Source of the DNA: Perna viridis
Taxonomy: Eukaryota
Length of the DNA stretch: 64,000 bases
Assembly: GCA_037379345.1 (NCBI GenBank)
Contig: CM074521.1
Span: 19,492,704 to 19,556,703 of the forward strand
Direction: 5' to 3'
The position numbers and the translations under genes are program-made. Under the pieces are notes generated by a model. That model was not told where the DNA came from and did not search any database. It saw only the letters and a program-made list of their open reading frames with translations. This document shows, one piece after another, positions 1 through 64,000 of the stretch (its first letter is position 1; each line of letters starts with the position of its first letter).

Positions 1-1694
1 TTCACATCTGGTTCAGTATTTCTGTTTGTATCAAATTATATTAGATTCTGATTCTGTTTTGGGTTATGAATATATTCTATGGATATGAATCATTTTAGTA
101 GGCATTTATTTATAGATTAATTTTCCCTTACTTTTTGTATAAAACCACATTTATTACATTTATTATCTTCCTTTGATGAAAGAGAAGGTTACATGTATAG
201 TTACATATGGCGTCTGTAAGTAACTCTTTTCTATGAAGGAGACATTGACCCTAAAAGTAGAAGCATATTGCTGATGAACCTACAGAAAGATATTTAACAT
301 GGTATTTTGGTGGGATTTCTGCTCTGATAGATCTATATTTTGGTGTTTGGTAATTAGCTTTGATGTGTTCTGTGACAGCGGAATGCTAAACATTAGACAA
401 TTTATACATATTTATCTGGCTTGATTACTTGTACCTGTAGACTGGCAGAGTTCCACTGCTTTTTGTAGCATTTGTCCTGAGATACCTATCTAATAATTTT
501 GTGGTTTAAACACATTCTTTAATTTCTCATTCAACTTAATCAAAGTAGGGATATGTCTTCAACTTGCAGAAGAACATTATTTGTTTTTATTGCAGAACTT
601 CATGCTTTAAGTGTAACTTTTTGTAAGAATCTGGCAAAATGGGAAAAATCAGAACATTGCATGTTGAAAACTCACTAACAATAAAATATCACTCAAGGAT
701 GCTTTCTCTATTAGAAAAGACCATTTTTTTTATATCTGTATCACTGGCTTTGCTCAGAATTTTTTAAATAGAATGTTAGAAAAATGAAGTTAAAGGCAGA
801 GTTATCTACCCTTGAAATGTTCTTTTTCAGTGCATTTCAATGAATTACAACTCAATTTGCCGAAGTGATATTTTGGTTTTTTTTTCTTCTTGTCTTCTTT
901 CCTTGACTCTGAAGGTGCAAATAATCAAATTGAACTTTTGACATTGTGGATTTGCCATACCATTTTTCACCCACTTCCTGATTCTTACAGAGACTGACAC
1001 CTAATAAAGAAATGGACTAATGGGAATCGTGAATTCTGCTTTAGATTTATCTTGATCATGTATCTTCTATTACTGTTTTATACAAGATACTTAATTTTCA
1101 GTTAGTTTATTATGAATTCTATTATCAGTTTAAAACAAGCACTTTAAGTTTGATTATGTTTTCTGTGTTTTGATGCAAAATTTACATTTGCAAATATTGT
1201 AAACATCATTTTAGTAGCCCTGATAAGTTTTGAAGATACTTGTTCACTCAAATAAGCTGTGGTGTTTATGTTCTAAGGGAGATAATTCAAAAATAACTAA
1301 ATGCACAGATCATTCTTTGCTGATAGAGGAATTGTAATCCTATTCTAATTGTAACAACTCCTTATATCAACATTGTTATTTTATTTTTTCCTTCTTTCTG
1401 TTGTCTCCATATTTGTCGGTCATTGGTTAATTTTGTCTTGGATTTAATGTTGCTTCTGTGAAAACTTATTTTGTCTTGAAGATGAAACTGTTGCTGAAAG
1501 AATTTGTTCTTAGTTGACCCACTTGTTGATTTTTTTATAGGTTTTTAGGGAGGGTGAAAATATTTGATCTCTCTTATATTACAAGACCTACTTTATTACG
1601 TTAAAATTTGACACATTATCTGCTGTATAATTGGAAAGTATTATACTCGTAGCTAACAAAGTCCATGAGTTTTAGTCACCTTGTCGGTCTGTCT

Positions 1695-2100
1695 ACCCTA
1701 ATAGAAAAATAAGCTGTCTCGCAAATATTTTTGAGAATGTTGCTGCAAATGAGTTTTCTGGCAAAAATTTGCAGCAACATTGCAGCCAATACTTACAATA
1801 ACATTGCTGCTATATTTGCAGGAAAGTTGCAGGAAAATGTAATTGTGTACTTACGATTATTATTTGTATGTGTATAAACACACCTGTTTGTGTAGTACAC
1901 ACTCTGTATGTGTATAAAAACACCTGTATGTGTAGTACACACTGTATGTGTATAAAAACACCTGTATGTGTAGTACACACTCTGTCTATATATATATAGA
2001 GAGAGAGAGATGAGTAGAAATTGATTATAAGCACACAGAGTGTCCATTGATCATTTAACTATGCAGCAACATTGGCAGCAACATTCTTTTTGCTGAAGGG
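1695..2100. mobile_element. Possible non-autonomous DNA transposon with gcagcaacatt subterminal motifs and an internal mini/microsatellite
   Basis: Ends are CCCT... and ...AGGG. aatgttgctgc on the left is inverted relative to gcagcaacatt on the right. Internal ~40-bp repeat and (TA)n(GA)n. Confidence 0.4.
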
Positions 2101-2614
2101 GTGTCCATCTGCTGAACAAGGATTTTCAGTAATTCTTATATATATTTCTTGCAATATAATAAAGGGAGATAATCTTAGGTAGGGTTTAAGGCTTTATTTG
2201 TAGGGTGTCCAATTTGCAAGTTAAAATAAATGTAATAATATATTTATGAATTTTTAATGTAGCTCCTTTTTGTTTACACACTGTATGTGTATAAAAACAC
2301 CTGTATGTGTAGTACACACTCTGTCTATATATATATAGAGAGAGAGAGATGAGTAGAAATTGATTATAAGCACACAGAGTGTCCATTGATCATTTAACTA
2401 TGCAGCAACATTGGCAGCAACATTCCTTTTGCTGAAGGGGTGTCCATCTGCTGAACAAGGATTTTCAGTAATTCTTATATATATTTCTTGCAAGATAAAA
2501 AATGGAGATAATCTTAGGTAAGGTTTAAGGCTTTATTTGTAGGAAGTCCAATTTGCAAGTTAAAATAAATGTAATAATATATTTATGAATTTTTAATGTA
2601 GCTCCTTTTTGTTT
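1937..2614. repeat. 339-bp direct tandem duplication (1937-2275 / 2276-2614)
   Basis: Near-identical copies offset by 339 bp with a few substitutions. The left breakpoint lies in a ~40-bp tgtatgtgtataaaaacacc minisatellite (about 1865-1985). Confidence 0.93.
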
Positions 2615-2629
2615 GGTGATAGCGGGTGG

Positions 2630-3470
2630 GCATGCATCAACATTGGTTTCCAGACAATAACTGTAAAAGTTTAATACCAAATTCAAATGAAACTTAGGGA
2701 TATTGCTACATACCTGATTAGTGAGATCCCTATTAGATTTGGGGAAATTTTGTTTAAAGTCAAGGTCACAATGACAAATTTTTTTTTTAAACTTTTTCCG
2801 TAAAATTGAGGTTTCCAGATGATAACTTAATAAGTTTACATCAGATTCAAACCGAACTTTTTGATACTGTTCAATACCAGGAAAGTGCAAACCCAATCTG
2901 TTCTTGGGAAATTTCATTCCAGGTCTAGGTCACAGTCATAAAAAAAAAAAATTAGGTTTCCAGATGAGAATTCTTAAGTTCACCTCTGATTCAGACCAAA
3001 TGTTAGGATATTGTTACATGCTAGATAAGTTAGATAATTGGAAAAGTTTTTGTCAAGGTTAAGGTCAAGTATGCTAAAGAAATTTACATTTTTGTGTAAA
3101 AATTAGGATTTTAGGCAATAACATAAAATGTTTACATCTGATTGAAATGGAACTCTGGGATATTTTTACATACCAGTTATATAAAACCACTATCAATTAT
3201 AGGGGAATTTAGTTGGTAATCAGGGTCACAGTTTTCAAAAAGCGTCATTATTTTCCTGTAAAAATAAAGTTTCTAGACCATAACTCAAAATGTTTGCATC
3301 CAACTCAAATGGAACTTTTTGATATTATTACATACCAGGTAAATGAGAACCTTATTGATTTAAAATATCTAAAATATTTCTTCTCTAAAATTGGAATGCA
3401 ACTTGGCTTATTCACCTTGGTGCATTTTTTTATTTTTTTTGTTATTGAAAGTTTCCGTTTTAGATTTACT
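2630..3470. repeat. Degenerate ~150-165 bp satellite-like array (about 5 units), resembling bivalve Helentron/HINE-associated repeats
   Basis: The motifs gtttccagatgataact, aaactt..ggatatt and aaggtcaaggtcac recur near 2646, 2812, 2957, 3106 and 3270. Family assignment is by resemblance only. Confidence 0.55.
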
Positions 3471-5407
3471 TTGATGAGAGTTGCATGGGAACTCTAAGTT
3501 TAGGCAATGAGTTCACAAGTTTAGTTTGTTGATTATTCAAGTTAGATGCATACTTTGTATGAATGATAGGTTTAGGTTTTGAATTAAAAGTACATACAGG
3601 CCATTTTTTATTAAAACTGACATATGACATAATTATGACCCACTCAATCATTCTCTTGTGTACAAAGTTAGATAACTCTGTCTTGCTTACTCACTTGAAT
3701 GGAACAGCTGTGAAAACAAGGTGGATTTGATCAGGCTGAAAACAACATGAAGATAAAAGGAGGGCTTTTACCTGAATAAATAAATGATGAGTTCTTCCTG
3801 TGCAAATTTGATCTGAAATTAGCTATAAATTCGGAAGAATTGGAATTGACAAAATTTTTAAATTTTTTTAAGAAATAAATATTTGTATTATTCCTCATAC
3901 TGTATGTATTCAATAAGATTTTTATTTGTTTGCTTTCATGGATATAACTTAAGGTCCATATTAGATATCATGGACCAGTAGGAAATTGGATGGAATACAT
4001 TCATCAACAGAGTAAAAATGTAAGGTCATAATTTGGAAAGTTGTGTATATTTTTCTCCTTTCTTTCACAAGAAACCACATTTAAAAGGTATAATATAGCA
4101 AGTAGTTCATGATACTTAGGGTCAAATTGTAATATATGGACTGGTTAGTTGCCCTCAAGAATTCAATGGACCTCAGCTAACCTGTCTTTATATTGCCATA
4201 TGACCCTCAGCATCATGTACTCAGCTCAGCCTTGAACTTCAACTAAATGATACTTCCCTATTATGAGTCATGATATGTCCTTGGTTAAAAAGTGTATTTT
4301 GAGATTTCCCAAATGTTCACTGAACCATAACCATACTGTAAACATGTGCTTCTAATGATTGCATATCTTTGTTTGACAACTTTCTGGTAGATATTTAAAG
4401 GATTTTAGAAGATTATTGGTTTGAAAGCATAAAACCAGGATGTCTGACATGGAAGTGGTAAGAGAGATTTTACATGTGAACTTTTGACCTTCTTTGTTTG
4501 GGTCCATATTTTTTGTGGGAAATTCAATTGTAGAAAATAGTCCTGGCTTTGTTTACATTGTATAATCCCACCAGCTATGTCACAATGGTAAATCTGCAAC
4601 ACATCTATTACACAGTAAACATTTTATTTCATGCATTAAATTGTAGGGCTGTATTGTTACCAGCTATAACATTATTTACATTGCCATTATCAGATAATAA
4701 TGCATGCATTATATATATTGCAATTGTTAAAGTGTGATTTAATTCTTGCTTTTAAAGACCCCACTTTAGGGGTTTTAAAGTTTTGTGTGATGGAGCTCAG
4801 ATAAAAACAGTTCTATGGTTTAATAAAGTGATGATTTTAGAAAAGTAATTAATATATTATCTATATAACAGATAATCTCTTCATGAACTAATAGACATTA
4901 ACTGGAATACACATAACATGTACATGAATGAGGGTTGTGACCTAAGCTTTCTGAAATTTCATACAGAAGGAATTTAATCCAGTATTAAATAAAGATATCT
5001 ATTTTGATGAAATGGACGAGAACAATTGTGGCACAGTAGTAATTGTTTATTTGAAAGAGGGTTTGCTGAAGTGTTTTTGTCAAAGGATCAGTCAGGCCCG
5101 AAATTTTAAACTTTCTTTTTTATTGTACTATAATGCCCCAGAGGCTATTGGCCAAATTAACAATTCTTGTCCTCAAGCTGGACATAGAAATATCTAATTG
5201 CCATCGTTTACAGAGAGCTTACCAAAATAAACATTTACCTGTGACCACAAGGTGAAGAAATTTTTGAGGTAATGACTTAGAACAAGTTGACATGGGGGTG
5301 CTACAGTACTGGTAGTTTGTTTGTAAACATGGACATGGGGAAATAGTTTACGTACATGCATGTACATTTGTGTACTGGCACATTGTTTATCTTTTGTATA
5401 CTGAGTT

Positions 5408-5592
5408 GAGTCAAACATGTCTTAGCGAACACCTGTATTTATACAGTAATAACCTGTCTTAAAAGACTTGAATTAAATCATCCAGATGTAGAGCATTCTA
5501 CTTAAAATTATCCTGTATATAAAGACCACCTGTCTTATGTAACCAATGTTTTGTTCTCTTTTGGAAGGTCACTTATGGCATGTTTCATTGTA
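5408..5592 (+). mobile_element. Tc1/mariner-like MITE (agtcaaacctgt... family), decayed
   Basis: Terminal agtcaaacatgt / catgtttcattgta and internal gaccacctgtctta motifs. Related inverted copies at about 22590-22725 and 28381-28884. Confidence 0.55.
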
Positions 5593-8500
5593 CATGTACT
5601 TTAAACTTATTTGGAATACTTGTTGGCATACAAATATAAATATAAATACATGTACTTCAAGTACCATATCAGCTATTTACTTCCTTCTTTGTATACATGC
5701 AGTAGGTAAACAATATGATTTCTGAATTATTGATGAGGTGGTGTAAAACAAAAGGAATCAGAAGTTAAATTACAGTGGAACCTGCTTTAAGTGACCTTTC
5801 ATTGGAGACCAAATGCATACACTTCATGCACTGAAAGTATTTGTTTAGTTGAAGTAATGCAAAGCAAGTTGTATTTTTGTTTTTAACTTGCTCTGATATT
5901 TACATTTACATATGACTATACTTGTATATATTAACCTTAAATGTTCATGATGATGTTGCATCTATAATCAGTCAAATGTTATCTGACTGATTAATAATGT
6001 AGTGCTGACCTATTTTTGTTGCTACCAGATGTCAATAATTACTGTTAAGCTGATTTTAAAAGTTTTCTGCATAAGTGCCTGCTAGTGAAAATTTCTGAGA
6101 AATCCTGAAAAAACAACCTGGGACAACCCTTGAGAGGTTTTCGAGTTGCTTGAGTAGATGTACACCAGTATAAATTTATGTTAGCTATAACATGCTCTAA
6201 AGTTTTAGAGGCTCAGCTAAACCTAAGTAACATTGAATCTCTGTGAAGCTTTTAACCTGCAAGTGCAATCCATCTGTAATTTTAAGTAAATACATGTACA
6301 TGTAAGTAAAGGACTACAGGGAACAATTATTCAGGCATTGAGGAAATTTAGCTATAAATGGGTAATCAAAATATCAACAGAATGGGAAGGTACTGAAGCA
6401 TCAATGTAGACAAATAATGTGGAGATCCAAAGACATGATCAAAATAGGGAAAAAATGAAACGACAACATCAAGAATACAAAGAAATAAAAAAACTTGCTA
6501 CATATGTATATGAACTAACCAAAAAAAAAAAAAATTGAAATTTGTTCAACAGAATGTGATGTTTGCTACAGTTATGCTTAGAATTGATTAGTAAACGAGA
6601 GATTTTCTTGAAAATAGTATTAAGACTGAAGTTCTTTCTAACTGGGAAAGATAACTTGTTAATGATCAGGGGTTTACGATTCTTCTTTTATCTATGCACT
6701 CTGTTAAACATGTATGCTGATTGATGACAGGGTAACACTGTAATGGATTACTGCAGCGATTACCAGATACACAAAGGAAGAAAAAGCTATTATAGACTGA
6801 TGGAGAATTGACACCAGTATACATCTCTATGGACTGTTAATGACTGTAAATTACTGTGAAATACTGTATAAATATTTACAGAGTAAATTACTGTTATGCA
6901 ATTTTATCAATGGATTCACGTTTTTTTTTTATTTTTTTTTATAGATTTTGGGTTCAGGTTTCTGTAAAACAATAATATTCAGTGATATGGTGCGGGTGGT
7001 TAAATTTCTGAAGCTTCATAGACTGTAAAAGATTTGAATGAACTGATCTACCATATTCTGGTACAAAATGTAGCTGAAGATGAGGGTTAGAGAGCCATTT
7101 CCAGTTTCCTGTTGAAAAATAAAATTAAACCTTTTCTATATGTCTAATTTGAAAGACTTAATAAAAGTCTCACTGTAGAAATGTACAAATACATGTATAT
7201 ACACTATCCATCTGCTGTACGGCTTACTTGTAGAATGATAATGATTAAGGACAGTTCAGGTTATTTCTGGTCATTTTAAGCACTGGAATCTGTGAGAATC
7301 AGGCAAAATGGTAAAATAGTGTACCATGCTCTGAAAAAAAAAACCACTAATTTTTCATTTAAGGCATAGTAAATTAATTTGAGATAAATACTGTAATCTG
7401 ACTGGTTAAAATAATTTTGTTAAATCAATGGATAAAAAATGTTGATACACCCCTATTCAGTTAAATTCAGAGCTACATTACTCATGTTTAAAGATAAAAA
7501 TATGTTTATTGCACTTCGCGCAATAAACAATATGCACATGGAAAATTTATGTTATTTTTCAATAGACAAAATTTTTATTATTGCCAATTCTTCATTGTTA
7601 AGATATATACAAAAGTTAATTTAAGAGGTTAAATAAGTAAAACACATTTGTATTAACTTACTAAGCCCAATTAATGATTATGTAATTAAGTAATCAAGGG
7701 AGCTTGTAGCATAAATACAAGAATAAGGAAATCAATTATAACTTTAGTGTTAAGTGGTAGTGTCTTTGAAAAGCAGGCAGGAGGTAATTCATGCATGCCA
7801 AAACCCATCAAATTCACTTTTCTTATTCAGAAACAGTTACAGACCACAAAGCTATTCTAAGGAGGATAGATATAGTGTATATGTCAAAGGGACAACAACC
7901 CTACTCTGATGAAAATGTCAGCCCATGGCCACATTTTGTAATTTATACATGAAATTGGTACTTTGTAAAAGTTATAATTTTTTATTTGGTTGAGATTTTC
8001 TCCAAAATACAGATATGTTTGTAGAGAGGACAATAATGATAGGGCTTATGTAGACCAGAAAAGAATTGTTTTTTTATAGAATTTTGCAGTGCCTGAATTT
8101 TTATGGCCAGGTACTTAATATTTCACTATTTCTTACTTCACTTAACGGCCAAATTAAAAAAATGAAAAAATGTGTGTTTTCTATATCCCTACCCACCCTA
8201 TTTTTTTCAGCGAAAAATATTTTACCCTTAGGGTTTTTTTTGGTCATTTTTCAAAAAGCACTGTTAAAGTCAGTATTTCAGTTAAAATGAATACCCCACT
8301 GCCCTCAGTAATCTAACGGTTGCTCCCTGGGTAGTCTTAGACTCAGTGTAAAAAAATAGTGAAATTAAAAAAAAAATCCCTATTTACCTACCTTACTTTT
8401 TTTAAAGATGTAATAAGGAACATATATTATTTATTGGGCATTTAAATTGTTAATTGGTTGGAAGTATAGATCTGGAGAGGAAGTGATTTCAATAGCACAG

Positions 8501-9913
8501 AATAAAATACATTTTTTAAAAGGGAAGAAATAATATACTTACTATTTATAGCTTTGCATGCTTGGTGAATTTGTAGGTCATTCAAAATTCATGATCATTG
8601 CATGTAATATTCAACAAGTTTATACAATTCATGGTGCATGCATATTACTTAATTTTTTACTCAAAAGATTTACCAAGCAGAATCTAAAATTGATAATTCA
8701 TTGATTCTGTTCTAAAGCTATATTTGGAAGCTCATCACTGGTAGTGAAGGTTTTAAATTAGTTAATTTACACCTGCGTAGGTAATTTAAGACTTCATTAA
8801 TGTGTAAATATTTGTGAAAGTCTGATAGAGCTCATCAATATTATGTAATGGGAGATATTGTATGTTAATTTCATGGGTTTGAAGAGTCTTTTGTTGGCAA
8901 TTACACGAACAACATCTTTTGAAACCAGATGTAATTTCCAATTATGTATACTTGTGTCTGTTTTTACATCATTGGTAAAGTAGTATTGGCTTTGACATGC
9001 AGCTGTTAGTAAAGTTGAGTTGAATAACTCCTTGTGTGTAAAGGTATTTTGTCATCCCATGCAGGAATAAGGATGAATTAATTTTAATGTTTTAAATTGA
9101 ATTGAACTTAAATGATTCAGAGTATGGATAAGGTGCTGCCATCTGTTGCAGCCCTCCAAAGATCCCACATATGTTATCGCTAAGTTCAAAACACTAACTT
9201 AACAGGTAAATGACAAAGAAGTTTTCGACCTGATAGTAATAAATAATTGACTGTACATAGATGTAGGTATATATCTACTGATACTTGTATCTACATCTAC
9301 AAGCACAAGAACTTATAGATCTGTTATATCAACATGCAAATTTTTGAAAAGAATAAACAGGTACATTATCCAATTTGTGGCCATCTTAAGTGACTAAAAT
9401 CAGTTAATGAGGTGTACTTAGTTAGGAAAACCTATTTTTTTCTGTTTTACCTAATACGCTGTTTTCTCTTTGGCCTTGCACCTTTATCTGCATAAGTCTG
9501 GAATACCAACAGACATTAGAATTTCTGTGGAGTGTTATGTAAACATTTAACTTGTATGATAAAACTTTCCTGCATTATGTGAAATGTCAGATGTTTTCTT
9601 AGAGCTTATAGATGGATTTTACTGATGACTAAAGCAGTAGATTCTCACCGTGATGACGTTAGAAAGCTTCAGTAATTGATAGATAATATTGTACTGTATG
9701 CTTCTCTTTCCTGTATTTAAGAAAATTAGGTTTCCTCTGTAACACAGCACTATAATTACTATAAACTACTCAATTGATATTTGTATGGGATAAAGTGAGA
9801 TGTTATGTAATGGTTCTAAGCATCATTAGATAATGACTAAGTTTTTCACTGTATCACTGTAAGGCTTTTGTAGAGGAGAGCCCCATTTTGCTTTTTTATG
9901 AAGGGGAAAGTAA

Positions 9914-10011
9914 AAGTTACCTTGATGCTTACATGAGATTGATGTAAAATGCTGAATACAAACATTCCAATGATTTGTAAGAGTTGTGTCCCTTACCCTA
10001 GGTCTATCTTC
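9914..10011 (+). mobile_element. Right half of the same Kolobok-like MITE
   Basis: ttgatgcttacatgag...gagttgtgtcccttaccctaggtcta matches the 3' half of the 60026 copy. Confidence 0.75.
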
Positions 10012-10980
10012 TTACTCGTGTGGTTTTAAACCTGTATGGCTGTAATGGTATAAGCCCATTGGGAGCATATGCAATAGGTTTCATAGACTTACCATAGCTC
10101 ACCAGCTAGTTTAACATTATTTTAACATACAATTTCTGGCTTTTTCTCCTCTACAAAATCTGGCAAGGTCATGTGCATCCTGAATTGACTATTACTTTAG
10201 AAGGTGACTCAATCAACAGTATTGGTCAACTTGGTTCATGTAACTATGACAATGTGAGACTGTATTGGCATGTTAGTTAGATATTCAAATGGAGTCCTAT
10301 CATTTTCGTTTCTGTTTAGCTATTCATAAGGTCAATCAAAATTCTCTCTGTGGTAAAGGAATGGAAGAATGTAGCTACTCAGGTTCAAATTTACTTTATA
10401 GAGTGAAAGATACTGGACTTTTGCAAGCTTCAAATCAAAGGTCCACTCAAAAGGAAAACCAGAAGTCCACATTATTAAAGTGTTAATTAAAAGTGTTTAA
10501 AGTCCAGCACACATGTAAATGAAATCGAAGTCCCAAATCCATGTTTCCATACCTCGTACCACCACTTATTTGAACCCTTAGGCCATAAACAATTATTAAC
10601 AGACAAGAATGCTTGTACAAACAATTTTAAAGATAAATACTAAAACACGTCCCATCGGCATAGCTAAACTTCTATGGTCATTTTAAGATGTGACATATAA
10701 TGTCAATACATTCAATTTTATCACTGTGTACAAAGAGACCTAACATTATACTGATACATGAAGAACTTCACTAGTGCCCTTGGGCAAATCAACGCTTATA
10801 GTTTATAGATGGATCTGTCTGAACTCTCAGTAGTTCATTATATTGGTTGTCTTGCCCCTAAGCCTATATGTACATATATGGCCCTTGTATATCACTTATA
10901 TGTGCATTTTTCACACTTTGATGTACACATTAAAGTTATTCACGACATAAACTGTACTTGAACATTACTGACTTGTATGT

Positions 10981-11178
10981 CGCTTACCCTACCGGTGCAC
11001 CTGGTCCATGCTCCCAGTTCTTAGTGGAGTCTGAGTTGCTCATTTACTTTTGTTACTTTGTATGTATGATTTTAGTTACTTTATGTTCTTTGTTGTGTAT
11101 GTTTTCCATTTCTGGTCTTTGTCCCTGGATTACATTCTTTTGATTACCGCTATAACATTGGTTTCCTTGATTATTCTT
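10981..11178 (+). mobile_element. 5'-truncated copy of the 48566 repeat
   Basis: Direct sequence similarity; it also produces the paired spurious ORFs 10958 and 48573. Confidence 0.8.
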
Positions 11179-11467
11179 ATATGAATTCACTATTGATTGA
11201 GGAATATACTTTGCTTTATCAGTGTTTGACTAAGGTTAATTTAGCTATTTTGATGACTTCAATAGATCCTTCTACTTCTCAGCTATTAGCCCATTGCCTA
11301 GTCCATGGGCCAATTATCAAGCAAACCAAGTTATTTGAAGAGTAAGTTGAAATTTCAAGTTATCTACTATGCTTACACCATGATACTTTGTTAAAACTAT
11401 ATATTTTGCCCTAATGTCAGTAGTGTTTGACTTGTGTTGGGGAGTTTCATTATTGTTGCTAGATATT

Positions 11468-11590
11468 ACCTGAATTTACTCACTTGCAATATGATGGGTG
11501 CTGTTGGCAGAGCAGGACATGCTCATCCTGAAGTCACTCTGGTTTTTTGTAGGAGTTTATATTGCTAGTACTTTAGTTGTTTGCTTGACA
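11468..11590 (+). mobile_element. Divergent relative of the 48566 structured repeat
   Basis: Same motif order (cctgaatt, stem, GGGTG, GCAGGA..TGC, GGTTTTT loop, closing stem) with a different stem sequence. Confidence 0.45.
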
Positions 11591-12689
11591 TCTTGTTTCC
11601 CTTATCATCAGATTTTATGTGTAATCTGTTTTATTCTGTTCACTACATGGTATGTGTAGATAATCTCTGTTTCATGTGTTAACCTTAATTTCATAGTTTT
11701 GGCAATTTGACATATTTGAATCATCCATGTTCTCATTGCTGACTCTTGTATTTTTCTGCCAGTATTTACTCATTTCCACCCCATATGCATAAAGTTCAGA
11801 TCATGCCATCTAAATCGTTATTCCTATTTAAGGCAGTAATATTATTGTGGTGAAGGTCCAAATTACATTTCATCCAATTAGTATTATTTGTATAGCATGT
11901 GTTAAAGACAGATTATTAATGTAATCTTTGTAGCTAAGTAGTGCTGTCAGATATGTAAACAGAATAATGATTTTCTTCTGAGATCTGTCTTGAAATAATT
12001 CTTTAGAGTTAAGATAAAGTAAAGATAATTATCCAGATGATATTGAAGCAAGTGAATCATCGAAATCTTTCTAACAATGTTGCTGGAAAAAACATGGATC
12101 TGTAGTCCATTTGTGTATTAAATGAAAGTGAATTATACAGCTGGGCTTCAGATTATTTTTGCCAATAGGGTATGTAAGTCTCGTCATGTGACCCTGTGAT
12201 TTTATGAGATTCGGTCCTAGTCTACCATTCAAAAGCATGGAGACTTGTTGTTTAGAGAATGTCGAGTTTCGAGTTGAGGGCAAAACATCTTTTTGTTTTA
12301 AAAAATACCAATAAAAAATAATATCTATTTCTACATGATAAAGGTATTAAGAAAAAACATAAAATAGAAGATTTTGCATTGTTATACAGCATTTCGAGTA
12401 CCCGGAAGTAAATAATAAAATGCAGATTGGTCTTCGGTTTTCAATACGTTCTACGTTGTGAAATCCGGTAAAGAAAATGAAAATAAAACGAGACTTACAT
12501 ACCCTATAAATCCATTTTTGTACCACTTTTCTGAGCACCTTCACCTTGTACTTTTGCAGATAAAATAATGAAACACTCTCCATAAAGTTTGGTTGAAAAA
12601 TGTTTTTTAGCACCAAACTTTAAAAAAAATTGTAATGCAAAAGCATATAGGCAGAAACAATCAGAAGTCTAACTGATGTCAGTTTTACT

Positions 12690-12844
12690 GAGTAATCAAG
12701 GGAACCAAGATTCCAGCAGAAATTGAAAGAATGTAATCCAGGGGCAAAGACCAGACAGGGAAAACAGACAAACATAACATAGAACATAAAATAACCAAAA
12801 TAATACATATAAAGTAAAAAATTTAATGAGCAAATATGACTCGG
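12690..12844 (-). mobile_element. Inverted, truncated copy of the 48566 repeat
   Basis: gagtaatcaagggaaccaag...gaatgtaatccagggg is the reverse complement of the family's 3' end. Confidence 0.75.
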
Positions 12845-13265
12845 CTAAATATATGTCTTCTGAAACCATGTAACCATATTTATAACTTACAGAAATACTA
12901 TGTCCATAGTGATTACTGTATTGATCAATTATGAACATTTTTTTTTCTGTCAAAATTGTGGCATGGCAGTCCATACTGTAAGTACATGTATAATGTACAT
13001 GTGTACAATGTCTGAAATTATCAGTACAACTATGATAATGCAGTCTATCAAACCAGTGTGATATTCTAGTGATCGCATCTGTTTTAAATTTGGTGACTGC
13101 TGGTCCTTCATATATTTAACAGAATCGGTTAAGATGCGTAGATAGGTTCAGGGACTACACAGATGTACGTGTATTTGAACATATATACAGTTATATAAAG
13201 ACAGGGTTCAATAAATTGCAATTAGAACCAGTTACTTTTTGTGCAATCCTCTATATTTACACTGA

Positions 13266-13486
13266 CAGGGTTTGATATTAACTATATTTGTTTGGTGGTC
13301 AACAGGACTACTTCTGAGGTAAAACAGGTAGTTTGCAGACAGTAATAACTGTTCTTTTCTAAGATCTTATGAAAAATAAAGAAAAATTTAGATAGCCCAC
13401 AGGACTACCATGAAAATTTTTCAAGTAGTCCTCTCCAAAATTAGGGTATCACAGGACTACTGGACTACTGTTAGTGTCGATCCCTG
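13266..13486. mobile_element. hAT-like MITE
   Basis: TIRs CAGGGTTTGATATTAAC / GTTAGTGTCGATCCCTG and repeated acaggactac subterminal motifs. The target-site duplication is not clearly preserved. Confidence 0.6.
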
Positions 13487-13530
13487 GACTGTTACAATAT
13501 TTTAAATGAAATGGTATCTGTTTTATTATC

Positions 13531-13561
13531 ACTGATGTTTTTTTTTCTTTTGTAGGTAAGT
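13531..13561 (+). promoter_or_regulatory. Putative recursive splice site (ratchet point) 1
   Basis: actgAt branch-like motif, 14-nt pyrimidine run (13538-13551), then gtAG|GTAAGT with the junction at 13555/13556. Confidence 0.6.
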
Positions 13562-15530
13562 GTTAAGGATAGATAACGGCATTATTTATACAGAGAATGT
13601 AAGTTTTGTATGGAGAAAGCTCTCCGTGCTTCAGTAGAGGTTGTATCTGGTAAGGAACCTCCATCTCTTGTGATTTCTTTGTTAGGTATGTCATTGTAAA
13701 GTATCAAAAACCTTCTCATCTTATGTCGCACACGTAGCTAAACAAAATCTATATTGATAGAATAAGGAGCTGTAAGATTTTTTTAAAAATGTAGGATTCA
13801 AATTTTTTAGAACAGAGTCAAAGTACTGATCTCCTGAGTCAACTGATGTGAAAGAGAATGATGTGCAACTTATATAAATTTCATTGCAATACATAACAGT
13901 AAATTGGCAAAAAATCCTAGTAGATAGTTGTAATATAAATTTAGACTTGAGTTATAGTGTCTGTCATTCTGTTGTTCATATTTTTTTTTCCATACAACAC
14001 CAGTCCAGAATTTTCTTAATAACTTGCTAAAGATTACCATATTAAAATGGTAATGAAAGAAAAAAAAAGGAGATATTTGATACAGCCATTCCTGGGGCTC
14101 GAATGAGTGTTTGATCATTGTGTGATTTTTTTGCTAAAGACACTTGTCACATTAAGGGTTAACTTCTGTGACAATTCAAATCTTTGATTTTAAATTGACA
14201 AGAAAGCAGGGAGATCAACATTCTTAATGGCAAAGAATTAGACATGCCAAATAGGATTTCTGAAGCTTATATCAGGAGATATGCAGAAAATGCTGAGTTT
14301 TATGTTTAACACATGTTGTAAACTTGGATCTATTGCTTGCTTAAGACAATTTTATTACTACATTGTAACTTTTGAATGACACAGTTGACTGATCAATACT
14401 CAGTTGTTATCTGTAATATTATCTGGGGCTGGCAGATAACTTTGTAGAGTCTACCCTTATCAGGGATTTACATGTGATATATCTGATACATGTACATGTA
14501 TTTTTGACATAGTGGTTACCACAATTACCTGGCACATTTAGAATTAACATTTAATTTTTGTAAGGTAAGAACAACTGACTTCATCAGATTTTTTTCTAGA
14601 GAAAGAAATTGTAGTATGGCATATCTAGAAAATCTTCTTCCTGTAGGTTTTAGGCTTAAGCTATTCTGATGCATTCATGTACTTGACTTGGTTTAGAAAA
14701 AATACTAGCAACGTGATGACATATTTGATTGCTGATCTTAAATGAAACCAAATAAGCATTTTTCAGTGGATTTTGGAAAACATTGTTGTGTTGTAGTTTG
14801 ACATCTATAAACATGTATTTCATGCATTGTAGGGAATGAAATTGATCAATGGCGTAGTCCCTACCTTTGTACTTAGAGTTAGGCTCCTTATTGTCAAAAT
14901 CAAAACAATGTTGCCAAAAGGAAGGCATTTTTTCCCAAGTCACATTACAAGCTCACCTGGTTTTCTAATTTGAAACTTATCAGCCATTACTCTATCTTTT
15001 ACATCATTTACATGTACATACTGCATGTTAGGCTATAGTGCATCTCATACTAACTTCTAGTATTTAAGTACTAAGACTGCTAGGAATCCAAAGTCCATCT
15101 AGATCATATGTGAATTAATTTTGAAAAAGTGATAAAAACCTAAAACTTTCTCGTCTTATAGGGAAAGAGTGTCCGCTAGATCCTACATATATTGGGACTG
15201 AATATAAATGGCATACACATGACATGCATAATTTGGAAGTGATTTTTTTCAACATTAACCCTGGCACATAATGGGTTTTTAAGGAAGCCTCATATATTCC
15301 TGATTTTTTGGACATACATATAATCAGTTATTTGAGCACAAATAGTATATTATCTGTACAGAACTTCTTTAAAAATTTTAATCTACAATTTTTGAATAGG
15401 AGAGTTATAATTAATTACATATGCAGCATAATCACAAATTTCACTGAAATCTAACTGAAGAAATCAGGAAGTTTGCATACATGTACCTTCTTTTGTTGTC
15501 TAGGCCTTTCAGAGCTTACTTAAAGGTGCC

Positions 15531-15630
15531 CTTACACTAATGTAGAAGACTTTTTAGTGATCTCAGAAAGTATTTACTATTTTGGTTTTATTTTATAGGT
15601 TGATGCATTTGTTGCATTTTATACCATATC
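15531..15630 (+). repeat. Dispersed repeat fragment with a second copy at about 38357-38455
   Basis: gaagac.tttt.gtgatctc.gaaagtatttactatttt is shared by both loci. Confidence 0.6.
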
Positions 15631-16572
15631 TACTTTTCATTGATTTCAAGATGTTAGTTTCTCTTTAATTGTATTATGTAAAAATAATCTCAAGGCTATT
15701 CAAGAGTGATGACCCAGTAACAGGTGTGTTCCCTATTCCTAATATGCAATGAATTCTTTGTTCCTTTTTGCCATTTAATATTTAAATATTACATGTTTAT
15801 GAAGATGTTATCACACTTTAAAGAATCTCTTGTTCTCATCTGTTTTCCTGCTCTCGGATGGAAATATTGATAGAAAATGAGCCCATTTTGGTAATTTTGT
15901 TGATAGTATCGGAACCTATATGCAAGGAAAGATGCATATTTAAATATAGGGTGTTATGGTTGTAGTATTCAAAGTAGGATTTTATTTCCATTCATACAGT
16001 TACTGAGCTTTGATGAGCTGCATTCATAGTGTTTAAACTTGCTGCTGACTGGACCAAATGGCATGTGGGGTGGTAACATAGGTACAACACTTCTGCCAAA
16101 CTTTGGCCATCATCTTTAAGCTCCCCCATGAATGGTTAAGTTGGCTAATTTCTGACTCAATTGGTCACAATTAAACTGGTCCCTGATTAACCTAGGAACC
16201 CTTGTAAACCTTCATGTTTTGTCTTTCCTATCAGATAATACCTGTTCTAACTGAAAACCAATTTTCTGTTCTGAAGGGATCTGGATTAAGTAGTTTTTTT
16301 TCCCCATGGGTCATAAAATAGGACCAGCCAACTAGTCCAGGAGAAGTAAGTTTTCAGTAGGATTAGAAGAGTGAATTTAGGCAAGTTCTATTTTCCTTTT
16401 GGTCAATAAAATTTAGTTAAGGATTGGTTATTTTAATTGTCTATTAGCCTTTTTAGCAACCTTCAAAAAATTTGCTTTTGCAACTTAAGTTTGTCAAAAG
16501 GAATAGGACTTTCTCTAACAGCTACCATTTTATCTTCAGTCTTCTTGTATCCTTGATCAGCCTATTATATAT

Positions 16573-17610
16573 GTATAGTTGAGTGTGGTGGACCTATATT
16601 CTTAGGGATACTTTACACATATACGGTTGAGTGTGGTGGACTTGTATTCTCAGGAATACTTTACACATGTACAGTTGAGTGTGGTGGACTTGTATTCTTA
16701 GGGATACTTTACATATATACGGTTGAGTTTGGGGGATTTGTATTCTCAGGAATACTTTACCCATGTAAGGTTGAGTGTATTGGACTTGTATTCTCAGGAT
16801 ACTTTACACGTGTATGGTTGAGTGTGGTGGACTTGTATTCTCAGGGATACTTTACACATGTATGGTTGAGTGTAGTGGACTTGTATTCTCAGTGATACTT
16901 TACACGTGTATGGTTAAGTGTGGTGGACTTGTATTCTCAGTGATACTTTACACGTGTATGGTTAAGTGTGGTGGACTTGTATTCTCAGTGATACTTTATA
17001 CTTGTATGGTTAAGTGTGGTGGACTTGTATTCTCAGGGATATTTTACACATATACAGTTGAGTGTGGTGGTCTTAATCTCAGAGATATTTTAGGTATGTA
17101 TGGTTGAGTGTGGTGGACTGGTTATCTCAGGAATGTTTCACAGTTGTAATGGACTTGTAATCTCAGGGATATTTTAGGTATGTACGGTTGAGTGTGGTGG
17201 TCTGATTATCTCAGGGATATTTTACATTTGTAGTGGACTTGTAATCTCAGGGATATTTCCATATGTATGGTTGAGTGTGGTGGACTTGATATCTCAGGGA
17301 TATTTTACATTTGTAGTGGACTTATAATCTCAGGGATATCTTCTATCTCGCATATCTTCTATAATTTTCGACAATGTACCTATATTGTATATATGTATGG
17401 TTGAGTGTGGTGGACTCATCTCAGGAATATTTTACATATGTAGTGGATTTGTAATCTCAGAGATTTTTCCTTATGTATTGTTGAGTGTGGTGAACTTGTT
17501 TTCTCAGGGATATTTGACATAAGTACAGTTGAGTGTAGTGGACTTGTTATCTCAGAGATATTTCTCATATGTAAGGTTGAGTGTGGTGGAGTTGTTTTCT
17601 TGGGGATATT
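16573..17610. repeat. 48-bp minisatellite (about 22 units), distal part mixed with a ~35-bp deletion variant
   Basis: Unit tggttgagtgtggtggacttgtattctcagggatactttacacgtgta. Confidence 0.95.
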
Positions 17611-20567
17611 TTTTCAACATAAAATACTCAAAACATGTAACAACTTGCTTCAAACAGAGTTAATCTACAATTTAAGAAGATCCTATATGTTTTGAAATAC
17701 ACATAGACTGCTGAAATGAGCAAAGTTAGTATTTGTAACATTCTCCAAACAGAATTTGTTCATGTATCCTATTATGTACTTGCAAAGAAGTCTCTTACTG
17801 ATCCTGATGTCTATTAAATTATCTTTTTTCTTGGTATGGCTACCAAAATCTAACCATTAATTTGTCTCCAAGTACTGCATCCTTTCAATCAAAACTGTCC
17901 TTTAGATTATTCTTTTACTAGTAATCAAAATTATTTATGGGTTATTTCCCTTTGATACAACAGTAAACAAAAACACATAATAGTAGTTCATGCACTTGCA
18001 ATCAAAATAAGGTATTGTTTTATGAGAAACCTGAGCAATAATATGTTAATATGATACGAGGTTTGCTTTTTATAGTTTATTCAGGTGAAACCCAAGGTCT
18101 ACTTGTTAATTTTATTTTTTGTAGGTCAAGGACATTTATATTGTTCAATAAAAAGTGAGGTTAAAGGCTGTTTGATCATTGATTTTTTTTTCTGTGTCCT
18201 TTCAGCTATTCCCTGTTGACTGTTCCACAAGCTCTTAATAATTTGTGTTTGGTATTTAAGCCTAGTTTTAAGATTATCATTAGGAGTGAAGATTACAGTG
18301 ACTGGGGGATTGTCTCTAAATAAAGGCATTGTGATGAAAAAAAGAGAATTGGCCAATTTTATTGATATTCAGAATTTCATTGAGACATTATTTAACAATC
18401 TAATGTAAAAAAAATGATTTCAGCTGAAATATGATATATGGTACATGGCTTCCTCTCATCCAATTCACCATTGGAATTTGAATATGTGAATTTTGTGTGG
18501 TGGATACCAGTACTTTCAGAGCATATATTTCCTATTTTCATCTGCCAATCTGTGTGTGGCAATTTCTAGTTAAGTCGAAATTCTTTGCTTGGAATTTGGA
18601 CATTTTTTCAACTTTCTCCTGAATTCTTAAAGTAAAAAAGGAATTGATCAGGCTTTATTATATTTAAACAATGACTGCCAATTGCTATAAATGTTTTCAT
18701 AAAGCTTAAGGGTCTTTTTAGTATGCCATGCTCATGGATATTAGAGGTCACAACTTATCAGAGTGATCTGTTTCAATAATGCCTTGTAAAACCCCCCAAA
18801 AAATGTTGGCACAGAAAAACAACATAAGATCACACTGTTATTTTGAAGGAAATAGAAGATCTTTTTTTCAGAATTATGGCTAATGAAGTCATGTGAGTCT
18901 AAGTGAAATGGAAGTACATCTACCTTGGTATTTAACAACTTTCAAGATAAGTCTTGATTCCATGGAGAATTATCAACTTATTCTACACAATTAACTTTCT
19001 ATTACCTGACACCATGTTGTGTATAGCTTTAACACCCATTATTAACTTGTACATGGTACACTCATGCTGTGTTATGTTTAAGGAGCTTTTTGTAATATGC
19101 ACATTTAACTGGCACATGATGTAATATATCAATTATTTTCCCATTGCTTTGAGAATTTTTATAATGGCCAAGTAGTCCTCTTAATATATAGGTTTTTCTT
19201 GTACATATTTATTATTAGAACTTACAAGAGTTGATGTCCTTAGTTGCTGTGTATATGTTGATTAGGTCAGTCATTGAATTTATTTGTGTATTATGTTATT
19301 TTAATTACTACTTTTCTGTTGTGATAGATGACAGTTATCATAATGGTACAGAAGTCATAAAAATGTTTGAAAGAGTGATGTTATTGTAAGACTTATTTCC
19401 CTTAAAGGACAGAAGTGAAGCCATAGAGTATTTGTTTAGTTAAATCATTCTTTCACTTTCCATTCTCTTATGTAGTGGGCATTCTTTGTGGTAAAAGAGC
19501 AGGCAACTTGCCTATTCATTACAGTTTTAAAACTTTGTTGCAATAAATAGCTATGAGCTGTCTAAAAAAAATGGGGAAAACAAATCTAATGCATTAATAA
19601 ATTTTCTATGTATTAAATAAATATTTCAAGTATAATTGTAAAATGTCTGTGCTCCAAGCTAATGTTGTTAATTGGAAAAAATCCTTGGAATTATATAGGC
19701 ATTAAGTATCACTGACCTAGAATTTATACTACTTGGTTATATATTTTATGCTGTACAGACCTAAGGTAGAAATTTGTCCATTAGGGACAGCTGTATGTTA
19801 CTGATTATAAATAGGAATAGTCTCCAATCTCATGAGTTAGGCAAGGAATAGACACAGTTTATGCAAAGGTTTATTGTGTAAACATATCCCACCAATTTTA
19901 ATGTTAAAGGATATCAGCAAATTTAAACTTTCCAATATTTTTTTTAACAATATTTTTTATATGAATTTTTTTGTCACTGACATTATTAAATTGAAAATCA
20001 ACATAAAATCAAACAGACATTCAGTGAAATAATTTTGTTAATTTATTTGGCATCCCTTAGTGTTTCTTCCTAGAAAACATTTTGATAATCAAATTTATGG
20101 AACTTGCCTGCCTCTGGCTTCTGCAAAACACAAACTAATGTATTATGTCAGACTAATGGCCTTCATGTCACATATTTATCAATTAAGTAGTGTCTATCTG
20201 ACTTGATTTGAGGATTCCTCGTTTTCTGACAATTATTGATGAGCTTTTTGAGGGATATTTAAAGATATAATAGTAATTATAACACCACATAACATTAGAC
20301 AATATTTCAAGACAAGGTCACAGTATTTGTTAAAGATATACAAGATTTTAATCCTAAAGCCATAAAAATGGGTTTGTTAAGACAAAAAATGTGCTTAATA
20401 TGAACAAAAAAATTTCTAAATCAACTTATATCCTCTCCTTTAGATGCGTCAGGGCTTAAACTAGAAGAATCCAATTAAGGCAAAGTTTAGATGACCATAG
20501 AATGAGACCCTTCAGCAACACCATGTCCTGATTCTGGGCCAAGAAAGTTCTCTTCACAAAAAGAAAA

Positions 20568-21892
20568 TTTGTTTTTGTCCATTGGTATTTCCCGCATTGT
20601 TTTGTCCATGGGTATTTCCAACATTGTTTTGTCCATGGGTATTTCCAGCATTGTTTTGTCCATTGGTATTTCCAGCATTGTTTTTGTTCATTGGTATTTC
20701 CAGCATTATTTTTGTACATTGGTATTTTTAGCATTGTTTTTGTCCATTGGTATTTCCAGCATTGTTATGTCCATTGGTATTTCCTGCATTGTTTTTGTCC
20801 ATTGGTATTTCCAGTATTGTTTTGTCCATTGGTATTTACAGCATTGTTTTGTCCATTGATATTTCCCGCATTGTTTTTGTCCATTGGTATTTACAGCATT
20901 GTTTTTGTCCATTGGTATTTCCAGTATTGTTTTGTCCATTGGTATTTCCATCATTGTTTTGTCCATAGGTTTTTCCAGCATTGTTTTTTGTCCATTGATA
21001 TTTCCAGCATTGTTATGCCCATTGGTATTTCCAGCATGCTTTTATCCATGGGTATTTCCAGCATTGTTTTGTCCATTGGTATTTCCAGCATGTTTTATCC
21101 ATGGGTATTTCCAGCATTGTTTTTGTTCATTGGTATTTCCAGCATTGTTTTTGTACATTGGTATTTTTAGCATTGTTTTTGTCCATTGGTATTTCCAGCA
21201 TTGTTATGTCCATTGGTATTTCCTGCATTGTTTTTGTCCATTGGTATTTCCAGTATTGTTTTGTCCATTGGTATTTACAGCATTGTTTTGTCCATTGATA
21301 TTTCTCGCATTGTTTTTGTCCATTGGTATTTACAGCATTGTTTTTGTCCATTGGTATTTCCAGTATTGTTTTGTCCATTGGTATTTACAGCATTGTTTTT
21401 GTCCATTGGTATTTCCAGTATTGTTTTGTCCATTGGTATTTACAGCATTGTTTTGTCCATTGGTATTTCCATCATTGTTTTGTCCATAGGTTTTTCCAGC
21501 ATTGTTTTTTGTCCATTGGTATTTCCATCATTGTTTTGTCCATCTGTATTTCCAGCATTGTTTTTTGTCCATTGATATTTCCAGCATTGTTATGCCCATT
21601 GGTATTTCCAGCATGCTTTTATCCATGGGTATTTCCAGCATTGTTTTGTCCATTGGTATTTCCAGCATGTTTTATCCATGGGTATTTCCAGCATTGTTTT
21701 TTCCATTGGTATTTCCAGTGTGTTTTATCCATGGGTATTTCCAGCATTGATTTTTCCATTGGTATTTCCAGTGTGTTTTATCCATGGGTATTTCCAGCAT
21801 TGATTTTTCCATTGGTATTTCCAGTGTGTTTTATCCATGGGTATTTCCAGCATTGTTTTGTCCATTGGTATTTCCAGCATTGTTTTGTCCAT
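20568..21892. repeat. 27-29 bp minisatellite (about 48 units) with higher-order duplication
   Basis: Unit tccattggtatttccagcattgttttg. It accounts for all ORFs between 20456 and 21934. Confidence 0.97.
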
Positions 21893-21977
21893 CAGTTGCC
21901 TCTCATGTTTATGTTAGATATTGCTACTTTTTAATAACCATATGAAGAAAGTCATATTGATTTTTAATGAAAATTGT

Positions 21978-22121
21978 AATAGTACCTGCTTTAGGGTAAA
22001 TAGTACCTGCTTTAGGGTAAATAGTACCTGCTTTAAGGTAAATAGTACCTGCTTTAGGGTAAATAGTACCTGCTTTAGGGTAAATAGTACGTAAATAGTA
22101 CCTGCTTTAGGGTAAATAGTA
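21978..22121. repeat. 21-bp tandem repeat (about 6.5 units)
   Basis: Unit aatagtacctgctttagggta. Confidence 0.95.
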
Positions 22122-22589
22122 TTTTATGTCTACAGCATATTTTTTATACCTCATGGCAGGGAATAAAAATTGTTTATGGTATACTCAGTTTTGAACTTCT
22201 ATTACCATTCCCTTACATAGTGATGTTGAGAGGAGATATTGTTTCTCTCAACTTCTGAATAATATTTATTATATTTGCCATCTGTCATTTATCAATAAGG
22301 GTCATATTGGTCGCTGTATAGACAGGATGTAGAAATTAGCTAGAATTAATAATTCCAAAATTACTTGACAAGTTTTTCCTGTATCTTGGGTATTGTCCAC
22401 AGAGTTTGACCAATCGATTGTATACTGGGCAATCAGGAGAGATTTATTAGTTATTTGTATTTGGGAGAGGGCATAAAATAAAAGGTCATACAATGCAGTT
22501 TTGTCAATATTTCATTCAATCTGTATTCTCTAGTTTAACAGTTAAACTACTATAATCAATTGCTTGTAGAGTAATATTCTAATGGTGTA

Positions 22590-22725
22590 TATAGTGAACT
22601 ACCTCTCATGATCATATGTAACAGGTGGTCTTTATATACAGGTAAACTTTACCAAGAATGCACTACTAAGGGATAGTTTGAAGACAGGTTATTGCTAAAT
22701 ACTGGTGGTCACAAAGACAGATATG
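22590..22725 (-). mobile_element. Fragment of the same MITE family without the tandem expansion
   Basis: acaggtggtctttatatacaggtaaac...aagacaggttattgctaaatactggtggtcac. Confidence 0.55.
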
Positions 22726-25645
22726 TATCTTGTTTTCACATGCATTGTCAGATAGCTTAATTTTCATTCTTTGTTACCCTATATGGTCCCTCATTCCAGT
22801 AAACCCTGAAATTTTTCTTGGCTGTTTTATTTTCACTGTATCTGTGGTAATACCTGTTATGCAAAAATAACACTAATTTTGATACATTTACCATTATTTA
22901 CAAGATTATTATTAAATAGTGGTTTAATACAAGCTTTCTCTGTTTTAGATCAAGATATTTAAATAAGGTCATATTGTCCAGTAATGTAATGGGATTATTT
23001 AATGTCAGTGTGAACATTGAGGCTAATCCGTCCAATATAACGATCTCTGTACATACAATTCAGTAGTTACTACCAAATTGGATAAGCATCTCCTAACAAG
23101 ATAATTCATTATATTGCTCAAGCTATATTGAGCTTGTTAATCTCCTCATTTCATTCTAGTAGTTACCATGACCTTTGCAAGATAAATAGATTCCTGTTTT
23201 TCTGTTGAGCAGAACTAAAAATGGACTTAAAAGACAACATGATTTCAAATTGTTTACAACTTTAGATCACACACAGAGATGTTTGTTTTCATACAAATAT
23301 ACCGCTTAGCAATGAAGCAATGTAATGACTAAATGGTGCATTTCCTCAGTTTTAAAGTATGGTTTCTATTGTATTTTTCTTACTGGTGCTTTGGAACAAT
23401 GAGGAGACTTCTGGATGATTTTGTCCTTCACAGTTCTACATCCAGATGTTATTGAGCAGCAAATTAGCCTTATGGTGCGTTTCCTGCACATAATACTAGA
23501 GTAGTTAAGCCTGATTAGTCTTTATACCACTTCATTACCTCATTTCTAATTTTCTGGCGTCTTTTGCTCATGGTAATAAAGGGAGGTAATGAGCTATTAA
23601 GTTAAAGTTTAGAACAATCAAACTACTGTTGAAGGAGCTCACTGTAAACAATGCCTCTTTTTGTAAGCATGATTAACTGTGGTATTATCTCTCCACAAGT
23701 AAACAACTTCTGAAATCTTTCAAACACATGGTTCAGAAATGATTTCTCTTCCATGACAAGGATTTAAATGCAGCGTGAATTTTATTTTATACTTTATAAA
23801 CTCTGAGTGCATGTATCAGTCTATTTAGAAATCTTGCTAAAACCAATGCAGTAAATTACAATCCAACATTCATTTTTTTTTTATTTTAGAAAACATGACT
23901 TTTTTTTTTTCTTTTTTATCTTAAATGGATGAAAATCATTAAATTATTTTAAAAAAAATTGCCATGCTCGAGCCACTGACTGGGTTGTCCACCGCAGATA
24001 CCACTTAAGTTGTAAGTAACTTGTTAAAAGATGCTTTGATCAGCTGTTTGTTTTTTTAAGGTAGTTCATTAGACAATTGAATTAAGGGTCACATCTGGTG
24101 CTCATGTGATGTTTTCTATTGATTTGGTGCCTCATTAGCAAGTAATATCAAGTTTCATCTGAATCATTTAGTAACATCTTTTCATGTGTAAATAATTGTA
24201 GATTTTTAACCTTAGCATTTGTTGATGCAGCTGGCAGTTAATTTTTGAAAGCTGGAAAATAAGTTGAAGTAGGCCTACACAATTCATGCAGTTATCTTCC
24301 AAAAAAGATTTCTTATATATTTTGCAACTCAACAAATTTACACAAAGTCATGATCAAATTATAATTACTGATTTTGTTATTTCAGCTTTTTAGCTAGTGT
24401 AATTTGAAGTATCATTTTTACTTTTAGCTAGTGTGAATAAAAGTACATTATTTATAGCCTTTTAGCTAGTGTCAGTGTTTTGGCATGCTTCAAACGTCTA
24501 TCTGGCCAGATCAAGTGGTATCATTCAATTAACAATTACAAGTTTTGTCTTGCTAAAATTTAGGAGAAAAAATTATGAAAACACTGAGTGTGATTAAAAG
24601 TACATTATTTTTATCTTTTAAAAGTGACATTATTTATTAAAAAGCATTTATTGTTAGGACTTTAATATTCCAGGTTTTTTACTCAATTTTTCCAAGAAAT
24701 TGACTACTACTTTCGCTATAAATGCTTTAAAAACCTTTTATCTTCTAAAAAGAACATAGCTAGTATGAAGTAATGAAATCCCATGGCAGGAAAAAGCTGT
24801 TTTGTAAAAGTTCAAAAAGGTATTGATGTGCATTTGTTGTAAGCAAACATAATGGTTATAAAATTTTCCTGCTGACATTAGCAGTCTATAACTGTCACAT
24901 AGGGTGCTGATTATGTAATGCTTTAAATAAAATTGCTGAATTGGTAAAACAGTTACTTAGGCCAAAACAAACAATTTCAATAGCTGGTTTTTTTTTCGTG
25001 ATCAAACTGAATTTCAATGAAATTTTGTATTCAATCGAATGTGTATCTGCCTTTCTTTATCGTGTATCTCTGTTTGTTTGTCTGTCCATTCATTAATTTG
25101 ATCAAGGAATATAATGACGTAGGGAGAATGTTATCGTGATGGAAGGACACTCCTATTGGGTTTTTTATAACCCCGACTCCAAATTTTTCATTTCTAGATC
25201 TGAAAGTCTTTTTCTGCAAGGAGTTCTATTATCTGAAATTTTCAATGCTTTTAACAATTCCTTTTATTTAGATCAATGCTTTACCAATACCAAAAAATAA
25301 CGTCTGTTTTCTGCTACCCTTTCTACCTTAATGTTGTGCCTACCCAAAATGTTTTATGGCCATTTTGGCTCAAGCAATGTTAAAGTATAGATTGTTTCTC
25401 CATTAACTCAATGTAAAATGTTTTTTGAAAAATAAAATATAACTTCCCTAACTACCTACTCTATTTTTTTTCTTGCTTGTAGCAGGAAACAATATCTTTT
25501 TGGCATAATGGTTTATATGTAGTTTGAAACTTTGGTAGCCTGAACAGTAAAAAATTGTACTTCCAGCACATTTTCAAGGGTATCAAATTTGATAACGTTG
25601 AGATAAAGTGTATGTATTGGGGAAAAATAGAGAAATTTGATTTAA

Positions 25646-25830
25646 GGTGGTAGACCTTGGGTAAGGGACACAACTCTTACAAATCATTCAAATGTTTATA
25701 TTCACCATTTTACATCAAACTCATGTAATGTTTCAAAGGAAAGCATGAAAGGCTTTGGTGAAATTGAATATGATACAGACATATCACTGATTATTTCAAG
25801 AGCTATGTCCCTTGCCCTAGGTCTACCTTC
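25646..25830 (-). mobile_element. Kolobok-like MITE, same family, inverted and internally deleted
   Basis: TTAA|GGTGGTAGACC...GGTCTACCTTC|TTAA. Confidence 0.82.
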
Positions 25831-26794
25831 TTAAAATTGATAATTTGAACATCAGTTATTAGATGAAAGATAATAAACCATCCATGACATTGATAACATC
25901 CTGTTACAGCTGGTTACATAATAGAGACACAATTCAACATATTATTCCACTATGTTATTTGAGCCATTGAGAAATTAAGTTTTATCACATCAATTCTTCT
26001 GTCTTTAGATTTCAATGACTTCAATTTCAATTGAAAACAAATCTTCTATAATGCCAAGAAGTGACATTTTAAATTAGATTTTCATCTCTTGAGTGAACTA
26101 CCGCTAGATTTCAGTGTTCAACTTGGAAACAAAATTATCTTAATGCAATAATACCTATCATATAAAAAATGTGAGCAATTAGTAATGCTTTAAATGTATT
26201 TTTCCTGCATTTTAGAACATGATTTGATACAATAATAGATTTCCAAACTTAGATCTTAAATTTTTATTTGCAAAAGGCTTATACGACGTGACACACTGAG
26301 GTTCTTGTGTCAGAAAAATAAAAAAAATATCATATATTGTGTATTTGTCGAAGGTTTAGAACCAAATTTATAACTCTCTTCATGTTAAATTTCTAACCAG
26401 CATTTGATCTTTGTTTTTTATGGTGTATTTCTGCAGTGTCACTTAGTAGCATGAAGAGATTGATCAATTATAAATGATTGACTTCAGTGGTGCTTTGGTT
26501 TGCCTACAGGATCAAAAGGGATGACTGTGACTGATGTGACATAACTTAATGCTTTATTGTGAGAATTAGTCTATAGATGGAAGAATTCCTCCTTCTCAGG
26601 AGAAATGAAAGCATTGTTAATAGTGGGGCCTATTGAATCACCAGAGAATTTATGATTTGATGACTAGTTCTGTTATATAAATGGTGATTCATAACAAGAG
26701 ATTATGTTATATGGTTTGAGGTCTGTCAAGTTTCAGTTTGAGATGCCAATGTCTATGTTTTGCTGGAGCTTGTTAAGGTAATAATTAGTGAACT

Positions 26795-27151
26795 CAGAGG
26801 ACCCTACCGGTGCACTTGATCCATGCTCCTTGTTTTTAGTGGAGTCTTATTTACTTTTGTTTCTTTTTGTACATGATATTTTGGTTATTTCACGCTCTTA
26901 GTTGTGTGTGTGTGTCTTTTTGTGCATGATATTTTGGTTTTTTTCACGTTCTTTGTTGTGTGTGTGTCTTTTTGTGCGTGATATTTTGTTTTTTTTTCAC
27001 GTTCTTTGTTGTGTGTGTGTCTTTTTGTGTATGATATTTTGGTTATTTCATGTTCTTTGTCGTGTCTGTGTCAATTTTCCTTGTCTATTCTTTATTCATG
27101 GATAATGTTCTTTTGATTACTGTTGAAATCTGGGTTCACTTGATTACCCTT
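26795..27151 (+). mobile_element. Copy of the 48566 repeat with an internal ~50-bp tandem expansion (about 4 units)
   Basis: accctaccggtgcacttgatccatgctcc head, repeated tttttgtgcatgatattttggtt..cacgttctttgttgtgtgtg, and the family 3' end. Confidence 0.75.
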
Positions 27152-28380
27152 TCATGGGTAATGACGTTTGAGGAAACCACAGTTGTTTGTTTTGGCACAC
27201 ATGTATGTATGTACTTTTGATCTGCAAACAGTTATTTGTTGACAATTGTTGATTGCTGTAACAGTCTGCACCTTAAACTACAACCAGTACATATAGTCTG
27301 ATGTCCTCATCTAGTAAATATATATCCTGAACTTCTCATAAGTTAAAAAAAAGGTACTTGGTACAAATAGCTTTATAATCTGAATAATGCCAAAAAATGT
27401 CAAAACCAACAAATCGTCATCTATCATCGATCCATCTTTCCTTTGTAGAATGATAGTGACTAGCAGTATTCATAAAAGGACATTTTGTGTTGTACATAAC
27501 ATTACAGATTTGTACATGTTCAGTGGCTAAAGTTTTATTCAGTACCTGTACTGGTGCACTGGCCATGTTTCTGATCAAGACTTAGTTATACATGTACATT
27601 GGCCAAAGTCTAGTTCAACACTTTCTGGTCACGACTTATGTATGTACAGCATTACACATGTATTTAATCTTGAAGTAGATGCACTGACAAAGATTTGAGA
27701 ATTATCTGTTAAATTATTTACTTCATATTCAAATATACAATAATGCATTATCTTGTATCCTGTTCAGGCCAAATATTTTTATTTCTTATTTACATAAAAT
27801 TGAAAACATTTTTATATTAAGCTAAGATACTACAGTATAGCTGTGCAGTAGTAGTTATTTAGTCGAGATCCACTGGGACATACTTTCCATCTTGTTTATG
27901 TAGATATAATAGCTTCAGACATACTAGTGTTAATAGTTATTGATGTCTAGAGGCCTGCAGTGGATGGTTTGCTGCTTGGAGTTCTTAATGTTTTTATCCT
28001 TTTTCTTATGTTATATCTATTATTACATTGTCATTTGTTTAAAATTTATCTGATTAATGACTTCCTTATGACAAGTTGCGCAATACTTCAGTATAATCTT
28101 TGTCATCCTCCATAGTATATCATTCTGAAACAAGCTCTGGAGAACTCGTGAGGGCTGTCATTAGTCAACTTCTTTTCTCATAATTTGCCATTACTATTGA
28201 ATACATTACAGCTGCATTAATGAGTGGTTGCCTCAGTAATTCTCAATTACGTTGGCCAATATTAGACTACTGTAACCAAAGTTAAGCTTTTGTTGCACGT
28301 GACTGTCTGTCTGTCTGTCTATCTACAGTAAGATGGTTTCTTTTCTAAGAAAGTTTAGAACCTTTCACTGAATTTCCTAG

Positions 28381-28884
28381 TAGAGTCAAATCTGTCTTAA
28401 GTAATCTAAAGAGAAAAAAATTATGATTACATAAAACAGGTGGTCAATTTATACAGGTAGATTTTACATATGAACTACTTAGGAATATTTTTTCGTAATC
28501 TGAAATATTTTTGCTGAATACAGATGGTTGCTAAGACATGTTTTTGCTGAAAACAGGTGGTCACCAAGACAGGTTATTGCTGACTGCAGGTGGTCGCTAA
28601 GACAGGTTATTGCTGTATACAGGTGTTAACTAAGACAGGATAATGCTGAATACAGGAGGTCACTATGACAGAATAAAGCTGAATACAGGAGGTCACTAAG
28701 ACAGGTTATAGCTGAATACAGGTGGTTACTAAGACAGGTTTTTGTTGATACAGGAATAGGCCACTAAGACAGGTTTTTGTTGATACAGGAATAAGCCACT
28801 AAGACAGGTTTTTGTTGATACAGGAGGTTACTAGGACAGGTTTTTTGTTGATACAGGTGGTTGCTAAGACAGGTTTTTACTGTG
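28381..28884 (-). mobile_element. Same MITE family carrying an expanded ~31-33 bp tandem array (about 12 units, 28500-28880)
   Basis: Left end tagagtcaaatctgtc and right end acaggtttttactgtg. Unit gctgaatacaggtggtcactaagacaggttatt. Confidence 0.75.
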
Positions 28885-30980
28885 CAATAAAGGTCAAATT
28901 AATAATTTTCAGTTACATTTTACATCTTTATTAAAAAACAGAAGGATTAATCCAAGAGAAGTTCTCTTTTTTTTTTACTGCCTATCTTGCTATAGTTATA
29001 ATTCTGGTGAGTAGAAGTCTGAAGTTTGGAACATATGGCCATTACTAGTTCTTATCTTTATTACATAAATATTCTTTAATTTAGTTACCTTTTTGTTCTA
29101 TGTAGTAAATTTTTCCTTTAGTCTCTTGGGACTAGCTGAAATCTCTCATTATTCTGTGCTAAAAGATAAAGTAAGCTCAGCTATTGATGATGATGCTTGC
29201 TCTATACATTTTTCCCTCGAGATTCTATTCTGGTCAATATATTCAAGAGAAATGTAAGAATTATGTGCTTGTTTTCTTGATGATCCTTCCCTTTATGTAA
29301 ATTTCGTTCAGATGCATTGTGGGTATTGGTCAGAAGTGATTTTAGTCATTCCATGGGTCAGTGTTGGCCATCAGCAAATATTTATTATTTTCTTTAGTTA
29401 GGAATATAATTTACATGTCTGAAGGAAGTTTTTACTGGCCCTTTTTATAAAAGCACAACAAATTTGCAGCCATATATTGGAATGGTGCTGTGTTCCTTGT
29501 TGTTGGCTTCGTCATCCTGTTTAACTTTTTATGTGATAACTGGAATATTAGTTGGTTGATCTTGAATATTGGTATAGATTTTGGTGGTCCTAGCGCTAAC
29601 TATGTTTGAATAAGGGGCCAAAAAATGACCAAAATCTAATTTCAATTTCATAGATTCTAACAATATAAAGATATTGTTTCTCAAGACTCTATACCATGGA
29701 GATCAGACTTGTGTAGGTTTTGGGGGTTTATACTAGAACTTTTATGTATAACTTGTCAAATTCTTATCCTGTCAAAATTCAGAGCTGTTTCCATCTTCAT
29801 ACTTGCCCAAAGTATTCAGGGTTTGACCTGTGGAGTTTTTAAGTTTCACCCTGCTGGAAGCATTAAATGACATTTGAGATTCAGTCATTTTTACCAAACA
29901 AAGGCCAGTTCTAACTTTCAATTTCTAAAATCTGGAATATTTGGTACAACAAACTTTTATATTACAGAACATGTTTGCAAAAATGCATTTTCTTCCTTTC
30001 CCTCATGTATCGAAGTAAATCTGTTCACAAAGATGGTTGTCATGCCAACCCGACATTATTTATGTTTAGTCCTCCTGTCCCCTTACTGCTTCCAACAAGA
30101 TTGTCTCCAAGACATACTGGATTTAGAAATGTCCTAAGATCATGTCAAGCAGCATTTAAAAGATAATGATGCCAATTTAAACATGAAGACTTATGTTTAG
30201 AGATTTATGCCACTTTGTCTCCTATTATCCTGTTTCCCAAGATAGTTTAAGCTGGCGGCTTTAATTCTAGATAAGTAGAAGAAAAGATGAGAAGGGGACA
30301 TGTCTAGTGCTGTGTTTGGCTCATACAGGGTTGTTTCACTAATCAGATTGTCTGAGATTTACATAATGCTAGTTTTTCCAAGGAATATTTTGTAATTATT
30401 CTGTTGTTTTTGGTATATTTTGACTTTTGATTGAATTTAAATGCTTAGCCAATTTATTCATACAAGTTTAGAGAGATTTTGAACAAATGTGATTGGACTG
30501 ACTTTTCAGTGAAGGAAGAGTTTAAATTCTAAGATTTAAAATTATTTTGTCAACAACTAAATACATATTTTTGTAGTTTTTGGATGTCCTATATTGACTG
30601 AAAGGCATAGGTAGTTTTTATTCTCTTATTGTCATAAGATGAAATCTTAGTTTATATGGCTGTCTATATCAAATAGCTTAAGATTTAAATTATTTAAAAT
30701 AAGTTGAGTGATTCATTATACATCATTAAAATCTCATTAGGCAGATAGAATTGAAGCTCCATTATAGCTAATGATATTTTATATTTTATATGCCTTATAA
30801 GCTTTGCTTTGATTGGCTGTTTCTAAAGGTAAAGACTGATTTAAGGAAATAACTGTCAAAAACACACAATTTTTGACAGTCCTCCAATAGCATCAGGAGA
30901 ATTTCACATGTAGGTTTCTTAAGAAAATTATTGTGGATCTTGGAGTTTTCAGTAGTAAATTTCAATCTATTTTTCTTTAA

Positions 30981-31699
30981 AGCTGCATTAGCTGCCAAAT
31001 TTGTTCAGTTCTGATTCTACTGAATTTTGCTGATTCAAATAAGTTTGTAGTAATACAATTAAAGCAATAAATGCCGATGATACCTTCAAAATATTGTGAA
31101 AACATTGTTTTTTTAATCAAAGAATATTGATCTAATTATTTTTCGCCATTACTTTCGAAGATTACTGCAGGACAATCACCTGAACTACTTTCACTTTGGT
31201 GAAAAAAATAACAATAACGGATACACAGGTAAGCATGTGTCTTGTTTACATTTCATTTAATCTATTTCTTGATTAGTTTTCAAATAAATAATGAAAATTA
31301 CTGATCATATTTGTACCACATTATATCACAATACGTAAATTACAAAAGGATCCTTGCGTTACATTCAAACTTTTTTTTTATGGCTTGAGTCTGTCAGTCT
31401 TACTTGCCATTTATTAACCACTTTAGCTTTGCAATCAGATTTTTTTAAAAGAAGCGACACTTACACCACATGCATGGATTAAGGTCACAAGAAGTTACAT
31501 GCATAAAAAATTATCTAGGTTGACTTTTTGTCTTGCAAGACAATTAATGTATCGACACCTATTTCATGTATTTAATGCATTTTATTTGTGGATATCAAGT
31601 AAAATTGTACTAGAAAAGGGCAATTTAGTAGAAATAATTCAAAGTTAAGATGTATTTCAACATAAACAAAATTGTACAAAAGTGACAGCTAATGCAGCT
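30981..31699. mobile_element. 719-bp non-autonomous Kolobok-like element
   Basis: Perfect 14-bp TIRs AGCTGCATTAGCTG / CAGCTAATGCAGCT flanked by TTAA at 30977-80 and 31700-03. No ORF. Confidence 0.85.
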
Positions 31700-34191
31700 T
31701 TAAGGTTTGACATTTGCATATTTGGGGCTTTAGTTACAGATGCTGCTGCTATTGGTTGGGAGATGTAATGTAGTAATAAAGAAACAATTGTGTAAAAAAA
31801 AACCTTATATAACTTCTCAATCTTCTATGCAAGTCCTATGGAAACTGTTTTAAATACTGATAAAAAATTTTAGAAAGTGAATGATCATGAGGAATTTTAA
31901 TTACAGCAAATAAAATAGTTAACTCCAGGAAGTAGCTTGAATCCTTTGATTGAATGAACATTACCTGATGAAACTTATAGGTACTGGAGTTAAATTGGCA
32001 GATGACAAGGAGTTATTTACCTTCTTTTATTCCTTAGATATTTGAAATTTATGTCTGATAGAATGTTTAAAGGTTAACTACCTTAGTAAATTTATCCAGG
32101 TAAGACTTATCTCTATCTTCTAAAATTAACTATTTTACTTGCTGTAACACTGCCTTATTGATCAATGCAATCATTTGGGCTCCCTTTAGGCAAGTTTATT
32201 TGAACATTTTTGATAGCTTGCGTAAAATTGATTGTTTGAAATATTTAAAGAAATTTATTGGCGTTGAAAATTAATGAATAAACATTTTTGGAGCTCTCAA
32301 CAGCACTGTGAAATTATTTTTTTTAAGATCTAGGCTGATAAACTTAATAACTGTGTTCTATGATCTAATGGCTAAGATGCCTTATTGTAAGTAGCAGTCT
32401 TTCTAAAAATCAGACAGAAGGTGATTCGAGCATGTTAAAAACCCACCAAATTCAGTTTTATTTTTTGTTCAGAAACAGTAACTGATCATGTAACTAGTCT
32501 TCGTTTTATATTTGGGGGTTGCGCTTTTGATATAAAATCATGTAGATTGTAATGGAGTTTGCACTTTTCTAGAATTATCGTTGTTGGTTTGGCTTCATTT
32601 GGTTGATTTTAGTGGGAGATAAAAGTATGATTTTCTAAAAATTGCAGATCTAAATGCAGAAAAGATTGTTGTCATGTGAAAGAACAGAAAATGCATCATT
32701 TATTTGGTGGGTTTTTTCTTGACCATGAATCACTTAACCATTGGCAGTGTCTGAATTTTATGTGGACTGGTACTTAATTACAGTTTTTATTATCAGTGAG
32801 TTTGGGAAAAAATATACATGGCACAAGCTTTATTTCTTAAAAAGCACCATACAATGATGAAAAAACCTTAATTTGACCAATCTAGATGGCAGTCAGAATA
32901 ATTTGAATGTATGACATTTTCCATAGTTTTGCCTGATCTCACTGGCTTAAGTCATCTTATGTCAGCTTTTTCTTGTTGTTGCTAGAATGCTTCTTATCAG
33001 ACACCACTAAACCTTGACCTCTAACCCCTTTTATTAGTTCAAACATGGATGTTTTAATGTAAACATTCTGGCTTATATCAATAGACAAGAACCCAATTCA
33101 ACCCTTTCATAATCAAAAATTGCTACCATTGTGGTATAGATTCATATAGATTGGTATCTTAAACTGATGAAAAACTATTGGAAATTATTTGCCACTGTGT
33201 AATAGGAGATACTCCATGTTGTAGTTATAAAGAGATTATCGCTGTTTGAGGACTCGGAAAACATCTGTTAAAGAGGGAAATCTTATAAAAGTCTATATTA
33301 GCAAATTACTCCTGTATTTAACGATTCACTTGGCTGATTACCTATAGGTAAATGATCACATAATACCACGTAATTTTACCAAGTGATAGGTGTAGAATAC
33401 GTGTACCTGTATTTAAACCACTCTTTATTGAACTTGAATGAGGATTACATACCCAGTGACACAGTGAAATATTTGGATAAGTACTTTATATAGTACTTGG
33501 ATTTATTTTCAACTTTAAAGGTAAGGATTTATGTGATGATATTCTCATACAGATCTTAATTTTATGGTTTAATAGCCAATTTTTATGGTGCATTGAATGG
33601 CAAATAAAACTTGACCCCATTATTATAAAGCAAGTTTCTAGGTCATGTTTTACAGGTTGCTCTGGAAGTTTTCCATATTATTTGATACATACCTATTGCT
33701 TTAAATTTTAGAGGAATTAGTGTGTTTGATCGGGAAGTATTTAGTTTAAAAAAATGTATGTTTGTATTTCGAAATTACATTTGCAATCATCTAATTTATT
33801 CTTGTCCAAAAAGTAGGGCAATTGATGAAAAAATTGCCTCAGGCTGAAAGAAGCAGCTTTTATAATTTGAAATAATAATCAGTAGATTAAAATTTAAATG
33901 CAAAAAAAAAGGAAAATGCTGACTGAAAACTGGATTCATTTCTCTTGGAGCTTTTCATTTAGATTATGTTGAGCAGTATTTGTGAGTTATTAGAAATATA
34001 AATTATTTCTGTGACAGTCAAAATTAAAGACTGAAGTAACAGGAAAGTCAGACTAGAAATTTAGAATATTTTTTTTTATATGCAGGTTTTTATTTAAACC
34101 AGAAATGAGGTTTCTTTCTATAAAAAATATAAACTGTATGTTATATGTATGTAACAGAGAATTCATTTTTGTTTCCAAACAGTTTAAGCCT

Positions 34192-34428
34192 TGTAATACA
34201 TCTATTCATCTGAACCTACCTACATGTAATACATCTATTCATCTGAACCTACCTACATGTAATACATCTATTCATCTGAACTTACCTACATGTAATACAT
34301 CTATTCATCTGAACTTACCAAAATGTAATACATCTATTCATCTGAACTTACCAAAATGTAATACATCTATTCATCTGAACTTACCTACATGTAATACATC
34401 TATTCATCTGAACTTACTTACATGTACC
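34192..34428. repeat. 33-bp tandem repeat (7 units)
   Basis: Unit tgtaatacatctattcatctgaacttacctaca. Confidence 0.95.
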
Positions 34429-35900
34429 TACTCAAAACTTTCAGACATGAATTCGAAAGGGGAAACAAACATAGTCTTAAGGCTGGCCTTTTTTATATTG
34501 TATCAAGTTCTGTTGAATGATTCTTCACTGAGGAAGTAAACCATTTTATGCTTGGTGAACTCCTATATCAAAAACCTTTCTATGTTAATAAAACCACTGT
34601 GCCATGTTATAGTTAAAGTGACATGTCTTTCAGTGAATTATATGTCATATTAATGAGACACTAGTGGACACTGTAGTTGACCAGGTAAGATTACTTTGGG
34701 TTTTCTTTTTGTGTTGAAAACAAACAAAATACAAGTGATCTGTTGCAATATCAGTTTTTTTTTTTTTTTGCAAAAGGTTGGAAAATGTCAAGCAAAACTT
34801 TGATGTAAAACTATAATTTTCAATAATTTTGATGTATTAAGAATCTTGTTTAGTGACTGTATATTGTTAACATATTAATTTTCAAGGTTGTTAATTTTCA
34901 CGGATTCTGTCAGGTGAACACATTAACGGGTATTTTCGTGGTTTCAAAAAATGGTTAACATTTAAAAGTGTATAAAATCAATTTTGTGGGTACTATTTTT
35001 CACGATTTTCTGCCCAATGTGAAATTAGCAAAAATTAGTATGTTTGCAGTACGTGAATTATAACATTATGTAATGGAAATATTAGGCTCACCAGTCTTCT
35101 GTTTCTACTGATTAATGATAATTTTCCATTGAACACCTAAACAACACCCCCTCCACTGCCACCACTCCTGCCTTACAAAAGCATCACATGGTAGTATGAC
35201 AGACCAATATATTTCATCTGATGAGCAGATAAAATTTTGTGATCATGTGAAATTCATGTGAAGAGAAGCCTTGATATGAAATTTCTGTGAATCTCACATA
35301 AGTTTTAAATTTCACATAAACTTATTACGTATATGAAAACTTATATGAATTTCACTTGAAGCTGAATTCACATGAATTTTTGCCTTTGTAAAATATGAAA
35401 TCTTGTCAGAACCAATTCAATCAATCATAACTGCATTTATATGATTTTACTCCCTCTAAACAAGGAAAACCACTCAGTATGACTCTAATCAGCTGGACAA
35501 TATTTAACCATTCATTTCCATGAAATTATTGTTAAGTATGGATTGATATTCAGTAGAGAAGGGGGTAACAGGTTCAATAGACTCCTGTTCTACAATCTCT
35601 TGCCTTTTTGTATTGATATTTTATGTACATCTATAGACTACAATCTCTGGGCATAGAAAACAATATTTTTTTTCTCATTTAAGTCCTAGAGGAACAATGA
35701 TAAATATCAGAATCCCAGCATGCTATGTTTAGCTCTGTATGTTATATGTAAAGTATTGTATTTTGTCTTATTGATCAGGCGCATTATAAATGATGATGCT
35801 TTTGGGTAGATATATCTGTGAACAAGTTCTTTAGCTATGACATGCAAATATTGAAATAATAAAAGACATTTTATCATACGTGATCGATGTTCACTCTATT

Positions 35901-36049
35901 CAGGGCTGGATTCAGACACTTTGAAAAGGGGGTGGTGGTGGTAGGACATTATTTACCATTTTCTTGCAAATTTTACACATGAAAATGACAAATTTTTCAA
36001 TAAAAAGGGGAGGTGCCAACTGCCTGCACCCCCCTCTGAATCCCCACTG
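35901..36049. mobile_element. ~150-bp MITE with G/C-rich subterminal tracts
   Basis: cagggctggattcaga / tctgaatccccactg imperfect TIRs. A similar decayed element lies near 56005-56155. Confidence 0.55.
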
Positions 36050-38029
36050 ATATTGATAATCTTTTTTTTTTATTAATATTTTACATCTATAATTATTTTA
36101 TTCTTAGTGACATTGACATGCTGATATGTAATTATAGATCACATTGGCAGTTCATTCTGGATTTCTCTTATTGATCACTGGTATTCTTGCTTCACATGTT
36201 GAGTCTTTTTATACAAGTCTGTTGTTTACATTTGAGAGCCATCGTTTAGGTATTTTTTTAATGTAAATTTTAACCTACATCTAGGCTTTCTACTATACAA
36301 ATAAAGAGTGTTGAATAACGCAGAGCTTTATTTCGCCACTGCATAATAATATCTCCTGGTTACCTTTTCATTTATGAGCAACATCAAAAACAGGAAACTG
36401 GTAACGAGTTTAAAGGTGTATGTATTAACCACTGCGCTCAAAAGATTGCTGAAAAAAATATACTTTTTTTGGCAAATTTTGCATGTTTATTTTAAAAATG
36501 TAGTTGCAGGATAAAAACAGACATGAACACTGTCGAAAATATCAATATATTTATTTGTATTCACTCCAAAACAGTCAGATTAGCTCGGGAAACCCTCGTG
36601 ATCTGACTGTTTCTAAAGCTTGTCAAATAAATTTGATATTTTCTATCAATATATATGTGTTGTATATTTATGTGTTAGGTTAGTCTTTATTTCAAGTATT
36701 GCAACAACATTTATTTCAGCTTTTATATTTCAATGACTTGTATTTTCTTGCTCTGGAATTAGCTAAAATAAGTTGGTTTACAGAATCTTTGTTTTTGTTA
36801 TTATTGGACATACATGTACATGTACCTGTCTCTAAGACTGATCTTGTCAAGTGAAGTATCAGTAATCAGCCTGAACAGCTGCTACTTTGTTTTTGTTCTG
36901 TTTCTTGCACTGTTGTAAATCTCTGATTCATGAATTTCCATGACAATCTGATCTTTTGGAATTGGGAACAAGAAAGACAGATCAGCCTCTTTCTAATTAT
37001 TTCTTTTCATGTGGAGCCAGTATTTGATTTTTCTGTGGATTTCTACTGATCATGACAGATTTTACTGAAACTGAAAGGGAATGGCTTTCTATCTTTGAAC
37101 AGTATCTGGCAATCATCAGACTTGTTTTAGAGTTGTTTGGGATTGTGGATATTTGTTGTTTATTTATGGAACACTAATTGATCATTTGTTACATCTCTGA
37201 CAGCTCACTATTCTTTATGCCAGCAATTATTGTTCTGTTACTTCTACAATTTAAGAAATTTTGTGTAATTTGAGTGTGATTGGACATGAAGTTTTCATAT
37301 AAAAGCTTGAATTTTCATGCTGCTATTTCAGCTCATTCTCTTTGACGGTTATTGAATTGATTACTTTACATAAACATTATACTAATTTAATGTGTGAGAC
37401 GGTTTCAGATTGTGTTAGGCTAGGATGTTAAGTTTCTAATGCTTGGTGTCTTTGACAGTATTAGATAATGGGAGTATTATTTACACATATCACAATACAT
37501 AACCTTTCCATCACTAATGAAAAACCTGTAGTGGATAATTTTTGCCGGTTGCTAATTTTTGCATATTTTAGTCCAGAAAGGCCAACATTTTTTACATTGG
37601 GCTTCAGTACTCAGTGCAATTCAGGAACTTCAATCAAAATTTTTTTGTATACCTTTTTGCTTTTAAATTTTACACCCACCAAAATAATATGCATTGGATT
37701 TAGGATTACAGCCATTTTGTAAGCCTGCCTTTTTAGGGACATATTTTCAGCTGTCTGCTTGTTTCTCGGTCCAGACCTCATATGAAAATTCAAAAATGCA
37801 TAAGAGGATTTAATATTGTTTTGGCATAATGTTTGTCTTCATGAAAGGAAACTGTTATTTTAGTTTTGTCAATTTTGGCAGTTACAAATATTCCAAGATC
37901 TTCCCTACTTCTCTATAGTTAACATTCTTATATGTTGTGGTTGTATCTCTTGACCCTATTGTAGAGTATTTAATGGGTCTGCTTCATGTAGAACATTGGA
38001 TACCCTATTTTTTGGACAACACTGATTAA

Positions 38030-38239
38030 GGAGGTAGACCTGGGGTAAGTGATATAACTTTTCAATCAGTGATATGTTTGTATCATATACAATTTCATGA
38101 AAGCCTCTCAAGCTTCTCTTTGAAACAGAATGAAATCAAACCCAGTTACTTTGATGCTGCCATGAGATGGTATAAAATGGTGAATACAAACGTTCCAATG
38201 ATTTTTAAGAGTTGTGTCCCTTACCCCAGGTCTACTACC
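38030..38239 (+). mobile_element. ~210-bp Kolobok-like MITE
   Basis: TTAA on both sides. TIRs GGAGGTAGACCTGGGGTAAG / CTTACCCCAGGTCTACTACC. RR..YY termini with a TTAA target fit Kolobok rather than piggyBac. Confidence 0.85.
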
Positions 38240-39852
38240 TTAAGTTAAATAATTGTCTACTGTTCTACCAAAGCAATATACTATGGTTGGATTACACAGA
38301 AACAAAACAAATTTTACTTTTAGTTGTTGTATTCTATTAGATAACCACTGGAATTGTTTACACTTATTGAAGACCTTTTGGTGATCTCTGAAAGTATTTA
38401 CTATTTTGTATTTAGATTATATGCTGGTGCATTTGGTTGTTTTTCACCATATACCATATTTTTTTCCTATAAAAATCTTGAATTTCCTGTTTCATGACAT
38501 GTAGCAGTCAAAATGTGGTGTGACTTATGAGAATGGCTGACTGATTAGTTGAATTTATAATCAAGCAACAGGAAAAAAGTAGAAAAACTTTGAGCAGAGC
38601 TCACTTAAGGATACCCCCGCTCTTCTACCCAGTAACCATATGGTCAAAAAGACGAAACATAATATTGCTTCAGTCTGAAATCAGATCCAACAATATTGCA
38701 TACCTATATAAAACTTGTGTTAAAATATCAAGTGGCTTTGATATGTAGTGGAAAATAAAACTACAAAAAGTAGTGAATGGAAGAACAGATGCATGGACAT
38801 CATGACACTATGATCACCATATACCTTCCAGTGACATGTGGAAGGGGGAATGTTATAATAAAAATGTAAATTGTTTAAAGAATCTGTACATATTAAATTT
38901 TGAAACGCTTGTTTAGAAGGACAAGCATGTGCAACAATCAGTTTTCATATGTGTGCTTTGAATTGTATGGAATTATAGATCTGATGTTGGTAACCTCCTG
39001 TTACAATTGATATAAGTAACAAGGTTGGTGGTATCTGTGTCTGTACACTTGAGTTATTTTGATCAAAGAGTTATCGTCTTATCATAACTTCCTATTGAGA
39101 GTGATTTATCGAAATCACAGGAAAATTGGAAATATGACCAATCTGTGTAATACCAAATTACATTTATGTAATCTATGATTGTGATTGGTTTAGATCTAAA
39201 TCACTCATGATTTTTTCTACCATACTGTGGCACAATACAGAGTATCACTATATTATATTGTTAGGATATCGGTAACACAGATTTTTTTTAAATTGTAAAT
39301 TTAGTGATTGGTAAAAACCCTGCATTATAGATTTTTTTTCTATTAATGTGCTCAATGTCAATGAAGTTTTTGTAAATTTGTAAATTATGCAACTATGAAC
39401 TTGATTTAAGAAGTAGTGATTGCTTCTGAAATTACAGTAGACTGATGACTTTAAGATTTCTAAAAGCCATTATTTTTTATTTTATTATTTTTTATTTTTT
39501 GGGGGGGGGAGGTGGGCTGGGGTTGGGGATAAATAGAGTTTATTAAGTTTATCAGGAAATGACATTTTTGTACTATCAATAGACTCACAGATGAAGCAAT
39601 GAGTTATAATATGAAAAGTTGCATTGTTAAATATTTAATGTGTATGTTTTTGTTGAACTTCATATGATGCTCTGCAGCTGAATTTATTAGCTCAAATGAA
39701 GTGAAAATATGATAAAACTACAATGGGTTTCTGTGTGTATAGCCAGGCCACGTCTTTGTGATCACTATGTTTGTTTAACAAAAACCTTTTATAATTTGTT
39801 TGTTTTTAGTGGCAGTAGACATTGATTGCTGATATTTATGTACAAATTTTAA

Positions 39853-39881
39853 TTAATCTTTTCTCTCTTTTTCAGGTAAGT
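39853..39881 (+). promoter_or_regulatory. Putative recursive splice site (ratchet point) 2
   Basis: ttaAt branch-like motif, 17-nt pyrimidine run (39857-39873), then cAG|GTAAGT with the junction at 39875/39876. Confidence 0.65.
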
Positions 39882-41112
39882 AAAAGCTTTAAAGATCAGA
39901 TGACAAAAGGTGAAATGTTGGGTCAGTGTAAACACGACAGATATTTGGTCATGGATTAGTTTCGATCAAATTTTACACATTGTGTTACAAACTGATTAAG
40001 TGTCCTTCATGGAATATTTAAATATAGTGAAACACAGTCTTTCTGTATGGAGTAAAACTTTGTAGAGGTGTTTTGTAAGTTGATAAAAATGTTCAAAAGT
40101 CTACATGTGGGTAGGCATAAATCCAAGGTAAGGACAATTTATTTTTCCCCTTTTGGTATAACATGTATTTAATTCATAACTATGCAAAAAAAAAAATGGC
40201 TTGTTGAAGGTTGAATTTCGTAATCTTTAAATTAGGTCAATATTAGGGGCCAAGTAATCAATCTGATTATCATGAAACTTTAAAAACTATCTACAGTATT
40301 ATTAATTTTTTTTGTGAATTCTTTATGAATTGATTATCAATTTCATTACAAAGTCAATATTGAAAACCACATTGTCAGGTTCCATTAAATGTGTATTAAC
40401 GAAGGCTAAAACTTCAATCTGAAATCTGAAGTTTGAATTCTCAGTTACTTGTAGTAGATTTATAAGTTGGTATCCATGAACCATTTTTAGTTATTGTATG
40501 GTAAAAATTTCTTCAAGTTGTATTCTTAGCTACCAGAATTGGTTTGTCACTTTTATACTGTGACTTCCATGCTGATAAACTTGTCTGGAATAAGTTTTGA
40601 ATTTACTATTTTCTAATTTTGCTTTAATTTTCATACAGCTTGACCAGTGTGGAAAAACATGTTCTCATCACTAGTGACTTTTTTGTTCTCAGAGTTTGAT
40701 TGGCTTAGAAATCTATTGTCTTGGACTCCATCTTGAATCACTTCGATTGCCATTGTAGTTATATTTCAGTTAAATGAGATAATTTTGGTGTTTTCTAACC
40801 TTAAATGAGAACTATGAAGGGACTCTGGAAGATTTGAAGTGAAAAAACCTTTGAAATCATCTGTTTTCCTTTGTTTGGGAAAATCATTTTTATGACACAT
40901 ATAGTGAATGGTGGTCAAGCAAGCAAGGGGGGGAAATCATTTTTGTAACACATTTCAGTTTCTTCGCAACTTCTAATGGCAGCACCTTGATTTTTGGTAT
41001 CCAGCATCAGGTACAGGTCCCATATGGTTGGATATGATTTCAGGACTGTCTACTTCCTGTTTAAAGAAATTCTCCCATTTCTGCCTTTGACCCATGTGAA
41101 ACCATGTGACCC

Positions 41113-41440
41113 TCTACAATAACTGTACATGTGTTGGATGTCTATGATTCTCTACAGTAAGTGTACATGTGTGGGATATCTATGATTCTGTACAATAGGT
41201 GTACATGTGTGAAATATCTGATTCTCTACAGTAGATGTACATGTGTGGGATATCTGATTCTCTACAATAGGTGTACATGTGTGGGATATCTGATTCTCTA
41301 CAATAGGTGTACATGTGTTGGATATCTGATTCTGTACAATAGGTGTACATGTGTTGGATATCTATGATTCTGTACAATAGGTGTACATGTGTGGAATATC
41401 TATGATTCTCTACAATAGCTGTACATGTATGAGATCTCTA
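41113..41440. repeat. 36-38 bp minisatellite (about 9 units)
   Basis: Unit ctacaataggtgtacatgtgtgggatatctgattct. Confidence 0.93.
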
Positions 41441-41481
41441 CAGCACAGCAGTTCCTTGCTATTACCTAATACTCTGTAATA

Positions 41482-41625
41482 ATATTCTGACTTTGTTCCA
41501 TAAATCTAATGTATTGGTACCAATTCTTCTGGTATCTTCATCTGGCTACAGTATTCTGACTTGGTTCCTATTGTCATAAATCTAATGTATTGGTACCAAT
41601 TCTTCTGGTATCTTCAAGCTACAGT
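41482..41625. repeat. ~70-bp tandem duplication
   Basis: cataaatctaatgtattggtaccaattcttctggtatcttca occurs twice. Confidence 0.85.
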
Positions 41626-42362
41626 GGAATGACTTCCTCACATTTGAATGCAAGATCAAAGACTACAAAAGGTCAATGGAAATCTCAGAAGAATATGATT
41701 ATCTCTGGGTATCTTTTATATTCATAACTTGTACCTTACTAAAAGCTTTATATTGATTTGGTGATATTAATGGGCTCTAGTATTTTCATGGTAGACTATC
41801 GGTAATTTAATGGTCAGAGTTAGGAAATAAGATCTGTTTTTTAAGATATGAACCTGATATAAATCTAATGGACTGTAATGACATTTGAAAGGTTATTAAT
41901 GGAAGCTGAGAGGATTTGGATGATTTTTATTTTTCATTGGTCATACAGTTGTCTGACACCTTTTGTGGTAAATTGTTGTTGGATCAATTTATAACTGAAT
42001 TGTTATTTTATGCTATTCAATGTTGTATTTTTTTTCTGTCAAAAATCCATTGAAGTGTTTAATGTCATATTGAATTGATAATTCCTAAGGATCGTTCTGG
42101 AGTTATCAAGCCATTTTTTAAGAAGTAAAGTCATCAAACAGGAAGTTAATGTTGCTTTGGTCTGAAATTAATTCCATTGTATTACATAATAAGCTTATGT
42201 CAAAATTTCATGTGGCTGTGATGAATAGTTGGGGTGAAAACTGTATCAAATAAGTTGCGTTTTGCTAACAAAAGGACCTGAACTGACAAACAGACAGACG
42301 GACACTGCGATCCCTATATACTTCCCACTTTAAAATGGAAGGTATTAGAAAAGATGATTATA

Positions 42363-43165
42363 TGGTCGAACCTTGTTAAGTTGAAGTGGAAGGGACCAGG
42401 CAAAAATGTTTGAGTTATGCAAGGTTTGAGTCATCCAATTTTGAGTGTAACTCAGAAATAGTTTGGTCAATGATTGTTTCTGCATGTACATCATTTGTTG
42501 TACGTGTACATGTATTTCACTTTACTGGGTACTTTGTGATGTCTTGCGTTTCATATTGAAGATATTATTTTGTGTGTTATAGATTATGTTTTAAATACTG
42601 AATGGCATAGAATGTTTTAGGAAAATTTCCGTTTCATATTTTTAACATCGAAAACGTCATAAGTTTATAACATGCTTTGTATGACTCACAATAAGCAGTA
42701 AATTCAAGCAATGTGCTCTACATTACTACAATGAAATTACAGATTTACTAGCGAAAAGAATGTAGTCATTGAAATACACTTACTATTGTCTGTTTGATGT
42801 TTAATTAAATGTTCAGAAACCTTTACAATTCATCTGTATTTTTTAATTTTTATTAATTGTCCAGTGTCAATGTTAGTGTGAATTCCTATGTGTCAATAAA
42901 TAATTTCAAAAGCCATGCTTATCATTGTAAAAAAAATACACTTTGATCATGGTATGCAATAAAGCATCTGTTTCCTGACTAATTAGTTGACTTGGAGACA
43001 TCTGGGTTAATTAACCTTGAAGTCCTGTTGAGGGGACTGATTGAAAACTTTCAGTTATCTGAGTTAAGTCATCCAAGTAAAATTGTATTGGAGTAAGGGG
43101 AGTTTTGCTGGCACTTCGGAATTGGTTTGAGTTATGTGAGAGTTCTACACATCAATGTTCTCCTG
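42363..43165. mobile_element. ~800-bp decayed Tc1/pogo-like non-autonomous element
   Basis: ta|tggtcgaacc left end and gttctcctg|ta right end. gagggac and tttgagttat motifs repeat near both ends. Confidence 0.5.
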
Positions 43166-45214
43166 TATGTCAAAGTTGAGAAATCAAGTTATTCTTGCTA
43201 GATCATGTAGTACAAACATATTCATATATTTGGATGGGAATAATTGTGTTGGAGTTTACCAGAATAAAAAATCCAAGAATATATCTTTTTATGTTAGATT
43301 GTCAGATGTCTATATAAATCTTTATCACTTTGTTATGCTTCTAAAAAAACTTGACTAGAATGTAGTATGGATAAAAATCCTTTGAACAAGATGGCAGGCA
43401 GAGCAAACAGAATCTTCAACTTTAAAGTTGGACTCTTTTTGAACTTATTGTGCAATTTTTTTGTATGAAGAAGTTTTAAAGGATTGTAAGGTAATAATGA
43501 AGCCTGGGATGGTCACTGGCAATGTTCTGCTGGCTTCTGTGTCTATAAGGTTCCGCTTATTGCCAAAGATTTGAAGGATTCAGGCTCCTTGGAAATATTG
43601 ATCTTTTACTTCAATATATCAGACTCTTTATCTGGGAAAAGTAAATGAAAAAGAGTAAATAGCTGTTATGGTGACCTTCCCTATGGTACCAGTAAAGAAA
43701 GATAACTCAAAATCACAACAGTACCTTACAGGATTTATTTCAGGTTGTGTTTAAAAATCAGAAGACCTCTTGTCAAAACTGTGTTACCAATGTCCTCTGT
43801 TTTTTGTAAGGAAAAAAAAATTTGTTTTACAATTTAAAGACCTTGAACTCCACTACGCATTGTACTTCAAGTAGTTTGTTTATCAACATATTATGTATCT
43901 TTCCTAAGTAAAAAATTACCAGTGTTTTTTTTTCCTGTCAAAAATATCTATATTGATTCTTGTCTTTAATTTTCCATTATCTTTTCAATTTTTTTATCCT
44001 TGAACTTTGGGTTTAAAAGACATAGATTAAACATGGGATCATTACACTGTGTCAATACAGGAAAAGATTTTATTATTCTTTTAACCCCCTTAGTTGTAAA
44101 CATGTTTACACTAAACTTTCAAAGACTTTGAAGGCAGAAAAGATAACAAATATGAATATTAATGATGGATATAAATGGCTGGTTGAAGTGTTAAGTTCCA
44201 TTGGATTATACTGCAGTTACTAATATAACTGTATGATTCATTCATGAAGCCATTTTTAGTGACAGAAATGTTGGATGAATTTTTGTTTTTTTATTTTTCT
44301 TTTTTCCAAACATCCGGTCACTTCAAGATCTAGGAGGTGTAGCGAGGTGAAGCTTCAAATGTGCCTTTGGTTAACATACCTACAACCCCAAAAGCTTATT
44401 CTTATTCTACAGCAGCTATCTTCTTTGTTGGTAAAAATTCTTCTTTTAAACCATCTTTTGAACAGATAATCCAAAGCATATTAATATTAATTTTTATATT
44501 CAAAGATATTTACAATTGAAAAGTATGATTTTTTTTCCATCTCGGCATATGGACTTGGTAGTTCAGAATGGCTTCCAGTCAGTTCAAATTCCTTCAATTG
44601 ACCAATTAAATTTGAGTGTGACGTCACATTGAAAATGGGATGAAAGGTTCAAATTATTTTTCTGTCTTTATAACAAAGTTAAGAGGCATGTCAAATTTTT
44701 TTTGTCATTCTTTATATCCAAGGATGTGCTTGAGGTTTTTATAACATAATATGAATTTTTTTATCTTAATATTTCTGGCTGAGCAAGGCATCACAACAAC
44801 CCAAAACATACAATTGATTCCAGGCATAGTCTGACAGGCTAAGATTTAATATAAATACTATATATATATATATACACGTCTGATAGCAGGCAATTTTTTT
44901 GCATGGCCTTTGAGTACTTTGCAAAACTAAGCATCCCCCAGATAATAAGGGTCAAAATTTTTTGTATACCGTTTTGCCTAACCCTGCTATATGATATATA
45001 AATATAATTTAGGCTATATTATTTTCTTCTATAGTATTATATCCCATCTAAACCAAACCCCATTTGGACTGAGGGATTTCTCAGGTTTGGATTACACAGA
45101 CTCCAATTGAATATTGAATCATGTTAATATGAAGTGACTTTAGAATATTTATGGTTTACACTGGTTACTAGTTTATCAAGGGTTCTGTTTAAGACAGGTT
45201 TCAATGTACTTTAT

Positions 45215-45725
45215 TGTAAAGGGTGCACATGACAAGGTGTGTAAAGGATGCACATAACAAGGTGTGTAAAGGGTGCACATGTCAAGGTGTGTAAAGGGTG
45301 CACATGAGAAGGAGTGTAAAGGTGCACATGTCAATATTTGGAAAGGGTCACATATCAAGGTGTGTAAAGGGTGCACATGAGAAGGAGTGTAAAGGGTGCA
45401 CATGTCAAGATGTGTAAAGGGTGCACATAACAAAGTGTGTAAAGGATGCACATGACAAGGTGTGTAAAGGATGCACATGAGAAGGAGTGTAAGGGGTGCA
45501 CATGTCAAGATGTGTAAAGGGTGCACATATCAAGGTGTGTAAAGGGTGCACATGAGAACGAGTGTAAAGGGTGCACATATCAAGGTGTGTAAAGGGTGCA
45601 CATGTGAAGGTATGTAAAGGGTGCACATGTGAAGGTGTGTAAAGGGTGCACATGAGTAGGTATGTAAGGAGTGCTCATGACAGTGTAAAGGCTGCACATT
45701 AAGGTATGTAAATGGCGCACATGTG
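45215..45725. repeat. 25-bp minisatellite (about 20 units)
   Basis: Unit gtaaagggtgcacatgtcaaggtgt. Confidence 0.95.
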
Positions 45726-46188
45726 TATATATACAAGTTTTTTCTTGGAATGCTGTCACCTCTTTCATCACAAAAAATCTAACTGTCCTTCAGACCAAAG
45801 TGTTGAAGTAGTTACATGTAATTATAAAAGCATTCTAAATGAAAAAAATAAACATTTTTGTTGAAGTTCAAAGTAGCTGTGAAAACCTTTAAGCACAATC
45901 AGACTAATCCATGTATCAACCTAAATTATTAAATGACCAATAGGTATACACATGTCCTTCACATTCTGTCTATTGACCTTGATTAAATTTGGTAACCTTT
46001 GTGTTCCTAAAGGTCAATGCCTTTAAATATTAGATCATTGATTTAAACAGTCATTGACAAGTCTAGTCCCATATATCATGTTATATTTATCAATTAAAAC
46101 TTCTCTAAATATAATCTTGGTCTGGTTCATGAACACCCCCTTATAAATGTAAAGCTGTTTTTGCTAAAAAAAAAAAAATGTACTTATG

Positions 46189-46330
46189 TGTTTGTTTATA
46201 TAGAAGAAACACTTTCCTAGCAGTTACATCATACCAAGCCCCTGAAGCAGTCCAGGTGCTTTAATTATTTGTTTTGGGGGCTTGGTATGATGTAACTGCT
46301 AAAAAATTGTTTCCTCTATATAAATAAACA
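46189..46330. repeat. Long inverted repeat (54-bp arms, 34-nt spacer)
   Basis: Perfect 25-bp core TAGCAGTTACATCATACCAAGCCCC / GGGGCTTGGTATGATGTAACTGCTA inside imperfect arms. Confidence 0.9.
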
Positions 46331-47586
46331 GTTTACATCTTAATGTATCTGTGTTAGCATCATGTAGGTTCTCTCCAAGAAAAAATCAATCTTACAAATA
46401 GTTCCACATTATTTGGTTCATGTATTAGTAGTATACTTGTAAGTTAAGTACCAGTCCATATAAAATTCAGACACGGCTCATGGTATAGTGATTCATGCTG
46501 TAGAAAAACCCATGGAACAAACAATGTTATTTCGGTATGCATATGCTATATTTTTATGTGACAATAGTCCTTTCTGTATTTAGATCTACTTTTGAGAAAA
46601 CTGCACTTCAATCTCCCACTAAAACCAACCAGATCAAACCAAATCAAGAATGATAACTCTTGCAAAGTGCTAATTTCATGTACAATCTATATAATTTTTA
46701 TCTCTAAAGTGCAACACCCAAATGAAAAACTAAGACTGTTTATATGGTCTATAGCTGTTTCTGGACCAGATATAAAAGTGAATTTGGTGGGTTTTTGACA
46801 TGCATGAATCACCTCCTGCCTGATTTTTATAAAGACTGCTACTTAATATTGTTTTCCTGATCAACTTTGAAGATGGTGCTATAGTATCCTGATCACAATT
46901 AACTCAGGTGTGGATCCGAAGACTTTGGAAACAGGGAATTCCAGGCACAAGTTTGCACAAAATTAAATAACAAAAATTTGACAGAATGGAGAAGGAGATA
47001 GGGTTCCAATTTCCGATCTCCAGAAACCACCCTTAAATCCATCACTGATACATGGAATTTGACAATTTGAAAGTATAAAAATGAAGAAAAAAACATGGTG
47101 ATTGTTGGTTAACTTAGCCATGAAGCATAAATTGATACTGTTTAAGAATACATTTTTCTACTTTATAAGTTGGTAGTGATTTCACTTTACATCAAAGGTT
47201 CTTACCTGCATTTAGATTTCATAAAAACTGAACCTTATGAACTATATCTACTTGACCTGTTTGAACCTGTGTGACATTGACCCATGTTTACAGAAGAAGC
47301 AGGTCCTGTGGTGATGATGATGGTAGATTTACAGACAGATATTATGGTCATTAGCATCATGGTGGGCAGGAAATACTTAATTGATACATGACTCTCCAAT
47401 AATGTTAGGGCCTATTTTTAGCATGTTTAGATATTTTATCATATTATAAAATTGTAGACATTGGATTATTTTTTGTTATTGAAGAGTTAATCCTTTGGAT
47501 TCTAAAAGAGGGAGGGGGGGCTAGCAATTTTTGGAAATAAATATTCTGGAATTAAGTTTAAAGTAAGACCTGTAGAAAATAAATAA

Positions 47587-48085
47587 AGCTCCAAAGATCT
47601 GCAAAGACGCACAAAGCTTCAGTTCTTTAACAGCAGTGTCAAGGCAGTCTTGTTGTATGGTGTTTAAACATGGAGGACCACTGTCACTACAGTCAAAAGA
47701 ATACAAGACATTCACATAAATACATGTTTGAGATGCATCTCCCATATCTTTTGGCCAAATACAATTAGCTAAGCAGAATAATGGGATACAACTAAACAAA
47801 AACAAGTAGACCAAGAGCTTCTACGGAGACATTTTAGATAGGTACGCACACACTGAGGAAACCACCATCCAACATCATACGATAGGCCCTTATGTGGAGC
47901 TCTCAAGGAAAAAGTAAACGAGGTAGACCCTGTCACAATTGGAAAAGGGATTTGGAGGCAGACATGAAAAGACTGGGAAGGAACTGAAGTGAACTGGAAA
48001 GAACAGCCCAGGACAGGGTGAAATGGAGACAACTTGTAGGCAACCTTAATGCACTAGGAGGGGTAAAAGGCAAAAGTGATAGTGA
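47587..48085 (+). mobile_element. 5'-truncated, decayed RTE-clade LINE (region C-terminal of the reverse transcriptase)
   Basis: Manual translation across stops and frameshifts gives TKLQFFNSSVKAVLLYGV*TWRTT...IFWPNTIS...TLRKPPSNIIR*ALMWSSQGKSKRGRP..WKRDLEADMK...LERTAQDRVKWRQLV, the typical RTE C-terminal motifs. Confidence 0.88.
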
Positions 48086-48565
48086 ACTGTTTTTTATTCC
48101 TTAAATTGCAAGTCTTCATAATTTGATTACAGATTATTGACAAAACACAGATTTTAAATTAGGGACTGTGATAAAGTGCTTTTGATAAGTTCCAATATCA
48201 TGACACATTAATTCCATAGAGACATACTTCCTGGTAGCTTATTATTGTTTAACCATCTGTTAGTGTTGTAATTACTAGAAATGAACATTTGTCATCATCA
48301 TAATGCATAAACATTAGAATCAGGTTAACATGTGTACTGACTCACTTCACAGGGTTTATATAGATCCAGAAATTTTCCCAAAATAATATACAATGATATT
48401 TTCTTTTGTTTAAAGATGCTGTTTCTGAGATTATCTAATGATTAAATGTGAACCTTTGTAGCTGGCAACATCAGTTTCATGTATCCATTTCATAAATCTG
48501 AATAAATAAATTAGAGGTTAGTCATTGCAGAACATGTCATAGTTTTCCTTTCCTCTTTCATCTAC

Positions 48566-48821
48566 CCCAGAATTGACCTTTATGAGCAACTCGGCAGGTG
48601 TTTCTAGAAAGGCAGAGGATGCTTACCCTACCAGTGCACCTGGTCCATGCTCTAAGTTTTTAGTGGAGTCCGAGTTGCTCATTTGCCTTTGTTACTTTGT
48701 ATGTATGATTTTAGTTACTTTATGTTCTTTGCTGTGTATGTCTGTTGTCCACATCTGGTCTTTTTCCCTGGATTACATTCTTTTGATTACCGCTATAACC
48801 TTGGTTCCCTTGATTACTCTT
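48566..48821 (+). mobile_element. Dispersed structured repeat, most complete copy; probably the 3' end or a SINE-like derivative of a retroelement (possibly Penelope-like)
   Basis: Shares gcttaccctacc.gtgcacctggtccatgctc...gagttgctcatt...cttgattactctt with three other copies. All share the same 3' end and have variable 5' truncation. Confidence 0.75.
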
Positions 48822-48846
48822 GTACTTTATTGAACAAAAAAAAGTC

Positions 48847-49025
48847 AAAATTTTACTTTTGACAAGTCAAGATCGTATTTAATAGACCTTAATTTCCTGA
48901 CAAGAGTTAAGTGTCTATCAGTCAGAGGTACTTTCCTCTTCAAAAATTTAAAATTTTACTTTGAACAAGTTGAAATTGTACTTAATAGACCTTGTCTCCT
49001 GATGAGAGTTCTGTGTCTTTCATCT
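48847..49025. repeat. Diverged ~100-bp tandem duplication
   Basis: aaattttacttt..acaagt...ttaatagacctt...cctga..agagtt..gtgtct occurs twice. Confidence 0.7.
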
Positions 49026-49801
49026 TTTGTTACTGGTGAAGAGATTTTGTCTTAACAAATTTTTACATTAGTTATAAGTTGAGACATATGTTGCAGCATT
49101 CTTTTGGTTTGGTTTTGGTTTTTATAGCAAACTCTGTTTCAGATTCCCTTTGTTCAGTGGTCAAATCGAAGGAATGAAACATGGGTTATACTTCCTAAGT
49201 CTGATTCATAAACTGGTGAATCCATCACATACTGGTACAGCAATCAGATGTATTTGCAAGTCAATTTATCACATCATGTTCTAGCAATCAGTACTACCAA
49301 GTAGAAATCTTATTTGATTGCTATGTCAAAGAAAAATCTTCTAGATACTTGATGTGAATTACAGACTAGCTAAAAGTACCTTTAACCTCACACTGTGTAT
49401 ATTATAGCAAAGTGCATAAGAAAATCAGCTGGTCAATTTGTTGGTAGGAAATTCTGACTGTATACAGCTGTTTCAGTGTCAAACTTTTAATTGATTAATG
49501 ACTAAAGGGCTATAGAAGGGTCTGAAAAATTCCCAACCATATTAGAACTGTCAAATTTGCGATGCAAATTTTTGGTCGTTCCTTCTGCAGGACTTTGCAT
49601 TGCAAATTTGACAGGAAATCAAATACTTGTTAATTTGTTCATTAATTGCTTAATACAAGCAAGTCATTTTGGCTTATTAATGTTTGGTGAAGAGGGTGGA
49701 TGGAAGTTCTTTCCACTTTACTGATCTGTGTTGAAGTCCATCTTTCTGGTTTAATAATAAATGGCTTTGGTATCAAATCTATCTGGTTACATTATAAGGT
49801 A

Positions 49802-50009
49802 CTATGAAAGTACTGTTGTTCGTAGGGTACCTGTTTTCGTGGTTTTTGTGGGAAGGCCGAACCATGAAATTTGGTTCCCAACAAAAAGGAGATTTCCATC
49901 GATTGATGTATACTGAAAACCTTAAAACCACAAATTCAAGAACCTTTGAACTTTTGTTTCTTCCCTAATACTCGAAAATTGGTATCCATGAATTAAAGTA
50001 CTTTCACAG
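49802..50009. mobile_element. ~210-bp Tc1/mariner-like MITE
   Basis: TIRs CTATGAAAGTACT / AGTACTTTCACAG with inverted ttttcgtgg / ccacaaa subterminal motifs. A related element lies near 34855-35052. Confidence 0.65.
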
Positions 50010-50574
50010 TTCTCAGATAAAGCTTTTGAAAAATTAATTTAACAATTTGATAACACTTTAACTTATGGGTAGAAAAATGTAGGTTTACAGTGAGCCTACC
50101 CATTTTTTCATATTTGAAATTTTATGTATATTTAGTTTGGTCATTTCTTACTATTAGAGTGCTACAATAGATGCGATCTGTTTAAAGTGTCGCCTAATGT
50201 TTAAGATATCAGGTCTTCAAAGGAATTGCCATTTCCTTCATAAAACGAGGTCCCTATGCCCAAGCAGCCCTCTTCTTGAAGGTCAATGTCCCTTTAAAAG
50301 TACATAATTAGATTTTTTATGCTAAGATTATAAAATTGTGTAGCAGGCTATAGGAAATAAGTTGACAACTATATGTTAGTGATATTTATAGGAGATTATT
50401 TGAATATAATAACTGCAGTGTACTGCACAATGACTGCACCATATGGTAATATTAAGCTATTTATATGTTAGAAATAATGTTAGAAAGAATGTTTCATTAG
50501 CAAGTCTGTGTAATGTTCTTGAACTTTGGAGAGTCTGTTTTGTTCCATGGTAAGTAATGCAGTTGTTAAACAAT

Positions 50575-50706
50575 CCTGTGGTCCTTTTCACAAAAAATCG
50601 GAAATGTAAAATTAGTCATAAGTTAAGACGTCACAATACTTTTACTATGACATCATAACTTACTACTAATTTTACACTTACGATTTGTTGTGAAAAGGAC
50701 CACTGG
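50575..50706. mobile_element. 132-bp fold-back (palindromic) MITE
   Basis: The left arm gtggtccttttcacaaaaaatcggaaatgtaaaattagt... is the imperfect reverse complement of the right arm over about 63 bp, with almost no spacer. Confidence 0.8.
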
Positions 50707-52439
50707 CCTTGATCCTGGGAGAGTGTAATAAAGTTTGTAGGGATATGGAATCTGTCTATCTGTTTGTATGTCCACATTTCTTGTTAATGCAACTCCTCCT
50801 TAACTACTTGAGGTATTTTGATGAAATTTTATAGGAATGTTTGGCATCATTTGTATATGTGTATGAAGGAATGGGGACTGTGGGAGACCTCCAATGGGAA
50901 ATGATTGAAGTTATAATATTTTACTGTTTGCATTTAACTCTATTTGAAATGGGTGGTATATACTTTGTGATATTCAATCTATCTTTCTCACACTCACAGT
51001 ATTTCTAGTTAAACTAAAACATATTATGAGTTTGAAATTTGAAAAATAAATCAAAAGGAGATAAAAAAAAAATAAATTTCTTGATGAGACACTTATTTTA
51101 TACATGTGTGCAGGTTTATGTTGGAAATGAGGCAACAATGGTTGAATAGGACTAACATCCTTTTTAGGATTTTAACCCCACTGTTAGATTCTGAAGTGCC
51201 CCAATAAATTGGCAATGACTTGATAAATGTGTGTTGTTTTAGTTAGAAATGAGGAAGAAATCAAATATAAGTTAAGAATATTAAATAAAGATTTGATCAA
51301 AGTATTTTTTTTCATTTCTGTAATTCTCCAGAGTTTGTTTTGAGAATTTGCCAAACATACATTTGTCCAGCATGCCAAAATCATGATCTGTCTTGTCTGT
51401 TATTTTGAACATTTTGAAATTACCAAGGTCAATTACCAAGGTCAATAAGTTTGATATGGAAATTAGTTTATTGTAATGAAGTTCTCAGGGTTTCATTATT
51501 AAATCTCTGCTATTGAAAAAAGACTGGATTTTCCATGAGTTTTGCAACTGAAAATTGGATGTAGTTACATCTGGGAGAAATTACTGCAAGTCATTATTCA
51601 AATTAATTCATTGTTCTAAAAAGGTTTTTCCATCTCCGCAAATAGGGGTACTATTTAAAAAAAGAAAACAAACCAGAATTTACCTCATATTTTTTTTCTA
51701 AATTCCTAAAATTTGATGTATCCGGAATCAACTTTTTAATGATATTTCCAAAGATTTTTGTCAAATGGTAACATTATTTTTCTTTCACCAAAATGTGAAA
51801 TTTTCAGAAACAGATTACCACAAAGAAAATGATACTTTGATTCAGTTTTTTACCACTTTATCTGTTCTTGTCAATCTCCATCATATTTGCAGTAAATAAT
51901 ATGATTAAATCTGTAGGTCTTCCATCTTTTAAGTCCACTGTCATTATGGTCATTGGCTCGCTCAGTAGGAGAATTCTCAATCATTAGCCAAAGTAATCAA
52001 GTCATAATAGGCCCATGACATGTAGAAAAGGACAATGGAAGATTTTTGGATCAGCCAAGTTCTTGAATTATTCATCAATTAATTATGACTCATTTTTGTC
52101 CCATTCTGTCTGTAGAAAATTTGAATTTTTAATGATAGTTTATTCTTTGTTGTCATTGTGATGGAAGGTTTTCTGATTTCTGTAGGACATTTATAGTGCA
52201 TATACTGCATATCCTATTTGGCGATATTTCTACAGCACATGAGAGGAAATACTGTGCTTTGCAAAGTCCTTGTTAGAATTCAATGAACATTGTTTTTTTG
52301 GAACACTTTCAAAATACTTTTTGGTCACTATACTAAAGATGTGTACTCCTGTGTATTGGTATTATGAAAACAACCTCCAGAAATAAGGTCATGTGATGAA
52401 TATTCAGCCTAGCTTAGTTTATGAGAAGCTCCATATCTT

Positions 52440-54386
52440 TTCCTGTGTCTAAGCACCTTGAGATTTAAGCCAATGACTGAATCGTGTGTGTTATACCATC
52501 AATGCCTGGAAGTTCCCACAAAGCAGAAGATTTTATTTTGGTTTTTGTATTGCGGTTAGTGACAGGAATTTTTCACTTAGCGTTTATTGTGAAGAGGATT
52601 CGTCATCCTATTGTTTATATTTAACATTTTACAGTGTGGGGAGACACAAATAATTGGGTCATAAATCACAAGATGTGTATATTCATATATAAATGTCATA
52701 TTTCTTCTTTTGTCATTAGATGTCAAATACATGTATACTGTAGTGTTTTGTGAATTCGTGTCACTACAAGATCAAATACACTATCTACATTGGTTTAAGA
52801 TACACCTGTAGTTTAATGGGAATATGTTTTTACTTTTGGTCTGAGGAACTTTTGTATCGACTAATTTTAAATTTTGGGAATTAACAGGATGGAAAGAACC
52901 TATAAGGTTTTCATACCAATGATTATCAGGTGTTAGCTGTTACATGTAGTAGACACGTGTACTTCACACAGCATTTCTGGACACTGTTGGATTGTTGACA
53001 AGTGATCAAAGGAAAATCGGTAAGGCTTGCGTAGGTTCCTTTGGTTGGTTCAATAACAGGTACTTGAGAGTCAATATTACGAACTGCATTTGTGGTCTAT
53101 CATATAGTACATAGATTGTTGACAAGTTTGGAGAAGGAAAGGTCAAGGACTAATTTATATTGCTTACTAGAATCTCAACTTTCAGTTACATTTCTATGTT
53201 CAAATGGAAAGAGGAGTTTTCTGTTGACAGCTTTAAGAACCTCATGAAAGGAAACCTTAAATTGATTGTTTGGATGTGAATACTGTTTCATTAAGGAAAA
53301 AGACAACATTTGAAAAGAATCTCTTGAAATTAAAATTGTTTAATGGATTTTCATGCAATTTGATATTGCGAGTAGCAGGAAATTGTTTTTGATGCCAAAC
53401 AGCGCCATAAATATTGAATGATATGTATAGTTCTGGTTTCTTTTAAGAAAACATACTACCATGTGCATACGGAATGCATATCGGAGATAATAAGGCGTTT
53501 CTGACTATACTAAAGTGTTGTTTTATCAGATGGAAATCATATGTGCTTTGATTTTTACTGACAACTTAATTGTAGAATGCTGTATTAACCGACAGTGATA
53601 AAGTAAATCATTTCATATTACATATTAAAAATAATATTCTAGATTGATGTTAAAAGTACACACTGAAGTCAGAAAGACTACTCAAAAATTTCTTCAGATA
53701 GATTGTTTAGGAATTGAAGGTTACGTTCAATCTGTTCTGAATTGTTTAGTGAATTGATATCAGGGAGTTTTGAGTTACTGTGATAGATGTGGTACTTGTA
53801 AGGAAATGCCTCATTTATTTACCTGGGCATGAATAGGTACAACAGCTAAGCTCATAGGAAAAAAAAGTGACCAATTTACATTATATTTTCATTTATTTCG
53901 TCTGGAATAGCCGTGACTACTGCAATTAATTATGATTAGTGTTATACCTGTATGTGTAAATGGTTGTTTGGAAGTGTTTCGTTAATTTACCTGTTCAGGT
54001 TATATTTCGGTAAAAAAGAAATGAATTAAATATCAAATAGTGACCGAGTTTTATATTTGCATATTGGCATTAGATTTATAAAAGGCAAAATATTATTGAG
54101 CTAGAAATTGAAAAAAAAAACGCTATCGCATGCACTCTATATGGGATGATTTTTTTTTGGAAAATTAATACAATTATATAACATAGTGTGGTAACATCAG
54201 TTGATATTTGGATTTATAGGCAAATGGTCCTTAGTGTACGATTAAATATCTATATGTTGTATATTCCAATGGATTTATGTGAATATATATGATAAAAGAG
54301 AAATAGTAAACAAACAAACAAAAAAAACAATTCATTAGTAAATCGAGAAATACTATGGATAGTTAGATAAGGTTAGAGTTAACGCC
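52440..54386 (+). promoter_or_regulatory. CpG-retaining region: probable internal promoter and 5' UTR of the 54387 exon
   Basis: Roughly 25 CpGs in about 2 kb of non-repetitive DNA, visibly more than in the flanking intron. CCAAT near 52470 and an Inr-like TTAGT near 52556. It ends at the ATG exon. Confidence 0.45.
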
Positions 54387-54533
54387 ATGTCTGGATTGTA
54401 CATGTACTGTCTTAAAACTCAGCAAGAAAAAACTTGGATGTCTGAAAAGTATGCTGGACTTGAGCCTCCTCGGAAATATTATGTAGTTAACACTGGAAAT
54501 TACGAATGTGAGCCTTCAGTAAAAGAAGAACAG
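54387..54533 (+). CDS. PRKAG2: Probable alternative first coding exon (49 codons, MSGLYMYCLK...PSVKEEQ) splicing in phase 0 to 57737
   Basis: ATG lies in a good context (aacgccATG). The frame is open for 147 nt and ends at CAG|gtattg (54533/4), followed by T-rich intron-like sequence. Phase 0 matches the 57737 acceptor, and a CpG-retaining region lies upstream. Confidence 0.65.
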
Positions 54534-57459
54534 GTATTGCTATGTTTTCTTGTTGGTTTGTTTGTTTGTTATCTTTATTTTTAATGTGGGTATGTGTTTA
54601 CTATAAACAGTAAATAATATGGGAAGGGAGGGCTTCATTCTGTTATGAAAGTGAATTCATTAGCCAATATTTGGAGGGTTTTAAGTTTTAAAATTTGAAG
54701 TTTTGTTTGTTTAGGAGCTGTTGAAATCTGAACCTTAGTTAGGGGCTAGTTTTTTTTCTGGTACTAGTTCAGTCTTCATAGATGACTGTCAGTTTACATG
54801 ATTACAGGTCCACCACCTAATTATAAAAACTGATGCCACTGCTAGGTTAACAGATTGTATTTGGTATATTGCATCTTTGTTGATTAAAAATCATGACTTG
54901 TCTGGCAAACTCAAAACACATTCCAATAGCCCAGCTACATGTTAAGTGCTGTCAAAAGCCACATGTGCTAGATTGCCAACATTTGAAAGATCAAAGGAAA
55001 TTTGCCAAAATTTCACTTCAGTTTGCATGGGTAGCTCACTCATGTTGTATTAGAGTTTAGATAGACTGATGTTATCCTGGAAATGGTTTGTTTTGTATCA
55101 CAGTATTCTACTTAATAGTTCTTGCTATTTTACTACCCTTTTTCTGCCCTCTTTTAATCCACATCTGTGAAACAGTTCACATGCATATTTTGGTTTTTTT
55201 TTACAACCTTAAATCTTTCTAACAATACAAAGTGAATGAGTGGATTTAGTTACAACAGTGTATTGCTAATATTTATGTAAAATTATATCTGTCAGTTTTT
55301 TTTTGTTTTTTTTTTTGTAATTTGGTTATTTTTAAAGCATGGAGAGCATATATACATATTTACTGAAAGTCACAATATATATTACAAACTATTAAGAACA
55401 GTGTTCGTACAAGAAATTAAAGTACACACACCATGTATTTGTTTTAATGGACACCAATAACAAGGGTTTGCAAGGGTACCCATTTTTTTGCAATAATAGT
55501 TTTGTTGTGCTGGGCTGGCTTACATCTGTCAGTTTTTTTAAGGTAGACAGTTTTTATTTTTGTTTAGCTCATCATGAAAATAGTCAAATTTTACTTCTCA
55601 CTGAGATTATGTATTTGTTTAATATATGGGATAAGGGGAATAACTCTAAATAAAATTAAGAACAAAAAAAAATAAGTATGCAAGACAAATATTGCTGACT
55701 TCATGTAAATGTTCTAACGAACTAGAAATAATCTCTGCATAATATTTATGTTCACATAGTACTAATTGATAACCAAACACACCTAATAAAAAAAAGTTGG
55801 CAACATATGTCACATTGAAAGAATATTATATCACATCTTTACATGTATGCTGGTGGGATTTCTTTACAATACATGTAGGTAAGATTATCATTTTATTTTA
55901 TCTGTACATTTACAAAGATTTGAAATAATCTCACAGAATATATTTTTTCAAGTTTAGAAATTATGTTTTCTTTCTTGATCAAACACTTGTCACATCTAGA
56001 GAAAAGGAATCCAGGAAGGGGTCAATTTGTCCATTCATACCAACAATGCATAAAACTAATAATTTTTTTCAAAAAGGGCGTTGGCGGGGGTGGGGGAGGG
56101 GGGATGGGGTCCCACCCCATATAACACCTCCTTCCCTCTTAATCCTGCACTGCAGTTGTTCATGCTAAAGTTAATATAAGTATTGTTTGTCTACGAGGCC
56201 AAAATGTGAAAATTGAATTCGGATTGAATTTGTATAGCCTTTGTCATATCATAGGGAAAATATATCATTACGATTAATGACTATGTGTAGAATTACCAAA
56301 CGACCTTTAATGTCATTGACTTGACCTTTGACCTTAGTTATGAATAATGCAGGGTTAATGATTTATGAGACCATCTTGTTTCTATTACAAGTTATTTAGA
56401 CCTGAGTTCATAACAGTTTGTTTGGTGTGATTATAATGAAAATCTTATTTCTTTGTGAATCAATCTGTTTTCTATTTAGGCATCAAACTCCTAATATGTA
56501 TTTTTATTTGTAATTATCATTTTATTGCATTTTTTGTCATCTCTTTGGTTTTTTTTGGTTTAGAAAATAAAACAAATCCACCAAATGACCTTGAAAAAGT
56601 TGTCCTTGTGTTTTAATGATGCTTTCATAATTCTGATCAATATTGTTAGGATGAAAAGTGGTTTTAACTGATCACTTTCATCGTATTTTGGATATCTGTG
56701 AGCCTGGCATCAGAGTTTCTGGACAAAAATTTAATGAAAACTATTAAAGATTCCTTCAAATCCTTCCTGAACCCAAATCTTGATCAATGAGAAACAACTT
56801 AAGGATTTGAGGAAAATCTCAATTTGAGACTTCTTTTGAAAGCCCGGATCAAATCCATAAGTATAAACTACATTGTGTATGAAAACATTTGTAACTTGCA
56901 TATAATATTTATTTTTATATCTGTGCATTATCACTTTATTTGAACAAACAGATATAGCATAGGTTAAAATATGGCTTCCACATCTGTTTGTTCATAATGT
57001 ATGATTTCTTCTGTGTGTTTTGGAATAGAAATAACAGTTGATATGGTGAAACGCAACCAATGCACCAGTGTATAACCTGAATACAAAATCAAAAATACTT
57101 TCAGAGATCACCAAGTGTAAACACAAGCCTCTTAAGTTATATGCTCTGAAAAAGTAATAAATTCATGGTAACAGAATGATGATACTTCTTCAAAATAAAA
57201 CTCAAAGAAGTAAAATAATGGCACACAGATGTATTGACCATCATCTGCTGATTGTGGACAGATGTGTGTCTGTGTCAGGGTTAAACTACTTCTATAAGGC
57301 CTTAACTATCCCAATTTATTGTACATGTAAGGTCATAAATGAAGTTAAACATCAAACATGCAATGAAATTCATTCAATAATGCATCCAATTCTCTTTGTG
57401 GAATACCTCAACATACACCATAAAGACAAAATGAGATATCCGCCTAAAGAATGCTCACA

Positions 57460-57675
57460 GTTTTCTGAAAATCTGTCTAACCTAAACACTGATTAATCTG
57501 AAAACCTGTCTAAACCAAACATTTAATAATCTGAAAACCTGCCTAAAGCAGACACTTTTGAAAGTCCCTTTATATCAGTTTAAATATACTTTGAACCTTA
57601 GTAAAGTGGACACCTATCTAAATGGTACCAGTTTCAAAGTCCTGAAGGGGTTCAGTTTAGACAGATTTTACTGTA
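57460..57675 (+). mobile_element. MITE fragment with ~33-bp subterminal repeats just upstream of the 57737 exon
   Basis: tctgaaaacctgtctaaa occurs three times, and the right end is tttagacagattttactgta. Confidence 0.5.
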
Positions 57676-57736
57676 CAATAGGCTCTTATTGAAGGTAAAT
57701 ATAGTTTTATTGCATTAATGTTCTATCTCCTTGTAG

Positions 57737-58264
57737 GATCTAAGTGCATTTGCAGTGCCTTTGATGGACGGGGGCGTAAAGGAAATGACTCCCAATAATG
57801 ACCTTGCCGACGGGGAGTTTAGGCCAAGGTCAGGATCAACAGGATTGCGTGGATTATTCTCTCGTAAGAAAGATCGACAGAGAAAACACTCAGGCGACAC
57901 TGCTTCTAAAGAAACTTCGCCTAGTACTTCAAAAGTTCAGAATTTCTTAGACACTTTCAGACCTCGCTCAAAATCAGATTTGTCAGGAATTAAAAAACCA
58001 GGAAAAAAAATTACTCCACAAGTGAAAATGGAGGAATCAATGGACGAAACACAATTACGTGATGCACTGACAAATATGCAGACAGACAAACATGCAAATA
58101 CTCCAATGGGACAGATTTTAGAAAAACAGTTATTATCCCCATCAGGAACCAATCATGTGAAACAGCGCCACACCTCAGGGAATGATAGTTTTATGTCGAG
58201 ATTTAGAGCTCGATCAAATTCAGATTCTAAAGCCAAGTCTCCAAGAAAGATGCTGACCAAACAG
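57737..58264 (+). CDS. PRKAG2: Internal coding exon (phase 0-0, 176 codons) of the AMP-activated protein kinase gamma subunit, long gamma-2-like N-terminal extension
   Basis: Acceptor ttctatctccttgtag|GAT at 57736/7 and donor CAG|gtaaat at 58264/5. The frame is open and reads DLSAFAVPLMDGG...FRPRSGSTGLRGLFSRKK...SKETSP...FLDTFRPRSKSD...MLTKQ. The start matches the recalled human PRKAG2 DLSSFAMPLLDG, and SKETSP resembles human SKESSP. No CBS domain is inside the window, so identity rests on the N-terminal motifs. Confidence 0.85.
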
Positions 58265-58530
58265 GTAAATATTGATAAAGATATACAGCGTCACACCTCA
58301 GGGAATGATAGTTTTATGTCAAGATTTAGAACTCGATCAAATTCAGATTCTAAAGCCAAGTCTCCAAGAAAGATGCTGACCAAACAGGTAAATATCGATA
58401 AAGATATACAGCGTCACACCTCAGGGAATGATAGTTATATATCAAGATTTAGAGCTCGGTCAAATTCTGATTCCAAAACCAAATTTCCTGGAAAGATGAT
58501 GGCCAAACAGGTAAATATTGATGAAAATAT
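58162..58530 (+). repeat. 3 x 123-bp in-frame tandem repeat spanning the exon 3' end, splice donor and intron start
   Basis: CAG|GTAAAT recurs at 58264, 58387 and 58510. The unit translates as QRHTSGNDSFMSRFRARSNSDSKAKSPRKMLTKQVNIDKDI. Confidence 0.97.
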
Positions 58531-60025
58531 ATATATATGATAATTATTATAATGCTTAATAAATTTTATGGCTTGATTGTCATCCACCTTGAAAAAAATA
58601 AGTGAATTACATAAAAGATTTTCTAAGTATAAATGTTGATCTATTTTTCACAGAAAAATAATTTTTCATCATTTCCAGTGGTGGACCTTCCAACTTGCAA
58701 ATCATTTTGCAGTTTTTGCCTGAATATAGCTGAAATATTGCTGCTCGTGCGTTAAACCCCAACTATCAATCAATCAATCCATCAAAATCTAAAAACTAGT
58801 TCGTCTTCACCTAAGAATGTATTCAAGTATCTGTAAGTGTTTAGTTGTGGTCATGTATTGATACTGACATTTTTTGTGTAGTATAATAGAATGTCTCATG
58901 TTTTTTGTGAAAAACATTTTGTTGGTAGGGTACCAGTTTTCGTGATATGGTCAAAGTGTGAATTTAAGTTCAGGTCACAGGGGCATATCTAGAAGTTAAT
59001 GCTGAGTGAAACAAGTCAGATAAAAATTTTTGAGAAAGAATTTATGAAAATGATTTCATGCAAAAAAACCTTCTTCACATTTTAGGGACCTCAGCAGTAT
59101 GTGAAGTTTCATTGGTGTGACATTGTCCTGGATGTTTTATGGAAATAAAAAATTATCAAACTTAAGATGCTTTGACAATCTTAGAAAATTGACACCCAGA
59201 CATTAAAATTCCTTCACAGTATTAAAAATCCATTGTAATATCTGAACAATAAATTTTTAAAAAGTTACAGAAATTGGAATGATTTTTGATTTGTTGGTCA
59301 GAAGGGGGCAATAAGCACTTTCCAGCTTCCACCTGTGAATCAAGCACTTTCCAGCAGCAAATTTCATGATTCACAGGTTAGTTAAAAAGAGCTCATGAAA
59401 TTTGGTATGGAGGAAAGATACAGGATGTCCTTGTGCAGTTGAACCCTCAAGTTATGTGGGAGTTATGCCCCTTTGACTTATTTCACAAAAATGCATTACT
59501 GAAGCATCTTGCCATCACAACTACCCTTTAAGTGCTGGGAAGTGTTTAACAAAGTTTGTTTAGGTTTTGTACCAAGGTGTTCCAATCCCTTTTGCATATT
59601 AGGACATACTTTTATTTTTTTTTATTTGTCGATTTAGCTTCAAGATATTTCCTTGTCTCCTTTATTACAGCCATTGATTACTTTGATATCCGATTTCAAA
59701 ATTGAAATAACTCGGAATCGGAGTCTTTCTGTCGGCTGCATGACATAATAACTCTACTTTATTTCTATTTACTGGTATCTGTGATGCATTTTCCTTAAGG
59801 CGTTCATTTTATGATATGGAAGTCGATTTTGACTCTGTTTCCTTTGAAATCTAGTTTGGTTACAGTCTTTTTTAGTAAGTGCTATATTTCTATATTAAAC
59901 TGGTAGATTTTCTTTTGTAATCAATAGCATTCATTGCCAGTTGCATACAAAACTAATCTCAAAACAAGGTTAATGAATAAAAGAAGGTTAATTAAGGCCT
60001 GCAAACCTCAAGTCTATGATTTTAA

Positions 60026-60237
60026 GGAGGTAGACCTAGGTGAAGGCACATAACTTGTTAAATTAGGGATATGCTTGTATCATGTTCAATTTCACCAAAG
60101 CCTATCAAGCTTTCATTTGAAACAGAATGAAATCAATCCAAGTTACTTTGATGCTTACATGAGCTTGATGTAAAATGCTGAATACAAACATTCCAATGAT
60201 TTGTAAGAGTTGCGTCCCTTATCCTTAGTCTACCTCC
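60026..60237 (+). mobile_element. Kolobok-like MITE, same family as 38030
   Basis: TTAA|GGAGGTAGAC...GTCTACCTCC|TTAA, with internal sequence collinear to 38030-38239. Confidence 0.87.
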
Positions 60238-60683
60238 TTAAAATCCTTCTCCCTGTGATGAATTCGATGGAAAAAACCTGATTTTCAGATTAATTACAAC
60301 ATAACATTTTTTACCTCTGTCTCTTAGTGTCAGGCATGCTGCTGAATGTGAATATTTACCTCTGTCCAGTAAATTACTGTGAGACTTAGGAAACTTTCTC
60401 AAAATTGTATTATGATAGATAGTCTAACTCTATGCAAATTATTGCTTCTGTGAGCTAGCATATTGTTCAGAGTATGGCTTCAGAGTGTTGGTCTAGTACA
60501 AAACAATGTCCTGTGAATCGTCCTAAAATATGAAACATACTCTAATGGATGTTAAAGCATGCACACCAAACTGTTGACCCTTTATGACATTGAGGAACTC
60601 ATCAATCTATAGTACATGTATCATACAGCATTTATGGATTCTCCATAGTTTCTACCAATTTTGACTGGTTGTTATGATCTCTT

Positions 60684-60857
60684 CACAGTACATATATTAA
60701 ATTCATACAGTACATATGTAACAATCATAAAGCACATGTGTTACAACCATACAGTACATATGTCACCATCGTACAGTACATGTATTTCAGTCATATGGTA
60801 CATACGTTACAATTGCACAGTACATATGTTACAATCACACAATACATATGTTACAAG
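60684..60857. repeat. Degenerate ~22-bp tandem repeat (about 8 units)
   Basis: Unit approximately cagtacatatgttacaatcata. Confidence 0.8.
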
Positions 60858-62140
60858 GATACAAAGTGAAGGATTTTATAGATATTTTTTATTCTTAACC
60901 TTGAGTCTACTTTGGTTTGTATGTATGTCCACATGTTTTATCAGTAAGGTTACGTTTTTCATTTTTGGAACCAGGGATTTTTTTAAGCATGCATGTACAT
61001 TTACCTGTACTTTCAGCTATCAGCTGTTTATTATCAGGTAATGTGGTTTTGACACATGCAGTATGTGATTACCATTTCACTCCCTAAGTGGCCTAACCTC
61101 ACTTCTCCCTTAGATGGATTTGATCTTATACTACTTATTGTGAACAATAATATGTGCATTACACTTGTGTTAAATTTACATTGTAAAATGTCTCTTATTA
61201 ATACGATCCAATTTTTTAAAGAGAATCAGGTTTTGTTTTAGGAAAACCATTTGCAAGATGAGTTTGAGCAACTTTGCCAAACCATCCTTAACAGAGCTGG
61301 TGTTGAAAGTAATCCAAAGTTCCTCAGTCTTCAAAATATTTAAACAATGTTCATGAAGTAGAATATTTTGATATGCTAGACATTTATGATTTCTTTCCAA
61401 TAATTAACAAGGGTTTTCATAATTTCTTTGCAAATTATACTGTCTGAATTTTTGTGTTTATAAGCACAAAGTGAGCAGTTTTAACAGTGATACAGCACCC
61501 TTCATACCTAACAAAATTGACAATTTATATATATTTTGCAAAATTCAAGAAATGTTTGCTAAAAGAATTTTTTTGTGTGATACACCATAGATCATTCTGT
61601 GCCCTTCAACATTTAACATCACATCTATATGAGAGCTATCAAAATAGTAATTACTGTTGACTAAATGTACCAATATGACGACATTTTAAGCTTGAGTTAT
61701 GTAAAATTTAACAAAGATGGAGTTCTGTTAATTTTTGTATTTCATAAGCATATGCCTGCCTTTAATGTGTTACTATTCTCTGTAAGATATAGACAGTGGA
61801 TGAATCATGGTGGAAAAAATACACAAATCTTTCCATGAAATCTTATTTGAAATGTTCTTGAAGTGCAGAAATTGCATTCATTTCTTTTTTAAGTTCCAGT
61901 AATTTGAGATATAAATTATATGAAATACATTGAAATTTCATCATCAAAGGGAGATAACTCACCCCTTTTATTCTATTGTAACTGTCAATATTCGTCTTCA
62001 ATAGGCCATAAATTATGTACCATATTGTCAGATATGTGTGGGTTTTTTTTCGGTATGATTCATTGTTTTTCAATTTTGCCTGATTCTTATGGATTCCAGT
62101 ACTTAAGATAATTTAAATTTCATTTTTCTATCTTTTATAG

Positions 62141-62177
62141 AACAGTACAGATAGTGGAACACCACCAGGAAGTCCTC
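62141..62177 (+). CDS. PRKAG2: 37-nt microexon encoding NSTDSGTPPGSP + 1 nt (phase 0 in, phase 1 out)
   Basis: Acceptor catttttctatcttttatag|AAC and donor CTC|gtaagt. It continues ...LTKQ in frame with an S/T/P-rich peptide like the rest of the extension. Confidence 0.8.
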
Positions 62178-62815
62178 GTAAGTTTATATGTTAGGGTTTA
62201 CTTTTATAACAGATATTCTCTTTCCTAATATTGAAAGTAGTAACTAACAGATACTGATCCATCCCTGGTATACTGACCATATGAGGTTTGCCCGTGGATC
62301 TCTGTTGCACTCAAATTTTCAACTTGGTGTGTGGGCAAAATAATTTGAGGGTCTGATTTGTTGAAAAATTCTACTTTTAATGAAAAATAAAACATTTGGA
62401 AAGTGGAATGAATTTACTAGTAATCTAAAGTAATGGAGGGTAATAGGGGCAGAGAGTTCTTTCAATATACACATTCTTCACCAATTAGTTTAATAATGAT
62501 ATAGGAATGATACCTTCATAGAAAACTTGTGACTTTCATATTAGTAAAATCTGAATTATTACCGAAATAATGTATTTTCCTGATCAAGTGAGATTAGGAA
62601 AAAAACAACTGTCAGCACGGTAAATAAGCTTGTGTAAACACTTCGTGAACTACTATTTGGAGGAAAACCCCTTGTTCTATAAATAGATCAAAGATGACAT
62701 CAGTAAATAAAAGGAATTGTGGGTAAATAGCTGAGGCTGACCTTGCTAACTTGTTTTGCTGTGTTGCTTTGGAGGTTATATTTTATTAATCCTGGGGGCA
62801 CTAAAATCAGTAAGG

Positions 62816-62873
62816 ATGAGGAGACGGAGAAGTTCAGGAAAGAGTATGGATGGGGAATCCAGTAGCTCTGCAG
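62816..62873 (+). CDS. Candidate alternative first exon for a shorter isoform (MRRRRSSGKSMDGESSSSA + 1 nt, phase 1)
   Basis: A purine-rich island with an ATG, a basic/Ser-rich peptide and the donor CAG|gtttgc at 62873/4. Phase 1 equals the phase of the 62177 donor. TATAAA at 62678 and TCAGT at 62700 lie upstream. Confidence 0.4.
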
Positions 62874-64000
62874 GTTTGCACAAAACATGATTGAAATTCT
62901 GAATATTTATTTCATCAAGATTTAAAATTTTCTCTTATCTTTAATCTTTAGGGAAGTAAATCTGTATAAAGTCACAAAAGAATATTTTTACCTATTATGC
63001 CATTTAATTATGTGCTTTTTCACACATATTCCACATAATGTGTCAATTTCATTATTGGAAATCAATATTTACAGGGCTGGTAAAATTAAACTCATCATTT
63101 TGCATCCATATACACATGGTTCATTGGAGGTTAATTGATATTACAGCAATTAAAGTTGTAATTTTCATGATAAGTCCATCTTTTTGGTTATGCTTTTACA
63201 TATCACAGTTTGGCTACTGATCAAGTTGACTTTTCCATATATACTATTTATTGCTCTGAATCAATAAAAGCTTTTAAAAGGAGTGACAATCCATAAAAAT
63301 TGCTGGAGGATATCGTTGGCTGTCGGAAATAGGATGATGTCCATTTTGTAAATGAGACAAGAAAATCCAAATTGGCTCAGTCTGCAATTTTGTTATTATA
63401 ATTAAGTTTTTCTCATGCTGGATAGAAACTAAGTAAAGAATTGGTTACATAATTGTACATGTATTAAATTGGCCTACATTTTCAATAGAAATTTTTCAGG
63501 TTCCAAGCTCCACTTAAAATGGAATAAATAGTGCAAATCTAGTATATTTATGCCAAGCTGTTTAAGGCAGGAAATTGATCATGTCCCTTTAAAGAATGAT
63601 TCAAGTATTTAAAAAGTAATATTGGACTCCTTTTTTCCATTTTAAGGTGATAAATTCCTAGGATTAAGCATTTTATGGACGTGTTATACATAAATATATC
63701 ATAAATTTTGTATTGGTTGGTTCATGTACAATGTTGTTTGTTAAGGGAAGAATTAGTCATGCAATTGATTCCAAAAGCATATTCAAACTTAATCTGCCAT
63801 CAAAGGGATTTAGGAACCTATTTTATACCACTGCGGATATAGGTACAAAATATCGGCTGTTTTGGAAGTTAAGACAGAAAATATGACAGTGAGCCTGATA
63901 GTGCGAGATTGGTAATCTGTTGAGATGTTCAAATCTGACATCATCTCTTTATCGGCAACATCAAGTCCATTTGATGTAATTGCCAATATTTTTTTAGTAT

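Follow-up and report, generated by a model that had tools for sequence, protein, structure and literature searches.

To our knowledge, experimental proof of recursive splicing is limited to Drosophila and vertebrates, which differ in the strength of the motif and in the frequency of the process. In Drosophila, ratchet points, or zero-nucleotide recursive sites, are reportedly known from the work of Hatton (1998), Burnette (2005), Duff (2015) and Joseph (2018). Fly ratchet points are accompanied by cryptic RS-exons (Joseph & Lai 2021, PMC8605326; Pai 2018, PMC6110457), which are about 50 nt long and usually out of frame (PMC8605326). The splicing of vertebrate RS-exons (Sibley 2015; Blazquez 2018) is summarised in PMC8605326 and PMC6110456; according to the former, no more than nine mammalian intronic ratchet points are definitively on record as fully suppressed. 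Long vertebrate introns show no enrichment of ratchet points (PMC2773006). Shepard et al. 2009 (PMC2773006) found a sense-over-antisense excess in the long introns of mosquito, bee (4-fold), beetle (8-fold) and sea urchin (8.2-fold), and this excess in insects and a sea urchin makes recursive splicing outside flies plausible.

We analyzed a 64,000-nt stretch of the genome of the bivalve Perna viridis (contig CM074521.1, positions 19,492,704 to 19,556,703 of the forward strand), called the window below; negative coordinates lie upstream of it. Three motifs in which an acceptor is fused to a GTAAGT donor occur far above chance on the sense strand of a giant intron, and the intron is therefore probably removed in steps at three ratchet points of the fly type. 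We regard this as a well-supported candidate, with a rough probability of 0.6. As in Drosophila, the sites follow the consensus (Y)nNCAG/GTAAGT (the slash marks the splice boundary), several of them occupy the sense strand of one very long intron, and each is followed by a putative cryptic exon, short and in flies usually out of frame, that ends at a weaker donor. Their density is 3.8 per 100 kb; for fly introns of more than 50 kb, the figure is 2.2 per 100 kb (PMC2773006). Whereas intermediates have been observed in Drosophila, the bivalve case is known from sequence and assembled RNA. Unlike vertebrate sites, those of the bivalve combine an optimal, fly-like GTAAGT with long pyrimidine tracts. 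Going by PMC8605326 and PMC6110456, they would share with vertebrate RS-exons the exon definition of the acceptor via a downstream donor, as well as the competition between the regenerated donor and the RS-exon donor, with inclusion of the exon being harmful. The study of Shepard et al. (PMC2773006) gave statistics over many introns, with no mollusc among them, whereas here one RNA-backed intron is treated in detail. The bivalve intron would add a candidate to the recursive splicing already known and is not put forward as a new mechanism.

The original prediction placed two ratchet points in a PRKAG2-like intron of more than 57 kb. The intron is real and on the sense strand, but its length is 78,026 nt (phase 0, + strand, window coordinates -20289 to 57736, G000:C11:19472414-19550439). 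It is the first coding intron of the predicted bivalve AMPK-gamma (PRKAG2-like) gene. In an RNA-like contig from run X4, the upstream exon is left at L008:9711 and is followed by 30 letters equal to window positions 57738 to 57767, without any extra exon between the donor (L008:9710/9711) and window position 57737/57738. Because the upstream donor and 57737 are joined in this spliced contig, window positions 1 to 57736 are sense-strand intron, and the region lies inside the transcription unit as had been supposed. In three other runs, contigs end at the same upstream-exon donor with tails of 25 to 28 nt. The features within the window are as follows.

1 to 57736, + strand: part of the intron inside the window, AMPK-gamma isoform with a long N-terminus (from the spliced RNA-derived contig)
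13532 to 13555, + strand: acceptor half of candidate ratchet point 2 of 3, with a branch-like CTGAT, a 14-nt pyrimidine tract and TAG
13556 to 13598, + strand: candidate donor GTAAGT (13556 to 13561) and putative 43-nt cryptic RS-exon, with an in-frame TAA
13599 to 13604, + strand: putative second donor, AAT/GTAAGT, at the end of the 43-nt cryptic exon (from donor scoring)
39853 to 39875, + strand: acceptor half of candidate ratchet point 3 of 3, with a branch-like TTAAT, a 17-nt pyrimidine tract and CAG
39876 to 39909, + strand: candidate donor GTAAGT (39876 to 39881) and putative 34-nt cryptic RS-exon, frame-shifting if included
39910 to 39915, + strand: putative second donor, weak, AAG/GTGAAA, at the end of the 34-nt cryptic exon (from donor scoring)
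57737 to 58265, + strand: conserved coding exon closing the intron (DLSAFAVPLMDGG...) (from conservation and the junction contig)

The upstream coding exon was located by tblastn with the Pinctada N-terminus. Its donor is found 20,290 nt upstream of the window start, and its 3′ end reads ...CCACAG (sequence at its end, TTAATCCACAG); a tblastn search for this exon within the window, using the N-termini of Pinctada, Argonauta and Elysia, gave nothing convincing. In the corrected gene model, the first coding exon precedes the window by 20.3 kb. The apparent first exon of the gene is marked by ragged contig starts at L008 8522 to 8831 and a small CpG rise. A further copy of the acceptor-donor motif at -36251 (second donor at +25) lies about 15 kb upstream of this apparent first exon and was excluded. 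The exon at 57737 is conserved from bivalves to cephalopods, with the conserved part beginning exactly at the acceptor, and it has alternative donors at 58265, 58387 and 58509 because its end is triplicated (a 123-nt repeat in three copies). Logan contig P0001/L002 was rejected as a transcript, being genomic DNA from this species in which the exon-end repeat is present as a two-copy allele. In favor of the PRKAG2-like label, the N-terminal exons are conserved in molluscs, with CBS exons after them on the same strand: Pinctada and Argonauta have the same N-terminal exons and then a CBS gene, and matches to PF00571 lie about 49 to 51 kb beyond the window end (C11:19606143 and 19607372, +).

Three copies of AGGTAAGT occur on the sense strand of the intron, placing the candidate sites at window coordinates -3270, 13556 and 39876. 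Within the window, the + strand carries this octamer at 13554 to 13561 and 39874 to 39881 only, the two copies originally predicted. Both of these dividing points stood, and the identical site at -3270, upstream of the window, makes a third. All three sites have 15 to 17 pyrimidines in 18 positions, YAG/GTAAGT, and CTGAT, TTAAT or CTAAT about 20 to 25 nt upstream. Pyrimidine tracts of 14 and 17 nt with a branch-like A some 20 nt upstream had been expected, and they are present: site 13556 has CTGAT at 13532 to 13536 (A 13535 at -21), a pyrimidine run at 13538 to 13551 and then G-TAG/GTAAGT, and site 39876 has TTAAT at 39853 to 39857 (A 39856 at -20), a run at 39857 to 39873 and then AG/GTAAGT. 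Measured from the intron start, the sites are at 17.0, 33.8 and 60.2 kb, and they divide the intron into segments of 17.0, 16.8, 26.3 and 17.9 kb; the distances measured from 13556 to 39876 (26,320 nt) and from 39876 to the acceptor (17,861 nt, last intron base 57736) agree with the predicted 26.3 and 17.9 kb.

Splice sites were scored with generic matrices, which may not fit the sites of Perna viridis. On this scale, the acceptor at 13556 scores 6.9, compared with 2.7 for the proven acceptor at 57737, and the acceptor at 39876 scores 8.5, the top of 321 scored sense AG/GT positions in the intron. The donors score 9.0 at -3270, 6.9 at 13556 and 9.0 at 39876, and the proven donor scores 7.8. 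As read from the sequence, the upstream exon ends in CAG, so that its ligation would rebuild CAG/GTAAGT at every step and regenerate a predicted 5′ splice site at each site.

Putative second donors lie 38 nt (-3270), 43 nt (13556) and 34 nt (39876) downstream of the sites. The cryptic RS-exons that they would close are therefore short, and none has a length that is a multiple of three. The second donors (4.6, 4.2 and 2.6) are each within the top 3 to 10% of random positions, yet weaker than their ratchet-point donors. For the donor at 13599, only 4.4% of random intron positions have an equal or better one 15 to 80 nt downstream; the donor at 39910 is in the top 10% and gives its site the weakest support of the three. 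A comparable second donor follows 3 of the 24 other strict-motif matches in the genome (described below). Together, the predicted acceptor, ratchet-point donor and second donor make up the fly ratchet-point architecture.

We propose that, during transcription, the branch point, pyrimidine tract and YAG would be recognized together with the weak donor 34 to 43 nt downstream, defining a short cryptic exon at each site. The upstream exon (...CCACAG) would then be ligated to the G of GTAAGT, and the first 17-kb segment would come off as a lariat. The rebuilt, perfect CAG/GTAAGT would outcompete the weaker cryptic-exon donor, and the next splice would start there. Repetition of this cycle would release four lariats of 17.0, 16.8, 26.3 and 17.9 kb and leave an mRNA without a trace of the process. 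The predicted intermediate junctions are ...TTAATCCACAG joined to GTAAGTGAAAAT, GTAAGTGTTAAG or GTAAGTAAAAGC. The stepwise removal originally suggested is favored by the intron and its strand, the motif coupling, the unique sequence of the sites, the second donors and the Pinctada sites; from these we infer that the three sites are probably used in splicing. The loose contig end listed at the upstream donor (18 further ends lie beyond those listed) is the canonical junction. Recursive splicing is defined by exon/GTAAGT junction reads, lariats or saw-tooth coverage, and none of these was seen in the Logan contigs, which drop rare forms and do not show coverage slopes. An open reading frame search with the upstream-exon peptide in this species and its relatives returned only intron read-through (NPQ-VR...) and no frame diagnostic of an intermediate.

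The same anatomy could also belong to short exons (38, 43 and 34 nt), alternative or poison, for which the sites are the acceptors; the GTAAGT opening each exon would tune its inclusion and play no part in stepwise removal. Occasional inclusion would then shift the frame or add a stop, lowering the output of the long AMPK-gamma isoform. The plausible downstream donor and frame-breaking length at each site and the in-frame TAA at 13556 suit this reading, as does Pinctada site 35426, which may open a 148-nt exon with a strong AAG/GTAAGT donor; expressed RS-exons are also known from flies and vertebrates (PMC8605326). However, the spliced contig is a direct junction that contains no such exon, and an optimal donor hexamer at the start of three acceptors is unexpected for cassette exons (0.010 expected). 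At all three sites, moreover, the ratchet-point donor is stronger than that of the exon, a relation that predicts skipping in flies. We therefore consider tuned inclusion, with its reduction of the long isoform, unlikely and favor stepwise removal.

Chance is a further explanation. The sense strand is T-rich, pyrimidine tracts are frequent on it, and three octamers might happen to follow such tracts. The number of octamers is indeed at chance level, as the original prediction stated (4 in the window on both strands versus 2.23 expected); the two on the - strand (34280 and 34379) lie inside a 33-nt tandem repeat (34192 to 34426), without a pyrimidine tract. The signal was said to reside in the coupling to pyrimidine tracts, and this is where we found it. 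The intron sense strand holds 36 acceptor-like sites (Y>=15/18 plus YAG) and 22 GTAAGT hexamers, and the two coincide three times over the whole intron versus 0.010 expected (P = 1.7e-7 [Poisson]), compared with no coincidence on the antisense strand. Of 322 sense AG/GT positions, 11 have Y>=14/18, and 3 of these 11 continue as GTAAGT, versus none of the other 311; GTAAGT is the hexamer most frequent after acceptor-like sites in this intron. A two-by-two test with the generic matrices gave P = 5.7e-4 (Fisher). The comparison with antisense AG/GT motifs also came out as predicted, with three strong motifs on the sense strand and none equally strong on the other. The coupling is highly nonrandom and strand-specific in this intron.

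Across the genome (723 Mb), the strict motif Y10-N-YAG-GTAAGT has 26 matches, of which 2 are sites of this intron and most of the other 24 look like noise. Compared with a reversed control, there is no genome-wide enrichment of either the strict motif (26 versus 36) or the motif with one mismatch (146 versus 221), whereas the Drosophila motif is about 20-fold enriched. The excess over chance thus holds for this intron only and not genome-wide, which would make recursive splicing a rare event in this genome. With a relaxed motif (14 nt with at most one non-pyrimidine, core intact), the intron holds 3 of about 45 genome matches, a total that was counted by hand and partly extrapolated over 46 matches beyond those listed. 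Corrected over all 78-kb windows, the clustering of these matches in the intron has a P value of about 4e-5, which shares the partly extrapolated total.

Orthologous introns bear on chance in both directions. The original prediction proposed motif conservation in related species as a check, and in Pinctada this is partly borne out: the orthologous intron (28.7 kb) carries two sites, 18729 and 35426, both in sense orientation, versus zero in antisense (P = 0.013 [Fisher]). Site 35426 (L026:35426) aligns with site 13556 over 41 nt, with a score of 41 compared with a maximum of 31 among 24 motif-matched controls. The alignment of -3270 with Pinctada 18729 is within the range of the motif-matched controls, and we therefore make no claim of orthology for this pair. 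The orthologous intron of Elysia chlorotica (54.8 kb) has zero strong sites, and in another bivalve lineage no such site lies within 20 kb upstream of the conserved exon. The octamer number, the lack of genome-wide enrichment and the Elysia intron are what chance would lead one to expect; against it stand the local and clustering statistics, the presence of second donors and the comparable Pinctada sites, one of them alignable. On balance, a chance origin seems improbable, and we retain stepwise removal.

Finally, the motifs could bind U2AF/U2 and U1 without being spliced, as intronic landing pads. In U1 telescripting, U1 suppresses premature cleavage and polyadenylation, for example within very long introns. 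A long intron with a perfect U1 complement would fit such a protective role, but this role requires no second donor and no branch point, pyrimidine tract and YAG next to the complement, and the exact juxtaposition at AG/GT is the defining feature of resplicing sites (PMC2773006), making landing pads very improbable.

It is possible, though tentative, that fly-type recursive splicing works in molluscs and that at least one site has persisted since the lineage of this bivalve parted from the pearl oysters. If so, resplicing through zero-length exons would be an old bilaterian answer to giant introns and not an insect speciality. Recursive splicing at fly-like sites in a lophotrochozoan would help to settle the bilaterian ancestry of the mechanism, and it would show how splicing stays accurate in molluscs and other animals that have many long introns. 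In Drosophila, SNF4Agamma (FBgn0264357) has a high-confidence recursive site, identified by the saw-tooth method in a 13.6-kb intron (PMC6110457 S1 Table). SNF4Agamma is the fly AMPK-gamma and belongs to the same gene family. On the tentative reading above, the 5′ intron of AMPK-gamma would be recursively spliced in flies and bivalves alike, although the parallel may merely reflect long 5′ introns in both. The locus offers a clean test bed, with one proven 78-kb intron, three sites in unique sequence and a comparable Pinctada ortholog, and it yields precise predictions in the form of junction sequences and cryptic exons of 38, 43 and 34 nt.

Regarding the other contents of the intron, no Pfam family reached the cutoff in intronic open reading frames that might indicate a nested gene, and an Rfam search for known RNAs within the intron gave zero matches. 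A repeat origin of the sites was rejected, as all three (13556, 39876 and -3270) are unique sequence in the genome. Short repeat families end 50 to 100 nt upstream of two of the three sites; one such family (439 first-look candidates) ends about 50 to 70 nt upstream of site 13556.

Conservation of the exon that opens at window position 57737 extends from bivalves to cephalopods, and the exon's conserved peptide DLSAFAMPL starts precisely at the acceptor, so that coding must come from an upstream phase-0 exon. We located this exon by tblastn, using the N-terminus of the Pinctada imbricata homolog as the query, 20.3 kb before the window (upstream positions are given as negative window coordinates). 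In this exon (MSNFLNVPEQGNARPRRRSL...INPQ, phase 0; L008:9516-9710 in an upstream stretch, G000:C11:19472219-19472413 in the genome assembly), which ends at −20290 with the donor CAG|GTAAGG, the coding sequence of the long isoform begins. RNA-like Logan contigs from four studies cover ~0.9-1.2 kb up to this donor and then stop (4/4), and a contig of one run (X4) passes the donor into 30 letters identical to window positions 57738-57767. This junction, together with the contigs ending at the donor, shows that the intron is real, lies on the + strand and spans 78,026 nt (−20289 to 57736); all window positions through 57736 are intronic on the sense strand. The original prediction, which had placed the region on the sense strand of a transcription unit, in an intron of >57 kb with two sites, thus held for the strand and the long intron, the measured intron being longer and carrying three sites.

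Throughout the block, CpG o/e is low (0.17-0.3), T exceeds A and G exceeds C, which fits a methylated gene body transcribed on the + strand. RNA contigs reach at least 1.0-1.2 kb 5′ of the donor of the upstream coding exon, with ragged starts, so that this exon probably opens the transcript and carries a long 5′ UTR; between −22 and −21 kb, CpG o/e shows a modest rise. CBS-domain exons lie on the same strand ~49-51 kb beyond the window end, and the same N-terminal exons followed by a CBS gene are found in Pinctada and Argonauta (gene span in the latter, 356 kb), so the AMPK-gamma (PRKAG2-like) label proposed earlier is reasonable.

The octamer AGGTAAGT occurs exactly twice on the + strand of the window, at 13554 and 39874, as had been reported. 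Its count alone was rightly judged to be at chance level (4 copies on both strands versus 2.23 expected from shuffles); the two − strand copies, both preceded by purine-rich sequence, lie within a 33-nt tandem repeat (34192-34426). The pyrimidine tracts (14 and 17 nt), the branch-like A's and the distances quoted for the two + strand copies were likewise correct. A scan of the window and of the 200 kb before it extended this confirmed observation with a third sense-strand site within the proven intron and a fourth motif upstream.

Candidate ratchet points (acceptor fused to a GTAAGT donor) and the fourth motif; percentages are random intron positions with an equal or better second donor
−3270, + strand: ctttttttgttttcag|GTAAGT; second donor AAG|GTAGGA at +38 (~3%)
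13556, + strand: CTGAT (A at −21), 14-nt pyrimidine run, G-TAG; second donor AAT|GTAAGT at +43 (4.4%)
39876, + strand: TTAAT (A at −20), 17-nt pyrimidine run, AG; second donor AAG|GTGAAA at +34 (10%)
−36251 (L009:3749, G000:C11:19456452), sense strand: fourth motif, tttttctcatttcag|GTAAGT; second donor ATG|GTAAGG at +25

The three sites would divide the intron into four segments, of 17,019, 16,826, 26,320 and 17,861 nt. The motif at −36251 was left out of the site count, as it lies ~15 kb 5′ of what seems to be the first exon; it could be part of a longer isoform started at a promoter further upstream, or may be chance.

Recursive splicing is the best explanation for the candidate sites, with a probability of about 0.6. 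Ratchet-point sites have been defined by the consensus (y)nncag|gtaagt and a sense-over-antisense excess; this is reported to reach 21.7-fold in the fly, 8.2-fold in the sea urchin and 4- to 8-fold in the bee and beetle, and vertebrates have a ratio of about 1 (PMC2773006). A high-confidence recursive site has been catalogued in SNF4Agamma (FBgn0264357), the AMPK-gamma gene of the fly (PMC6110457, S1 Table); the likeness to the bivalve gene is at the gene level and does not imply intron orthology. Full-text literature searches gave no description of recursive splicing in molluscs, the few matches being incidental co-mentions. The case is of a known kind and of moderate interest, which would be higher if intermediates were found.

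The main rival, which we consider unlikely, is that the sites mark frame-breaking alternative exons. In mechanism it differs little from the RS-exon model, in which a short exon lies between the ratchet-point donor and a second donor downstream.

At the candidate ratchet points, the putative cryptic exons measure 38, 43 and 34 nt, none divisible by three, and the 43-nt one (site 13556) contains an in-frame stop; at all three sites, the second donor scores below the regenerated CAG|GTAAGT or TAG|GTAAGT. Among the loose ends listed for the upstream donor in assembled contigs, which drop rare forms, there was the canonical junction only and no exon-to-GTAAGT junction; neither a lariat nor saw-tooth coverage was observed in these contigs, and a short-ORF search for intermediates returned only read-through into the intron.

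Chance is less likely than alternative exons. The sense strand of the intron holds 322 AG|GT, 11 of them with at least 14/18 pyrimidines upstream, and GTAAGT follows AG in 3/11 of these versus 0/311 of the others. Acceptor-like sites number 36 on this strand and GTAAGT hexamers 22, so that 0.010 coincidences are expected; three were observed (P = 1.7e-7), which places the proposed coupling of octamer and pyrimidine tract beyond chance. GTAAGT is the commonest hexamer after acceptor-like sites, generic splice matrices give P = 5.7e-4 for this intron (Fisher test), and the antisense strand, where equally strong motifs had been named as a check, has no such coincidence.

Across 723 Mb, the strict pattern Y10-N-YAG-GTAAGT has 26 matches on both strands, two of which are sites 13556 and 39876. 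Under a relaxed pattern (at least 13 pyrimidines in 14 nt, core intact), this intron holds 3 of ~45 matches, a hand count from 146 one-mismatch matches extrapolated over 46 not listed (P ~ 4e-5, corrected for every 78-kb genome window). Neither pattern exceeds its reversed control (strict, 26 versus 36; one-mismatch, 146 versus 221), so the motif is not a genome-wide feature here. A second donor is absent from most of the 24 other strict matches (present in 3/24, one of them a tandem repeat); most are probably noise, and the AMPK-gamma locus stands out. Two strict matches, G000:C2:33605637 (+; L035) and G000:C12:651145 (+; L051), have strong second donors exactly 40 nt downstream (TTG|gtaagt and AAG|gtagga, respectively) and are further ratchet-point candidates by motif. 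The motif also occurs twice, with near-identical flanks 67.6 kb apart, at G000:C4:41377660 and 41445305 (+), a pair produced by segmental duplication and not two independent sites.

Conservation, another of the checks suggested, gave a mixed outcome. The orthologous intron of Pinctada imbricata (28.7 kb) has two sense-strand sites and no antisense site (P = 0.013, Fisher test).

Sites in the Pinctada intron
18729, sense strand: cag|GTGAGT; second donor AAT|GTAAGT at +42
35426, sense strand: tttcttttgtag|GTAAGT

An 18-mer, tttcttttgtagGTAAGT, is common to sites 35426 and 13556, whose 41-nt alignment scores 41, versus a maximum of 31 among 24 motif-matched control sites; this suggests that the two are orthologous. 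No strong site was found in the 54.8-kb intron of Elysia chlorotica, and none in the 20 kb preceding the conserved exon in another bivalve lineage. In Pinctada, exon 1 and the conserved exon are separated by an extra 60-nt exon (38862-38921); their direct joining in Perna viridis indicates that the major form there is without an equivalent. A second copy of the Pinctada N-terminal exon (L026:2678-2821; 53% identical) sits 7.3 kb before exon 1 and could represent an alternative first coding exon that arose by duplication.

A repeat origin of the three sites is ruled out by unique sequence: no second copy of the 400 nt surrounding 39876 exists in the genome, and sites 13556 and −3270 are themselves unique, with short interspersed repeat families stopping 50-100 nt upstream (window 13357-13486 and L006:6530-6632; ~100-130 nt, ~90% identity; 439 and 2137 first-look genome candidates). 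A nested gene behind the motifs was rejected, with no Pfam family above cut-off in intronic ORFs and no Rfam match in the window.

In 4/4 RNA-like runs, the summed contig depth is very high (thousands) over a ~200-nt repeat at L008:6809-7029, an interspersed element that is transcribed abundantly. An in-frame triplication (123 nt × 3; window 58162-58531) covers the conserved exon's end together with its donor (CAG|GTAAAT); a same-species genomic Logan contig has two copies only, so the copy number is polymorphic or collapsed in assembly. The intron contains six minisatellites.

Intronic minisatellites (window coordinates)
20569-21892: 27 nt × 48
16571-17339: 48 nt × 14
45215-45723: 25 nt × 21
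34192-34426
41112-41440
28508-28882

The first three contain long spurious ORFs, and the 27-nt array explains a local T>A skew peak.
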